A DNA stretch of 64,000 bases from a virus (taxonomy: Duplodnaviria > Caudoviricetes), in the IMG/VR virus record IMGVR_UViG_3300010352_001405, positions 32,001 through 96,000 of that record. One strand, given 5' to 3'. Below are positions 1 to 64,000 of the stretch, one piece after another (positions within the stretch are counted from its first letter, which is position 1; every line of letters starts with the position of its first letter). The notes below the pieces were generated by a model. The model saw nothing but the letters and a program-made list of their open reading frames with translations, was not told where the DNA came from and did no database searches. The translations under genes were made by a program, and so were the position numbers.

Positions 1-108
1 CATATTATTTCCAATAATATATTTAAATTTTTTATTTGTTAATAAATTCAGTGGAATTGATACATTAATGAATATTTATTTAATAAAAAATTCATATAAA
101 AATAAAAT

Positions 109-753
109 TTAAGAATTTTTTTTCAAAACACTTAACCATTTTTGATCTATTCTGTTCCAATATTCATGTCCCTCTGGTGTACTCCACCAATATATATAAT
201 CTATAAATCTTCTTGGTTTGATGTTATTTAAAATTTTCTCAAAATTATCATCGTTGATTTCTTTTCTGAATTGATCATATACATTATCAATATATCTTTT
301 ATAAATTTTATTGTCTACTAAAAATTTTTTGAACAAAGCATACGGGTCTAATTCATCCCAATTTTCTTCACCGTAAGGATCTATATCTTCATTTTTTTCG
401 TATATTCTGTTAATTTTTTTCAATTTAATCATCCATTTCACGTTCAATTTGGTCCAATAACTACCACCTTGATTAGTATTTTTCCAATAGAAAGCACCTC
501 TTATAAACTGTGTTGGATTTGCTTGCGTTAAATATTCATCTATATCGTTCCACCCGTTTGTTTTTAAATTATCTTTGTAATTTTCGAGTGATTTATGTTT
601 AGTTAGGAAATCTTTAAATTTATTTTCTATATCATCATCATCCCAATTTTCTTCACCGTAAGGATCTACATCAGAATGTTTATTAATTCTTTTTTTTCTA
701 AAAGGATTCCAATTGAAATCTTCGTTATATGTTTCAAAATTTATAATAATCAT
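109..753 (-). CDS. Hypothetical protein, two internally repeated domains each preceded by a DPYGEENW tag
   Basis: 214-aa ORF; DPYGEENWD occurs twice, each followed by a similar FK.FL...W..T..G..YW...KW domain. Confidence 0.8.
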   Translation of the reverse strand: MIIINFETYNEDFNWNPFRKKRINKHSDVDPYGEENWDDDDIENKFKDFLTKHKSLENYKDNLKTNGWNDIDEYLTQANPTQFIRGAFYWKNTNQGGSYWTKLNVKWMIKLKKINRIYEKNEDIDPYGEENWDELDPYALFKKFLVDNKIYKRYIDNVYDQFRKEINDDNFEKILNNIKPRRFIDYIYWWSTPEGHEYWNRIDQKWLSVLKKNS

Positions 754-754
754 T

Positions 755-1588
755 TTATTTCCAGTATGGTAAGTTTTCCCAATATTTTTTGTCCAATTTA
801 GTTAATGGTTTTTCTTTTTTATTTTTATCACCAAAATTAATTGGTTTCACTTTATCTCCTTCTCTTGCCAGAACTCTATATTTATGTTTTCCTTTTCCTA
901 TGAATCTTTTTGGATAATTGAAATTTGGATATATTTCGTTTCTATATTTAACATTAGTTGGATTTATTTCAACATCTTTTAGTTTTCCTTCGGTGATTAT
1001 ATTTTCACCGGATTTGATTTTCTTAGAAAACTTATTCCATATTAATTTAATAATATTTTTTGTTGTCATGGTGATAATACCGGCACTTATACTCATACCA
1101 CAACCAATTATTTCATCCATTGACATTAATTGATTATGTATAATATCATTTATGGCTAACATAAATGGTGCTAATATCGCAGTATATGAAAATGTATCAG
1201 TTAGAAACTCGATGGAATTAAATTTCATAAGAAATTCATATATGTTTTTAAAAGATTTAATTGATTTTATGAAATAATTTATAATATCAGATAAATTATT
1301 TTCTTTAATATATTTTTTAAGTTCTTCTGTCTGAGTATCTTTAAAAACAACACAAAATGCTGATATAATACTCAATATGATAGTTTCTTCTGTTATTGGA
1401 GCATTAAAATTTTGATTTTTTATTATATGATTTGCTATTGGTATGTAGGCTGCGATAGCTGTTCCAAATGTCATGACGAAAATTATATTTAAGTTAAATT
1501 CTTTGGCCAAATTTTTTATTAATTCGTTATTTTTCTTTATCAAAAAATCCTCATTAATAAAATTATCATATTTTAGCACATTATTCAT
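755..1588 (-). CDS. Hypothetical membrane protein with leader motif
   Basis: 277-aa ORF, several hydrophobic segments, N-terminus LKYDNFINE. Confidence 0.7.
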   Translation of the reverse strand: MNNVLKYDNFINEDFLIKKNNELIKNLAKEFNLNIIFVMTFGTAIAAYIPIANHIIKNQNFNAPITEETIILSIISAFCVVFKDTQTEELKKYIKENNLSDIINYFIKSIKSFKNIYEFLMKFNSIEFLTDTFSYTAILAPFMLAINDIIHNQLMSMDEIIGCGMSISAGIITMTTKNIIKLIWNKFSKKIKSGENIITEGKLKDVEINPTNVKYRNEIYPNFNYPKRFIGKGKHKYRVLAREGDKVKPINFGDKNKKEKPLTKLDKKYWENLPYWK

Positions 1589-1589
1589 A

Positions 1590-2273
1590 TTAATTATTTA
1601 TTTTATCGTCATCTTCAACTATATTATCTAAATAATTTGTTAAGAAATTTTCAACATTATAACAATTAAATTTTTTAGATGTAACAATCAAATTTCTAAT
1701 TTTATTTATAAAATACTCGTCTTTAATAATATAATTGGGTAGGGGTTTAATCATTTTTTCAAAATCTTGAATCGCACTAGTTTCTTGATTTTTTGTCATT
1801 CTTTGAATCATAACTTTACACATGATATCTAATAGATGTTTTAGTTTATCGAATTTCAAAGATTCATTATTCATTATGTAATCTTGTTCAATGTCGTTTA
1901 TATTATCTTTGGCATTGAAATTTATTTTAACATATTTGATATATTTATTAACAATATCTTTAGCACATTGTTGTGTATCTTTACAACTATCGACCATATG
2001 TTTTATTTCTTGGGATTTATTGTTGCCCAGTCTGAAGAATGATTCAGCTACTTTTTCTATATCGCTATCTTCAGCATTTTTATTTTTCTTTAGAATGATG
2101 GGTTTTAAAATAATTTTCATGTGTTCTTGAACTTCTTGAAATTTATTTTCTTTTTTTGCGTATTCTAGATTATTAGTAACATCATCATCACCAAGACCAA
2201 CACTTTGTTTATTCATAGGCCATTCTTGAGTATACGTTCCATTATACTCAAAAAATTTCATTATTCTTCCCAT
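1590..2273 (-). CDS. Hypothetical protein
   Basis: 227-aa ORF tightly packed with its neighbours. Confidence 0.7.
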   Translation of the reverse strand: MGRIMKFFEYNGTYTQEWPMNKQSVGLGDDDVTNNLEYAKKENKFQEVQEHMKIILKPIILKKNKNAEDSDIEKVAESFFRLGNNKSQEIKHMVDSCKDTQQCAKDIVNKYIKYVKINFNAKDNINDIEQDYIMNNESLKFDKLKHLLDIMCKVMIQRMTKNQETSAIQDFEKMIKPLPNYIIKDEYFINKIRNLIVTSKKFNCYNVENFLTNYLDNIVEDDDKINN

Positions 2274-2320
2274 TATTTATATTATTGTTTTTATTATATA
2301 TATAAAAAATAATTTTAAAT

Positions 2321-2332
2321 TTTTAATATATA
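2321..2332 (+). promoter_or_regulatory. Putative phage late-type promoter motif TTTTAATATATA
   Basis: Same or near-identical motif lies within about 40 nt upstream of starts at 2321(+), 5965(-), 8151(+), 12300(-), 16568(-), 34210(+), 44999(-), 45032(+), 49331(-) and 61218(+); analogous to the T4 late TATAAATA; AT-rich background is a caveat. Confidence 0.55.
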
Positions 2333-2352
2333 TAAAAAAATATAGCATTATT

Positions 2353-2967
2353 ATGATAAAGAAATTTAATTTGTTCGAAGAAATTTTTATTAGGCCAAAA
2401 GAAATTGATCCAACAAAACCTAGTATATTATATATCAATGGATCTAGACCATTGCTCAAAGAAGATGGTTCTTTAAATGTAAATAGAAGAAGTCAACTTA
2501 TTTATAATAGATTATCGCAATTTGGAGATAATGTTATCTATCCTTCTGTTTATTGGAAAGGTGGTGAAATGATATTTGATGAGATGATTGAAATTGTTGA
2601 AAATAACAATATTAAAGCGATTGTTGGTAATTCAGCCGGGGGTTATGTATCATTTTATTTATCTAATGGATATAATATTCCGTCTATGTCTATAAATCCA
2701 GCGATGGCATCTACAAGTGAAGCTCCCACATTACAGTCAGTTCCGTCTAATATTAAAAATAGTCCATTGAATTCAAAACAATTGATCGTTATTGGTGATA
2801 AAGATACTAAGGCTGATAGGGGAGTAGATGGTTCTTTGGTTATGAAAGATTTGAAAAATATGGGTTTTGGCGGTGAAATTCTAATTTTAGAAAACACTTA
2901 TCATAGATTAAGTAACGAACAATTTGATGAAACTTTTAAATATTTTTATAAAAAATATATAAGATAA
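2353..2967 (+). CDS. Alpha/beta hydrolase (YqiA/YcfP-like esterase)
   Basis: Nucleophile elbow GNSAGG, INPA motif, downstream D (GDKD) and H (TYHRL). Confidence 0.75.
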   Translation: MIKKFNLFEEIFIRPKEIDPTKPSILYINGSRPLLKEDGSLNVNRRSQLIYNRLSQFGDNVIYPSVYWKGGEMIFDEMIEIVENNNIKAIVGNSAGGYVSFYLSNGYNIPSMSINPAMASTSEAPTLQSVPSNIKNSPLNSKQLIVIGDKDTKADRGVDGSLVMKDLKNMGFGGEILILENTYHRLSNEQFDETFKYFYKKYIR

Positions 2968-2968
2968 T

Positions 2969-3313
2969 ATGGAAAAGACTTTCAATGGATTTCTTAATAT
3001 AAAAAATTCGGATAATGTATTTATAAAAGAGTCAAATTATCCAAGAAGGAATATTTCAGAAGGAGATATGATCGTTGTTACTAAAAAAGGAAAATATTTC
3101 AATCAAACAGGAGTCGTTATATACGTATATGATGAAAATGATAGATCAATATTAGTAAATGATATTGATGTTAAATTAGATTATATCGATAAAGAAATTC
3201 CATTTCAATTCTATGATGTTGAAAAATTAGATGTGATTAAAAGAAATACAGATGTGGACCCTTATGGTGAAGAAGATTGGAGAGAATCACCGTACGAAAA
3301 ATATATAATATAA
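2969..3313 (+). CDS. KOW/SH3-like small protein with DPYGEEDW tag
   Basis: EGDMIVVTKKGKYFNQTGVV KOW-like pattern; DVDPYGEEDW near the C-terminus. Confidence 0.7.
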   Translation: MEKTFNGFLNIKNSDNVFIKESNYPRRNISEGDMIVVTKKGKYFNQTGVVIYVYDENDRSILVNDIDVKLDYIDKEIPFQFYDVEKLDVIKRNTDVDPYGEEDWRESPYEKYII

Positions 3314-3316
3314 TTA

Positions 3317-4030
3317 ATGATAAAATACAACGATTTTATAAATGAAAATATAATTAAACTAGATGGGCGTCATGGATTTTTTATGTTTCTTAAACTTATT
3401 GACGATTTAAAATTTAATTTTATTAAAACTAATCATTATTTCAATGTTGGAAAATATCTTATTTTTTTTACAACAGAAAATATTAAAAATAAAGATAAAT
3501 TTTATGACTTTTTTAGAGATTGTCTTTCAATTAAAATAACTTGTGATACAGCAATCAATTTAAAAGATAAAAGAATATCATTTTATTTTGGTGTTAAAGA
3601 TAATAAATTAGAATACGGTTTTCAAGACGATTCGAATAGAGATATTTATAAAACAGGTGAGTTTGAAGTTGATTACAAATATGTAAGATCTTTAAGATCA
3701 TATAAATGTTTAGTATTAATTGAAAATTTGCTTAAAAATTTCAATATGAAAAATTTGACTTTATTGCATGAAATCAAATTAAATCTAAAGAATTGGTATG
3801 AAGGAGATGGAAAGATAATTATTATTAGTGATGATGTTTTGAAAAAAACTATAAGTAAAGACATTTTAAAGGAAGAATTAAAAGATGTTAATGGATTATT
3901 GCGTAAGTATGAGAATTGGTGTGAAAAATTTAAATGGGTTAATAAAGTTTTTTATTATATAGATAATGATGATGAAGATAACGTAACTTTTTATATTAAA
4001 ATTAAACCAAAAATGAAAAATGATGAATAA
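3317..4030 (+). CDS. Hypothetical protein with leader motif
   Basis: 237-aa ORF starting MIKYNDFINE. Confidence 0.7.
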   Translation: MIKYNDFINENIIKLDGRHGFFMFLKLIDDLKFNFIKTNHYFNVGKYLIFFTTENIKNKDKFYDFFRDCLSIKITCDTAINLKDKRISFYFGVKDNKLEYGFQDDSNRDIYKTGEFEVDYKYVRSLRSYKCLVLIENLLKNFNMKNLTLLHEIKLNLKNWYEGDGKIIIISDDVLKKTISKDILKEELKDVNGLLRKYENWCEKFKWVNKVFYYIDNDDEDNVTFYIKIKPKMKNDE

Positions 4031-4367
4031 TATTAAAAAATATTCTACTTTTAATGAAGATTTTCGTCGAGGAAATTATTATAGAATTATATTAAATGAA
4101 ATACACATCTATATTGATGAATTTATAAAAACTTTTAAAGATAAATACAAGTTAGATTGTTGGTTTTTATATAATAATAAAGATGGTGTATCGCTTGAAT
4201 ATTTTCAATCGTCAGACGACAGTGCTGAAAATATTACTAATGTTAAAAAATTCATGTTTGAAAAAGCTCCTTATTTTAGAGATGTAATTATACACAGAGA
4301 TGATCATAGAATTATTTTAAAATTCTTTGATCCAGGAGAACCTATAAAATTTAAATTTTTTCATTGA
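4020..4367 (+). CDS. Hypothetical protein with leader motif
   Basis: 115-aa ORF, IKKYSTFNE. Confidence 0.65.
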   Translation: MMNNIKKYSTFNEDFRRGNYYRIILNEIHIYIDEFIKTFKDKYKLDCWFLYNNKDGVSLEYFQSSDDSAENITNVKKFMFEKAPYFRDVIIHRDDHRIILKFFDPGEPIKFKFFH

Positions 4368-4436
4368 AAATTGTTTCGTTTAGAATCCGAAAATATAACT
4401 TATAAATAAAAAACTTTTTCAGTTTATACATGATTG

Positions 4437-4498
4437 ATTTAATTGTTCAAATATTCTAAAATTCTTTATCATTTTATATTTTTAAATCTTTTATTTTT
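4437..4498. repeat. Direct repeat (about 62 bp, 2 mismatches) flanking the LRR gene; second copy at 5125-5186
   Basis: atttaattgttcaaatatt(c/t)taaaattctttatcattttatattttta(a/t)atcttttattttt at both positions. Confidence 0.85.
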
Positions 4499-5160
4499 AA
4501 TGATTTTAAATAATTTTTATATTCTTGGGTGAATCTATTATTAGAACATTTTAAATATCTTAAATTCGTTAAACTTTCAATCCCTTCTAAATTGGTTAAT
4601 TGATTATTAAAACAAATTAATTGTCTTAAATTCGTTAAATTTTCAATTCCGTATAGATCTGTTAATTGATTATTATAGCAATATAACACTTTTAAATCCG
4701 TTAAATGTTCAATTCCTTCTAAACCGATTAATCGATTATGATAACAATGTAAATAACTTAAATTAGTTAATTGTTCAATTCCTTCTAAACTAGTTAATTG
4801 ATTATTAGAACAATGTAAATATCTTAAATTAGTTAAATGTTCAATTCCTTCTAAACTAGTTAATCGATTATAAGAACAATATAATTCTCTTAAATTCGTT
4901 AAATGTTCAATACCATTTAAATTAGTTAATTGATTATTAGAACAATATAATATCTCTAAATTCGTTAAATATTCAATTCCTTCTAAACTAGTTAATCCTT
5001 TATTACAACAATCTAAATATGTTATTTTATCTAATGGTATATTTTGTTTTTTAGCGATAGTTATTATCGGAGTATCATTATCATCGTTCCAGTCTTCTTC
5101 ACCATAAGGATCAATATCTGATATATTTAATTGTTCAAATATTTTAAAATTCTTTATCAT
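4474..5160 (-). CDS. Leucine-rich repeat protein (22-aa internalin/SDS22-like repeats) with leader and DPYGEEDW tag
   Basis: About 8 repeats of L..L.CSNNQLTSLEGIE.LTNL; 66-bp periodicity in the DNA. Confidence 0.9.
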   Translation of the reverse strand: MIKNFKIFEQLNISDIDPYGEEDWNDDNDTPIITIAKKQNIPLDKITYLDCCNKGLTSLEGIEYLTNLEILYCSNNQLTNLNGIEHLTNLRELYCSYNRLTSLEGIEHLTNLRYLHCSNNQLTSLEGIEQLTNLSYLHCYHNRLIGLEGIEHLTDLKVLYCYNNQLTDLYGIENLTNLRQLICFNNQLTNLEGIESLTNLRYLKCSNNRFTQEYKNYLKSLKIKDLKI

Positions 5161-5185
5161 TTTATATTTTTATATCTTTTATTTT

Positions 5186-5563
5186 TTAATCATCCCAATT
5201 TTCTTCACCGTAAGGATCGTATTCCATGTGTTTCAATCTGATCAATTCCATTTTTTCTTTATATTTTCTATATTCATCTTCATCTTCATCATATGGGATT
5301 AATAATTCTTCAAAAATCCAATACCGCGAAATTTTAGCAATTCGGCAATTTTTAAAATCAACTTGATACATTGTTCCTCTTTTCATGATGCGATTTAATT
5401 CACCTATACCACCAGTTAAATTCATACCAATAATAGTTCCATCCCATCCATTCACATCAAACTGATCTTGTCTTCCTTTTTTACAAATCACTCTATCACC
5501 TATATTAAATGAATGATCTTTACTATTTTCTTCTATTTTAATAAATTTATTATAAGTTTTCAT
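5186..5563 (-). CDS. SH3/KOW-like small protein with C-terminal DPYGEENWDD
   Basis: FNIGDRVIC motif; N-terminus MKTYNKFIKIEE. Confidence 0.75.
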   Translation of the reverse strand: MKTYNKFIKIEENSKDHSFNIGDRVICKKGRQDQFDVNGWDGTIIGMNLTGGIGELNRIMKRGTMYQVDFKNCRIAKISRYWIFEELLIPYDEDEDEYRKYKEKMELIRLKHMEYDPYGEENWDD

Positions 5564-5566
5564 ATA

Positions 5567-5959
5567 TTAATCTTCCCATTCTTCTTCACCATAAGGATCT
5601 AAATCTTTATCATATTCTTTTATTTTACGTGGTTCTTTCAAATAAGTAATTACTGTCGAACTAGGATCTACTTCAAATATACTCATTATTTCTTCGTTTT
5701 TATTTTTTATTACAAAAAGTATAGAAAAATAATGATCGAATTGTGTAATTACTTCAATTTTAACAACTAATCCCTTTATTTTATTCTTTGTTTGAAATTG
5801 TTCAAATTCACATAAATTATTTAAAAATAATTTTTTTAATTTTTTTTCAAAACCATTTGTATCGAAATATTCATCATATGAAAAAGAACAACCAATATCA
5901 TTTAATGAATAAATTTCAACAATATTTTCATTTTCAAATAATTTAAATTTTGTTATCAT
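5567..5959 (-). CDS. Hypothetical protein with C-terminal DPYGEEEWED
   Basis: 130-aa ORF, N-terminus MITKFKLFE. Confidence 0.75.
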   Translation of the reverse strand: MITKFKLFENENIVEIYSLNDIGCSFSYDEYFDTNGFEKKLKKLFLNNLCEFEQFQTKNKIKGLVVKIEVITQFDHYFSILFVIKNKNEEIMSIFEVDPSSTVITYLKEPRKIKEYDKDLDPYGEEEWED

Positions 5960-6054
5960 ATACCTATATATTAAAACTTAAATATAAAAATCGTTTTTTT
6001 TTCTTTTAAAAAACATATCATTTATTTCACAATACAATATAAAAAAATATTTCT

Positions 6055-6339
6055 ATGGAAAAATCATTTGGTTCGTCTGGTAAATCGGGATGTATGATTC
6101 ATGCTGATTGGGGTGGATATGGATATGATATTGAATGTGATGAAAATTATCCGAATTTTTTAAAAGATATAATTACATTTAGAAATATATCATATAGAAA
6201 AGAATGGATGAATGCATTGGAACATAATGCTTACGGTGATAATGCAGAAGAAAGATATAATAGAGAATTGTTTTTCAATATATGTGAAAATTTTCCATTA
6301 ATCGGTCTAATGAAAAATAAAGATAAGAAAAATAATTAG
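6055..6339 (+). CDS. Hypothetical protein
   Basis: 94-aa ORF in an otherwise empty gap. Confidence 0.55.
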   Translation: MEKSFGSSGKSGCMIHADWGGYGYDIECDENYPNFLKDIITFRNISYRKEWMNALEHNAYGDNAEERYNRELFFNICENFPLIGLMKNKDKKNN

Positions 6340-6382
6340 TTAAATAATTTTTTAATATCATCTGATATAGAAACCTTGTATA

Positions 6383-8098
6383 TTATTTTTTATAAACATA
6401 TTTTAAACTACCAGAATCATATATCCGAAATATTTTTCTTTCTAACATTATTTCGTGTTCAGTTTTATTTGAGTCAAATCCTTCTCTAACCAATTTATCT
6501 TTTCTAAAATTAAATCTATATCTCCTTACGCCATCAACGATATAATAATAATTTGGTTGAGTATTAGAAACCAAATTAAAACCTAATTTTTCGTATAAAT
6601 TGCCGATAGACCAACTTCTATCAGCGTAGCTAATAACCTCATTTGGTTTGTAATTATTAATAAAATATTTAAATATGCGACTAGCACCACCAACTACGTT
6701 TGTACTTAATTTATTACAAAATCTCAACATTTCGTATGACCCTTCTGTTGTTCTTTGGCCCAATGCTTTTCTTTGAGAACCGAAAGTCATTAAAGAAACA
6801 AGTTCTTCTTTATAGAAAAGACCAATTTTTATTTTAGAACCTAAAAATCCTTGAATATGATTCTCTTCAAGGAAATCTTTAATTAATTTATTATCAGATA
6901 TTTCTCTTATTTCGCATTTTCTAGCAAACAATCTATTTGATTTTCCAAGTAGATTTAATATTCTAGATTTAATTATATCTCGTTTAAATAACCAATCGTC
7001 TTCGTATATTTGTATGAGTTTGATTCCTATTTTTTCACAAGATTCTGTTTTTTCTCTATGGTAATTATTTGGAATATTAAATTCACTATGCCAAAAAAGT
7101 CCATTAAATTCAAAGGCCAATTTTAAATCCGGTAAATATATGTCAATCTCTTTACCCACGATTTTTCTATTGTTTAATATAATATTATTATTATAATTTT
7201 TTTTTATAAATTCTTGTAATTGTAATTCATATCCGCTATTTGAGTAAGATGATATTGGATAACAAATAGTACATAATTTTGTTTTAAGTTTGATTCTATT
7301 TTTAAATGTATTATAGTCAATTTTATAAACATGTCCCTTATCACACATCAATTTCAATATTTTTTTAGAAATATCATATTCAATGATATCATAATTGTTA
7401 TATTTTTTTATAAAATTTAGTCTTCTAGTTTCAATATTTTTATTTAATATTTTTTTATTCTGCATTGGATTTTCATAACCATATCTATCCAAATTAGTTC
7501 GTTTTATTTTTTCTTTATTTTTTAATCCATTATCAAAACCATTTTTTTCTAAGTTGGTTTTTTTAATCTGTTCTTTCATTTCATAGTTTTGTATTGGATA
7601 TTCGACTCCGTATAATTCCATCATAGTCTTTTTTCCTTTATCGTAGAATTCTTTGTTTTGTAATACAGATTTATTACCATATTTTTTTAAATTGGTTTTT
7701 TCTTGTTTATCTTTATATTCCTGCAACTGAGAAGAATGTTCAACTCCATATCTTTCTAAATTAGTTTTCACTATTTTATCTTTAATAATTTGATTTTGTT
7801 GTGGATAAATAGATCCATATTTCTCTAAATTGGTTTTCTCCCACTTTTCTTTAGAACATTTTTGACAATAATACTTCTCAGCACAACCACTAGTAATTTT
7901 ATAATATGTTCTATACTCCATATTCTTCTCTTTTCCACATATATCACAAGAAGTTAATATCAAAACATGACTACCTTTCATTAATTGTTCTGGTCTTATA
8001 GATATAACGTCTTTTATTTTTAAATTATTATAAAATTTACTATACTCCTTAATATTCAACGAATTTATAACAACATTAACTCTTTCACTCAGTATCAT
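6383..8098 (-). CDS. Putative homing endonuclease (Zn ribbon, KTNLEKYG repeats, Vsr/PD-(D/E)XK-like domain, C-terminal YADRSWS domain)
   Basis: CDICG, repeated KTNL.KYG, EIDIYLPDLKLAFEFNGLFWH, IQIYEDDW; paralog at 46052. Confidence 0.75.
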   Translation of the reverse strand: MILSERVNVVINSLNIKEYSKFYNNLKIKDVISIRPEQLMKGSHVLILTSCDICGKEKNMEYRTYYKITSGCAEKYYCQKCSKEKWEKTNLEKYGSIYPQQNQIIKDKIVKTNLERYGVEHSSQLQEYKDKQEKTNLKKYGNKSVLQNKEFYDKGKKTMMELYGVEYPIQNYEMKEQIKKTNLEKNGFDNGLKNKEKIKRTNLDRYGYENPMQNKKILNKNIETRRLNFIKKYNNYDIIEYDISKKILKLMCDKGHVYKIDYNTFKNRIKLKTKLCTICYPISSYSNSGYELQLQEFIKKNYNNNIILNNRKIVGKEIDIYLPDLKLAFEFNGLFWHSEFNIPNNYHREKTESCEKIGIKLIQIYEDDWLFKRDIIKSRILNLLGKSNRLFARKCEIREISDNKLIKDFLEENHIQGFLGSKIKIGLFYKEELVSLMTFGSQRKALGQRTTEGSYEMLRFCNKLSTNVVGGASRIFKYFINNYKPNEVISYADRSWSIGNLYEKLGFNLVSNTQPNYYYIVDGVRRYRFNFRKDKLVREGFDSNKTEHEIMLERKIFRIYDSGSLKYVYKK

Positions 8099-8180
8099 AC
8101 ATTAAAGAAATTGTTTTTCCTTTTATATATTATTCATTCGAAATAGTTTATTTTAATATATACAAATAAAAAGTCATTAA

Positions 8181-8882
8181 ATGAGAATATCATCACAAAA
8201 TAATCAATTTATTTTTCAACTACCGGTAGATTTCATTTCTCCTTATTTATATGAAAAGTTTCAAATATTTCTGGATAATAATAGAATGCCATATGATAAT
8301 GTTTTAGACTATATTAACTCGACAATTAAAGAATTAGTATTTCCAAGTGTTTCATATGAGAATGTTACTCAAAGATTATATGGTGGTAAAACCGTAGATT
8401 ATAAATCAGCGAAAAATATATTTGATACTTTTCAACACGATTTAGATATAACTTTTAAGAGCGTGGATTCGCACACAAATTTTTTCATGATGCAAGAAAT
8501 ATTAGATGAATTTTATTTGAATACTCGAAAACCATACGTACCATATTTCACATTATCGATTCTGGATAAAAATGGTGATCTTATTTATACTGTTATTTTT
8601 AAAAATATTTTATTGAAATCACAAGGTGAAATTAGATTACAATATCAGAAACAGGATTTCGGGGAGAACACATTTAGTTTGACATTTTCATATAACTTTT
8701 TAGACATCCTTTGGGAAATTAGAAATCTTCCAACAGATTCACCGATTAGTGTTTTTGATCTCCCATTGGGGAATGGATACTGGGAAAAAAGAGATCGCGG
8801 TGAGAAGGATATTAGAGATAATCCTTTAAATAAAGAAAGAAGAACACCGAAAATATATCCTGACGAAATGTCGGAATATTAA
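8181..8882 (+). CDS. Tail tube-like (gp19/gp54/gp3-fold) structural protein
   Basis: Pattern ELVFPSVS...LDITF...LSILDKNG...IFKNI...FSLTFSY typical of tube-fold proteins; late-type motif upstream. Confidence 0.5.
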   Translation: MRISSQNNQFIFQLPVDFISPYLYEKFQIFLDNNRMPYDNVLDYINSTIKELVFPSVSYENVTQRLYGGKTVDYKSAKNIFDTFQHDLDITFKSVDSHTNFFMMQEILDEFYLNTRKPYVPYFTLSILDKNGDLIYTVIFKNILLKSQGEIRLQYQKQDFGENTFSLTFSYNFLDILWEIRNLPTDSPISVFDLPLGNGYWEKRDRGEKDIRDNPLNKERRTPKIYPDEMSEY

Positions 8883-8938
8883 TTTTTTTTAAACTTATAA
8901 TTTTTTTATAAATATAACCTCTATCAAACTAAAAAAAT

Positions 8939-10108
8939 ATGATAGACAATAACACTATTGAAGCTGAAGTCGAAGTACCATTCGACGTATTATTTGAAAA
9001 ACTAAAAAACGAAAACAAAGTTTTCAAATTAAAAAACAAAAATTTTAAATCTTCCTTAAACGAAGACTATTTAAAATTCATCGACAAATTAGAATCATCT
9101 AATAATAAATTTAAAGAGATCGAAGAAGGTGAAGTAGTCAACGGTAAAATTATTAAAATTGATGATAGAGAATTAATCATTGATATCAATTTTAAAGATA
9201 ATGTATACGTGGAAACACGTTCTATTGACCAAAGCGTTTTAGAAAATCTAAACGTGGGTGATAATTTAGAAGTTCTAATAGTAAAAGTTAGCGATGACCC
9301 ATATTTTATACGTGGTTCAATAACCGAATTACTTAGAATGAATATATCAAATGTAGTTAAGGAACATTATAATGAAAATAATTTCTTGATGGCTAACGTT
9401 TTGGAATCTCAACCGGCTGGATATATATTAGATCTAGAAGTGGATGGACAAATCGCCGATGCTTTTATGCCAAATACTCTAGCTGGTGTAAATAAACTTC
9501 ATGATCCTAGTTTATTGGTGGGTAAGAAAATAGAGGTTATGATAGAAACGCTAGAACAAGACAAAGGTATTTATGTCGTAAGTCGTAAAAAATATTTAGA
9601 AACTTTGATTCCTGAAAGAGTTAAACAATTAAGAAAGGAATGGAACAAAGATAAAACTAAAATTTACGAAGGACATATAACTGGAACAACTCCTTTTGGT
9701 GCTTTTGTTGAATTCTGTGATTATTTAACTGGAATGATCCATAGATATAACGTGAATAAAGAATGGCAATCAGATGAGAAATGGACTAGTCTGAAACCTG
9801 GAATGTACGTCAATTTTTATATTAAAGATATTATTATCAAGAAAAATAAAGTCATTCTAACACAGATTCTAAGAGAATCTCTTTGGGATAATATTAAAAT
9901 AGACGATGTTATAAATGGTAAAGTTATAATGATTAAACCATTTGGTGCACTTATTCAATTAGATGATGAAACCAACGGATTAATTCAGAACACTTATCTT
10001 CAAAAAAATAAGATCGATTTAAAAGTCGGCCAAGATGTTGAAGTGAAAGTGACTAGTATAATGAAAGACGAAAGAAAAATAAATCTATCATTAATTGGAA
10101 TTATGTAA
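8939..10108 (+). CDS. rpsA: Ribosomal protein S1-like protein (about four S1 OB domains)
   Basis: EEGEVVNGKIIKI, YVVSRK, GHITGTTPFGAFVEF..LTGMIH, GKVIMIKPFGALIQL...GQDVEVKV...RKINLSL. Confidence 0.85.
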   Translation: MIDNNTIEAEVEVPFDVLFEKLKNENKVFKLKNKNFKSSLNEDYLKFIDKLESSNNKFKEIEEGEVVNGKIIKIDDRELIIDINFKDNVYVETRSIDQSVLENLNVGDNLEVLIVKVSDDPYFIRGSITELLRMNISNVVKEHYNENNFLMANVLESQPAGYILDLEVDGQIADAFMPNTLAGVNKLHDPSLLVGKKIEVMIETLEQDKGIYVVSRKKYLETLIPERVKQLRKEWNKDKTKIYEGHITGTTPFGAFVEFCDYLTGMIHRYNVNKEWQSDEKWTSLKPGMYVNFYIKDIIIKKNKVILTQILRESLWDNIKIDDVINGKVIMIKPFGALIQLDDETNGLIQNTYLQKNKIDLKVGQDVEVKVTSIMKDERKINLSLIGIM

Positions 10109-10126
10109 TATTATATATTAATATAT

Positions 10127-10162
10127 AAAAAAATGATAGTTTTATAGACTATCATTTTTTTT
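10127..10162 (+). terminator. Intrinsic terminator hairpin after the S1 gene
   Basis: aaaaaatgatagt-loop-actatcatttttt followed by a T run. Confidence 0.7.
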
Positions 10163-10178
10163 ATAGAAATTAATTTGT

Positions 10179-10186
10179 TAATTTTG
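10179..10186 (+). promoter_or_regulatory. Bacteroidota-type -7 promoter element TAnnTTTG
   Basis: TAATTTTG here; also TACTTTTG at 19561, TATATTTG at 23209, TAATTTTG at 26686 and TAAATTTG at 49374, each about 25-45 nt before an operon start. Confidence 0.55.
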
Positions 10187-10214
10187 CGTGTCATAAAAAA
10201 TAAAATAATCTATA

Positions 10215-10703
10215 ATGAAAGATTTCAAACTATTCGGTGGGGAAGGAATAGATGATCTTGGAGAATATATAAAAGAATATTACGCTCAGTATCAAGATAT
10301 TGAAATATATGTTGGTACTGACTCGGCTCAGCATGGGAAAGTAACTAAGTATGCTACTGCTGTTTCATTATTGCGCCCAGGAAAAGGTGTACATGTTGTT
10401 TATCGTAGAATTACAATTAAACGAGAAAGAGATATGTTTACGCGTTTATGGAATGAAGTTGAAATGACAAGAGAAATTGGTGAATATGTACATGATGTAA
10501 TGAAAGATGTTTATGAAGTCAAAAATAAAAAAAATATAAAAATCCCTATTTTGCATCTAGATTTTAATAAACAACCGAAATATAAATCAAATGTTGTACA
10601 TGACTTATCAATTGGATATCTCAGAGGTTTCGGTTTTGATGTCAGCAGCAAAAACACGAGTTGGTGTGCTACTGTGGCAGCAGATCTTTTAGTTAAAAAT
10701 TGA
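10215..10703 (+). CDS. RNase H-like YkuK/DUF458 family protein
   Basis: YVGTDS, RLWNEV, HLDFN and C-terminal AADLL motifs. Confidence 0.75.
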   Translation: MKDFKLFGGEGIDDLGEYIKEYYAQYQDIEIYVGTDSAQHGKVTKYATAVSLLRPGKGVHVVYRRITIKRERDMFTRLWNEVEMTREIGEYVHDVMKDVYEVKNKKNIKIPILHLDFNKQPKYKSNVVHDLSIGYLRGFGFDVSSKNTSWCATVAADLLVKN

Positions 10704-10742
10704 TAATAAATATAAATTAATTAAACTTAAAAATATTAAAAA

Positions 10743-11058
10743 ATGAAGAAAATAATCTTATTAATGTTATTCACTATTGGTTTTTCAAGCTGTGATCAAT
10801 GGATAGGCGATGCAAAAATTAATAAAAAAATAGAAGATGTTACTGTCTATGAACTTGACGGGTGTGAGTGGCCAGAATGCGTGGGGTGGTCATAAAGGGA
10901 ATTGTAAAAATCCTATTCATAAACAGAAATCTGTAATGAAATTTTATAATTTGGATAGTAAATGTGATAGTGTAATATTTATTGATTCAATTATAAATGA
11001 TAGAAAAACAAAAAGAAATATTGTATATTATAATAATAACAAATTTATAATGCAGTGA
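10743..11058 (+). pseudogene. Frameshifted lipoprotein gene
   Basis: MKKIILLMLFTIGFSSC (lipobox)...ELDGCE stops at 10895; another frame continues GGHKGNCKNPIH to 11058. Confidence 0.5.
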
Positions 11059-11108
11059 AAAGAAGTATATATCAAAAATATTGAAATATTAAAAAAAAAT
11101 TATTAAAC

Positions 11109-11704
11109 ATGACAGATAACATTTTATCAAATGCTCTTAATTATATTAAAAATAATAATAAAGGAGATTCAAATAAATATCATAACAATAAACATATCTT
11201 ATTTGTATTCGAAAATAGCATGATGATTTTCGGTAAATATAGAAAAGAATATGATTTGAAAAAAAGGATGAAATAGAATTAGGACTGGCAGCCATTTTTC
11301 ATGATTTTAATCATTCTGGTGGAAAATTAAAAGATAATGAAAATATAAAAATATCTGTAAACGGTCTTAAAGATTTTTTAAATGAATACAATATAGATAA
11401 AGAAATAGACGAAGAAAAAGTTATCTCCATTCTTGAATCAACTGAGTTTCCTCATAAACAAATGGAACTTAGTATATTACAAAAAATAATCAAAGATGCT
11501 GATACTATGGGGGGAATATCCGATAATTGGTTTGAAATCGTTGTTTCTTTAGCTGCCGAGTTAAATATAAAATTAGCTGAATTCATTCCTATGCAAATTA
11601 AATTTTTGGATAATATTAAATTTAACACTCCTTATTGTAACGAATTATTGAATAAAAGAAGAGATACAATAAAGAAAAAACTTTTAGAAATATTATCTTT
11701 ATAG
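11109..11704 (+). pseudogene. HD-domain phosphohydrolase, frameshifted at an A7 tract near 11259-11265
   Basis: First frame has YHNNKH; one added A gives LAAIFHDFNH...TEFPH...IIKDAD, joining the 11462 ORF. Confidence 0.75.
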
Positions 11705-11707
11705 TAG

Positions 11708-12037
11708 TTATATATCATAATATCTTTGATTATAATGAACAGGAACAATGTTCCTTAGATTGGGAGGTGGTGTTTTTTTAAATTCACTACAATCTTTTTT
11801 CTCCCATTTACCTCTACCAGTTTCAGACATTATATACATTTTATCATCGCCCACATCTACAATTTCATATGATTTTCCTTTTTTAAAAACATGAGTTGGT
11901 GGGTAATATCCAACAGTATAATCAACTTGACAGATTAAATAATCACCAATTTTATAATCTTCATCCCATTCTTCTTCGTCATATGGATCTATATTTTTGT
12001 GTTTATTTTCAAATACTTTATATTCTCATATTTTCAT
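11708..12037 (-). pseudogene. Tagged small protein gene with in-frame TGA at codon 4 (not in the ORF track)
   Basis: MKI*EYKVFENKHKNIDPYDEEEWDEDYKIGDYLIC...; otherwise open over 110 codons. Confidence 0.65.
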
Positions 12038-12294
12038 TTTCCCAATTTTCTTCACCATATGGATCATCGGGTGTAAAAATTCTAATTGGATCTTTTTTTA
12101 TTTTTTGTAACCACATTCTATCATATATCATTTTAAAACCATTATCAAATTCAACTTCTACTGTATACCCCAAATGATACTTTTGAATATTTAAAATATA
12201 ATTCAGAATCAAAATAGCATAAATTAGTAACATCGTCTCCAACTTTAATTTTATTTCCGTTCATATCTAAACAAGAATCTACATTTTTTATCAT
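12018..12294 (-). pseudogene. DPYGEENW-tagged small protein, apparently frameshifted
   Basis: ATG at 12294 after a late-type motif gives MIKNVDSCLDMNGNKIKVGDDV...; a different frame gives LGYTVEVEFDNG...DPYGEENW; span is 3n+1. Confidence 0.55.
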
Positions 12295-12454
12295 ATTTTT
12301 ATATATTAAAAATTGAAAATCATTTTAAAGATATAATGGATTTAAAAACATCTTCATTTTTAGAAGATTAAAATTTAAAAACAACTTTTTTCTACTTTTT
12401 TATTAAATATAAACAAAATACTACGTTTATTATATATACAACAAAATTATATTA

Positions 12455-15400
12455 ATGGTTAAAAATAATTCAGATAAATATCAAAAACTTACACATAAAG
12501 AACATGTCTTATTAAGACCCAATATGTATGTTGGGTCAGTTGTGAATGAAACAAAATCACTTTTTGTCGTAGATGATCCAAAATATTTAAATTCTTTTAA
12601 AATTACTAATAAAACAGTTAGTTATAATGGTGGATTTTTAAAAATATTCGACGAAATACTTGTTAACGCATCAGATCATTCGATAAGAACTGATAAAGTA
12701 AAATATATCAAGGTCGATGTTACAAAAGATTCAATTTCTGTAGAAAATGATGGACCTGGAATACCCATAGAAATGCATAATAAAGAAAAATGTTATATTC
12801 CAGAATTAATTTTTGGGCATCTTTTAACAGGATCCAATTTTGATAAAAATGAAGATAAATATTGGGGTGGGTTGCATGGGTTAGGCGCCAAGTTAACTAA
12901 TATCTTTTCTAAAAAATTCATCATAGAAACGTGCGATGGAAAAAAACATTATACTCAAATTTTTGAGAACAATTTAAATAAGATAAATAAACCAAAAATA
13001 AAATCATCGAAGAAACAATATACAAAAATAACTTATTATCCCGATTTTACACGTTTTGATTTAGTTGGTATAGATGAAGATATTGAATCAATTTTCATAA
13101 AAAGATGTATTGATGTTTCTGTATATTGTAGCAAAGTTAAAGTATATTACAACGGAAACCTTATACCAACAAAAAGCTTCAAATCATATATGGAAATGTT
13201 CGTTAGTGACCAAGAGACATTTTACGAAAAAATAAATGATTTTTGGGAAATTGGTGTTAGTAAATCATTAGACAATTCGTTTGATCAAATATCTATGGTA
13301 AATGCTATTTCTACTTATAATGGCGGAACTCACGTTAATGCCATAACTAATCAGATAACAAAAAGGATACAAGAATCATTATTAAAAAAGAACAAAAAAT
13401 TAAACATTAAACAAAACGATATAAAAAATCGATTATTTGTTTTCGTTAATCTTAAAGTGGCTAATCCAGTATTTGATACGCAATCAAAAGAAAATCTTAT
13501 AAGTAAAATAAATGCTCCTGATGTATCAGATATTTTAATAAAAAAAATAACATCATCATCGATGATAGATGAACTTCTTAAATTTTTAATGATTAAAGAA
13601 GAACATGATACCAAAAAAGAAATAGGTAAACATAAAATAAAAATTAGTAAACTAGAGGACGCACGAAAGGCTGGTACATCTGAAAGCAAATCTTGTTTAA
13701 TTTTTATTTCAGAGGGGGACTCAGCTTCAAGTTCAGTTATGGCTGGTATTTCAGGATCAGACAATCCTGAATATTATGGAGTTTTTCCAATCCGTGGAAA
13801 AATTTTAAACGTAAGAGATGAAGATCTATCAAAAATAAGAAATAATGAAGAAGTAAAAAATATTATAAATATATTAGGATTAGAATATGGAAAACAATAT
13901 ACAGATACATCTAAATTAAGATACGGGAAAATTGTTTTAACTGCCGACGCCGATTGTGATGGGAACCATATCAGAGGACTTATAATAAATCTCTTTGACA
14001 CATATTGGCCCGAATTACTTAGAATGGACTTTATATATGATTTTATAACGCCGATAGTCAAAGCTACGAAAGGAAATAATATCAAATATTATTATAGTTT
14101 GAAAGATTATCAAAAAAATAAAGAAAATCTTTCAGGATATGAAATTAAATGGATAAAAGGTCTTGGGACAATAGAACCGCACGAAATGAAAAATTTTTTC
14201 AAAAACATAAATAAACATCTCATAAGATTTCATGATACACCAAAATCAGATACTAAAAACATGATAGATCTTGTTTTTAATAAAAAAAGATCAGATGATA
14301 GAAAAGAATGGTTAAAGAATTATAAACCAATAGAATACATCGATAAATTTACAACCAATCAAACATACGATAAATTCATTAATAACGAATTAATGGAATG
14401 GAGTATGGAAACATCTAATAGAATGATACCCAATATCATGGATGGCTTAAAACCAGGTCAAAGAAAAGTTATTTATACTATGTATAAAAAGAATATGAAA
14501 ACTGATATTAAGGTTAGTTCTTTATCTGGAGCCGTAATTCAAGAATCAGCTTACCACCATGGTAATGTATCAATCGAGGGGACTATAATTGGAATGGCAC
14601 AAGATTTTGTTGGTTCAAATAATTTGAACTTAATTCTTCCAAAAGGACAATTTGGTTCAAGATTAAAGGGGGGTAAAGATTCTGCTAGTGCCAGATATAT
14701 ATTTACTAAGCTTAATGATATAACTTCAAATATTTTGAAAAAAGAAGATAATGATATTTTAGAATATCAGAATGATGATGGATTTCCAATTGAACCAACT
14801 TACTATGTCCCTGTTATACCTATGATTCTTGTGAACGGAGGGTCTGGTATAGGTTCGGCTTATTCAACTGATATACCAAGTTTTAGTCCACTTGAAATAA
14901 TAACATATTTGCAGAATAAAATTAAAGGAAAAAAGAACATTGAATTAATACCATACTATAAAGAATTTAAGGGGACCATAGAATTAGATATTGAAAATAA
15001 AAGATATATAACAAGAGGTATTCTTAATAGGGTAAATGATATAACTTATGAGATAAAAGAATTACCACTTTGGATGTGGAATGATTCATACTATGAATTT
15101 TTAGATGATTTATCAGAAGATAAAAAAGAACCTAAGACTCAAAAGTTAATAAGAAAAGCTTACATAAGAGATTGGGTAAAGAGTGGTAATGATAAAGACA
15201 TCCATATTAAAATCTATTTCTATAAAGATGTACCTAAAGAGTTCTTTCATAATATTTGGAAGAATTTAAAAATGGAAAGTTATATATCTTTTAATAATAT
15301 GTATTTATGGGACGAGAATAAAAAAATTAAAAAGTATTCAAACCAATACGAAATAATAGATGATTTCTATAAAATAAGATTAGAATATTATACAAAAAGA

Positions 15401-15736
15401 AAAAATCATCAAATAGAAGAACTGAAAAAAGATATAAAAATTGTTCAAAATAGAATGAAATTTTTGAAAAACGTTATCGATGGCAATCTCATCATTTACA
15501 AAAAAACCAGAGATATAGTAGAGAAGGATTTAGATAAATTAGCTTTTGATAAAGTAGATAATTCATATGGATATTTGTTGAATATGTCTATTATGTCTTT
15601 CACTAAAGATAGATTACAAGAATTAAAAGAAGAACTTGATAATACTAAATTGAAATTAAAAGAATTGGTAGAAACGAGCGAAGAAACTATTTGGTTAAAA
15701 GAACTATCAGAGTTAAAATCTAAATTAAAATTTTAA
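12455..15736 (+). CDS. Type IIA DNA topoisomerase, single polypeptide (GHKL ATPase, TOPRIM and breakage-reunion domains)
   Basis: HVLLRPNMYVGS, EILVNASD, GGLHGLGAK, EGDSA, PIRGKILN, DADCDG, KGLG, DGLKPGQRK, YHHG, SARY catalytic Tyr. Confidence 0.95.
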   Translation: MVKNNSDKYQKLTHKEHVLLRPNMYVGSVVNETKSLFVVDDPKYLNSFKITNKTVSYNGGFLKIFDEILVNASDHSIRTDKVKYIKVDVTKDSISVENDGPGIPIEMHNKEKCYIPELIFGHLLTGSNFDKNEDKYWGGLHGLGAKLTNIFSKKFIIETCDGKKHYTQIFENNLNKINKPKIKSSKKQYTKITYYPDFTRFDLVGIDEDIESIFIKRCIDVSVYCSKVKVYYNGNLIPTKSFKSYMEMFVSDQETFYEKINDFWEIGVSKSLDNSFDQISMVNAISTYNGGTHVNAITNQITKRIQESLLKKNKKLNIKQNDIKNRLFVFVNLKVANPVFDTQSKENLISKINAPDVSDILIKKITSSSMIDELLKFLMIKEEHDTKKEIGKHKIKISKLEDARKAGTSESKSCLIFISEGDSASSSVMAGISGSDNPEYYGVFPIRGKILNVRDEDLSKIRNNEEVKNIINILGLEYGKQYTDTSKLRYGKIVLTADADCDGNHIRGLIINLFDTYWPELLRMDFIYDFITPIVKATKGNNIKYYYSLKDYQKNKENLSGYEIKWIKGLGTIEPHEMKNFFKNINKHLIRFHDTPKSDTKNMIDLVFNKKRSDDRKEWLKNYKPIEYIDKFTTNQTYDKFINNELMEWSMETSNRMIPNIMDGLKPGQRKVIYTMYKKNMKTDIKVSSLSGAVIQESAYHHGNVSIEGTIIGMAQDFVGSNNLNLILPKGQFGSRLKGGKDSASARYIFTKLNDITSNILKKEDNDILEYQNDDGFPIEPTYYVPVIPMILVNGGSGIGSAYSTDIPSFSPLEIITYLQNKIKGKKNIELIPYYKEFKGTIELDIENKRYITRGILNRVNDITYEIKELPLWMWNDSYYEFLDDLSEDKKEPKTQKLIRKAYIRDWVKSGNDKDIHIKIYFYKDVPKEFFHNIWKNLKMESYISFNNMYLWDENKKIKKYSNQYEIIDDFYKIRLEYYTKRKNHQIEELKKDIKIVQNRMKFLKNVIDGNLIIYKKTRDIVEKDLDKLAFDKVDNSYGYLLNMSIMSFTKDRLQELKEELDNTKLKLKELVETSEETIWLKELSELKSKLKF

Positions 15737-15853
15737 TATAATATTAAAATTTATTTTTTACCCATTCCCAAGCTTTTAGTAAATAAGGTTGAGCCATAAC
15801 TCCGCCAACCAATCCGATTAATAAACCTATTAAAAACCACATAATTTTAGTTA

Positions 15854-16543
15854 TTATTTTTTATCTTGTTTTTTTAATGGTAATGGAGGAAAAAACTTAA
15901 ATCTTCTATTTAGAAATCTTCTAAATTCATTTTCGACATAATAAGGTGGAACAATTGACAAATCATCTTGATATTGAATTTTTTTAACTATATAAAAACT
16001 AAAATCTATAATATGTTCTTTTCGAACCATATTAATGAGTCCTCTTTCTATTGCGAAAGAATTATAAAACCAATCATCTACTGTCAATCTTTCTATTTCT
16101 CCCTCTGTTAAATCCATTGTTTTATTTATTATATTCAATAAAAAACCATCATATTTTCCATTGTCCATTTTTAAAACTTGAATCATAATTTTATTTAATG
16201 CTCTAGTTGCTCCAAGAATTTGTGAAATTAACCAAATTGGAAAAAAAATCGGAGCAAAAGCAATTGGAACAATTCTCCATAGAAATTTTTGAATACCTTG
16301 TTTTAATTCTCTGGATTTTTTAAATTTCAATGCGTCTTGATGAAGAGATTTTAACATCCCGAATGTGAGTTTTCTTTGACCACTTGTTAAATATTTATAA
16401 AGATTTCCATTCATGGCTATCTCTTTTATTTTAAGATAATCTGGATCTTGTGGATCATCAGGTATATTTGAAAAAATATTAGTAAGATTAACACCAGCGT
16501 CTATATCTTGAAATTCTTCATATATATGTTTTAAATGTTCCAT
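15854..16543 (-). CDS. Hypothetical membrane-associated protein with leader motif
   Basis: 229 aa; MEHLKHIYEEF; one hydrophobic segment. Confidence 0.7.
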   Translation of the reverse strand: MEHLKHIYEEFQDIDAGVNLTNIFSNIPDDPQDPDYLKIKEIAMNGNLYKYLTSGQRKLTFGMLKSLHQDALKFKKSRELKQGIQKFLWRIVPIAFAPIFFPIWLISQILGATRALNKIMIQVLKMDNGKYDGFLLNIINKTMDLTEGEIERLTVDDWFYNSFAIERGLINMVRKEHIIDFSFYIVKKIQYQDDLSIVPPYYVENEFRRFLNRRFKFFPPLPLKKQDKK

Positions 16544-16595
16544 TCAAAAACTTTTATTGATTTGTTTTATATATTAAAATAAATTAATTAATTAT

Positions 16596-16964
16596 TTGAA
16601 ACAGATAAATTATTTCAAATTTCTTGAACAATATCCAGAATTTATTGGTTTTGATGAATCTATTCCAATTAAATTAGCTTTACTTTCCGAAGTAAAGAAA
16701 CAATATTGGTTTAAAAAAGAAGGAGAAATAGCTAGATTATTGCCTTTGAATTTTCACAATAAACAAACTACATTTTTTTGTAATCACTTACGTATAAAAT
16801 ATAGAAAAGCTGATGTTGCAATCATATGGACAGACGATGAAAATCACATAAAATATTTTTCTTATAACATTAAACCCAATATTTATATAATGATGGAAAA
16901 AGAAGAAATGATTAATTTAAAAAGAGAAATATTAATAAAGGAAATGTTATTGAATAAATCATGA
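16596..16964 (+). CDS. Hypothetical protein
   Basis: 122-aa ORF with ATGA overlap into the gp46-like gene. Confidence 0.6.
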   Translation: MKQINYFKFLEQYPEFIGFDESIPIKLALLSEVKKQYWFKKEGEIARLLPLNFHNKQTTFFCNHLRIKYRKADVAIIWTDDENHIKYFSYNIKPNIYIMMEKEEMINLKREILIKEMLLNKS

Positions 16965-18658
16965 TAATTAACTCTATAAGCATAAGGAACTTTAAAAGCT
17001 ACGGAAATAACTTACAAAAGTTGTCTTTCGGCAAAGATGCTGAACTCATACTAATTGTGGGGGAAAACGGGGGTGGAAAAAGTAGTCTTTTAGAATCCAT
17101 AGACTTTACATTATATAGTATAGTCAGAGGTAAAAATTCTAAAAGAGTTCCTAATTATATACTTCCTAATAGAACAAATAAAAATTTAGAAACAGAAATT
17201 GATTTTATTAATTGGAATAATGATAAAGTAGTTATAAATAGAAAATTAAATCCAAAGGGATTTGATTTATTCATTAATGATATAAATAGAACAGATGAAT
17301 ATAATTTGATGTCTCAAGATGATAAAGATGAAATAATTGGAATTGAGTATAATACATATAAATCTTTAGTTTCATTAAATCTTGCAGATTTCGCTAATTT
17401 CATCAATTTAGACACTGATACTAAGAAAAAATTATTGAACAAAATATTTAACATTGAAGAAATTGATGATTATTTTTCTATAACAAAAGAATTATTGAAA
17501 AATACATATAGAAAAAAAGAAAAAATTGAAACTCATATATCATTAAATAATAATACGATAAATACTTATAAGAATAATATACAAAATATTTTACAATTGA
17601 GTGGTAATATCAATAAAGATGATATTAAAGATAAAATGTTATCTTATAAAGATAAATACAAAGAATTAGAAGATGATATAAAAGAATTAAGTGTTTTACA
17701 ACACAACATTAAAAAAGAAATAGATTCAAAAAAAGAGGTTTATGTTGCCAAAAAAAATAAAATATATCAAGATGAAATAGAATTGAATGAATTGGGTAAA
17801 AAAATAGATATATTCAAACAAGGTAATTGTCCTTTTTGTGGTTCTATATTAACAGATGATATTCATAAAGTGGAATTAGAACAATTGAATATTAATTATG
17901 AAGATTTTTCAAAAAGAGTATTGGAACTTAAAAAAAGTTTTAATATCTTAAAAAACGATTTAAACGATAAATTAAATGATAGAAAGAATGTATCAAATGA
18001 AAGGGAATCTAAAAAATTAGAGTTTGAATTAATTAAAAATGAACTTATTAATCTCAAGAAAACGTATTATCAAAATATAGAATCATTGTCTATTGATGAA
18101 ATAAATAAAAACATATTAAATACACAAAATGATAATTTAAAGTATGAAAAGGTGCTTGATAAAATAAATATTAAAATCGAAAAATATCAAAAATTAGTAG
18201 ATATATTATCAGAAAAAGGAATAAGAAAGGGGATAATAAATAACGTAGTGGATCCAATTAATGAACATCTTAATAAATATTTAATCGAATTAGAATCAAA
18301 ATATAATGTAAAATTAAATGATGAATTTGATGCTATTATTAAAGAAAGATTTACGGAGGATATTCATGTAGAATCATTATCGACAGGTGAATCTAGAAAA
18401 ATAAATATAGCTATTGCACTATCTTATATGGAAATGGTGCTGAATATGAACAGAAAAACAAATATATTATTTATGGACGAAGTATTTGCGTCAGTGGATC
18501 CAGATAATATAGATTTAATGTTAAAAGTTTTACGAACTTTTTCCAAGAAAAATAATATAAATGTTATTATAGTAAATCATTCAACTTTTGATACCGCCAA
18601 ATTTGATAGGGTAATAGAAATTGAAAAAATATTAGGATATTCGCAAATAAAAGTATAA
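16961..18658 (+). CDS. Recombination endonuclease ATPase subunit (T4 gp46 / SbcC / Rad50)
   Basis: IRNFKSYGN, GENGGGKS, coiled coil with CPFCG Zn hook, LSTGE signature, FMDEVF, VNH. Confidence 0.93.
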   Translation: MIINSISIRNFKSYGNNLQKLSFGKDAELILIVGENGGGKSSLLESIDFTLYSIVRGKNSKRVPNYILPNRTNKNLETEIDFINWNNDKVVINRKLNPKGFDLFINDINRTDEYNLMSQDDKDEIIGIEYNTYKSLVSLNLADFANFINLDTDTKKKLLNKIFNIEEIDDYFSITKELLKNTYRKKEKIETHISLNNNTINTYKNNIQNILQLSGNINKDDIKDKMLSYKDKYKELEDDIKELSVLQHNIKKEIDSKKEVYVAKKNKIYQDEIELNELGKKIDIFKQGNCPFCGSILTDDIHKVELEQLNINYEDFSKRVLELKKSFNILKNDLNDKLNDRKNVSNERESKKLEFELIKNELINLKKTYYQNIESLSIDEINKNILNTQNDNLKYEKVLDKINIKIEKYQKLVDILSEKGIRKGIINNVVDPINEHLNKYLIELESKYNVKLNDEFDAIIKERFTEDIHVESLSTGESRKINIAIALSYMEMVLNMNRKTNILFMDEVFASVDPDNIDLMLKVLRTFSKKNNINVIIVNHSTFDTAKFDRVIEIEKILGYSQIKV

Positions 18659-18825
18659 AAAATAATGGAAGAAAAATCAAAAAAAAGAGGATCAATTATG
18701 ATTAACATTGATAATTTTAACGAACATCAATTGAATATATCTGATGTCAATGATAATAATGTTATTGATAAATGATTGTTTTGATTTTAATGAAGTTTGA
18801 ATAAATAAAAAATAAATAATAAGTT

Positions 18826-19278
18826 ATGAAAAAATCATTCTATATAATATTAATGATATTGATATTTTTTTTAATCACTGGATTTATAACGTATTTAATT
18901 ATAAATATTAATAGTACCAATAAGATAAATGATATCAAAAAAGAAAATGTATCTAAAATTTCTAATGATCCTAAATCAAAAATAATATTTGTAATAATAG
19001 GTAAAAACATTGATTTCAATAAAATGGAAATTGATGATATAGTAGATCAGATACAAAAGGATAGTATTTTAGAAATAAAAAAACTATCTCCTGAAATTTA
19101 CATTAAACCTCAAATAATTAAGGTATATCTAGTTGAAGATATAACATGTAATTATCTTAAAAAGAGATTTGATAAAAATATGGCAGGTGAAATTGTATAC
19201 GAATATAACGGTAAACTTTTAATAAAATTAAATGATGGTGTAATAAAAGTATATCACGGACACAATCATGGGAAGTAA
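18826..19278 (+). CDS. Hypothetical protein with N-terminal membrane anchor
   Basis: Hydrophobic first 25 or so residues. Confidence 0.6.
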   Translation: MKKSFYIILMILIFFLITGFITYLIININSTNKINDIKKENVSKISNDPKSKIIFVIIGKNIDFNKMEIDDIVDQIQKDSILEIKKLSPEIYIKPQIIKVYLVEDITCNYLKKRFDKNMAGEIVYEYNGKLLIKLNDGVIKVYHGHNHGK

Positions 19279-19531
19279 TTATAAAAAAATAGAATTTGAA
19301 TCCGAGGGTTCCTATGGTTTAATAGAAAAACACTGGTTATATGTTGAATCATCTCGTTCGTGTGATTATGTAAATGTGTACGATGAGAATGGAAAAAAAT
19401 TATTCGGATTTGGTGAATGGGGAGATTTCGACATGGGAGATGCACTGGTTGTTGCATTCACAAACTGGAATGATGAAAGAATGAAAAGTGTTTCTATTGA
19501 AGAAATGAAAAAATTAAAATTAAAAAAATAA
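19268..19531 (+). CDS. Hypothetical protein
   Basis: 87-aa ORF overlapping the upstream stop. Confidence 0.6.
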   Translation: MGSNYKKIEFESEGSYGLIEKHWLYVESSRSCDYVNVYDENGKKLFGFGEWGDFDMGDALVVAFTNWNDERMKSVSIEEMKKLKLKK

Positions 19532-19598
19532 AACATTTTTTTTATTCTAAATATAATTTGTACTTTTGCATAAAATTACATAAAATTTATAAATATAG

Positions 19599-20372
19599 AT
19601 GAACATAAAACAAACTTTTTTAAAATTAACAAGTTTCACTATTCCACATGGAATGGAATATACTTTAGAAAGATATTTTCCGAGAGGAATACAGGAAGAC
19701 GAATGCGGAAATTATTATATTAAAATTGGAGATAGTAGAACAATTTTTACTTGTCACATGGATACTGCTTGTGGTGGGTATGAAAGGGTTAAACACGTTA
19801 TAAACGGAGGAATTATTTCAACTGATGGTAGAACAGTTCTGAGTGGGGATGATAAAAATGGTATGACAATTCTATTTTATATGATTGAACAAAAAGTACC
19901 AGGTACATATTATTTTTTTCAAGGTGAGGAAAGTGGTATGGTTGGAGCACGGGCGATTTTAAGAACAAATAAAGATTTTTTTAATGATTTTGATAGGATG
20001 GTTTCTTTTGATCGAAGAGCATATACATCAATTATAACACATCAATTAGGAAAGAGAGGATGTAGTGAAGAATTTTCAATCGCATTGTCTGAACAATTTA
20101 GAAATCAAGGACTTCAATATAGATCAGATAAAACTGGAATATTTACAGATAGTGCTTCCTTTATAGGAATTATTCCAGAAGTAACAAATTTATCTTGTGG
20201 ATATTTTAATGAACATTCACATTCCGAAAGAACTGATATTATTTTCTTAGAAAAATTGGCTAAAGCTGCTTGTTTGGTTAAATGGGAAGAACTCCCAACA
20301 AGCAAAGAAAAACACGGTAATTATGATTATTATGGTTTTGGTTATGGTGATGATGAATATAATTGGTGGTAA
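19599..20372 (+). CDS. M28/M20-family Zn metallopeptidase-like protein
   Basis: CHMDT, GDDKNG, GEE, FDRR and EHSHSE metal-ligand motifs. Confidence 0.8.
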   Translation: MNIKQTFLKLTSFTIPHGMEYTLERYFPRGIQEDECGNYYIKIGDSRTIFTCHMDTACGGYERVKHVINGGIISTDGRTVLSGDDKNGMTILFYMIEQKVPGTYYFFQGEESGMVGARAILRTNKDFFNDFDRMVSFDRRAYTSIITHQLGKRGCSEEFSIALSEQFRNQGLQYRSDKTGIFTDSASFIGIIPEVTNLSCGYFNEHSHSERTDIIFLEKLAKAACLVKWEELPTSKEKHGNYDYYGFGYGDDEYNWW

Positions 20373-20417
20373 AAAATATTGATGGAATAAATATACATAA
20401 AAAAAAATATTACGAAA

Positions 20418-20543
20418 ATGGGACAAAGTGTTAAAAAGAGAATTTTTAAAATTTGGAGAAAAAATAGAGCTAATAAATCAAAATTTAGAAAAAGATTAGA
20501 AAAAAATATTGAGATTTTAGAAAAATTTAAAATAGATGAATAA
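20418..20543 (+). CDS. Small basic protein (41 aa, below the ORF-track cutoff)
   Basis: MGQSVKKRIFKIWRKNRANKSKFRKRLEKNIEILEKFKIDE, filling the gap before groES. Confidence 0.4.
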   Translation: MGQSVKKRIFKIWRKNRANKSKFRKRLEKNIEILEKFKIDE

Positions 20544-20615
20544 AAAATGTCAATTTGACAAAAATCCATTAATGGTACAAGAATTGAAATAATCAAAAAA
20601 AAATTAATTTAAAAT

Positions 20616-20903
20616 ATGGATATAAAAACTATGAAATTACTATCTGACAGAGTTTTAATTAAACCGTCAAAAGTTGATAATGTTACAAATGGAGGTATTA
20701 TTATACCGGATACTGCCAAAGAAAAACCACAAAGGGGTTTAGTTATCGCGGTTGGACCAGGAAAACAAGGTAAAGATGATGAAAAAATGACATTAAAAGT
20801 TGATGATTTTGTCATATATAATAAATATAGTGGTTCTGAGCTAACTATAGATGGACAAGAATATATAATTATGAAAGAAAACGATGTAATTGCGGTATTA
20901 TGA
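20616..20903 (+). CDS. groES: Co-chaperonin GroES
   Basis: LSDRVLIK...GGIIIPDTAKEKPQRG.VIAVGPG...KYSGSE. Confidence 0.95.
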   Translation: MDIKTMKLLSDRVLIKPSKVDNVTNGGIIIPDTAKEKPQRGLVIAVGPGKQGKDDEKMTLKVDDFVIYNKYSGSELTIDGQEYIIMKENDVIAVL

Positions 20904-21124
20904 AAGTAAAAGAATTGATTGATACTTTATTAAAATATCCTGATAACATGGTTGTGGTAGTCGATGGTTATGAAGTCGGGTTTGATAATATAGTTGATAT
21001 GGAAATTATTGATATTTATAAAAGAAAAAATAAATCTTGGTGGGAGGGTGAATATACTAAGGAGGATAATTTATCCGATAAGAGTATAAAATGTGTACAT
21101 TTACTTTCACGAGTTGTAAAATGA
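20900..21124 (+). CDS. Hypothetical phage protein
   Basis: MKVKELIDTLLKYPDNM.VVVDGYE, a common small-phage-ORF pattern. Confidence 0.65.
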   Translation: MKVKELIDTLLKYPDNMVVVVDGYEVGFDNIVDMEIIDIYKRKNKSWWEGEYTKEDNLSDKSIKCVHLLSRVVK

Positions 21125-21131
21125 ATAATAT

Positions 21132-32779: not shown

Positions 32780-33831
32780 GAAAATATACAGAAACTATAT
32801 GTAATTCCGATTATGAAATATTGACAGACGTTGGATTCGTTGATATAAAATCAATATCTATAACCATACCTTATATTACTTGGATATTGAAAACAGAAAA
32901 TTTTGAATTAAAATGTGCTGATACTCACATAGTATTTGATGATAATATGAACGAAATCTTCGTCAAGAATTTGAAAATAAATGATTTAATTTTTACTATA
33001 AATGGAATAGAAAAAGTCATATCCATAATAGAAACTGATCATGAAGAAAATATGATTGATATTGAATTATCTGAAAAATCAGAAAAAAGATTTTTTGTCA
33101 ATGGAATATTATCACATAATAGCACTCTATTAAGATATATTGCAGGATTACAAACTCCAACAAGTGGTGAAATTCTTTTAAATGGAAACCCACTTACTGA
33201 AAAAGAACATATACCTATGGTTTTTCAACAATATTCATCATTTCCTTGGTATTCTGTTTTAGAAAATATTGCTCTTCCTTTGATTTTAAATAAAACTCCA
33301 AAAAAAGAAGCAAGAGAAAGAGCTATGGAAATGATTAAAATTGTTGGTTTAGAAGGACATGAAAATAAATATGCTAAATATCCATTATTATCGGGTGGTC
33401 AATTACAGAGAGTAGCCATAGCGAGAAATCTTGTCGCTAATTCGAGTATTCTTTTAATGGATGAACCATTTGGGGCGTTGGATATAGTAACACGTAGATC
33501 AATGCAGGTTTTTTTAAGAAAAATCTTTCAGGACAATAACAAAATAGATCCCACTGTTATTCTTGTAACACATGATATTAGAGAAGCTATATTTTTATCA
33601 ACAGATATATTTATTCTAGATGCAAATCCAGCCAATGTGAGATGTCATATTGAAGTGGATCTCCCCGATGTGAGAGATATACATCTTAAAAGAGAATCAA
33701 AATTTTTAGAATATGTTAATTTTATTGAGGATTTCATGGAAAAACTAGAAGTTGAAAATGAAGCAAAAAAAACAAAGAAAGTAATAGAACAAAAAAAGAA
33801 AAAAGGTAATTTTTTATTTAAACCAGTATGA
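32776..33831 (+). CDS. Split-intein IntC (115 aa, to 33120) plus ABC ATPase C-extein (TauB/SsuB-like)
   Basis: CADTH block, NGILSHN|STLLRYIAGL, LSGGQ, LLMDEPFGALD, VTHD. Confidence 0.92.
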   Translation: MRKYTETICNSDYEILTDVGFVDIKSISITIPYITWILKTENFELKCADTHIVFDDNMNEIFVKNLKINDLIFTINGIEKVISIIETDHEENMIDIELSEKSEKRFFVNGILSHNSTLLRYIAGLQTPTSGEILLNGNPLTEKEHIPMVFQQYSSFPWYSVLENIALPLILNKTPKKEARERAMEMIKIVGLEGHENKYAKYPLLSGGQLQRVAIARNLVANSSILLMDEPFGALDIVTRRSMQVFLRKIFQDNNKIDPTVILVTHDIREAIFLSTDIFILDANPANVRCHIEVDLPDVRDIHLKRESKFLEYVNFIEDFMEKLEVENEAKKTKKVIEQKKKKGNFLFKPV

Positions 33832-33902
33832 AAAAGATTATAAAAATAGAATTTGACAAACAATTTTTTGGAAAAAATGAAATATAAATAAAAATTAAAA
33901 AA

Positions 33903-34163
33903 ATGAAAATAGGAACATTAGAACACCCAGATATATGTCCAAAATGTGGAAAAAAGGTAATAGAATCTCCTAAATATTTAGAAGAGAAAGAATTCTCGTC
34001 TAAAGTGTATAGTGTATTTACTATCAAATGTTTAGATAATGCGTGTGGATATGAAACTGAACCATATAAAATTTTATGGGAGTCAACTATTAACAAAAAA
34101 CCTATTGATGTTACGCCAAAAAAAGAAAATTTTTTAAAAAGATTATTAAAATTTAAAAAATGA
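33903..34163 (+). CDS. Small Zn-ribbon protein
   Basis: CPKCG...CLDNACG. Confidence 0.6.
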   Translation: MKIGTLEHPDICPKCGKKVIESPKYLEEKEFSSKVYSVFTIKCLDNACGYETEPYKILWESTINKKPIDVTPKKENFLKRLLKFKK

Positions 34164-34242
34164 AAATATACTTATTAGAAATATGGTAAATTGAATCAGT
34201 TTTCATCTCTAATATATACAATTAAAAAAAATTAAAAAAAAT

Positions 34243-35040
34243 ATGATTGAAAAAATACGATATATTAAAAAATATAACGAAAGCTTTGATTCTTCCGATA
34301 TTGTAGAAGATGTTAAAAACATAACTAAATGGTTAAAAGAATATTTAAAAATTTCTGGAGCCAAGGGATTTGTAATTGGATTATCTGGGGGAGTAGATTC
34401 TAGTGCTGTTTGTGGTTTAGCTGTTGATGCAGCCGGAAAAGAAAATGTTATCGGTATTCTTTTACCATCTATAGTTGGATATAAAGATGATGTATTGGAT
34501 GGAAAAAGAGTCGCTAAACATTATGGAATAAAATATATTGTGCATCCAATAAAAGAAACTGTTTCCACAATAATAAAAGAAAATAAAGATATGCCGACAA
34601 TGGCTATAGCCAATATTCAAGCCAGGATAAGAATGACTTTGTTAAGAATGTATGCTGAATTGAATGGTTATCTTGTAATTGGAACCACTAATAAATCGGA
34701 AGATATGCTAGGATATTTTACCAAATCCGGTGATGGTGGTTCTGGAGTTGATGTTGAACCATTATCTCAATATTATAAATCAGAAATAAAGAAGTTTGCT
34801 AAATATTATAAATTACCATACGATTTAGTGAATAGAGTCCCGAGTGCAGGATTGTGGGCAAATCAAACGGATGAAGGTGAACTCGGATTCACTTATGATG
34901 ATTTTGAAAACTATTGGAAATGGAAATTATCTAAAAACGGAGATTGTCCTGTTACTGAAGAAGTTGTTAAAAAAATAGAAAAATTATATAGAACAACAGA
35001 ACATAAAAGAAACTTACCACCTTATTATAAGAGAAAATAA
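34243..35040 (+). CDS. nadE: NH3-dependent NAD+ synthetase
   Basis: GLSGGVDS, NIQARIRM, GTTNKSE, GYFTKSGDG, PSAGLW..QTDE, TEHKR. Confidence 0.95.
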   Translation: MIEKIRYIKKYNESFDSSDIVEDVKNITKWLKEYLKISGAKGFVIGLSGGVDSSAVCGLAVDAAGKENVIGILLPSIVGYKDDVLDGKRVAKHYGIKYIVHPIKETVSTIIKENKDMPTMAIANIQARIRMTLLRMYAELNGYLVIGTTNKSEDMLGYFTKSGDGGSGVDVEPLSQYYKSEIKKFAKYYKLPYDLVNRVPSAGLWANQTDEGELGFTYDDFENYWKWKLSKNGDCPVTEEVVKKIEKLYRTTEHKRNLPPYYKRK

Positions 35041-35046
35041 AAAAAT

Positions 35047-35997
35047 TTATTTTAAGACATTTTTCAAATCACATATTAACGAAAAAACATGAAGGGGTGG
35101 ATCCGTGGTGTTTTCGAATTCAGCGTTATATGTTTTATTTAATTCCAATAATTTAAATCCTTTATCTAAAATTATTTCTTTATGATTATTTAATAAATAT
35201 TGATAAAAAGGTCTTCCTAAAATATCAATTAACGTCTTTGGCTGATTTGCCCAATTATCCATAACAAAATAAAAGTTTTCTGAAAAGTTATTATTTTTAT
35301 TTAAAATAAAATCAAATATGTCTTTATAATTTCCTTCTATTGATATATTTTGATCTTCTGTTATATAAATAGTTTGCAAATCCTGAACAGACAATCTAAG
35401 ATCTGGAAAATTTGTATTAATTATTTTTTTTATCGTAATATCATCTACTGTCATTTTAGCATGTTTAACAACGCTCATCAAATATTTATAATAACCATTT
35501 AATAAAAAATTTCTTTCTTCATCATTCATTGGATTAAAACATATCTTATTGAATCTAGATAATAAAGGTCCTATTACTTTAGATATATCATTCATAGATA
35601 TTATAAATCTAATCCTGTGATCATATTTTTCCATAAATCCTTTAAATCCGTCTTGAAATTCAGGACTCGTTTTTTCAAATTCTTCAAGATAAACATATTT
35701 CATTTTATCATCAGTTTTGACAAGCGGAGATGGCATGGAATCACAAAAATCGAGCATTTTTTCTCTTAGTATATTTATACCATTATCTATGTTCGCATTT
35801 ATTTTCATCGAACATTTATCTTTGAGTAGAATATCTACTAATGTAGACTTTCCTGTTCCTTGACATCCATATAATAACCAATTTGCTTGATCTATACCCC
35901 TATTAAAATAATTCTTAATTCTAGGAAGTAAAACCATATTAGACATCGATTTTGGTCTATATTTTTCCCAGAAAAGTTTATTGACAATAGTTGACAT
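35047..35997 (-). CDS. Clamp loader AAA+ subunit (T4 gp44 / RFC-like)
   Basis: LFWEKYRPK, G.QGTGKS, INAN, YLEEFE, LLSRF, FPDLR. Confidence 0.9.
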   Translation of the reverse strand: MSTIVNKLFWEKYRPKSMSNMVLLPRIKNYFNRGIDQANWLLYGCQGTGKSTLVDILLKDKCSMKINANIDNGINILREKMLDFCDSMPSPLVKTDDKMKYVYLEEFEKTSPEFQDGFKGFMEKYDHRIRFIISMNDISKVIGPLLSRFNKICFNPMNDEERNFLLNGYYKYLMSVVKHAKMTVDDITIKKIINTNFPDLRLSVQDLQTIYITEDQNISIEGNYKDIFDFILNKNNNFSENFYFVMDNWANQPKTLIDILGRPFYQYLLNNHKEIILDKGFKLLELNKTYNAEFENTTDPPLHVFSLICDLKNVLK

Positions 35998-36052
35998 AAT
36001 ATTCTTTTTTATTTATTTTATGCTGAAAAGAATAAAATGTTTTTTTTAATAA

Positions 36053-37858
36053 TTAAATATCTCGGTAAGTATCATTTACTATGTATTCCCAATGCCATGG
36101 TTCAGCTTGTCTGGCACCTTTTCTAGCCCAACTTGGATTAACAATACCAAAACTTGGAGCATTTTTATCCATCCATTTATATACTTCAGAATCGAATGAA
36201 ATTCCACCACCCCTGGTAGAATCACCGATATCAACAGCTATACCCCAACCATGTAATGATCTACCAGGAGTTGCAGCAAGACTTCCTTTTCTTCTTTTAA
36301 CATCGACTTGAGCTTCATATGTTCTGTAAGAGTCTGTAACGTATATACTTTTGCTGAATTTTTTCATATATTCTATATTTAATTTTATATAATTTAAAGC
36401 AAAATGTTTTTCTAGCTTTGCTGTGTTTTTCAATTCTCCACTTGAATTCCCAACTTGTATTTTTGACATATATTTATCTGGTACTTCTCCATTTAATATT
36501 ATTTGGCCGTTTACGTTCTTTGTCTTTTGACCAGTTTTTGTTGTACCTGTTGCATAATTTTGTAAAGCTCCTCCTCCAGAAGTTGTAGATTTTTCAACAT
36601 ATTGTGATTGATCATCTGTAGTAAAAACCACACTTGGATCGTAATTTTCAGCGATATCTTCGGAAGAATCATCATAAACGTCATCATTATTTTCAAAAGC
36701 CATTCCGGATATAATATCATCGGGATCTGATTGATCTTCATATGTTTCATCACCCGAATTATAATTTAGTGCCCCATTACTTTTTTGTTCTTTCTTTTCT
36801 ATTTCTTTAGCTTCTTCTTCAGTAACATATTTATAAGTTTTTTCCGGTGTTGAAACTGGAACCATGACTTGTACATAATTTTCAATGTTTTTAAAATCGT
36901 AATCAGTGAATGAAGTCTCAGTGCCTTTTTTTTCGTATAGATTTATATCTTCATTGCTGTCTATTCCGAATGGTACTTCAGATAAACCTTCAACTATATT
37001 TCCGGATGAATCTTCGGAAGAGATAGAAGTCTTTTTAATTATTGACGATGGTATAGATTCTTTTAATTCGTTATTGCTTTTTTCAAATTGTTCTATAATT
37101 TTTTCTTTTAAAACTGGATCATTTGTTATATTATTATTTATATTGACCCCGTCGTGCATTTGACTAGAAGATGTTGGTGTTCTTTTAAGTTTTTCTACTT
37201 TTCTATTATCAACAATATTCACGTAATCAGATACAAAATCTTTTCTAAGATTTTCATATTCTGCGATTGATAGTTCTAATTCTGTTTTAAGTACATTTGC
37301 TCCTTTACTATCTAACAATGAAGTCGGTTTCTTTAAAATACTCATGAATTTATCCATCCATTCAAAATATCTTGTCCCTAAAACGGCTTGTTGCGTCGAA
37401 TTTTTTGTACCTATATTTAATTTTTGATTAGCATCCTTTAATTCTAAATTAATGTTTTCATTATCTATTGTTATTTTATTATATTTATAGTCCATAGTTA
37501 GATTTGTATCATCTGCGAAAATTTGTGTTCTATGATCAATCAATATGGCGAAAAAATTAACATATTCTTCGTCTGACATATCTTTTATTTTATTAAATAC
37601 ATTTATATTATAATGATCAGAATACATGTAATAAGGTTCATATAATATGTCATTTGGAAAAAAAACAGAAACTATTTTACCGATGGCAGGTACTTCAAAA
37701 GATCTAGCACTCAAGGACTTAATTGGGGTAGCCCAAGGAATATCTTCAACAGGTATATCATCAAATATACTTTGAACTCTAATTTTAACTCTACCGAGTC
37801 TATCTGGATCAACATTGTCTTCTACTAAACCGACCCATAATTTATCTAAGTCTTTCAC
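36053..37858 (-). CDS. Baseplate spike/hub (gp5-like OB domain) fused to an M15/VanY-type peptidoglycan peptidase
   Basis: GLVEDNVDPDRLGRVKIRV...IPWA; C-terminal SYRTYEAQ, PGRSLHGWGIAVD, EPWHWEY. Confidence 0.85.
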   Translation of the reverse strand: MKDLDKLWVGLVEDNVDPDRLGRVKIRVQSIFDDIPVEDIPWATPIKSLSARSFEVPAIGKIVSVFFPNDILYEPYYMYSDHYNINVFNKIKDMSDEEYVNFFAILIDHRTQIFADDTNLTMDYKYNKITIDNENINLELKDANQKLNIGTKNSTQQAVLGTRYFEWMDKFMSILKKPTSLLDSKGANVLKTELELSIAEYENLRKDFVSDYVNIVDNRKVEKLKRTPTSSSQMHDGVNINNNITNDPVLKEKIIEQFEKSNNELKESIPSSIIKKTSISSEDSSGNIVEGLSEVPFGIDSNEDINLYEKKGTETSFTDYDFKNIENYVQVMVPVSTPEKTYKYVTEEEAKEIEKKEQKSNGALNYNSGDETYEDQSDPDDIISGMAFENNDDVYDDSSEDIAENYDPSVVFTTDDQSQYVEKSTTSGGGALQNYATGTTKTGQKTKNVNGQIILNGEVPDKYMSKIQVGNSSGELKNTAKLEKHFALNYIKLNIEYMKKFSKSIYVTDSYRTYEAQVDVKRRKGSLAATPGRSLHGWGIAVDIGDSTRGGGISFDSEVYKWMDKNAPSFGIVNPSWARKGARQAEPWHWEYIVNDTYRDI

Positions 37859-40800
37859 CTTCTAAATTATCTTTTTTTTCTTCTCTTTTGTTTTTTTCTA
37901 AATCTTCTTCATTAACATTGAAATATTCCATTGGTAATTTATTTATTTTATCTCCTGAAATATTAGAATAGTCTAATTCCTTTCTATCAATTGAAGATTC
38001 ATCATTGACATTCATATTAATAATTTTCTTTTGAATATTCGTATTATTAATAATATCATTTTTTTCTAGGACTTTTTTAGTTATAATTTTTTCTTTATTG
38101 ACATTATAATTATCTAACGTTTTTTTGTCTTTACTGATTTCATCATTAATGTTAGAATATTCGATTGGATTTTTTTGAATAGTTTCAGAACTATTTAAAT
38201 TCAAATCAGGTATTATTTTTTCTACTGATGATTTATCATATTGAATAATTGGAATTTGTTTTTCATTTTTTTCAAATGGAGTTATATTAAACTCATCTAA
38301 TATGTTATTTTTAATTACAATATTATCTCCAATTATATTTCCAAGATTAGCTGTATTATTTGCTTCTATTATATTATTATACAACTTTATTTCATTTAAT
38401 CTATCATTCTCTTCAATTTCATTATCATATAATTTATCAAGATTAATTTTATTTTTTTCTTCAAATTTATATAAATATATTGGATCTAATAATTTTTTAA
38501 TCGAAGATTGTTCATAAACTCTGTCATAAGACATTTCTTCTTTTTGTTTTTTATCCATTGATATAAATCCTAAATTTATTAAATTTCTTTCAGAATTGTT
38601 ATTATATTTATAAATTTTTTCAAAATTTATATTTTGTTCAATTTTATTATATAAATAATTAACATTCATTATTTGACGATAAGACGTGTTAGAATACAAA
38701 TAATTTTGAGTTATTTCTTTTGCTGAAATTGCATTATTATATATTAATATAGTATCAAATGATCTTTTCATTACGGAGTTTTGATATAACGTTTCAAATT
38801 CGATATTATTATTTCTATTAACTTCATTATTATATGCCACTATATTGTCTAAAGTCTTTTTTATATTAACTGAATTTTCATAAGAAAATATTAATTCGAA
38901 TGGACTTATTTTTTTGATATCGTCATTTGCTCTTAAATTATTTAACTCCTTATTTATACTTATCGCGTTGTTGTATATATGATATTCATGCAAATCATTA
39001 AATTTCAATCTCTTAGTGAATAAATATGTTAAAGGCATAATATTAGAATGGTCCACTCCTAAAAACAAAACACCAAGATCCACAATTCTAGGATTATATA
39101 TGTTTTGATATAAATTTCCCATATTTCCAAAAATCTTTGGTTTAATTGATATGGATATTCTATCATTATCTAAAGGTAATTTATTATTAAAAGAATTATC
39201 TATATTTCCAAGTCCGCCTAATTGATGAGGTGTGAAACTAGTGTCTATATTTCCAAGATTGCCAAATACATGTGGGTTAAAATATAAATTTATATATCCC
39301 ATATCAACAGGATTAGATGGAAACGATACGAATGGAATAACACCAAGTCCGCCTAATTGATGAGGAGTGAAACTAGTATCTATATTTCCAAGATTGCCAA
39401 ATGGATGTGGGTTAAAATATAAATTTATATATCCCATATCAACGGGCTTAGGTGGAAAAGAAGCAAATGGAATAACACCGAGTCCGCCTAATTGATGAGG
39501 AGTGAAATATAAATTTATATATCCCATATCAACGGGCTTAGGTGGAAAAGAAGCAAATGGAATAACACCGAGTCCGCCTAATTGATGAGGAGTGAAATAT
39601 AAATTTATATATCCCATATCAACGGGCTTAGGTGCATAAGATACGAATGGAATATATCCAAGATTACCTAATGGACGAGGAGTGAAACTAGTGTCTATAT
39701 TTCCAAGATTTCCTATTAGTCGTGAATAGAAACTAGTATCAATATTACCTAAATCTATGTTTGGACTAGGATTGATTGACAAATCAATGGTTCCCATATC
39801 AACTGGAGTTAACTCTCTATGAGTCGTGTTTATTCTCCAATTTTCTGGATATGGTATAGATTGAGTTGATGTATTTATATAAAGAGGTGGCATCGGAGGG
39901 CCCAATCCATGAATACCTCCTAAGAACATATTAATTATTCTAAATGGTAATTCAAATAAAAAATTTCCGTAAATTTGACCATTTAAACTGTCTAATAAAT
40001 TCATATTATCATTTATAATGTCAGCTGTAGTTTTAGAATATCCATAATTCCATTCGGAATTAGAAACACTTGGTTCATAGGGCCTAGAAACATCAGCTAG
40101 GTCTTGAGAATGCATGAAATAAACGTCCGGATTGGTTGTTACAGTTGAGTCTGAATTTATCTCTGAGTTTATTATTGCTGGTTCATATATTCTTCCAATA
40201 TCTTCAAGATCGGATGTCCTATCTGTGTTTTCCGTATCTGACGACACTTTATTATAAAATTTATCATGATCATAATACGTTGAATCAGCTATACCATTAG
40301 TTCTTCCGGTGGATGTTTGTAAGTCATTATCATTATTATATTTTGATAAATTTGATAATTTTTCATTAAATGATTCAGGGGAAGAAGCATTATTTAAAAA
40401 TACCGTATTTAGACCATCTTTGAAACTTTCTACATTTTTATCCTTATTATTTAATTTTAGAGTGCTAGAACCATTTTCGAAAGAATCCATTATTAATGGA
40501 TTTTCTGTTTCAATTTCAATAGATTTATAATAAATATCAAATTTCAAACTAGCTGGTTTATCAATTTTTCCGGCATCAAATCCACCAACAGTTAACGAAT
40601 CATCAAAATTTTTAGAATCAAAGAAATTAAATGAACAATCTCTTAAAACGTATATGATATAAGATTTATCGAATTTTGTAGTAGTTCCTGTATCACCTTC
40701 GGGTATATAATATGACATGTTTCTAACATCAGATATTTTTATGTACATATTAAACCTCAATAAATTAGCCGGAATCATATATCTTTGTTCTTTATATGAA

Positions 40801-41381
40801 TATGCCAAATTTTTGTATAAATTAGATAAATATGATGAAATCATTGATAAATCTTCATTTAAAGTTATTGTTATTTTATCTTTTTCAAAATCTACCATTT
40901 TTTTAGTTAAAAGATTCAAGCCTTCTATACTGTTGATATAATAGGATTTATTTCTTTCTAATTGATTGAAATTAGTGTTAAATAAAAAATATAATGTTTT
41001 TAGAAATTCAGAATGTAATTTTTTTCTTGCGTTAATTGCTGGAATATTACCATAATCATCTAAAAATTTAGATAAACCATATTTATATGTTGTTCCTGAT
41101 TCAACTATAAATAAAGGAGAATATCGAGTATCCAATACTATATCAAAAATAGGAAATAAAGGATCTTGAAAAAAGAACATAGGGTCTGAATATTTCCCAC
41201 TCAAATCAGCATAATCTAAACCGTATTTAAAATTAGTTGAATCATAATCGACTGTGGTCTGCACATCAACAAAAGATGGTTCTATAACTTGTTTATAATC
41301 ACTATCGTAACCACTACCGTCCTTACCGTCTGGTATTTTTGGAATGTATTTATTAACTGACATTATGTTTATATCATCCAT
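37842..41381 (-). CDS. Large putative structural (baseplate/tail-associated) protein with internal repeats
   Basis: 1179 aa inside the baseplate cluster; 15-aa module repeats. Confidence 0.6.
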   Translation of the reverse strand: MDDINIMSVNKYIPKIPDGKDGSGYDSDYKQVIEPSFVDVQTTVDYDSTNFKYGLDYADLSGKYSDPMFFFQDPLFPIFDIVLDTRYSPLFIVESGTTYKYGLSKFLDDYGNIPAINARKKLHSEFLKTLYFLFNTNFNQLERNKSYYINSIEGLNLLTKKMVDFEKDKITITLNEDLSMISSYLSNLYKNLAYSYKEQRYMIPANLLRFNMYIKISDVRNMSYYIPEGDTGTTTKFDKSYIIYVLRDCSFNFFDSKNFDDSLTVGGFDAGKIDKPASLKFDIYYKSIEIETENPLIMDSFENGSSTLKLNNKDKNVESFKDGLNTVFLNNASSPESFNEKLSNLSKYNNDNDLQTSTGRTNGIADSTYYDHDKFYNKVSSDTENTDRTSDLEDIGRIYEPAIINSEINSDSTVTTNPDVYFMHSQDLADVSRPYEPSVSNSEWNYGYSKTTADIINDNMNLLDSLNGQIYGNFLFELPFRIINMFLGGIHGLGPPMPPLYINTSTQSIPYPENWRINTTHRELTPVDMGTIDLSINPSPNIDLGNIDTSFYSRLIGNLGNIDTSFTPRPLGNLGYIPFVSYAPKPVDMGYINLYFTPHQLGGLGVIPFASFPPKPVDMGYINLYFTPHQLGGLGVIPFASFPPKPVDMGYINLYFNPHPFGNLGNIDTSFTPHQLGGLGVIPFVSFPSNPVDMGYINLYFNPHVFGNLGNIDTSFTPHQLGGLGNIDNSFNNKLPLDNDRISISIKPKIFGNMGNLYQNIYNPRIVDLGVLFLGVDHSNIMPLTYLFTKRLKFNDLHEYHIYNNAISINKELNNLRANDDIKKISPFELIFSYENSVNIKKTLDNIVAYNNEVNRNNNIEFETLYQNSVMKRSFDTILIYNNAISAKEITQNYLYSNTSYRQIMNVNYLYNKIEQNINFEKIYKYNNNSERNLINLGFISMDKKQKEEMSYDRVYEQSSIKKLLDPIYLYKFEEKNKINLDKLYDNEIEENDRLNEIKLYNNIIEANNTANLGNIIGDNIVIKNNILDEFNITPFEKNEKQIPIIQYDKSSVEKIIPDLNLNSSETIQKNPIEYSNINDEISKDKKTLDNYNVNKEKIITKKVLEKNDIINNTNIQKKIINMNVNDESSIDRKELDYSNISGDKINKLPMEYFNVNEEDLEKNKREEKKDNLEGERLR
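39190..39800 (-). repeat. Intragenic 45-bp (15-aa) module array including a perfect 90-bp tandem (39415-39634)
   Basis: Modules LGNIDTSFTPHQLGG, LGVIPFASFPPKPVD and MGYINLYF[T/N]PH recur. Confidence 0.85.
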
Positions 41382-41386
41382 TTTAT

Positions 41387-42787
41387 TTATTTATTTTCAG
41401 TTCCTTTACTATCTCTCTCACCAAGGGCTGTTAATTCCCTTTTAACCACAGTTATTTCTTGAACCATTTTGCCTCGTTTTTTCCCTCTTTTTGTATATGT
41501 GAAATTTATACCTATAATTAACCAATCACCACTTAATCTTTCGTTTAATTTATATTTGTCTTGATTTTTAGCTTTTTCAACATCAGATTTAGTAACTGGA
41601 TTTAAATCAGAATCAAGTTCACGTAATTTATATATTTCAATATTCACTGGTTGAAATCTATATAATTGAAAATTAATATTTTTAAGAATTATATTCATTC
41701 TTATTTTTTGTAAAAATTCCAAATTATGTTCGTTTAATTTATCAGCGTATAAATAATTCTTATGAGCATTATTTTGATCTAATTTTCCTAAAAAATAATT
41801 TTTTCTTTGATTTATTCCATAATTATTATCTTTTGGTTGTCCTTTCATAACTATCAAATTATTCTTATCGCTTTTCGAAGAAATGGTATCTAATTTGACA
41901 ATTGAAAAATTCTTATCTTTTAAATCATAATAATAAATATATGGATTATATCCTAATGTGAAATTAACATCGGTCGAATTGTTTATTAAATTATATTTAT
42001 CAATATATAGATTAGTGGAATTCTTATCTGGGTGATTTGATAAAATTAATGGAAGAGTAGTTTGTTCTCCTGTTAAACTTTCTGTACTAGCCATTGTTTT
42101 ACTATTAGTGTTTTCCTTTAATTGTTTTTCAATGTCAATATAATTTAAATTATAAAAGAAATCAACATAAGCCCAAGTGAATGTATCATCACTTATGTAT
42201 GATTTTTTGACAATTTCAGGTATTTGTTCTCTCACAAAATCAACACCACAGTTTATCCACACCATTTCATCATTAGTCTTTTCTATATTTGAAGCAAATC
42301 CCAAATCTGTCTTTTCGGCAATTGTTTTTAAAACATCATAACTCGTTCCTTTATTACTACTGTTTTGAATATAATATGGTACATTTAACTCTCCAAATAA
42401 CTCATATATTTTGTCTTCTACATCCCCTCCTTTATTTTTTACAGCACCGAATTTTGTAATATAAAAATCCATTCTAATTGACATCAATAATTCGGAGTTA
42501 GATCTTATTAAGATACTTACTATTTGTTGATCTAATGGATATTTGGAATCAAATATTTTATTTGTTGGATCTCTAAATGTCATTTCAATCATAGGTAGAA
42601 ATCTATCATTATAAAGCCTAAAATATATAACATCATTATTTTCAACAGTAACCCCATTAATAACAATGTATGGTAATTTTCCAATACTATCACTATAATC
42701 TTTAGCATCTTTATCCTTAACCCCCTCTTTATATTCCATTTGGATGGTTAATAATTTTTTATTTGATCTATTTATAACCTCTATCAT
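41387..42787 (-). CDS. Putative baseplate hub protein (gp27-like)
   Basis: Position next to the gp5-like gene; C-terminal LSGDWLIIGINF. Confidence 0.5.
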   Translation of the reverse strand: MIEVINRSNKKLLTIQMEYKEGVKDKDAKDYSDSIGKLPYIVINGVTVENNDVIYFRLYNDRFLPMIEMTFRDPTNKIFDSKYPLDQQIVSILIRSNSELLMSIRMDFYITKFGAVKNKGGDVEDKIYELFGELNVPYYIQNSSNKGTSYDVLKTIAEKTDLGFASNIEKTNDEMVWINCGVDFVREQIPEIVKKSYISDDTFTWAYVDFFYNLNYIDIEKQLKENTNSKTMASTESLTGEQTTLPLILSNHPDKNSTNLYIDKYNLINNSTDVNFTLGYNPYIYYYDLKDKNFSIVKLDTISSKSDKNNLIVMKGQPKDNNYGINQRKNYFLGKLDQNNAHKNYLYADKLNEHNLEFLQKIRMNIILKNINFQLYRFQPVNIEIYKLRELDSDLNPVTKSDVEKAKNQDKYKLNERLSGDWLIIGINFTYTKRGKKRGKMVQEITVVKRELTALGERDSKGTENK

Positions 42788-43254
42788 TTAAATCTATCTA
42801 TTATTTTTATAGTCTTATTATCATAATCAATATCAACATCTTTTAAATTACTAGGTTTTATTGTCGGTGGTAGTCCGATTCCAGTATCTCTATTCGGATC
42901 TTTTTTAGTATCTTTATTTGGATTAACTAATTCATTAATAATTTCTTCTTGATCAGTTTTTGGTTGAACTTTTAAACCATTTAAATCGTCTTCATCTAAG
43001 AAATAAATAATACTTCCACCTTTTATTGACCAAGGATTTAATATGTTATTTATTGTCAATAATTCATCAATATAAGCAAAATTACCGTATATACTATAAC
43101 ATATTAAATCAATTCTCATAGCCTCTTCTTCTGAAACTATATATGGATAATAATTCAAAGTATCATCTATTACCAAAATAGGATCAACTATATCGGTTAG
43201 ATTATCTTGATTTTTCATTTTATCTGCTGTTTCTAAAGTATATAAATAACTCAT
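42784..43254 (-). CDS. Baseplate wedge gp53-like (LysM-like) protein; probable start at 43254
   Basis: MRIDLICYSIYG...LLTINNILNPWSIKGG; ATG at 43254 avoids overlap with the upstream gene. Confidence 0.7.
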   Translation of the reverse strand: MSYLYTLETADKMKNQDNLTDIVDPILVIDDTLNYYPYIVSEEEAMRIDLICYSIYGNFAYIDELLTINNILNPWSIKGGSIIYFLDEDDLNGLKVQPKTDQEEIINELVNPNKDTKKDPNRDTGIGLPPTIKPSNLKDVDIDYDNKTIKIIDRFK

Positions 43255-43300
43255 TAAATTAATTTTTATTTTATTTAAAACCAAAAGGGCTCCGCTTCTT

Positions 43301-44977
43301 TTATCCTGCACCACCACCACCAACTGTATCAACGTTTATGTAAGATCTAGCATCACTCGGTTGTGATTGATCTTGAGATACTCCGACCGTAGAATTAATA
43401 CCAGATGCCGTTGAATTATTGCTAGGTTCAGTCCCCCCATTCAACGAATTAATAGAATAAACTCTTTTATAACCATTATTAAACATTTTTTCCAATTCAC
43501 TCCTGCCTAAAGGTCTTCCTAATTCACAATCTATTTTAACGTCAATTCTGGCTGACATATCATTAAATCCTAAATCGTCACTCATTTTCACATCTACATT
43601 CTTAACAACTATATTTCCAATATTTATAATTGGGGAATACGGATTTCCTATAGTTAGATGCCATGGCGTAGTGTTTATACCGCACATTAAAGCTATTGAA
43701 CCTTTTAATGGCCATCTGAATTTAAAAACTGTACCAGCCAATAAAGTAGTAGAAATATTGTTTATGGCATCTCCAACACTTGCACTCGGGTCCGGCATTT
43801 TAAATCCTCCCGCTAATTTAGATTTCCCATCATTGTCAGTACCCCCTTTTTGTTTTCCATTAGTGTCAGCTTTAACTCCACCGCCTAAATCGTTCACAAA
43901 TTGGGTAACACCTTGAACAAAAGCATCTACCATGGCCTTTAAAAAATTAACAAAATTGTCTTTGCCATCAGAAGAAGATCCATTTACTGCACCGATTAAT
44001 TTTTGAAGAGCAGGACTATTGCCCAACATAAATCTTTGTTCTGATGTTCCCATTTTAAATAAATTACTGAGTATATCTAACATAGCCATACCAGGATCTA
44101 TTCCATTGATATATTTTTGTTCATATGATGTTTCTAAATTTAAATTTAAAGTTGATGATAAAGATTGTTGACCGCTAGTGTCTCTCATTTTTGCTGTTCT
44201 TAATACGTTTGGATCACCAGTCGGCACAAATGTCGCACTATAGTCATCAGTTAATCCCATAGCATTTAACATTCCCCATAATAGACCTTGAGACCAACCA
44301 GGAACGCTCATTATATTTTCGGCTCCTTTTATACCCATGTCCTTTAATATATTATTAATCACTTTATCTAATGTTTCTGTTTGATCTGTCCACACTTCAT
44401 TAAAACTAAAACTCAATAATTCTGAATCATCTTTTGGTTTTATCCAACCAATAACAGTAGATATCGGTTCGACTGCTTTTCCCCATGCTAATAAATTATT
44501 AGGTACTATTGCATTATCTGAAAATCTTCTAAGTATCCATAGTCTATTTATTGGATATACACCCAAATCCTTCAAATAAGCGAAATCGCCTGCTTTCAAT
44601 TTTAAAGCTTTTGTTTGTTGTGTAGTAAAATAATTTATTAAAGAAATATATGGATCCTCATTAGAATCATCGAACATATATACGTTATTCTTTAAATAAT
44701 TTATTATTTCTACAGTCCCTGATGTTTTTGGATTTTTATAAACCAAAATTGCACTTTCAGTGGCTGGATCTGTTTTATCTGTATTTTGTCCACTTTTAAC
44801 AAATTGACTTCCTTTTAAATCTAAATTAGTTGTATTTTTTTTTCTTGGTTTTATTTTTGATATTCTATTATAAATATCACCTTTGTTCATATCTCCGAGA
44901 CTACCATCCTCTTTAACGTTTCTATTATTGAAATTTTCCAAACCCGGGCTAAAAATAAATCCAATTTCTGAATGCAC
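43301..44977 (-). CDS. Putative baseplate/tube-initiator structural protein
   Basis: 558 aa, first gene of the baseplate operon; PWHLTIGNP...IGN...LGFND. Confidence 0.5.
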   Translation of the reverse strand: MHSEIGFIFSPGLENFNNRNVKEDGSLGDMNKGDIYNRISKIKPRKKNTTNLDLKGSQFVKSGQNTDKTDPATESAILVYKNPKTSGTVEIINYLKNNVYMFDDSNEDPYISLINYFTTQQTKALKLKAGDFAYLKDLGVYPINRLWILRRFSDNAIVPNNLLAWGKAVEPISTVIGWIKPKDDSELLSFSFNEVWTDQTETLDKVINNILKDMGIKGAENIMSVPGWSQGLLWGMLNAMGLTDDYSATFVPTGDPNVLRTAKMRDTSGQQSLSSTLNLNLETSYEQKYINGIDPGMAMLDILSNLFKMGTSEQRFMLGNSPALQKLIGAVNGSSSDGKDNFVNFLKAMVDAFVQGVTQFVNDLGGGVKADTNGKQKGGTDNDGKSKLAGGFKMPDPSASVGDAINNISTTLLAGTVFKFRWPLKGSIALMCGINTTPWHLTIGNPYSPIINIGNIVVKNVDVKMSDDLGFNDMSARIDVKIDCELGRPLGRSELEKMFNNGYKRVYSINSLNGGTEPSNNSTASGINSTVGVSQDQSQPSDARSYINVDTVGGGGAG

Positions 44978-45048
44978 TTTATTAAACTCTTTTTTCTTTA
45001 TATATTAAAAATAACGTTTGCTAAATTAAAATTTTAATATATAAACAC

Positions 45049-45570
45049 ATGATAAAAATATTTGAAAATTTTTTTAATGATATTATTGATTTAGATTTTG
45101 GTGATATTGTCACATATAGAGGAATAAGGAAGCATCATAAAAGAGATGAAAAAGCAATGGTAATGGGCATAAAGTATGATGAAAAAAACGGTCATGCTTA
45201 TTATAGAATTGAATTTTCGGACGGCGGTCAAAAAATATGTAGAGAACAACTTATACAAAAAAGAATTAAAAAAACATATGATGATATAAGGTTCGAATCC
45301 AAAATGAAAAAGAAACCGAGCTATTTATATTACAAAAATATAAATGATGAAACTGGAGGATTTTTATTCGTCAAAGAAAAACAGAAAAAGGAAATAGCTA
45401 GAAAAGAGAAAAAAAGAAAAGAAAGAGAAAAAAAGAGAGAAGAAATTAGATTAAAAATGTTAGATATAGATCCATATGGTGAAGAAGATTGGGGAATGGA
45501 TGATTATGATCCTGAATTAGATGGGCCTAGATGGATGATGAATTGGAGATTAAATTATCATTTGGATTAA
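45049..45570 (+). CDS. SH3-like protein with leader and DPYGEEDW tag
   Basis: MIKIFENF, FGDIVTY, charged helix, then DIDPYGEEDW. Confidence 0.75.
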   Translation: MIKIFENFFNDIIDLDFGDIVTYRGIRKHHKRDEKAMVMGIKYDEKNGHAYYRIEFSDGGQKICREQLIQKRIKKTYDDIRFESKMKKKPSYLYYKNINDETGGFLFVKEKQKKEIARKEKKRKEREKKREEIRLKMLDIDPYGEEDWGMDDYDPELDGPRWMMNWRLNYHLD

Positions 45571-45962
45571 TAATCTTTTAAAATTTGTGAATTATCAAAC
45601 ATATTTATATTAGTAAATATATCATTTTGAATTCTAATATCATCTTTAAATTCATCGAAAAACATCAATATATTAAAATTAGTGTCTGTTTTCAATATTT
45701 TTTTAATTTTTAATATTTCATTTACATCTAATTTTTCGTTTTGAAAGTTTGGAATATAATATATGTCTTTTCCTTTATTTAATGATTGTACTATTCTTGT
45801 ATAAATCATCAAATTAAAATAATCATTATATTTGTTGTCAAAAATTTCATTTTCTTCTAATGCGCTTTTTATATCTATTATAACTTTATTTTTTAAACGA
45901 TTCACTTTACAATATTTGTCCAATTTTTTTCTATTTTTACACATAACTATATAAAAATCCAT
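45567..45962 (-). CDS. Hypothetical protein
   Basis: 131-aa ORF. Confidence 0.65.
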   Translation of the reverse strand: MDFYIVMCKNRKKLDKYCKVNRLKNKVIIDIKSALEENEIFDNKYNDYFNLMIYTRIVQSLNKGKDIYYIPNFQNEKLDVNEILKIKKILKTDTNFNILMFFDEFKDDIRIQNDIFTNINMFDNSQILKDY

Positions 45963-46051
45963 ACAACAAAATTATTTTACTTTATATATATTTAATAAAG
46001 AGTCCAAAGAAAAATAAATTTTTTTATTTAATAAAAAAGAATTGAATAGAA

Positions 46052-47674
46052 ATGTTAATAACGAAAGAAATTGAAGTAAAAATAACAAGACAAAATATCA
46101 ATCATTATAGAAAAATCGGAAAAAATGTTAATTTGAAAGATAATATTATGGTTAAACCAGAAGAGTTGCCAAAAAATTCTCATAAGATTTTAAAAGTTGT
46201 TTGTGATGTATGTGGTAAGGAATTGGATATGAAATGTCAAACTTATAATAAAAGATTATCTTGTTTAAATTATATTACGTGTAAAAAATGCAGCATTGAA
46301 AAAATTAAAAAATTAAATCTTATAAAATATGGAGTTGATAATTTTTTAATCACAGATGAATTTAAAAATAAATCAAATAAAACAAAAATAGAAAAATATA
46401 ACGATATAAATTATAACAACCCTGAAGAAAATAAAAAGACATGTTTATCGAAATATGGAAAAGAATATCCACTACAAGTTGAAGAATTTAAAGAGAAATT
46501 AAAAAAAACCAATTTTATAAAATATGGTAAAGAGTATTATTATAATATTGAAAAATTAAAAAAAACTTGTTTGGAAAGATACGGTGATACAAGCGCTATG
46601 AAAAATGAAAATATTAAAAAAAAGGCTATTAATATTAAAATGAAAAAAAGAATACCGTTATTATCGAAATATGGTATCGTCAATATAAATGAAAATAATG
46701 AATATGTTTGTAATAAAAATCACGTTTTTAATATGAATAAAGGAACCATATCTAGCAGATTGAATTACAAAACAATTTTGTGCCCGATTTGTAATCCATT
46801 GTACTCTAGTAATAGTAGCGGGTATCAAATTCAATTATCGAATTTCATTAAAGAAAATTATAATGACGAAATTTTAATAAATAACAAAAATATAATAGAT
46901 AAAGAAATAGACATTTATTTGCCAAAATTGAAATTGGGATTTGAATTCAATGGTCTTTTCTGGCATAATGAAATTGGAAAAGAAAAAAATTATCATTTAA
47001 ACAAAACAAATTTAGCGGAACAAAAAGGAATTAAACTCATCCAAATATACGAGGACGATTGGTTATATAAACAAAATATCATTAAATCCAGAATACTGAA
47101 TCTTTTAAATAAAACTCCAAATAAAATTTATGCTAGAAAATGTACAATAGAAGAAATCGAAAACAATAAATTAATTAGAGATTTTCTACAAAATAATCAT
47201 TTACAAGGATACATTGGTTCCAAAATAAAAATTGGACTTTTTTATAATAACGAACTCATTTCTTTAATGACTTTCGGTAATTTTAGAAAAGCTATGGGTC
47301 AAAAATCACTAGAACATTCATATGAAATGTTAAGATTTTGTAATAAACTAAATACTAATATTATAGGTGGAGCAAGTCGTTTATTTAAATATTTTGTAAA
47401 AAAATATAAACCAATTGAAGTAATTAGCTATGCTGATCGTAGTTGGTCTTCGGGTGATCTATACAAGAAATTAGAATTTATTCTAGTTAACAAAACCCAA
47501 CCTAATTATTATTATATTATTGACGGTATTAGAAAACATAGATTTGGTTTTAGAAAAGACATCCTTGTGAAAAACGGTGCAGATCCAAATAAAACAGAAC
47601 ACGAAATAATGTTGGATCGAAAAATATATAGAATATATGATAGTGGAAATTTGAAATTTATTTTTAAACAATGA
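46052..47674 (+). CDS. Putative homing endonuclease, paralog of 6383..8098
   Basis: CDVCG, KT...KYG repeats, EIDIYLPKLKLGFEFNGLFWH, YADRSWS. Confidence 0.75.
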   Translation: MLITKEIEVKITRQNINHYRKIGKNVNLKDNIMVKPEELPKNSHKILKVVCDVCGKELDMKCQTYNKRLSCLNYITCKKCSIEKIKKLNLIKYGVDNFLITDEFKNKSNKTKIEKYNDINYNNPEENKKTCLSKYGKEYPLQVEEFKEKLKKTNFIKYGKEYYYNIEKLKKTCLERYGDTSAMKNENIKKKAINIKMKKRIPLLSKYGIVNINENNEYVCNKNHVFNMNKGTISSRLNYKTILCPICNPLYSSNSSGYQIQLSNFIKENYNDEILINNKNIIDKEIDIYLPKLKLGFEFNGLFWHNEIGKEKNYHLNKTNLAEQKGIKLIQIYEDDWLYKQNIIKSRILNLLNKTPNKIYARKCTIEEIENNKLIRDFLQNNHLQGYIGSKIKIGLFYNNELISLMTFGNFRKAMGQKSLEHSYEMLRFCNKLNTNIIGGASRLFKYFVKKYKPIEVISYADRSWSSGDLYKKLEFILVNKTQPNYYYIIDGIRKHRFGFRKDILVKNGADPNKTEHEIMLDRKIYRIYDSGNLKFIFKQ

Positions 47675-47714
47675 TCAATTTAATCAATATATTTATAAAA
47701 ATAATCATTTTAAT

Positions 47715-48944
47715 ATGGCAAAACAAATGAAAAAAGATGATGGATTCAATTTTTCGAAAATATCTAATGTTATAGATAACTTATCAAAAAAATCAATGAT
47801 AACTATAGATAATTTAAAAAAAGAAAGATCTTATATAAACACTGGAATTTATATTCTTAATGCTCTTTTATCAAAAAGTATTTTAAAAGGAGGACTTAGT
47901 AAAAATAGATTTACTATACTCGTAGGACCTACTCAAACAGGTAAATCTTATATATGTTTAAATATAGTTAGAAACGCTCAAAAAGAAGGATATAACGTCA
48001 TTTATATAGATACAGAATTTTCTATTGAAAACAGCGATTTTGATATGTTTGGAATTGATGTATCAGATCAAAATAAATTTATGTTAATTAGAAGTAATAA
48101 AGTAGAAAATCTTAAAATATTCTTAGCCCAATTATTAGACGAATTAAAGAAACAAAAAGAAAAAGGCGAAGACGTTTCCAAAACTATTTTTGTCATTGAT
48201 AGCCTAGGAGCACTAGCATCAAAAAAAGAAGTAGACGACGCCATAAAAGGCAATGATAAACAGGATATGAGTAGAGCCAAACAGATTAAGTCATTGATGA
48301 GAATAATCATTGATGATTTGGGATATCTAGGTGTGCCTTTATTAGCGACTAATCATCAATACTTGAGTCAAGATTTATTTCCTGTAGCTATCCAAACTGG
48401 TGGAGAGGGTTTAAATTACTTGGCTTCTACTATAGTTTTCTTATCAAAAGCAAAACTTGAAGATAAGGATAGGGATGAATTATCGACAGGTTCAACCGGT
48501 TCCATAATCACAGCTTTATCTAGAAAAAATAGATTGGCAAAACCAAAAAAAGTAAAATTTGAAATTGATCACTCAAAGGGGTGTAATTCATATAAAGGAC
48601 TTGAATTCTTCTGTACACCAGAGAATTTTGAAAAAGTTGGCATAGCTAAATTAAAACCAGTCGTTGATAAAAAAACTGGAGAAATTACTTATGTGAGCGG
48701 TTCAAAATGGTATGTCAAACATTTAGATAAAACACTATTTGATAGTCAACTTTATAATGGTAAAGTATTTACTAAAGAAGTATTAGAATCATTAGAACCA
48801 ATTATATATGAGTATTTCAGATATGCATCATATGAGGAATATCAAAAAGAAATGGAAGCTTTAGATGATCAATATGCGGAATTTGAACAAGATGTGGATT
48901 TTGATATCGATGCCGACAATATGGATGATAAATTATTTACATAA
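47715..48944 (+). CDS. uvsX: RecA-like recombinase UvsX
   Basis: GPTQTGKS, YIDTEF, VIDSLGALAS..E, DMSRAKQIKSL.R, TNHQY, GG.G..Y.AS. Confidence 0.92.
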   Translation: MAKQMKKDDGFNFSKISNVIDNLSKKSMITIDNLKKERSYINTGIYILNALLSKSILKGGLSKNRFTILVGPTQTGKSYICLNIVRNAQKEGYNVIYIDTEFSIENSDFDMFGIDVSDQNKFMLIRSNKVENLKIFLAQLLDELKKQKEKGEDVSKTIFVIDSLGALASKKEVDDAIKGNDKQDMSRAKQIKSLMRIIIDDLGYLGVPLLATNHQYLSQDLFPVAIQTGGEGLNYLASTIVFLSKAKLEDKDRDELSTGSTGSIITALSRKNRLAKPKKVKFEIDHSKGCNSYKGLEFFCTPENFEKVGIAKLKPVVDKKTGEITYVSGSKWYVKHLDKTLFDSQLYNGKVFTKEVLESLEPIIYEYFRYASYEEYQKEMEALDDQYAEFEQDVDFDIDADNMDDKLFT

Positions 48945-48972
48945 AAAAAGAGGATTTTAAAGTCCTCTTTTT
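48944..48972. terminator. Bidirectional terminator hairpin
   Basis: aaaaaagaggattt-aaagtcctcttttt between convergent genes. Confidence 0.7.
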
Positions 48973-49022
48973 GTTTTTTGGTACAAAATGAAAATGAAAT
49001 AGATTAATAATAAGTTATTTAA

Positions 49023-49277
49023 TTAAAAAATTATTATATCATCATCATTTTTTTTAGATAATTCTATTAATCCCTTTTCTATAATATTGAAAAATTTTAT
49101 TATATTATCTGGTTCTCCTATAATATTGACATTATAATTAATTTTAATAACTCCGGATATTTTATTTATTTCGATGTTTACGTTACAATTTCTAGCTGCA
49201 TCATACAAATAATGTTTAAACGTATTTTTTATAGCGAAACCGACTGAAATGCGAAAACTGGTTGTTGTTAATTTCAT
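49023..49277 (-). CDS. Hypothetical small protein (an out-of-frame leader starts at 49317)
   Basis: 84-aa ORF; see finding. Confidence 0.55.
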   Translation of the reverse strand: MKLTTTSFRISVGFAIKNTFKHYLYDAARNCNVNIEINKISGVIKINYNVNIIGEPDNIIKFFNIIEKGLIELSKKNDDDIIIF

Positions 49278-49425
49278 TCAAATTATTAAAATCTTTGAAT
49301 TCTTTTAAATTATTCATATATTTTTATTATTATATATTAAAGTAAAAAAATCAGTTTTTAAAACTTCGACGAATAAATTTGATAAAATAATTAATTATAG
49401 ACACTAAAAAAATAAGAGAAAATAT

Positions 49426-50163
49426 ATGAATGAAAATGAAGTAATGAATGCACAAACGGAGAAATTTTTCTTCACTTACATTTTAGACAATCCTACTCAA
49501 TTCTATAAAGTAGAACCTGGATTTTTTAAGAATGAAGATATACAATTTATTTATACTGTTGTAAGAGATGAATTTTTAGTAAGCAAAAATAAAAAAACAC
49601 CATCCCCACAACAAATTGTGGCAATGATAAAACTTCGAGATCCAGAAGAAAAAGTATCCAACAATGTTATCAAATCTATTCTTAAAAATGACAATTCTGT
49701 ACACGATCCAGAATGGTTAGAAAAAAGATTTAAGGCTTGGCGTATGTCAAATTTAATAAAAAACGCCACGTATCAAGGTATTGAAATGATTAGAAATTTA
49801 AAAGACATAGATTATGATAATGTATCTGATGTAGCAGCACAACTCAAATCTGTTTATGCTAATTTATCTTTACTTGAAGATGACGATGAAGATCTGGGAG
49901 CTGATTTCGATGACGCCGAAATGCATAAACAAGAAACATCTAAAAATAAAATATCATCTGGATGGGGAAATGTTGATGTTTTATTACAAGGAGGATGGGA
50001 CAAAGGAACTTTTAACGTATTAATGGGGGAGACAAACGTGGGTAAGTGTTGTATGGGAAAGACAATGGTTTCCATAAAAAATAAAAAAACTGGTGAAATA
50101 AAACAAATTAAAATTGGAGAATTTTATAATTTATTAAAACCAACATTTGTTTCACGTATATAA
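49426..50163 (+). CDS. dnaB: Replicative helicase (gp41/DnaB) N-extein (207 aa) plus IntN (38 aa, from 50047)
   Basis: ISSGW..VD.LLQGG, Walker A GETNVGK followed by CCMGKTMVSIK..., then stop. Confidence 0.9.
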   Translation: MNENEVMNAQTEKFFFTYILDNPTQFYKVEPGFFKNEDIQFIYTVVRDEFLVSKNKKTPSPQQIVAMIKLRDPEEKVSNNVIKSILKNDNSVHDPEWLEKRFKAWRMSNLIKNATYQGIEMIRNLKDIDYDNVSDVAAQLKSVYANLSLLEDDDEDLGADFDDAEMHKQETSKNKISSGWGNVDVLLQGGWDKGTFNVLMGETNVGKCCMGKTMVSIKNKKTGEIKQIKIGEFYNLLKPTFVSRI

Positions 50164-50181
50164 TAATAAAAAAACTTAATT

Positions 50182-51303
50182 ATGGAATGTAAAATTTGTA
50201 ATAAAAAAGTTAATGGAACGAAAGGTTTATCGATACACTTAATCTTATCTCACGAAGTAAATATAAAAGAATATTATGATAAATATTTAAAAAAAGAAAA
50301 TGAAGGTAATTGTTATTTTTGTGGGAAACCGTCTATTTTTTTCAATATGACCAAAGGATATCATAGGATATGTGATTCTAAGGAATGTCTAGGAAAAACT
50401 AGGGCTACTGGAACATACGAATTTTTAATGTACAAATATAATTTATCTAAAGACGAATCTATAAAATTAATGAATGAAAGAGCTTTAGATAGAGGTAAAA
50501 AAATAAAAAGTGGTTTATGGAAATCTTTTGAAAAAAATGAAAACTTTTTTAAAGAAAAATCTAGACAAAGTATTAATTTTTGGTTAAAAAGAGGATATTC
50601 TGAAGAAGAATCTAATAAAATATCAAATGAAATACAAAAAAATATAATTGAAAAAACATCAAAAAAAAGACACGAAAATAAACATTTATATTTAGATGTT
50701 AATCCAACACAATTGGCATATTGGTTAAAAAGAGGATATAGCGATGAAGAATCCAAGAAGAAAATTTCAGATAGACAAAAAACATTTACTTTAGAAAAAT
50801 GTATAGAAAAACATGGTGAAATAGAGGGATTAAAAATATGGAACGAGAGACAAAGAAAATGGAGTGAAAAAATTGAAGAAAAATATAAAAATGGAGATTT
50901 TGTAAAATTTAGAAAAGATATGACTTCATCACCTGAAAATGAATTATTTAAATCTTTGGTAGAAAAATTAAATATTAAAGATAGATCATATTATGGGAAT
51001 AATCAATATTTTAGATATTTTAAAGAGATAGGAAGAACATTTTCTTATGATTTTGTTCATGATAGAAAAATAATAGAATTTAATGGTGATTATTGGCACT
51101 GTAATCCAAAATTTTATAATAAAAATTATTATCATAAATATTTACAAATGACAGCAGAAGAAATATGGGATAATAATAAAATAAAAAATGATATTATTAT
51201 AAAAGAAGGATACGAAGTTTTATCCATATGGGAAAATGATTATAAAAACAATAAAGAAAAAGTAATTCAAGAATGTATAGATTTCTTGAATAAAAAAGAA
51301 TAA
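50182..51303 (+). CDS. Free-standing Vsr-like/EDxHD-type homing endonuclease inside the fractured helicase gene
   Basis: C2H2 finger CKIC...H....H, WLKRGY repeats, YDF...IIEFNGDYWH, GYEVLSIWENDY. Confidence 0.82.
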   Translation: MECKICNKKVNGTKGLSIHLILSHEVNIKEYYDKYLKKENEGNCYFCGKPSIFFNMTKGYHRICDSKECLGKTRATGTYEFLMYKYNLSKDESIKLMNERALDRGKKIKSGLWKSFEKNENFFKEKSRQSINFWLKRGYSEEESNKISNEIQKNIIEKTSKKRHENKHLYLDVNPTQLAYWLKRGYSDEESKKKISDRQKTFTLEKCIEKHGEIEGLKIWNERQRKWSEKIEEKYKNGDFVKFRKDMTSSPENELFKSLVEKLNIKDRSYYGNNQYFRYFKEIGRTFSYDFVHDRKIIEFNGDYWHCNPKFYNKNYYHKYLQMTAEEIWDNNKIKNDIIIKEGYEVLSIWENDYKNNKEKVIQECIDFLNKKE

Positions 51304-51311
51304 ATATAAAA

Positions 51312-52391
51312 ATGTTAAATAATTTTGAAAGAAAATTTATAGATACAATAGAAATAGAAGATTGGCAAGTAGAAACTGATACTGGTTGGTCTGATATAAA
51401 ATCAATTGGGAAAACAATAGAATATGATGAATGGACATTAAAAACTGATATGGGATTAGAATTAACTTGTGCAGACACTCATATAGTTTTTGATGAAAAT
51501 GGATATGAGACTTTTGTTAAAGATTTATATTCTGGTTGTATTATAAAAACTAAATCTGGTTTACAAAAAATCTTGTCTGTTAAAAAAACTGATAAAAAAT
51601 CGAATATGTTTGATTTGCAGTTAAATGATAAAAATCACAGATTTTATACAAACGACATATTAAGTCATAATTCAATGTGGCTCTACAATATCGCTTGTAA
51701 TGCTGCAAATCAAGGAAGAAACGTGGCTGTTATAACTGTTGAAATGTCTCAACGCAAAGTCATGAAACGTCTAGGCGCTATGAGATTGAAAATTGATGTT
51801 GACCAATATGATGATATTAGTAAAGATTCTGTATTTATTAAAAACAAAATAAATCAACTCAAAAATACAAATAATGGTTTATTCAATACTGAATCCCCTG
51901 GCAAAATATTTGTTAAAAAGTTTAATACTGGGGATTGCACAATAGTAGACATAGACAATTATTTAACTAAACTCGAAGAAATGAAGGGAATTGATTTAGA
52001 TTTGGTAGTAATAGATTATATCAACTTAATGTCAGTGAGTAAATTAAATAAAGACATATCTAATAATTTATATATGAAAGGAAAACATTTGGCTGAAGGA
52101 CTCAGGTATATTGCCGATAAATTCAACTTAGCGCTCATAACAGCGACGCAAGTAGATAGGGCCGTATGGGGAGCAAATGACATTAAATTACAGGATGTTC
52201 CTGAGTCTAAAGCTGTAGCCGAAACTGCAGATACTTTTTGGGCAATAATCCGTAATCAAGAAATGAAAAAACATAATAAATATAGATTAAAAATATTAAA
52301 ATTGAGGGATGGCGATCACAAAGAAGAAACAATTTTATTTGATTTTCATCCTAAATTTTTAGTAATTGAAAATGATATAATGGAAGCATAA
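51312..52391 (+). CDS. dnaB: IntC (120 aa, to 51671) plus helicase C-extein
   Basis: CADTH, NDILSHN|SMWLYN, ITVEMS, VIDYINLM, TATQVDR, ESKAVAETAD, LKLRDG. Confidence 0.92.
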   Translation: MLNNFERKFIDTIEIEDWQVETDTGWSDIKSIGKTIEYDEWTLKTDMGLELTCADTHIVFDENGYETFVKDLYSGCIIKTKSGLQKILSVKKTDKKSNMFDLQLNDKNHRFYTNDILSHNSMWLYNIACNAANQGRNVAVITVEMSQRKVMKRLGAMRLKIDVDQYDDISKDSVFIKNKINQLKNTNNGLFNTESPGKIFVKKFNTGDCTIVDIDNYLTKLEEMKGIDLDLVVIDYINLMSVSKLNKDISNNLYMKGKHLAEGLRYIADKFNLALITATQVDRAVWGANDIKLQDVPESKAVAETADTFWAIIRNQEMKKHNKYRLKILKLRDGDHKEETILFDFHPKFLVIENDIMEA

Positions 52392-52418
52392 AAAAGAGAT
52401 GTTTAAAACCTCTCTTTT
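52391..52418. terminator. Hairpin between convergent genes
   Basis: aaaagaga...tctctttt. Confidence 0.5.
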
Positions 52419-53245
52419 TAGTATTTATTAAATTGTTCTATTTTACTAGCATCTATAAATTTTAATAAATCTATAAATCCGCAATAAATAAAAACTTCTT
52501 TTTCTTTTTCGTTTAATTTTGAATATATTTCCCCGGAAATTAAATCATAAATCACTTTATTTGATAATTTATCATATGGGGTTTTTATAAATTTATTTTT
52601 AAATAAATAAAATTTTAATTGATTAAGTCTGGCATATATTTCAGTTGGTTCACTTAAATATTTTATATATGATGTATCTTTTATAGCTGGAATATTCCAA
52701 TCATTACCTGTTATTTTTCTTATGATATATTCTTGTTTTTCTGGTGAATTTGTAAAATTAAATAATTTTACAAAATTTTCTTTGTTATTTGACATATCAT
52801 ATACTACGTGCATTAATTCATGATACATATTATCGGCGTTTGCTAGAGGATCCAATATCATAATATTATGATTAATTATAGCTGCCATTGTTTGAGTATT
52901 AGATATTTCTCTATCTATTGATCTAAAAAGATTATTACAAAATTCGTCGTTTTTTTTATAAAAAACTATTACGGAATCTAATTTTTTAATTATTTCATTT
53001 TTGTTATTTATCCAAGGATCATTAGATACTTTTCTTTTTGCTTCTTCTAGAACTCTTTTATATACGTAATTGTCATTGGCGATATTCAATGTTTTGGCAT
53101 AATTTTGAAAATAATTCATATCATATCTTTTTGGATTATCTCCTTTAATACTATTGAAAATTAAAGCAATATTTAACGCTAAAGTGGCAGCTTTATTCAG
53201 TGTCCCTTCATTTAAATTATTATAATCTTCAAAATTTTTTATCAT
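52418..53245 (-). CDS. Putative zincin metallopeptidase with leader motif
   Basis: HELMH plus downstream EPTEIYAR; N-terminus MIKNFEDYNNLNE. Confidence 0.65.
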   Translation of the reverse strand: MIKNFEDYNNLNEGTLNKAATLALNIALIFNSIKGDNPKRYDMNYFQNYAKTLNIANDNYVYKRVLEEAKRKVSNDPWINNKNEIIKKLDSVIVFYKKNDEFCNNLFRSIDREISNTQTMAAIINHNIMILDPLANADNMYHELMHVVYDMSNNKENFVKLFNFTNSPEKQEYIIRKITGNDWNIPAIKDTSYIKYLSEPTEIYARLNQLKFYLFKNKFIKTPYDKLSNKVIYDLISGEIYSKLNEKEKEVFIYCGFIDLLKFIDASKIEQFNKY

Positions 53246-53295
53246 ATTATTATATATAATTTTTTTAATTATATATTTTTTTGAAAATGTTAAAT

Positions 53296-53325
53296 AAAAA
53301 AACCCTCTAATTAAAGGGTTTTTTT
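53296..53325 (-). terminator. Terminator hairpin after the RNR gene
   Basis: aaaaaaaccct-loop-agggttttttt. Confidence 0.7.
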
Positions 53326-53329
53326 ATTT

Positions 53330-56300
53330 TTATTCACATTTACTCCAATGACAATCTAAACAAGAAATACAACTTTCTTTATATACAAGATTGGTTGAAC
53401 CGCAATTTGGACAAATATTTTTGCCATTTCCCTTATCGTCTTTTATATATTTCTTCAACATTCTGATTATACCTTTTTTCCAAGTTCCCATAGTATCACC
53501 GTCCAAATTTAGAGATTCTATGATACCTACAACAGAAGGAAGATGAATATGATGTCTGAGTAAAGCACTAGTCATTTTACCAATATTCCAATATTCTCTA
53601 GCGAAAGATCTATTTAAACCTGTCATTATAACTTCGTATCCTTCTTTATCAATATAAATAAAGTCATATCTAGATACTAAAATTCCTTCTTTGTTTTTTA
53701 TTTTTTCCTTTCTTATTTGGCCTTTTTCTATCCACGCTGGAATGACAAATGATTCTGCTAGACCAGTGAAAATTTCATAGGGAGAATCTTTTAATATACC
53801 AATAAACCCAATCCATTTTTCACCCTTATTAGTGAATCTAATAACATCACATTCTAAAATTCTTGGTCTTTTTGGTGCATTATTTTCTTCAAATTCAGTT
53901 TTCTTTTCTTCTTTTTTAACAATAACGCCTTGTCTGGATCCATCTCTATATATTGTTATTCCTTTACATCCACTTTTCCATCCAGTTTCATATACTTTTG
54001 AAACTAATTCCTCAGTAATATTATGTGGTAAATTCACCGTAACTGAAATAGAATGATCTATCCATTTTTGAATTTGACCTTGCATATTCACTTTTTCTAC
54101 CCAATCAATATCATTTGATGTTGAATTGAAATAAGGTGATTGTTTAATTATTTCATTTAATTTTTCATCATTCATTTTAGAAACTTCATCAACATCAAAT
54201 CCTTTAATTTTTAACCATTCAACAAATTTGTGATGAAAAACCACATATTCTTCCCAATCAATACCTTCAGCATCGGTAAAATCTATTTTAACTTTATTAT
54301 CATTTTGATTTATTTTTCTACGTCTTTTATAAGCAATTAAATAAGCTGGTTCTATTCCCGATGTTGTTTGAGTTAATGTGCTTACAGATCCTGTTGGTGC
54401 TAAAGTCAATAATGATATATTTCTTCTACCATAATTTTTCAACATTTCAGATAATTCTTTATCTGCATCTTTTAATCTATTAATAAAAGGATTATTAATT
54501 TCTCTATTATAATCATATATTGGAAAAGTTCCTCTTTCTTTAGCAAGGTTACAAGACGATTTATAAGCATTTATAGACATAAATTTATGAATTTCTACAG
54601 AAATTTCTGTAGCTGATTTAGTGCCATAATGTTTATTTAAAGCAGCTAACATATCTCCCTCTCCAGTAGTACCAAATCCAGTTCTCCTACCTTGAATAGT
54701 TTTTTCTTTTATATCTAACCACAATTGTTTTTCCCTACCTTTAATATAATCTTCCTCGGGATCAGAATTAATTTTTTCTATTATTTTATATATTTTTTCG
54801 ATTTCTAAATCTATCATATCATCCATTAATCTTTGACCTATCCAAACATGTTTCTTAAATAAATCAAAATCAAAATAAGCTTTATCAGTAAATGGATTAA
54901 TAACATAAGAATATAAATTGAGAGCCAATAACCTACAGGAATCCTTGCTACAAAGGGGAATTTCTCCGCAATTTTCAGTTAAAACGTTGATTTTAAAGTA
55001 TTTATCCGTGATAAAATAAGTGTGAAAGTCGTCCACAGTTCCGTTATATACGTTTTCTATTCCATCTAATTCTACAGATAATACTTTATGATTAAAAAAT
55101 ACAGATTCTTCTTTAAGTTCATTATAAGAACTAAAACCATATTTAGTTTTTAATCTAAATGGAATTTCGTTTTCTTTGCATTCTTTTTCCCATTCTTTCA
55201 ATAATGGGATTCTTTTTAAGTTAAATTCTAAATCATTGTATATTTTTAATTGTTTTTGTTTAGTTTCATTTCCTTTTGCGTTATATGTATCATTTATTGT
55301 GTTTTTTCTTTTATTTCTTATATTATTATTTGTATTAATATAATTTAGAGAACAACCATGTGAACAGAAACTTATTTCTCTTTTTATATAATTAACCCAA
55401 AAATATTTACCGCAATTTTCACATGTTTTTTCTATCATCACACAATTTTCTCTAATTTCGGCATTATATCCATTATTTAAAGCTTTTTTATATGTTTCAA
55501 CTAATCTTGGATCATTGTTGATAAAATCAATTTCTAATTCAATAGCTACTAATTTGGCTAAAGATGTTACACTTTCAAAATTTCTAAATTTTGTAAAATA
55601 TTGTGGTAAATTATTTTTTCTAGCATAATTTATCCAATCTTTTTTGGAAAATCGTTTACCTAATTGTTTAGTTAAAATTATAGCATGATTTTTAATTTCT
55701 TCATCTAATATTCCACTATAATTCGGATTATTCTCTCCTGGATGAGATGCGAAATCCAATTTCCATTTATTTGACATACTATGATAAGAATTCAATTTTC
55801 CTAATTTATCAATTGTATGTAATTTATCATGTTTTTCTTTTGACATGATAACTAAATTTTCAGGATTATTATTCATGCCATTATAATCTTTATGATGAAC
55901 AACCAAATTTTCATTTAAATCAACATTTTTATTATAATATTGAGCGATCAATCTATGTTCTCCGATCGATTCACTACCATTCCTAAGTGTATAATAAGTA
56001 TTAGATTTTTTATATTTATTTTCATATTTAGTCATAATCTTCAAACTATCACCATATTTTAAATTTTTAGCCTCTACTCTATCATTATCTCTTAATACAA
56101 ATACATGATTTCCAGTAACTCTGTATGAAATACCTCCTTCGATTGTAACTTTATAAATTTGTTGATCATATCCAGTTATGCGAGGATTTCTCATTTTTCT
56201 AATAACTAATTTTCCTTCATTATCCATTGAGTAAACTGGAACATCTTTACCTTCTTCCGCTAATTGTTTTATACTGACAGCATTGCGTCCATCAGCTACA

Positions 56301-57235
56301 GCTATTAAAGTATCTCCAACAACACATGGATTTGTTGAAATAGTCTTAAAACCTTGATCAGCATAACAATCCGGAACTGATTCACCTATAACTGTGTCCC
56401 AAAATAAAACACCTGGCTCAGCCGATTTCCAAGCGTTGTGTATTATTTTTTTCCATAATTCACTGGGATTAATTTCTTTAGATACTCTTGGATTTTCAGA
56501 ATAAATAGGATATTTTTGAATATAATTTTTCTTATTTTCAATAGCCTTCATAAATTCATCATCTATTCTGACAGATATATTTGATCCAGTTATTTTACCA
56601 TCAATCATTTTAGCGTCAATAAAATCTTCACTATCAGGATGATTTATACTAATAGATAACATTAAAGCTCCTCTCCTACCATTTTGAGCCACTTCTTTAG
56701 TAGAATTAGAATATCTTTCCATAAAAGAAACTATACCAGTTGACGTTATAGCGGAATTTTTAACTGGAGATCCTTTAGGTCTTATATGAGATAAATCATG
56801 ACCTACTCCACCCCTTCTCTTCATTAATTGTATCTGTTGTTCGTCAGTTAAACAAATAGCACCATAACTATCAGATTCATTTCCAACAACATAACAATTA
56901 GATAAACTAACTATTTGTTTATTATTTCCTATTCCTGACATAGGACTTCCTTGTGGTATTATGTATTTAAATTTATCTAATGTTTCGAATATCTCTTTTT
57001 CTGTTAATGGATTTTCATATTTATTTTCAATTCTAGCAAATTCTGATGCTAATCTATTGTGCATATCTGTTGGATCTTTCTCATAATATATAATATTATC
57101 ATCTATAATATCTTTCAAACAATATTTATTAATCCAAACATCTGTTGATAATTTATCACCATCAAAATATTTTATAGTAGATTCATAAACTTCATTTTTA
57201 GAATATAATTTCTTAGTAAATTGATCGCTTCCCAT
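53330..57235 (-). CDS. nrdJ: Class II (adenosylcobalamin-dependent) ribonucleotide reductase with intein
   Basis: PQGSPM, SLSNCYV, RRGGVG, GRRGALM, TNP|...|CGEIPL, APTGS, GITIYRDGSR, C-terminal CPNCG...C..C..SKC. Confidence 0.92.
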   Translation of the reverse strand: MGSDQFTKKLYSKNEVYESTIKYFDGDKLSTDVWINKYCLKDIIDDNIIYYEKDPTDMHNRLASEFARIENKYENPLTEKEIFETLDKFKYIIPQGSPMSGIGNNKQIVSLSNCYVVGNESDSYGAICLTDEQQIQLMKRRGGVGHDLSHIRPKGSPVKNSAITSTGIVSFMERYSNSTKEVAQNGRRGALMLSISINHPDSEDFIDAKMIDGKITGSNISVRIDDEFMKAIENKKNYIQKYPIYSENPRVSKEINPSELWKKIIHNAWKSAEPGVLFWDTVIGESVPDCYADQGFKTISTNPCVVGDTLIAVADGRNAVSIKQLAEEGKDVPVYSMDNEGKLVIRKMRNPRITGYDQQIYKVTIEGGISYRVTGNHVFVLRDNDRVEAKNLKYGDSLKIMTKYENKYKKSNTYYTLRNGSESIGEHRLIAQYYNKNVDLNENLVVHHKDYNGMNNNPENLVIMSKEKHDKLHTIDKLGKLNSYHSMSNKWKLDFASHPGENNPNYSGILDEEIKNHAIILTKQLGKRFSKKDWINYARKNNLPQYFTKFRNFESVTSLAKLVAIELEIDFINNDPRLVETYKKALNNGYNAEIRENCVMIEKTCENCGKYFWVNYIKREISFCSHGCSLNYINTNNNIRNKRKNTINDTYNAKGNETKQKQLKIYNDLEFNLKRIPLLKEWEKECKENEIPFRLKTKYGFSSYNELKEESVFFNHKVLSVELDGIENVYNGTVDDFHTYFITDKYFKINVLTENCGEIPLCSKDSCRLLALNLYSYVINPFTDKAYFDFDLFKKHVWIGQRLMDDMIDLEIEKIYKIIEKINSDPEEDYIKGREKQLWLDIKEKTIQGRRTGFGTTGEGDMLAALNKHYGTKSATEISVEIHKFMSINAYKSSCNLAKERGTFPIYDYNREINNPFINRLKDADKELSEMLKNYGRRNISLLTLAPTGSVSTLTQTTSGIEPAYLIAYKRRRKINQNDNKVKIDFTDAEGIDWEEYVVFHHKFVEWLKIKGFDVDEVSKMNDEKLNEIIKQSPYFNSTSNDIDWVEKVNMQGQIQKWIDHSISVTVNLPHNITEELVSKVYETGWKSGCKGITIYRDGSRQGVIVKKEEKKTEFEENNAPKRPRILECDVIRFTNKGEKWIGFIGILKDSPYEIFTGLAESFVIPAWIEKGQIRKEKIKNKEGILVSRYDFIYIDKEGYEVIMTGLNRSFAREYWNIGKMTSALLRHHIHLPSVVGIIESLNLDGDTMGTWKKGIIRMLKKYIKDDKGNGKNICPNCGSTNLVYKESCISCLDCHWSKCE
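54971..56326 (-). mobile_element. Contiguous intein (452 aa) with HNH endonuclease in the RNR active-site NP|CGE
   Basis: Starts CVVGDT; VTGNH block B; VVHHKDYNGMNNNPENL HNH; ends VYNGTV..FHTYF...TEN, then C+1. Confidence 0.9.
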
Positions 57236-57287
57236 ATTGTTAATTTATTTTTTATTTTTATTGATTAAATGACATATAGTTTAAAAA

Positions 57288-58394
57288 TTATTTAAAATTC
57301 ATGTCATTAATATACTTATTTAATTTATTTATAACATCATCTTTATAATTAATTCTTAATAATTTTAATGAATTTTTTTCACAAAATTCATTTTTTATAA
57401 TATCATGTTTTTTTATAATATCGAATTGTTTTTCACCACCCCATCTATCAACTGATTCAAAGTGTTGTATACCATCATATTCTATGCAAATATTATAATC
57501 CGATAAATAAAAGTCAAATGGTAATTTTTTAGTGTCCTTACAATCATCAAATTTTTTTTGTCTAATAAAATTAATATTTTTATTTCTTAAATATTCAACT
57601 ATTTTTTTCTCCCCGCTACTTTCATTACAAAAAATACATCCATGACCATCTAAATGATTATTTAAAGTCTGAAAAAATTCACCATGCTTATTACATATAA
57701 CTCTTATTTTATTAGATGTTCTATCAAAATTTTCAGTATCATATTCGTATTTATTATCATGCAAATTATTTAATTTTTCAATAATATCGAAATAATTTTT
57801 TTTACTATTCGGAGAACATTTATAACATCCCTTACCTTGTAAATGATTAACTGGTGTCTGCTCGAAAATACCATGAACTGGACATACTATTTTTACTTTA
57901 GTATGCATACTAATATATTCAACCAAATCATAATTATATAAATCATTATGAACCATTTTAAATTTATTAATTATAACTTCTTTATCATTCCTCTTCTTAT
58001 CAAAAAAACATTTCTTACAACCATGCCTAATATGATTATGTGGAGTTTGCTCGAAAACACCATGAATTGGACATATTATTTTTATCTTAGTGTGCATATT
58101 AATATATTCAACTAAAGAATAATCATAATAATTATCATGAATATTATTAAATCTTTTTATAAAATCATCAATTGACATATTTTTATTAGCACATTTAGGA
58201 CACCCACTTTTTAAATGAATATGATTAGCAGGTTGTTGTTCAAAAATTCCATGAACTGGACATATTATCTTTACCTTAGTCTTATTGTTAATATAATTTA
58301 CTAAAGAATAATCATATCTATCTTTATGAATTAAAATAGATTTATTTATGAAATTTTCATTTTTATCCATATATTTATTTAAAATCCATGTCAT
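57288..58394 (-). CDS. Putative homing endonuclease with DUF723-like Zn repeats and a C-terminal PD-(D/E)XK/Vsr-like domain
   Basis: Four YDYSLV.Y...K.KIICP.HG.FEQ-type repeats; LPFDFYL...IEYDGIQHF. Confidence 0.8.
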   Translation of the reverse strand: MTWILNKYMDKNENFINKSILIHKDRYDYSLVNYINNKTKVKIICPVHGIFEQQPANHIHLKSGCPKCANKNMSIDDFIKRFNNIHDNYYDYSLVEYINMHTKIKIICPIHGVFEQTPHNHIRHGCKKCFFDKKRNDKEVIINKFKMVHNDLYNYDLVEYISMHTKVKIVCPVHGIFEQTPVNHLQGKGCYKCSPNSKKNYFDIIEKLNNLHDNKYEYDTENFDRTSNKIRVICNKHGEFFQTLNNHLDGHGCIFCNESSGEKKIVEYLRNKNINFIRQKKFDDCKDTKKLPFDFYLSDYNICIEYDGIQHFESVDRWGGEKQFDIIKKHDIIKNEFCEKNSLKLLRINYKDDVINKLNKYINDMNFK

Positions 58395-59094
58395 CTAAAA
58401 TATTTAAATACCCCTTATCTTTTAATTCTCTAAGTATAGACGTGGCATATTTTTTATCTAATAGTTTAAACATATTAAAAATATTGTCGGTGAAATAATA
58501 GCTGAGTTCAACAAATATTTCAGACTTGGAATATTGTTTATCCATATTTATCAATAACATTTTGTAATAATTATTGAATATGGCTTTATTTGGTTTTCTT
58601 CTATTGACGCTAAAATCTAAATCTGTATTATTTTTTAATAAATTATATATATCTTCAGATAATTTTCTTCTGCTAGCGATTTCATCACCTCTTCTACTTT
58701 CTTCATCGAAAATACTTCCTTTTTCTATTGGAATATCACCCGAATCATAAGCATCTAATTCATTTATTCCATAATTGATATAATAAGAATTATCTTCTAA
58801 TTCTACTTTGTTTAATTTTCCATTAAAAATTGTGTCTCTTTTTAAACTATGTTTTCCTTCTAACTTATGATTGTTTGTATTATATTTAAAATAAACATCC
58901 AAATCACTTTCTGATTCATCATTATTGACAGTATTATCTATTGTAATATCTGTATCTTCTATAATATCTGTATCTTCTATAATATCTTTGGCAAAATCGT
59001 CATTTAATTCTTCTTGTATTAATAAATCTTCTTCTAATATTTCAATTTTTATTTCATCTTCTTCATTTATATTATCAGATTCTATTTCAATCAT
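58375..59094 (-). CDS. Acidic hypothetical protein
   Basis: 239 aa, D/E-rich N-terminus. Confidence 0.7.
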   Translation of the reverse strand: MIEIESDNINEEDEIKIEILEEDLLIQEELNDDFAKDIIEDTDIIEDTDITIDNTVNNDESESDLDVYFKYNTNNHKLEGKHSLKRDTIFNGKLNKVELEDNSYYINYGINELDAYDSGDIPIEKGSIFDEESRRGDEIASRRKLSEDIYNLLKNNTDLDFSVNRRKPNKAIFNNYYKMLLINMDKQYSKSEIFVELSYYFTDNIFNMFKLLDKKYATSILRELKDKGYLNILDDMDFK

Positions 59095-59240
59095 ATTTAA
59101 AATATTATTTTTTACATCGCAAGATATATCTATTGTGGATATATATGCTAATCCGCATTATAGGTTTAAATAATTTTTTGTAATTTATAGGAAGGTCATA
59201 ATCTTTTTTATATATAAATAATAAAATACAAAAATTTATT

Positions 59241-59765
59241 ATGTCATCAAAAGATAAAAAAATAGAAACTAATATAATAACAACAGAAAAAGTCAATCAA
59301 ATAATGGAAAAAGAGAAACACGCTCTTCCATTAAAATTACACGAAAGACTTTGGTTTAGAGGTAAAGATAATTTTGGTATAAGAAAGCAGGGTATTAAAT
59401 TCGCATCAACTCAAGAAGAAATAGAAGAATATATTAAATGTAAATTATCAGTTTATTATTTTGCTGAAAAATATTGTAAAATTAAATTAGAAGACGGTTC
59501 TGTTGGTCAAATGAAACTCAGAGATTATCAAAAAGATATTATTAAACTATATACCGAAAATCGATTCAGTATATTAATGGCTAGCCGGCAAGTAGGTAAA
59601 TGTATTGATTTTAATACCAGAATATTATGCAAGGACGAACTAACGGAAAATACATTTTATATTTCTATTGGAAGACTTTATTATGATATATTATCAGAAA
59701 AACGTAAATTAAACATCTACGAAAAAATTAAACTTTTTCTATATAAAATTTTAGAAAAAATTTAA
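59241..59765 (+). CDS. terL: Terminase large subunit (T4 gp17-like) N-extein (120 aa) plus IntN (54 aa, from 59601)
   Basis: EEYIKC...YFAEKYCKI, LRDYQ (adenine-binding), Walker A ASRQVGK followed by CIDFNTRI..., then stop. Confidence 0.88.
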   Translation: MSSKDKKIETNIITTEKVNQIMEKEKHALPLKLHERLWFRGKDNFGIRKQGIKFASTQEEIEEYIKCKLSVYYFAEKYCKIKLEDGSVGQMKLRDYQKDIIKLYTENRFSILMASRQVGKCIDFNTRILCKDELTENTFYISIGRLYYDILSEKRKLNIYEKIKLFLYKILEKI

Positions 59766-59842
59766 ATACATTTACATTTATGTCATAAAGCCGTTTAAAC
59801 TTTTTCATATAATTTGTATATAAATAATAAAAAATACGAATT

Positions 59843-60805
59843 ATGGAAAATTTAATTACATGTAAAGTTTGTGGCAAACAATCGACGAGAATCTATGGAG
59901 CTCATTTAAAAAAACACGGTTTAACGTCTGAAGAATATTTAAAATTGTATCCTGGCTCTCCTCTTTACACTGAATCAGATAATAAACAAACCACGAAAAA
60001 TTCGGGAAAACATATGAAACAAGAAAAATATAGAAAGATGTTTTCTGAAAAAATCAGAGGCGAAAATAATCCAAATAGCAAAGCAAAAACCACAGAAGAA
60101 GAAAGAAAAAGTAGAAGTCCTTTCTCAAAAAATTTTATAAAATATAAAAATGAAAATGAAGTTTTGAATTTTTCGATGAAAGTTCAAAAAGAAATTACAC
60201 CAGAAAAAAGACCAAATAGAATAGAATATTGGTTAAATAAAGGATATTCTTATGTAGAAGCTGAAAAACAATTAACAAATAGACAAAAAACATTTTCATT
60301 GAAAAAATGTATAGAAAAATACGGAGAAGAAAAAGGTAGAGAAATATTCAGTGATAGACAAAAAAAATGGCAAAAAAGCTTAAATGAAAATGGTAATTTA
60401 AAACATGGATTTTCAAGATCTTCTCAAATCTTATTTTACGATATTTTAGAAAAATATGATTTGAAAGATCATAGACATATATTTTTTGCTACTAAAAATA
60501 AAGAATTCAATTTACCAAAAAAAGAAGGCGGAATATGGATTTATGATTATACAGATATTAAAAATAAAAAAATGATAGAATATAATGGAGATGAATATCA
60601 CGCAAATCCAAAATATTTTGAAAAAAATGATATATCACATCCGTTCAGAAAACAATATACAGCTGAACAAATATGGGAAAAAGATAAAAGGAAATTAAAT
60701 GTAGCTGAGGAAAATGGATATTCTATGCATGTAGTATGGGATTCTGAATATCGCAGTCATCCAGATAAAATTCTTCAAGAATGTCTTGATTTTCTAAATG
60801 TTTAG
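59843..60805 (+). CDS. Free-standing Vsr-like/EDxHD-type homing endonuclease after TerL-IntN
   Basis: CKVC...HLKKH, YWLNKGY, CIEKYGEEKG, YDY...MIEYNGDEYH, GYSMHVVWDSEY. Confidence 0.82.
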   Translation: MENLITCKVCGKQSTRIYGAHLKKHGLTSEEYLKLYPGSPLYTESDNKQTTKNSGKHMKQEKYRKMFSEKIRGENNPNSKAKTTEEERKSRSPFSKNFIKYKNENEVLNFSMKVQKEITPEKRPNRIEYWLNKGYSYVEAEKQLTNRQKTFSLKKCIEKYGEEKGREIFSDRQKKWQKSLNENGNLKHGFSRSSQILFYDILEKYDLKDHRHIFFATKNKEFNLPKKEGGIWIYDYTDIKNKKMIEYNGDEYHANPKYFEKNDISHPFRKQYTAEQIWEKDKRKLNVAEENGYSMHVVWDSEYRSHPDKILQECLDFLNV

Positions 60806-60853
60806 ATATTGTAAAACGATAGAATTTATTAGATCACAGTGACAATACCAAAC

Positions 60854-61204
60854 TCAACGCGGTATAGAAATTTTTAAGTAGCCACAGAATCCACTTTCGG
60901 AACGATAATGATCAAATCCCTTTTTTTCATAATAATATTTAATCATATCGATTAGATGTACATTATGTCCGCCTCGAGTATTAAAATCATCGGCATATAA
61001 TGTAACACTATCTGATGATTCAAATTTTTTATTTATTTTTCTTATCAATTTCGGTAATCTCTCCTTAGCTTCTTTTAATAATTTTTCTTCTCTCATTTTA
61101 GATTCAGATTCTTTTCTATTCTTTAATTCATCAAGATCGATATCATTATATTGTCTTTTTTTAACGAAATTCAGCCATTCGTTCATGCTTTTTAAATTTT
61201 CCAT
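60854..61204 (-). CDS. Hypothetical protein with leader-like N-terminus
   Basis: MENLKSMNEW; 116 aa. Confidence 0.6.
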   Translation of the reverse strand: MENLKSMNEWLNFVKKRQYNDIDLDELKNRKESESKMREEKLLKEAKERLPKLIRKINKKFESSDSVTLYADDFNTRGGHNVHLIDMIKYYYEKKGFDHYRSESGFCGYLKISIPR

Positions 61205-61255
61205 GTTTTCTTTTTTTTTTTAATATATACAATAAAAAAAAAGAAAATACAGATT

Positions 61256-61633
61256 ATGAAACACGTCAAACTATATGAAGAATATGGGTTAGTTAATAAA
61301 ATTAAAAGAAAATTATTCCCAGAAGAAATTAATGATGTTATCGATGAAATTGAAAATGATCCAAAAATTTCTAAATTGATTTATGGTCCTACTAAAGAAG
61401 ATAAATACGGAATATCTGAAGTGTGTATTGGTTATAAAATCGGAAACGATAAAGCAATAACTCTATCTGGATTTTCTAGTAATTGTCACATTAAACTATG
61501 GAAATTACCTATAGGATCTGATGGAAAAATTTTAGGGATATATTATATAGATGAAGATACAAATAGAAGGATTGGAAATTCTTTACGTGAATTAGTTAGA
61601 AAATTTAAAAGTGGAACAAGATATCAAAATTAA
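61256..61633 (+). CDS. Hypothetical protein with leader motif
   Basis: MKHVKLYEEY; TTTTAATATATA upstream. Confidence 0.65.
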   Translation: MKHVKLYEEYGLVNKIKRKLFPEEINDVIDEIENDPKISKLIYGPTKEDKYGISEVCIGYKIGNDKAITLSGFSSNCHIKLWKLPIGSDGKILGIYYIDEDTNRRIGNSLRELVRKFKSGTRYQN

Positions 61634-61649
61634 ATAAAAAAATTTTCAT

Positions 61650-61689
61650 CGTAAAAAAAACCTACCCGATGAGTAGGTTTTTTTTACGA
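61650..61689. terminator. Bidirectional terminator; second hairpin at about 61711-61728
   Basis: cgtaaaaaaaacctac-loop-gtaggttttttttacg between convergent genes. Confidence 0.75.
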
Positions 61690-61736
61690 TCAAGACAAGA
61701 GTTCCAGAAAAACCCTCTTCCGAGGGGTGAAAAAAT

Positions 61737-62750
61737 TTATTTATCATCATCAAAATCGAAAAAATCATCGATTGATTCGTCTTCGATGACATCGTTTGAT
61801 GGAAGTTTAGTACTAGCCTTTTTAATTGAATCTTCAGCGTAATTAAATGGTTTGTTACCATTAAGTAACTGGATGATTTTATCAACATTACTTCTTTTTT
61901 CATCAGACCATCCTTCCATAGATGGAGCGTGATCTTCCAAATTAACATTAGCTGGTCGAGATGTAACAACTTCTTTAATTTTATTTTGCCATTTTTTATC
62001 TACAATAGAAAATTTACCGTTTTCTTCAACAACAGGAGGTGTAATAAATTTATTAGTTTTATCATTCCAAATTTTAATTGGAGAATTTGTTAAGAATTGA
62101 CTGGTATCATAATTTGGCATTTCAACTGTTCCTCTACCGTCGGGTGATGGAGTTTTTACCAATTTTATAATCAATCTAAAATCTTTTCCATTCACGAAAT
62201 CGAAAATGTTACATTTTTCTCCAACATCTCCATTAATCTCAGCATTAATTTTCTGTTTAATCTTTGGACCATAAGGATAAACTAAAATTTTACCGACCAA
62301 TTCAGGATGTTGTTCATCTTCAATAATCATCACATAAGAATAAAATTTAGTACTTCTTTTTATTCTCTTTGAATTTTCAACATCTGCTTGATTATTAGAT
62401 TTGTAAAGTTTCCAAAAAGTTGCACATAAAGGACATGGTGTTTGTTGTGAAATATTCTTTTCACAATCATAATATCCAGCTAATTCAGGATAATCTTTAA
62501 AATCTGCATAATGTACATGTTTTTGAATAGCTGCTGGGCCTGTTCCCGAACCATCACGGTTAACATTTCTAATAAATCTAATAGTTGATCTGTAACCAAC
62601 GCCCTTTGGATCTGCTGCGTCTTCTAATTTTGGACGATATATACCGTCTTGGTTTTTGCTTTCTTTATTTAAAAAAGCCAATTCTTCATTTTGAACTTCA
62701 TCATTCGATTCAAATAAGAAATTTTCATCTTTGTCTTTGTATTCTGCCAT
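61737..62750 (-). CDS. Single-stranded DNA-binding protein (T4 gp32-like)
   Basis: IRF, H...C..CPLC Zn site, GKILVYPYG.KI..KI, GKDF, NYDTSQF, acidic tail DDFFDFDDDK. Confidence 0.88.
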   Translation of the reverse strand: MAEYKDKDENFLFESNDEVQNEELAFLNKESKNQDGIYRPKLEDAADPKGVGYRSTIRFIRNVNRDGSGTGPAAIQKHVHYADFKDYPELAGYYDCEKNISQQTPCPLCATFWKLYKSNNQADVENSKRIKRSTKFYSYVMIIEDEQHPELVGKILVYPYGPKIKQKINAEINGDVGEKCNIFDFVNGKDFRLIIKLVKTPSPDGRGTVEMPNYDTSQFLTNSPIKIWNDKTNKFITPPVVEENGKFSIVDKKWQNKIKEVVTSRPANVNLEDHAPSMEGWSDEKRSNVDKIIQLLNGNKPFNYAEDSIKKASTKLPSNDVIEDESIDDFFDFDDDK

Positions 62751-62890
62751 AAAGCCTACGATTTTTTTTTGATGATAGCTATTGCCGTCATTTTCATTTA
62801 ATTGCCTAAAAAGCCTTTTAATATATAATATATATTATTAATTAAAAATAGTTTTAAAAAATAACATATTTAATTATATTAAAATTTAAT

Positions 62891-63208
62891 TTATATTTTC
62901 AATCCTTCATTCATCATTAATTGTTTAAAATTTTCTATTTTTTCATTATCATCAATTTCTTCATATGATACTTTCAATATAGCATTAAATAATCTTTTAA
63001 TATATTCTTCTTTTGTTAATTCTTTTTGACCGTCAATTCCGTCAAAATTATTTAAAATTTTAATATAAAATTCATCGAATGATAATCTATCATTATAATT
63101 TTCATTTAAAGATTTAATAAGAATATTAAAATCTTGATATAATTTTTTATATAATTCAAAATCATCTACTATATTTTCACTTAATATTTCCCTGATTGTT
63201 TTGTTCAT
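62891..63208 (-). CDS. Hypothetical protein
   Basis: 105-aa ORF coupled to the upstream stop. Confidence 0.6.
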   Translation of the reverse strand: MNKTIREILSENIVDDFELYKKLYQDFNILIKSLNENYNDRLSFDEFYIKILNNFDGIDGQKELTKEEYIKRLFNAILKVSYEEIDDNEKIENFKQLMMNEGLKI

Positions 63209-63777
63209 TAATTTTCACTCCAATCTTCTTCGCCATATGGATCCATTTCACTGTATACTCTTTTAATTTCTTTCTTTTTTGAAATTGATGAACAATCTTG
63301 TCCAACAGATCCTCGTATACCGTAATTACCGTGTATTCCACTTGTACCGTCAGATCCTCGTATACCGTAATTACCGTGTATTCCACTTGTACCGTAATTA
63401 CCATGAAAACCATAATATGATTCTTTACCTAATTGTTCAGCTATATATTCTGAATATTGTATAGATTTATCTAATTTCTCAGCTATATATTCTGAAAAAT
63501 TAATAGATTCGTTCAATGTATTTGCAATATAATTTGCATATTGAATAGAGTTATTTAATTTTTTTTTAACATCATCATCATTTTTAAATCCATATGTTAA
63601 ACCAGAATATTTAACATCATATAATGGACTAACACCTAATTTTTTATTTGGTGTAACACTTAATGTTTTAGACCGATAAACTTTTTGTTTTATTATTGGA
63701 GATTCTTCCAATAATCTTTGTTTTTCTAATTTTTTTTGATATCTTTTATTAAAAAAATTCACTATAAAATTAACCAT
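63208..63777 (-). CDS. Protein with SEYIAE repeats, a Gly-X-Y stretch and C-terminal DPYGEEDW tag
   Basis: SIQYANYIAN, SINFSEYIAE, SIQYSEYIAE; 13 Gly-X-Y triplets. Confidence 0.75.
   Translation of the reverse strand: MVNFIVNFFNKRYQKKLEKQRLLEESPIIKQKVYRSKTLSVTPNKKLGVSPLYDVKYSGLTYGFKNDDDVKKKLNNSIQYANYIANTLNESINFSEYIAEKLDKSIQYSEYIAEQLGKESYYGFHGNYGTSGIHGNYGIRGSDGTSGIHGNYGIRGSVGQDCSSISKKKEIKRVYSEMDPYGEEDWSEN
63306..63395. repeat. Perfect 45-bp tandem duplication
   Basis: cagatcctcgtataccgtaattaccgtgtattccacttgtaccgt twice. Confidence 0.9.
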
Positions 63778-64000
63778 TTTTAAATCCGTGATTATTTTTT
63801 GCTTTATCTATAATGGATATTATTATAGGTAAAGTATAGAAATATAATTGTTTAGCATCCATCATGTCCACATTTGGATGTTTATCCATGTAATCTATAC
63901 ATTCATCGATATAATCAGAACAAAACTGATCATATGTATATTGATAATTTATATTATAATTAGATAATGCTAGATTAATTAATGAAATCGATTCTTTAAA
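63770..64000 (-). CDS. 3' part of a gene entering from beyond the window
   Basis: 77 open codons FKESISLIN...HGFKNG*, overlapping the next start. Confidence 0.55.
   Translation of the reverse strand, partial: FKESISLINLALSNYNINYQYTYDQFCSDYIDECIDYMDKHPNVDMMDAKQLYFYTLPIIISIIDKAKNNHGFKNG

Follow-up and report, generated by a model that had tools for sequence, protein, structure and literature searches.

DPYGEExW is a short linear motif that is selected as a peptide and is portable between unrelated proteins, and, judged from its distribution, this label appears to be specific to the clade of LR756501 (the 'largest phage'). We read it, with a probability of about 45%, as a portable, clade-specific handle on carriers of the head-cargo type that would be recognized by one reader, a RimK/LysX-family ligase being the leading candidate. 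A concrete candidate for the reader of the label, namely a glutamate-adding ligase, can now be named.

Abundance, form and distribution of the tag

The whole contig (163,324 bp, 25.6% GC) contains 30 tag copies. The gene set holds 28 copies where 2.7e-4 would be expected analytically; no copy appeared in 100 DNA shuffles and 200 within-protein shuffles, and the reversed pattern gave 0 matches. In the 735-kb relative LR756501, 105 copies are present. The tag is carried by about 8-13% of proteins, i.e. approximately one in nine in this fragment, which comes from a giant uncultured phage. A BLAST comparison of the 29 tagged genes with the tag masked gives 22 families, of which 20 are singletons, one is a pair, and one is an LRR family with seven members, so that the original prediction of a tag on unrelated proteins is largely true. 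Selection on the peptide, which had also been proposed, agrees with the synonymous third-position identity between copies (0.738, versus 0.726 from genome codon usage). The tag is part of no Pfam family, and none is common to 8 window proteins and 87 from the relative; a literature search retrieved no paper with DPYGEExW as a phage motif, as anticipated by a prediction that had not recognized it.

The core pattern is D-P-[YLF]-[GND]-E-E-x-W, and the fuller pattern is [KR]-x-[VI]-[YF]-[ST]-x-x-D-P-[YLF]-[GND]-E-E-x-W-[DE]-[DE]. D1, E5, and E6 are essentially invariant, and D, E, E, and W are almost so across some 240 copies. The tag stands most often at the C-terminus, with W followed by exactly two residues (44 of 72 C-terminal tags), and otherwise lies behind an N-terminal leader or joins domains; N-terminal and internal copies together account for two thirds of all tags. 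The last residue of the C-terminal tags is variable (N, K, V, and Y occur), and the sites occupied are flexible ends and inter-domain linkers. Orthologues with 30-36% body identity retain the tag, while untagged orthologues exist for tagged T03 (8745-9737), T20 (102261-102677), and T25 (121285-122112; own-contig coordinates), and the tag is gained and lost among orthologues.

The tag might have no reader at all and serve by itself as a structural linker or cap, built from a D-P-Y-G turn and an acidic Trp, that has spread by cassette shuffling and is kept as a clean domain end. DPxG is a common turn, conserved gene ends could favour recombination, as has been suggested for the internal-protein genes of T-even phages, and the tag does lie at the domain joints of multi-domain proteins, behind a basic helix. 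A passive linker, however, would not hold four residues near-invariant in so many copies, nor would it be expected to show so sharp a preference for exactly two residues behind W at C-termini. Furthermore, the tag DNA is conserved no more than codon bias and is therefore a poor recombination site, and the fact that sister lineages have a different label throughout their proteomes suggests a partner that co-evolves with it. We consider this explanation improbable.

The tag had been called phage-wide; it is wider than that, extending through the LR756501 clade (at least 30 IMG/VR contigs), but it is absent from sister lineages with shared head genes. Among deposited or cultured phages only LR756501 and LR756503 possess it, and no protein family with the tag was found in 596 Gb of cellular genomes. 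Four sister contigs contain 0 exact and 0 one-mismatch copies, and none of 40 contigs at 63-73% protease identity has the tag. Other terminal labels, such as ...KKYNL-COOH, take its place in sister lineages that share the head genes; in G001, KYNL ends 23 of 213 proteins. Labels that differ by lineage would fit different hosts and hence a docking motif for a non-virion cytoplasmic hub (host protease adaptor, ribosome, RNA polymerase, or a phage protein) that gathers accessory proteins. Many tagged genes are indeed small accessory genes in hypervariable arrays, and the tagged proteins include enzymes for tRNA and nucleotides (CCA-adding enzyme, tRNA methyltransferase, and deaminase). Such a hub is nevertheless unlikely: the motif is used by no cellular protein family, which argues against host-client mimicry, and the leader and virion-piece enrichment described below would be left unexplained.

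Tag-bearing genes of the window

The window, i.e. the whole 64,000-nucleotide stretch that was analysed, contains ten copies; a six-frame regex search for DPY.EE.W placed all ten exactly where they had been reported and found no other match. Every copy lies in an open frame, and nine genes hold the ten copies. Two of these, both DPYGEENW, are in ORF 109-753 (minus strand, 214 aa), at residue 30 (643-666) and residue 125 (358-381), and this ORF has an internal duplication of a unit consisting of the tag and the domain after it. ORF 2969-3313 (plus strand, 114 aa) carries DPYGEEDW near its C-terminus (3257-3280), with 10 residues after the tag; the gene is preceded, at a distance of 15 nt, by a promoter motif of the TTAATATATA type. 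Three neighbouring genes on the minus strand follow. The LRR protein 4474-5160 (228 aa) has DPYGEEDW at residue 17 (5089-5112), right behind the leader MIKNFKIFEQLNISDI. ORF 5186-5563 (125 aa) starts with the leader MKTYNKFIKIEE, continues with an SH3/Tudor-like barrel and a basic helix, and has DPYGEENW (5195-5218) at its C-terminus, before DD-stop; in its AF2 model the tag is a coil behind the helix and off the barrel (pLDDT about 56). ORF 5567-5959 (130 aa, leader MITKFKLFENEN) ends in DPYGEEEW (5576-5599) and ED-stop, and its LR756501 orthologue retains the tag at a body identity of 32%.

The variant DPYDEEEW (11966-11989, minus strand) lies at residue 17 (MKI*EYKVFENKHKNI-DPYDEEEW) in a gene that is read from 12033 to 11709 and has a body with a 'GD.L/V' SH3-like signature. 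The in-frame TGA at codon 4 of this gene (ATG AAA ATA TGA GAA TAT) implies a pseudogene, read-through, or a sequencing error. DPYGEENW at 12042-12065 (minus strand) belongs to ORF 12018-12233 (71 aa), with 7 residues behind W. DPYGEEDW at 45469-45492 (plus strand) is at residue 141 of ORF 45049-45570 (173 aa, leader MIKIFENFFNDI), a gene that adjoins the baseplate/spike operon and has the promoter motif 13 nt upstream. ORF 63208-63777 (minus strand, 189 aa) contains a collagen-like G-x-y run and four 'YIAE' repeats of the scaffold type, which share 61-69% identity with the LR756501 protease-scaffold protein, and terminates in DPYGEEDW (63220-63243) and SEN-stop.

The domain assignments made earlier hold, LRR and collagen through Pfam matches and SH3-like through the SH3/Tudor-like barrel in the fold model of gene 5186-5563, and the core enzymes are tag-free as described, with no copy in the topoisomerase II, Rad50-like, GroEL, and ribonucleotide reductase genes of the window. 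An untagged protein (2353-2967, plus strand) has the same leader as tagged proteins, MIKKFNLFEE, so leader and tag are separate signals. Another untagged protein, with the leader MIKNFEDYNNLNEG (52418-53245, minus strand), has a longer, tagged homologue in LR756501 (733394-735103) and is an example of tag gain or loss.

Leader, virion-protein pieces and the head

The head genes of LR756501 include those for a portal of the T4 type, a fusion of S77 protease and scaffold, and a gp23-like capsid protein. The leader pattern M-x-K-x-[YF]-x-x-[YF]-[IVL]-x-E is found at 26 N-termini, versus 0.4 in shuffles, and is matched by the T4 capsid-targeting sequence (CTS) MKTYQEFIAE (PMC8442874). Tagged proteins are enriched for this T4-CTS-like leader: in five genomes, the two coincide at 2.5-4 times the expected frequency. 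Virion-protein pieces are present in 11 of 80 tagged and 24 of 867 untagged small proteins of LR756501 (p = 6e-5); the pieces in the tagged ones are copied from its own portal, prohead protease, scaffold, capsid, and sheath. In this contig, the TTAATATATA promoter, which the head operon also has, precedes tagged genes in 22 of 27 cases versus 110 of 211; this link is not seen in LR756501. The leader and the virion-piece mimics give indirect support to a capsid-related role for the tag, and the proposed degron, portal, and host-complex readings have gained no specific support. Sheath pieces and tRNA enzymes, which are no obvious head cargo, are also among the tagged proteins and speak against a head-cargo reading.

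The tag itself might be a packaging signal that docks on the capsid inner face, the scaffold or the portal, the ligase then being unrelated. Apart from its co-occurrence with the leader, this would suit the tagged scaffold-repeat copies and capsid pieces, a tagged, catalytically dead prohead protease paralogue, whose tag region falls, in the alignment, where protease and scaffold meet in the main head protein, and the multi-tag 'beads on a string' proteins, which would match a lattice of many identical sites. Head genes are, however, 63-86% identical between lineages with totally different labels or none, which makes a conserved capsid site an odd reader; leader-bearing proteins would need no second signal, and the tagging of tRNA enzymes and sheath pieces also counts against it. 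We regard packaging by the tag as rather unlikely.

Known head-addressing peptides resemble the tag in part. The CTS of T4 internal proteins and Alt (PMC8442874, PMC3012670, PMC5694885) is likewise one short peptide on diverse, fast-evolving small proteins in a phage with gp20/gp21/gp23-type head genes, and the leader described here fits the CTS pattern, with an I/L-x-E protease-type site at its end; in this clade, targeting and cleavage are predicted from sequence. In contrast, DPYGEExW is acidic, mostly C-terminal or internal, unrelated in sequence, and present on about ten times more proteins.

Encapsulins load cargo that carries a short terminal peptide, and the HK97 prohead protease has a capsid-targeting C-terminal tail; such a peptide suffices to direct a protein to an HK97-fold shell and can be transferred from one cargo to another. 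The tag is also borne by a protease-like protein, as in HK97, but its binding to a shell is conjectural and the label varies between lineages with very similar capsid proteins.

A protease, of the head or otherwise, could instead cut in or beside the tag, making it a processing site or degron. Giant-phage prohead proteases have S/A/G-x-E sites and all cut after Glu (PMC5694885), which G-E-E would fit. One tag-bearing module is known in single-bead and six-bead versions, so a six-bead protein might be cut to single beads each ending in a tag, and C-terminal copies stop two residues past W. The scaffold repeats (E-Y-I-A-E) and leaders of this clade, however, suggest a T4-type I/L-x-E specificity, and the tag has no I/L-x-E. 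Eight conserved residues far exceed the needs of such proteases, and trimming four C-terminal residues has no evident purpose; we give cleavage little credence.

A RimK/LysX-family ligase as candidate reader

Under our preferred reading, that of a handle with one clade-specific partner, most tagged proteins would pass through the prohead as head cargo or ejection proteins, and the partner would read the handle like an address. The leading candidate is a putative RimK/LysX-family ATP-grasp ligase of the alpha-L-glutamate type, which may dock on the tag and add an amino acid to its carboxylates, or modify them otherwise, either at the C-terminus or, in internal copies, at the invariant Glu-Glu pair. 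The suggestion of a modification site thereby gains a concrete candidate enzyme. The protein matches Pfam RimK (9e-20), the NCBIfam RimK family (1.9e-26) and LysX (1e-16), and RimK (1.5e-8) and ArgX (9e-5) in the PDB. It is encoded only by the tag-bearing clade (maha, G007, G012, G013, G014, and G015) and is directly followed by tagged genes in three genomes; all 40 contigs whose protease identity is 63-73% lack it.

That the ligase reads or writes the tag is possible, but we hold it doubtful. Co-occurrence amounts to one clade-level event and could simply reflect common descent; 35 further genes have the same occurrence pattern in a crude profile, and a 49%-identical homologue lies in an 11-kb stretch free of tags. 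The two thirds of tags that are not C-terminal would offer no classical action to a LysX/RimK-type C-terminal ligase. An alternative substrate could be host ribosomal protein S6, on whose Glu-Glu end RimK acts.

The closest likeness is to the carrier proteins LysW and ArgW, which end in an acidic tail whose Trp is followed by just two more residues; the LysW EDWGE tail is recognized by LysX (PMC10433800). APELEEDWGE-COOH of LysW/ArgW and DPYGEEDWDD-COOH of the tag share P at position 2, E-E-D-W at 5-8, and an acid at 10. LysX and ArgX bind and extend this tail, and in the tag clade alone a ligase of their family stands beside tagged genes. Unlike LysW/ArgW, which is one carrier, the phage tail is on about 90 different proteins per genome, mostly away from the C-terminus; the terminal Glu that is obligatory in LysW and S6 is not fixed; and no lysine or arginine pathway genes lie alongside the phage ligase. 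The ligase differs from LysX in having N-R-G-E-G-V in place of the GSWGR loop and an extra 290-residue N-terminal part that bears the leader.

Graspetides of the microviridin type (PMC5934393) differ in that their carriers are small precursor peptides with a leader of their own, whereas tag carriers are full-size folded proteins with no microviridin-type leader; residue order is also different, and Ser/Thr lies upstream of only about half of the tag copies. In both systems a short acidic motif contains Tyr, Pro, Asp, Glu-Glu, and Trp/Tyr and can recur along one chain, as in multi-core graspetide precursors, and the genome encodes a RimK-like ATP-grasp enzyme; many tags also have Ser/Thr and Lys/Arg just upstream. 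Several internal acidic motifs per chain can be substrates of such ligases (PMC5934393).

Tag copies, composition and distribution

A six-frame search of the window recovered DPY.EE.W at exactly the ten places claimed in the original prediction and at no others. All 10 copies lie within open frames, as had been stated, and are carried by nine genes, with two copies in ORF 109–753. The source contig (163,324 bp, 25.6% GC, CheckV completeness 23%; the window is bases 32001–96000) contains 30 copies in 29 genes; by a crude gene prediction, these are ~27 of ~238 genes. From amino-acid composition, 2.7e-4 copies are expected, and none was obtained in 100 DNA shuffles or 200 within-protein shuffles; chance cannot explain the tag copies.

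The description of the carriers as unrelated proteins was essentially right, because the 29 tagged genes, with the tag masked, fall into 22 BLAST families, of which twenty have a single member, one has two and one, an LRR family, has seven. The proposal that selection acts on the peptide and not on the DNA was also borne out: third-position synonymous agreement is 73.8%, against 72.6% expected from the genome codon usage. The same values (0.738 and 0.726), together with the in-frame position of all copies, rule out a DNA-level repeat or mobile element. It had further been asked whether the motif belongs to a known Pfam/InterPro repeat, and no Pfam or PHROG family covers it. The 8 proteins examined in the window and the 87 tagged ones in LR756501 (a 735-kb uncultured phage, 'maha') have no such family in common, and their matches are to unrelated bodies only (LRR, collagen, GNAT, etc.). 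The tag is absent from both family libraries, and no paper describing it for phages was found.

A census of five genomes gave 185 exact copies of DPYGEExW and 59 one-mismatch variants. In these genomes, D1, E5 and E6 are essentially invariant and P2 nearly so, Y3 may be replaced by L or F and G4 by D, N, C or S, and W8 is mostly retained. The residues ahead of the tag are usually [DE]-[IVL], in many copies as part of a longer [KR]-x-[VI]-[YF]-[ST]-x-x stretch or of a basic helix that ends in R-L-K-H-M-D-I, and one or two acidic residues follow the tag. Tags were classified as C-terminal (n = 72), N-terminal behind a leader of 6–30 residues (n = 48) and internal, at domain joints (n = 93), and thus 141 of 213 are not C-terminal. 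Exactly two residues follow the Trp in 44 of the 72 C-terminal tags, with E-E-x before it, and the final residue varies (N, D, E, K, Y or V). Ser or Thr at position -3 is present in part of the tags only.

In LR756501, 105 copies are distributed over 90 ORFs, and the reversed-pattern control gave 0; the 243-kb relative G013 contains 47 copies. Several copies per contig were found in at least 30 IMG/VR contigs, and LR756501 and LR756503 are the sole matches among 50,697 records of deposited phages; Bacteroides phage SJC03 has none. In prokaryotes (one genome per species, 596 Gb), 13 single hits were obtained, of which nine lie inside ordinary folded enzymes and four on small phage-like contigs, three of the latter binned with lake Bacteroidetes. 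With nine chance matches and four phage-like contigs in 596 Gb, mimicry of a host motif was ruled out. Three near-identical 3.3-kb contigs (CAJBPB010000064, CAIZXK010000309 and CAJAUM010000019), each with a typical C-terminal tag, were binned in lake Bacteroidetes/Bacteroidales MAGs from one time series, and this binning is a weak hint as to the host group.

Archaeal Nop10 proteins are the only PDB sequences resembling the extended tag (linker ...R-F-S-P-E-D-P-Y-G-E-Y...). A profile built from 43 C-terminal tags matched the Nop10 linker best among PDB entries, yet at E = 0.08, and no TruB_N family gene was found in four phage genomes. Because the phages lack Cbf5/TruB, the likeness is attributed to convergence, and a Nop10/Cbf5 link was ruled out.

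Labels and leaders across the lineages

IMG/VR contains 385 relatives of the head protease. Tags are confined to contigs with ≥81% protease identity to LR756501, and none was found in the 40 contigs searched with 63–73% protease identity, some of which are 110–195 kb in length. In the tag-free sister lineage represented by G001 (IMGVR_UViG_3300020048_000026; protease identity 70%), 23 of 213 proteins end in ...[AKQ]-K-Y-N-L-COOH, always at the extreme end, and 22 of these 23 begin with the leader described below. The KYNL ending is also present on four LRR-type proteins of G013. Inside the tag clade, G015 (IMGVR_UViG_3300042261_001186) writes the main tag as DP[YLF]GEExW, including DPLGEExW, and carries ~22 small tandem genes (arrays at 80–81, 88–91 and 99–106 kb) ending in E-E-[ND]-I-E-W-[LVF]-COOH, an acidic-Trp label confined to this contig.

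Because other labels replace the tag in sister lineages, the label is lineage-specific and sits on a conserved architecture of leader, variable body and terminal label. A changing label on a constant architecture is the pattern expected of a co-evolving reader, and the sister-lineage labels (KKYNL and EE[ND]IEW[LVF]) provide a natural experiment for finding that reader by co-variation.

The leader occurs in two forms, M-x-K-x-[YF]-x-x-[YF]-[IVL]-x-E and M-I-K-K-F-K-[IL]-F-E. It is found on 5–15% of proteins in the whole contig and LR756501, 40–70 times more commonly than in shuffled N-termini; when residues 2–14 of each LR756501 protein were shuffled, the first form was expected 0.36 times (26 observed) and the second 0.23 times (14 observed). 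In the window, it is present, for example, at the N-termini of the products of 2353–2967 (+), 5186–5563 (-; MKTYNKFIKIEE), 5567–5959 (-) and 52418–53245 (-). The leader is conserved even in tag-free sister lineages and, since it also occurs on untagged proteins, leader and tag are separate signals. Their joint occurrence exceeds expectation in the source contig (14 vs. 3.7), LR756501 (24 vs. 8), G013 (17 vs. 5.7), G015 (15 vs. 5.6) and G007, another tag-bearing contig (5 vs. 2).

The T4 capsid-targeting sequence (CTS), MKTYQEFIAE, fits the first leader pattern (PMC8442874). Both leader forms end in I/L-x-E, like the cleavage sites of T4 gp21, which processes Alt at ITE-6 and LTE-619 (PMC5694885), and the same type of site is repeated in the scaffold of this clade. 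In T4, every internal head protein enters the core via the CTS, which is the sole peptide common to this diverse anti-defence set (PMC5694885; PMC3012670). The tag itself does not follow the CTS pattern, being acidic and mostly C-terminal or internal.

Head-module genes and a candidate ligase

The head module of LR756501 is of the T4 type and comprises a portal (phrog_213, 1.7e-66), an S77-like protease-scaffold fusion (phrog_207, 4.9e-27) with ~ten E-Y-I-A-E-N-x-D-x-x-I-x-Y repeats in the scaffold, and a gp23-like capsid protein (PF07068, 6.4e-24). The gp21-type protease, scaffold core and gp23-type capsid with which the CTS operates are thus all encoded by LR756501; head genes of this type lie outside the source contig.

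Small tagged proteins of LR756501 include diverged pieces of its own virion proteins (37–65% identity over 40–120 residues), namely portal 279–334, the protease domain, the scaffold repeats, capsid protein 77–157, 165–244 and 542–590, and tail sheath 28–67 and 1174–1262. Among proteins of <500 residues in this genome, 11 of the 80 with a tag contain such a piece, compared with 24 of the 867 without one (Fisher p = 6e-5). Dozens of small LR756501 genes are diverged 40–200-residue pieces of portal, prohead protease, capsid protein or tail sheath, the sheath pieces including both the N- and C-terminal ends; virion-piece genes are located, for example, at 15148–15435, 142020–143048, 276342–276932, 542326–542892, 552409–552918 and 553796–554218. 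In the source contig, a capsid piece with a tag is encoded at contig positions 108058–108510, and gene 63208–63777 (-) of the window combines four head-scaffold repeats (..Y-I-A-E..), a collagen-like G-x-y run and a C-terminal tag, its product looking like an accessory scaffold or core component.

A tagged paralogue of the protease no longer has its catalytic His and Ser; giant phages of the SPN3US group are likewise known to have a diverged paralogue of their protease (PMC5694885). The R-V-Y-N-E-L-D-P-Y-G-E-E-N-W segment of the tagged paralogue aligns opposite F-R-I-Y-D-I-S-D-E-S-K-I-N-D-L-F, where protease and scaffold join in the main head protein. The virion pieces and this paralogue indirectly suggest a tie between the tagged set and head assembly.

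A strong TTAATATATA motif, located 10–40 nt ahead of start codons, precedes the protease-capsid operon. T-T-A-A-T-A-T-A-T-A is found 10–40 nt upstream of ~15–25% of genes (18-fold enriched), e.g. window genes 2969, 5959, 8098, 44977 and 45049 and before 73913 in LR756501. It precedes the protease-scaffold-capsid and baseplate operons, but not the topoisomerase, Rad50, GroEL and RNR genes, and is probably a late or phage-specific promoter. With promoter class used as a test of timing, tagged genes are enriched in TTAATATATA-led units in the source contig but not in LR756501.

We favour, at slightly less than even odds (about 0.45), the reading that the tag is a portable label on prohead-linked proteins, read by one clade-specific partner. 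It resembles established peptides that serve as addresses or handles (the T4 CTS, the targeting tails of encapsulins and the HK97 protease, and the LysW tail) but is a member of none of these groups. The mapping of label 'dialects' on the head-gene tree and the CTS-like leader as a partner signal are new, as are the statistical link of the tag to virion-protein pieces and a named candidate enzyme with a sequence-level precedent for its substrate tail.

This candidate emerged from a screen for genes present in the tag-bearing G015, G013 and LR756501 yet missing from four tag-free contigs. Among the 36 genes obtained, two adjacent ones stand out: an ATP-grasp ligase and a 291-residue class II aminoacyl-tRNA-synthetase-like catalytic core (aaRS-like core) with no anticodon domain. 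The pair is located at 86972–89503 (-) in LR756501, 41681–44159 (+) in G015 and 115016–118063 (+) in G013. The ligase gene itself occupies 86972–88534 in LR756501 and 42747–44159 in G015, where the aaRS-like core lies at 41681–42556. The ligase has 470–520 residues, the C-terminal 180 of which form a RimK-type ATP-grasp domain (Pfam RimK, 9e-20; NCBIfam RimK family, 1.9e-26; NCBIfam LysX, 1e-16; PDB RimK entries 5zct and 4iwx, 1.5e-8; ArgX, 3vpb, 9e-5). Its N-terminus is a leader (M-I-T-K-Y-S-K-Y-L-K-Q-N-E). The RimK-family motifs F-R-A-N-V-A-R-G-G and M-E-x-N are retained; the LysX recognition loop G-S-W-G-R, or any G-[STA]-x-G of that type, is not present, the equivalent loop being N-x-N-R-G-E-G-V. 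LR756501, G013 and G015 each contain one ligase gene, directly followed by tagged genes, one with a phosphoribosyltransferase domain.

Both genes are found in LR756501, G007, G012, G013, G014 and G015. G001 lacks the ligase gene, and the pair is missing from all 40 contigs with 63–73% protease identity; these contigs were all anchored by their head protease gene, which in LR756501 is ~11 kb away from the ligase gene. The co-occurrence of ligase and tag amounts to one clade-level event. Independent replication was sought, and no independent lineage was found: a 49%-identical ligase homologue is located on 11 kb of tag-free sequence, and the second acidic dialect is limited to a single contig. 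G011, considered as an in-clade control with neither tag nor ligase, proved unclean, as it consists mostly of structural genes and has a variant tag, DPWCEENWD.

Enzymes of the RimK family have acidic protein tails as substrates. The precedent for the substrate comes from LysX and ArgX, which join glutamate or aminoadipate to the C-terminal Glu of LysW or ArgW, proteins with the conserved tail E-D-W-G-E (A-P-E-L-E-E-D-W-G-E in Natrinema) (PMC10433800). This tail and D-P-Y-G-E-E-D-W-D-D-COOH share P at position 2, E-E-D-W at positions 5–8, two residues past the Trp and an acidic end, whereas the C-terminal Glu that is the attachment point in LysW/ArgW is fixed and the end of the tag is not, and two-thirds of the tags lie away from the C-terminus. 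Internal tags are compatible with an enzyme of the ATP-grasp superfamily because such ligases can modify several internal acidic motifs per chain, as in three-core microviridin precursors (PMC5934393). The tag differs from graspetide cores in lacking regular Ser/Thr, and its carriers are folded proteins, not small precursors bearing a recognition leader. RimK polyglutamylates ribosomal protein S6 (PMC11957791), and the phage ligase might simply act on host S6. The ligase is a possible, though rather doubtful, reader or writer of the tag.

A fuller mechanism appears unlikely as a whole. A RimK/LysX-type ligase, itself packaged, would recognise a LysW-like acidic handle on ~1/10 of the phage proteins and would glutamylate or cross-link them via the invariant Glu-Glu or the C-terminus. 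The modification would ready a large and fast-evolving group of head-cargo effectors, spanning LRR binders, tRNA-repair enzymes and virion-protein mimics, to be loaded, ejected or active in the next cell, and sister lineages would have replaced the handle together with the enzyme.

The small proteins of huge phages number in the hundreds and have no known function, and a common label on ~1/9 of them groups its carriers into one pathway and offers a practical handle to pull down, track or load proteins. If the tag marks head cargo, it would serve as a list of what the largest known phages inject along with DNA, among them tRNA-repair enzymes and arrays of LRR binders that evolve under diversifying selection. 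If the ligase acts on the tag, this would be the first carrier-protein-type tail used across a whole viral proteome, and the ATP-grasp ligases recurring in large phages would gain a purpose.

Carrier proteins and other genes of the window

Tag carriers are folded proteins of 55–1233 residues. An ORF of 673 residues in G013 (77009–79030, -) consists of six tandem modules, each comprising an SH3-like barrel, a basic helix (...RLKHMDI) and DPYGEExW, and window gene 5186–5563 (-; 125 residues) encodes a single module of the same kind. In an AlphaFold2 model of the latter, built from a 17-sequence alignment, residues 24–90 form the barrel (pLDDT 67–86) and residues 95–111 the helix, whereas the tag is coil (pLDDT ~56) and the leader is disordered. 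Foldseek grouped the barrel with PWWP, Tudor, SH3 and KOW-like folds. The barrel was considered as a reader of the tag, by which domain and tag would form networks, and was ruled out, since the tag is left undocked on it in the model. By sequence, the barrel family comprises just 11 hits; tagged proteins show no clear excess of it, and the N-terminal part of the ligase bears no match to it.

The tag is retained in orthologues with a body identity of just 30–36%. Untagged orthologues exist for three tagged proteins of the source contig, and in one of these pairs the tag is accompanied by an extra N-terminal extension. A deep-alignment attempt for gene 5567–5959 yielded only 3 relatives among 5.8 billion proteins.

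The tagged gene 11709–12033 (-) has an in-frame TGA at codon 4 (ATG AAA ATA TGA GAA TAT...). With this codon included, its tag (11966–11989) falls on residue 17, the position seen in every other leader-tag protein. Elsewhere, TGA serves as an ordinary stop codon (20 of 123 long ORFs). Either the gene is a pseudogene, or the codon is read through or stems from a sequencing error. A programmed frameshift from the gene just upstream (12018–12233, -) was ruled out, as no fitting slippery sequence is present.

The window also encodes a VanY-domain baseplate spike, a Rad50-like ATPase, a fused type II topoisomerase, an intein-bearing ribonucleotide reductase and GroEL. The GroEL is 78.7% identical to that of LR756501, and the next closest are those of Bacteroides phages (58%).

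Follow-up and report, generated by a model that had tools for sequence, protein, structure and literature searches.

The locus at 59241-60842 of the window (the whole 64,000-nt stretch of phage DNA analysed here) contains the beginning of a gene for the large terminase subunit, TerL. It raises the question of where the remainder of this protein is encoded, and of how a complete terminase could be produced.

The N-terminal half of a fractured terminase gene

The terminase ORF at 59241-59765 (+) encodes 174 aa, a 120-aa N-extein followed by a 54-aa IntN with cysteine as its first residue, and is divided as follows:

59241..59600, + strand: TerL N-extein (aa 1-120), with the Walker A residues SRQVGK at its C-terminal end
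59601..59693, + strand: IntN core (aa 121-151), consisting of Cys1 and block A (CIDFNTRIL...ISIGRLYYDIL)
59694..59765, + strand: IntN tail (aa 152-174, SEKRKLNIYEKIKLFLYKILEKI) and stop codon, a predicted, conserved basic amphipathic helix

A phmmer search matched residues 41-121 of the protein to residues 114-192 of T4 gp17 (PDB 2o0h, E 6.6e-13), and the match stops exactly at SRQVGK|C, which faces SRQLGK|T in gp17. PHROG terminase families matched as well, among them phrog_5989, terminase large subunit (E 2.3e-19), and the N-extein shares 68-75% identity with the N-termini of TerLs of 770-778 aa that lack an intein. The protein is thus homologous to the N-terminal region and Walker A motif (SRQxGK[T/S]) of T4-type TerL. 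The IntN core can be aligned to the N-terminal end of the contiguous intein of the TerL homolog P0022, where the equivalent segment is a beta-hairpin followed by a helix in an AlphaFold2 model. The split is located after block A, such that the IntN contains Cys1/block A and the tail only, and the position-1 nucleophile that defines class 1 inteins (Cys121) is placed directly after the N-extein. Judged from its sequence, the ORF is the N-terminal half of a terL gene in which an atypically split class-1 intein interrupts Walker A (GK|T). The initial annotation of a TerL N-half with an IntN at 59241 is thereby confirmed by the gp17 and PHROG matches and by the Cys-initial 54-aa IntN. The gene is located in a DNA-replication cluster (RNR, DnaB, UvsX-like, gp32).

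The IntN tail and a predicted helical extension at the split site

We compared the IntN to those of three other fractured genes on the same contig, an ABC-ATPase (34 aa), DnaB (38 aa) and a ClpB-like protein (36 aa). Since the TerL IntN is 54 aa long, the extra tail described previously is real, and the segment is missing from the three other IntNs. In the tail, residues R155, L157, E161, K164, L167 and Y168 show complete or at least 90% conservation. The AlphaFold2 model was made for P0022, a contiguous homolog, in which the equivalent of the tail forms a helix (156-170, pLDDT 81-85) that is linked by 3 residues to a second helix (174-193), which corresponds to the head of the IntC. In this model, the conserved tail thus corresponds to one arm of a helix-turn-helix located where the intein is split, and its conservation together with the model suggests that it may aid pairing of the two partners. 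Complementary charges between head and tail were considered and found to be unsupported, with mean charges of +4.3 for the tail and +2.1 for the IntC head, and only the IntC body being acidic (-5.4). An adaptation of the tail to the unlinking of the two halves was also rejected, as adjacent fractured forms and forms with a contiguous intein possess the tail as well.

The C-terminal half is absent from the contig

A C-terminal half of TerL was identified neither in the window nor in the rest of the 163,324-bp contig with the Terminase_6N/6C HMMs, the PHROG terminase profiles or tblastn, for which 13 TerL homologs served as queries (intein-free, intein-containing and short forms). Walker B, the coupling motif and the RNase H-like nuclease of TerL are absent from the N-half gene, the window and the contig. 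The following features are found downstream of the N-half, including the region in which the C-half would be expected:

59843..60805, + strand: free-standing homing-endonuclease-like gene, 320 aa (phrog_22677, E 6.6e-23)
60798..60842, + strand: mini-ORF of 14 codons, MFRYCKTIEFIRSQ, a chance ORF outside the system
60854..62750: expected position of the C-half, occupied by a 116-aa ORF (-), a 125-aa ORF (+) and gp32 (-)
61737-62750, - strand: gp32 ssDNA-binding protein (PF08804, E 8e-13)

The previous observation that gp32 and unrelated small ORFs follow in place of a C-half thus holds, and the absence extends to the 163-kb contig. According to CheckV, this contig represents about 23% of the genome of a huge phage of roughly 700 kb; the TerLs of its relatives were found on contigs of 590-736 kb.

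The endonuclease-like gene is a paralog of the endonuclease genes inside the other fractured genes of the contig. Its product is 61-84% identical to the proteins encoded beside TerL-N in relatives and shares 36-38% identity with those of the fractured ABC and DnaB genes. It showed a weak, sub-threshold match to PF18741 (REase_MTES_1575, E 0.009), and a PDB search with a 5-sequence profile gave no match. The gene is dispensable, since it is absent from L010, the closest relative. The mini-ORF had been suggested to resemble the start of an IntC, but it bears no resemblance to the true TerL IntC start of the relatives (MLKNFLREIIYFLIELIEKIEY...), and the window contains 536 ATG-started frames of at least 14 aa. 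It was rejected as an IntC remnant.

A candidate C-terminal half and alternative explanations

Extending the search beyond the window, as had been proposed, yielded a candidate cognate C-half, P0362, on a 243-kb contig (G006, IMGVR_UViG_3300025858_000010) that abuts the 163-kb contig (G000). P0362 consists of an IntC that ends in ...SLN|T and the C-terminal part of TerL; it matches PF03237 (E 4e-9), and its alignment to the intein-free TerL P0001 covers residues 110-738 of the latter. Its gene is situated beside tail and baseplate genes, and would be located about 245 kb downstream of the N-half on the same strand if the two contigs belong to one genome. No N-half was found on the 243-kb contig. 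Another protein, P0242, which is the closest C-half homolog by identity to the C-half of the related phage G001, was dismissed as the partner, as the samples in which it occurs lack this phage.

Given the strand switch after the endonuclease gene and the many repeats in the genome, the lack of a C-half could be explained by its deletion in a chimeric assembly joined at about 60.8 kb. However, the downstream order of the endonuclease gene, the 116-aa reverse ORF and gp32 recurs in at least seven independent assemblies from six samples, among them ENA ERZ795026 (a 146-kb contig), JGI 3300009694 and at least four Logan runs, which were produced with different assemblers, and synteny with three related phages (G001, L010 and LR756501) continues for another 8-9 kb, up to genome position 100,461. 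A misassembly, which the initial annotation had named as a possible refutation, is thus extremely improbable. It is also conceivable that the C-half resides elsewhere in the genome and that the 243-kb contig belongs to a different, closely related phage, in which case the C-half would be separated from the N-half by more than 71.6 kb, if downstream, or by more than 91.2 kb, if upstream. Because the candidate is on another contig, its linkage to the N-half rests on complementarity, composition, co-occurrence and the abutting ends in a repeat array. The left end of the 243-kb contig abuts the right end of the 163-kb contig at the same reference position and in one 66-nt repeat array, but the overlap is inexact, with 92% identity over 491 nt, a repeat array would interrupt the assembly of any relative at this very position, and a related phage of the G001 type co-occurs in some of the samples that contain the N-half. 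On the other hand, the two contigs cover complementary parts of LR756501 with no overlap, and they share no single-copy orthologs although both are about 63% identical to this one reference at the amino acid level. Their GC contents are similar (25.6% for the 163-kb and 26.1% for the 243-kb contig, as compared to 29.7-32.2% in the relatives), and their tetranucleotide correlation of 0.956 is close to that between halves of the same contig (0.97-0.98) and far above that with other relatives (0.58-0.79). Furthermore, identical copies of P0362 and the N-half were found together in four sequencing runs; samples that contain both contigs include SRR5007244, ERR7337952, ERR7338891 and SRR33541872. 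An origin of the 243-kb contig from another phage is therefore unlikely, and the contig likely continues the same genome.

Alternatively, the N-half could be a decaying relic, with packaging performed by a separate, intact terL or by a TerL paralog of about 390 aa together with another nuclease. An ATPase-only paralog (389-394 aa, PF03237) is indeed encoded by the 243-kb contig and by LR756501, and about 40% of the genome is unsampled. This paralog lacks the nuclease domain, however. The ORF of the N-half is intact and 100% identical on at least 24 contigs, 404 homologs fall into the same length class, Cys121 (the intein Cys1, straight after the Walker A lysine) is invariant in 48 aligned N-halves, as are the Walker A residues among the N-half homologs, and dN/dS is well below 1, with values of 0.04-0.30 in the N-extein and 0.07-0.58 in the IntN. 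Moreover, the complete, published 735,411-bp genome of LR756501 encodes an N-half, a C-half and a 394-aa ATPase-only paralog, and no intact terL. The intact copy elsewhere that the initial annotation had considered was thus found neither in the 163-kb contig and its likely sister contig nor in the complete relative, which makes a relic very unlikely.

Arrangement of the terminase genes in related phages

The two halves are separated to varying degrees in the relatives, by 1.5 kb, 2.3 kb or 13 kb, or by 4 kb where they are on opposite strands:

L020, L021: intein-free, contiguous terL
L007, L016: N-half, endonuclease gene and C-half adjacent
L004: 2.3-kb gap with reverse-strand genes between the halves
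G004: halves on opposite strands, 4 kb apart
G001, G003, G005, LR756501: halves on one strand, with a spacing of 12.6-13 kb that includes gp32
G002: N-half only, on a 118-kb contig

The paper on the genome of LR756501 makes no mention of inteins or a split terminase. These spacings, together with the candidate on the abutting contig, support the earlier proposal that the C-half has moved elsewhere, in a manner similar to cyanobacterial DnaE.

Predicted trans-splicing

We consider it likely that the locus encodes a working TerL N-half with an unlinked C-half, most likely P0362, and that TerL is rebuilt by protein trans-splicing. Because terL is essential, the C-half should be present elsewhere and the protein should be produced by trans-splicing, as for DnaE; with the halves in distant genes, TerL would need to be joined at the protein level. 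The residues predicted to be involved, as seen in the C-halves of the relatives and in P0362, are the block B histidine (H84), the block F aspartate (D128), the terminal asparagine (N147) and Thr+1 (T148), all of which are invariant in 46 C-halves including P0362. The IntC of the partner contains the motifs ADVH (block B), MFDLS (block F) and NDILSLN (block G). The junction is HN|T in 24 of the 46 C-halves and LN|T in 21 of them and in P0362, in whose lineage the penultimate intein residue is leucine and not the usual histidine of HN|. Inteins without a penultimate histidine are known to splice.

In the proposed mechanism, the 174-aa N-half product would be translated separately, from within the replication cluster. 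Its partner would be a 756-aa protein with a 147-aa IntC ending in SLN, followed by Thr+1 and the 609-aa ATPase/nuclease body of TerL, encoded elsewhere in the roughly 700-kb genome and most likely by the P0362 gene, which is about 245 kb further downstream in the same orientation. The two polypeptides would dock, with the beta-strands of the IntN completing the HINT fold of the IntC, and the IntN tail helix and the IntC head helix would probably form an antiparallel helical pair. The predicted route is an acyl shift at Cys1, transesterification to Thr+1 and cyclization of the asparagine, which would release a 729-aa TerL with the P-loop restored as SRQVGK-T. The joined exteins read SRQVGK-TISAAIV, which matches SRQSGK-TVSAAIV in intein-free homologs.

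Comparison with known systems

In cyanobacteria, DnaE (Ssp/Npu) is encoded by two unlinked genes located hundreds of kb apart and rebuilt by protein trans-splicing. The DnaE inteins are split at the canonical endonuclease site into an IntN of about 100-120 aa and an IntC of about 36 aa, and reside in cellular genomes without associated endonuclease genes. Like DnaE, the terminase is an essential enzyme that is predicted to be trans-spliced from the products of two unlinked genes; unlike DnaE, the intein is split close to its N-terminal end, the genes belong to a phage, and each half has homing-endonuclease genes beside it. Genes that are unlinked by nature and trans-spliced are rare, examples being cyanobacterial DnaE and the Nanoarchaeum PolB, and the literature searched contained no description of such a gene in a phage.

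Fractured terminases with atypically split inteins, GOS-TerL and AceL-TerL, have been described previously (Dassa et al., 2009, PMC2677866; review PMC11766414). In both the described systems and ours, which are known from metagenomic phage DNA, a gp17-like terminase is broken by a split intein with a short IntN that contains only block A/N1, a long IntC holds the remaining splicing blocks, and downstream of the N-half there is a free-standing endonuclease gene that may be "Vsr-like". The published IntN/IntC lengths are 37/115 aa for GOS-TerL and 25/104 aa for AceL-TerL, both with Cys at position +1 (PMC11766414), as compared to 54/147 aa here, where Cys1/Thr+1 are located inside the Walker A GK|T and the +1 residue is threonine. 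The penultimate leucine of the present lineage and the additional conserved helices on both sides of the split are further differences. The three ORFs described by Dassa et al. (2009) are adjacent on the same strand, whereas at this terL the first two are present and the third is missing, with the C-half unlinked; the full arrangement is present in L007, L008 and L016, and in the DnaB and ABC genes of the window. Fractured TerL genes with atypically split inteins are thus already known, while the unlinking and the helical extension are new. Inteins in P-loops occur in DnaB, MCM, RFC and terminases (Novikova et al., 2015, PMC4760082), and the same class of site is used in the DnaB, ABC ATPase and ClpB-like genes of this contig. 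Unlike those inteins, which are mostly contiguous, a single atypically split family is found here in four P-loop genes of one phage.

Regulation and significance

Scans for promoters and terminators around the N-half revealed no excess over shuffled sequence. It could be that the unlinking is functional and not accidental, such that an active terminase is formed only where expression of the replication and tail modules overlaps, but we regard this as rather doubtful. If true, huge phages would control DNA packaging through a post-translational timer or AND-gate, namely trans-splicing that is strengthened by a conserved two-helix zipper at the split site.

The clade presents a graded series, from intein-free genes to a contiguous intein, adjacent fractured halves, halves located 2-13 kb apart and, here, probably about 245 kb apart. 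Since a split intein makes linkage of the halves unnecessary, the gene can be pulled apart, and the series shows that homing-endonuclease traffic and recombination are able to separate the halves of an essential gene. In these huge phages, TerL, the standard phage marker, will be missed or assigned a wrong size by automated pipelines. The family, with more than 400 members, is also a pool of atypically split inteins that may be of interest to protein engineers, with a short IntN, Cys1/Thr+1, an optional penultimate histidine and a built-in helical extension.

The terminase N-half and its neighborhood

The contig that contains the window (G000) is a linear IMG/VR virus contig of 163,324 bp with a GC content of 25.6% and a completeness of 23%, as estimated by CheckV; the window corresponds to its positions 32,001-96,000. 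The genes around the N-half of the large terminase subunit (TerL) in the window are as follows.

53330-57235, reverse strand: ribonucleotide reductase large subunit, 1301 aa, with a contiguous intein
57288-58394, reverse strand: homing-endonuclease-like protein, 368 aa
59241-59765, forward strand: TerL N-half, 174 aa
59843-60805: endonuclease-like gene (HE), 320 aa
downstream of HE, reverse strand: ORF of 116 aa
downstream of HE: ORF of 125 aa
after these two ORFs: gp32 (PF08804, E 8e-13)

The N-half matches T4 gp17 and PHROG terminase families. Its residues 41-121 align with residues 114-192 of gp17 (PDB 2o0h, E 6.6e-13) in an alignment that ends at the Walker A motif, SRQVGK-C in G000 as compared to SRQLGK-T in gp17. 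The terminase family phrog_5989 was also matched (E 2.3e-19), as was phrog_36964, a family of intein-bearing terminases, through residue 157 and thus within the intein part. The product is therefore a 120-aa TerL N-extein followed by a 54-aa N-terminal intein fragment (IntN) with a cysteine in the first position.

Free-standing endonuclease genes paralogous to HE are found in the other fractured genes of G000; a nuclease fold was weakly indicated for HE (PF18741, E 0.009), and a PDB search with a five-sequence profile gave no match. Two genes upstream of the N-half, the 368-aa protein is encoded by another free-standing homing-endonuclease-like gene, and contains repeated DUF723/treble-clef zinc-ribbon modules and a nuclease-like C-terminal part (phrog_559 HNH endonuclease, E 4.6e-89). 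The intein of the ribonucleotide reductase has an HNH-type insert and is kept in relatives (PF14890 and PF13392 annotations).

Absence of the C-half and intactness of the N-half

A TerL C-half could not be identified in the 163 kb of G000 with the Terminase_6N and Terminase_6C HMMs or with two PHROG terminase profiles, which recovered the N-half only, nor by tblastn with 13 TerL homologues (N-part identity up to 75%); the remaining matches were solely to inteins of other genes. The initial annotation had noted that no C-half follows up to position 64,000, and this holds for the whole contig. The mini-ORF at 60798-60842, previously thought to resemble the start of a C-terminal intein fragment (IntC) faintly, is a chance ORF.

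A misassembly at about 60.8 kb and a relic gene copy had both been raised as other explanations for the lone N-half. The identical 174-aa protein and the identical downstream order (HE, 116-aa reverse ORF, gp32) recur in one 146-kb ENA contig, one JGI contig and at least four Logan assemblies of separate runs, which argues against misassembly. Decay into a relic is contradicted by the length, conservation and substitution pattern of the gene: database homologues amount to 404 proteins of 95-305 aa (E <= 0.001), the best 120 of which are 145-189 aa long, nearly all with a query coverage of at least 90%. Neither Cys121 nor the Walker A residues vary among 48 aligned N-halves. Pairwise dN/dS values against six relatives were 0.04-0.30 (extein) and 0.07-0.58 (IntN segments), which are rough estimates given the short segments and the nearly saturated synonymous sites.

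Split inteins in P-loop genes

Four P-loop genes of G000 are interrupted by related inteins at GK|C...N|S/T, with IntN lengths of 34 aa in an ABC ATPase, 38 aa in DnaB, 36 aa in a ClpB-like AAA+ protein encoded outside the window, and 54 aa in TerL. All four IntNs contain block A only, and the inteins are therefore atypically split. The extra tail ascribed earlier to the TerL IntN was recovered, making it 17-20 residues longer than the others, and tail positions R155, L157, E161, K164, L167 and Y168 show at least 90% conservation, up to full invariance, in the 48 aligned N-halves.

The ClpB-like gene (G000 153,072-159,196, reverse strand) contains two inteins: a contiguous LAGLIDADG-type intein at the first Walker A, where the sequence after GVGK starts AQPL... 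with Ala apparently as intein position 1, and an atypically split intein with its endonuclease ORF at the second (GVGK|C ... SHN|T).

Arrangement of the terL halves in relatives

Arrangement of terL in related huge-phage genomes, contigs and loci

L020, L021: contiguous intein-free terL
L007 (590-kb scaffold), L016: N-half, HE, then an 801-aa IntC-TerL-C ORF whose start overlaps the HE stop
L004: halves parted by two reverse-strand genes (2.3 kb)
G004: halves 4 kb apart on opposite strands
G001, G003, G005: C-half 12.6-13 kb downstream on the same strand, past gp32
LR756501 (735,411 bp): N-half at 624.0-624.4 kb, C-half at 609.3-611.1 kb
G002 (118-kb contig): N-half only

The arrangement in L007 and L016 is that of a classical fractured gene. 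The N-halves of G001, G003 and G005 are 70-75% identical to that of G000, and the local synteny in G001 resembles that in G000. LR756501, an uncultured-phage genome, has no intact terL; at 700 kb it encodes a TerL paralogue of 394 aa with the ATPase part only. It matches the 735-kb genome that was called complete and manually curated by Al-Shayeb et al. (2020), who mention neither inteins nor a split terminase.

In G001 and, by inference, L010, the forms with 12-13 kb between the halves that were inspected upstream of the C-half, as well as on contig G006 (IMGVR_UViG_3300025858_000010), a DUF7487 gene directly precedes the C-half ORF. This gene is a homing endonuclease according to PHROGs (phrog_3339, E 1.5e-116), with an 8-nt overlap between its stop and the start of the IntC.

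The TerL paralogue is conserved in G006 (68,188-69,357, forward strand) and LR756501 (699,908-701,023, reverse strand); it comprises 389-394 aa of the N-terminal ATPase part only, with 43-47% identity to TerL residues 16-408 (PF03237, E 1.6e-6), and has neither a nuclease domain nor an intein. In locus L012 of a G001-type phage, a 244-aa ORF after HE (11,554-12,288) ends ...EECLDFLNA, nearly repeating the HE C-terminus ...QECLDFLNV, which suggests a partial duplication at the 3' end of HE.

A candidate C-half on an abutting contig

Synteny of G000 with G001, L010 and LR756501 extends from the replication cluster through the N-half and gp32 to G000 position 100,461, and breaks precisely at the place occupied in the relatives by the DUF7487 gene and the C-half. 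Homologues of the G001 C-half with 69-80% identity include a 756-aa protein, P0362, which JGI, ENA and Logan data contain on contigs of up to 243 kb. P0362 and the G000 N-half share four runs (SRR5007244, ERR7337952, ERR7338891, SRR33541872). On G006 (243,112 bp), which also carries the ATPase-only paralogue and no N-half, P0362 is encoded at 174,415-176,685 on the forward strand. Four assemblies of different samples agree at 100% identity over the 10 kb upstream, and the C-half junction is therefore also robust.

Mapped on LR756501, the ORFs of the two contigs show complementary coverage with zero overlap (G000: 165-235, 267-276, 614-686 and 712-733 kb; G006: 0-163, 235-263, 538-613 and 690-706 kb). 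At the right end of G000, an orthologue of reference gene 235,015 precedes a 66-nt tandem-repeat gene, and G006 opens on the left with the same kind of array and then an orthologue of reference gene 235,373. Ungapped, the final 491 nt of G000 and the first 491 nt of G006 align with 92% identity, as compared to a repeat self-identity of about 72%. The GC content is 25.6% and 26.1%, respectively (relatives, 29.7-32.2%), and tetranucleotide usage correlates at 0.956 between the contigs (within-contig halves, 0.97-0.98; other relatives, 0.58-0.79). From the complementary coverage, abutting ends and composition we infer that G006 continues G000, in which case the C-half would probably be located about 245 kb downstream of the N-half on the same strand. 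If the two contigs form one genome, the distance from N- to C-half is at least 138 kb in any orientation; if G006 belongs to another genome, the halves are separated by more than 71.6 kb when the C-half is downstream, or by more than 91.2 kb when it is upstream. The main proposal of the initial annotation, that the C-half has moved elsewhere in the genome, is thus supported by P0362 and by the unlinked halves in relatives.

The 66-nt tandem-repeat genes were found at these positions.

G000: 12,873-16,862; 36,473-37,160; 100,536-101,285; 161,735-163,324
G006: 1-700; 170,058-171,503

The copies are 85-89% identical to each other, occupy ends of both contigs and cause assembly breaks. Since members are present at both breakpoints relative to LR756501 (G000 100,536-101,285 and G006 170,058-171,503), recombination between dispersed repeats, the likely substrate, is suggested to have separated the terL halves.

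Predicted splice junction and helices at the split site

P0362 starts with a 147-aa IntC (block B CADVH, block F MFDLS, end NDILSLN|T). Its C-extein start, TISAAIVILQ, is the counterpart of TVSAAIVMLW, which immediately follows SRQSGK in the intein-free TerL P0001, so that splicing to the N-half would restore SRQVGK-T in a 729-aa TerL. The block B His, block F Asp, terminal Asn and Thr+1 are invariant in 46 C-halves, in which the penultimate intein residue is His (24), Leu (21) or Met (1).

The TerL IntCs exceed the other IntCs of G000 by an N-terminal head of about 30 residues, MLKNFLREIIYFLIELIEKIEY, with conserved hydrophobic and acidic positions. Tail and head are both kept in the contiguous-intein TerLs P0022 and P0120, with few residues between them (...LYDWLYVL-QKNT-LIKIIENS...). 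An AlphaFold2 model of P0022 (mean pLDDT 69, pTM 0.38) has a helix at 156-170 (tail, pLDDT 81-85), a 3-residue turn, a helix at 174-193 (head, pLDDT 70-77) and then a beta-rich HINT body. The model supports a helix-turn-helix at the split site, which in the split form would become an intermolecular helical pair, and the role in partner pairing proposed for the tail is plausible. Tail and head are also found in adjacent fractured forms and are therefore older than the unlinking. The two may also resemble each other in sequence, since the head was placed on the tail in a MAFFT alignment. P0022 and P0120 (907-909 aa) look like fractured genes re-fused through loss of the HE gene, rather than ancestors of the split.

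Comparison with known fractured genes

Dassa et al. (2009; PMC2677866) reported fractured genes accompanied by free-standing endonuclease genes of the GIY-YIG or "Vsr-like" kind, among them a terminase resembling gp17 that was "fractured at an unusual point" and had a C-part of 122 residues. Its intein and a homologue, later GOS-TerL and AceL-TerL, have IntNs of 37 and 25 aa and Cys +1 (PMC11766414), and P-loop and terminase inteins are well documented (PMC4760082). A fractured terminase with a split intein is therefore a known kind of element. No description of an unlinked trans-spliced phage gene was found in the open-access papers searched.

Unlike in the published fractured terminase, the halves are unlinked here, with 13 kb between them in a complete genome already published and probably about 245 kb in the phage of G000. 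GOS-TerL and AceL-TerL have Cys +1, whereas this is a Cys1/Thr+1 P-loop allele with an optional penultimate His, and conserved helices flank the break on both sides. It also differs from the fractured genes of Dassa et al. in that a second, unrelated homing-endonuclease gene is located beside the C-half. The DUF7487 proteins form a multi-copy family (PHROG "homing endonuclease", E 1e-115), with copies at G006 172,968-174,422, G001 57,840-59,291 and window 46052-47674, and the copy before the unlinked C-half takes the place held by the other endonuclease family in classical fractured genes.
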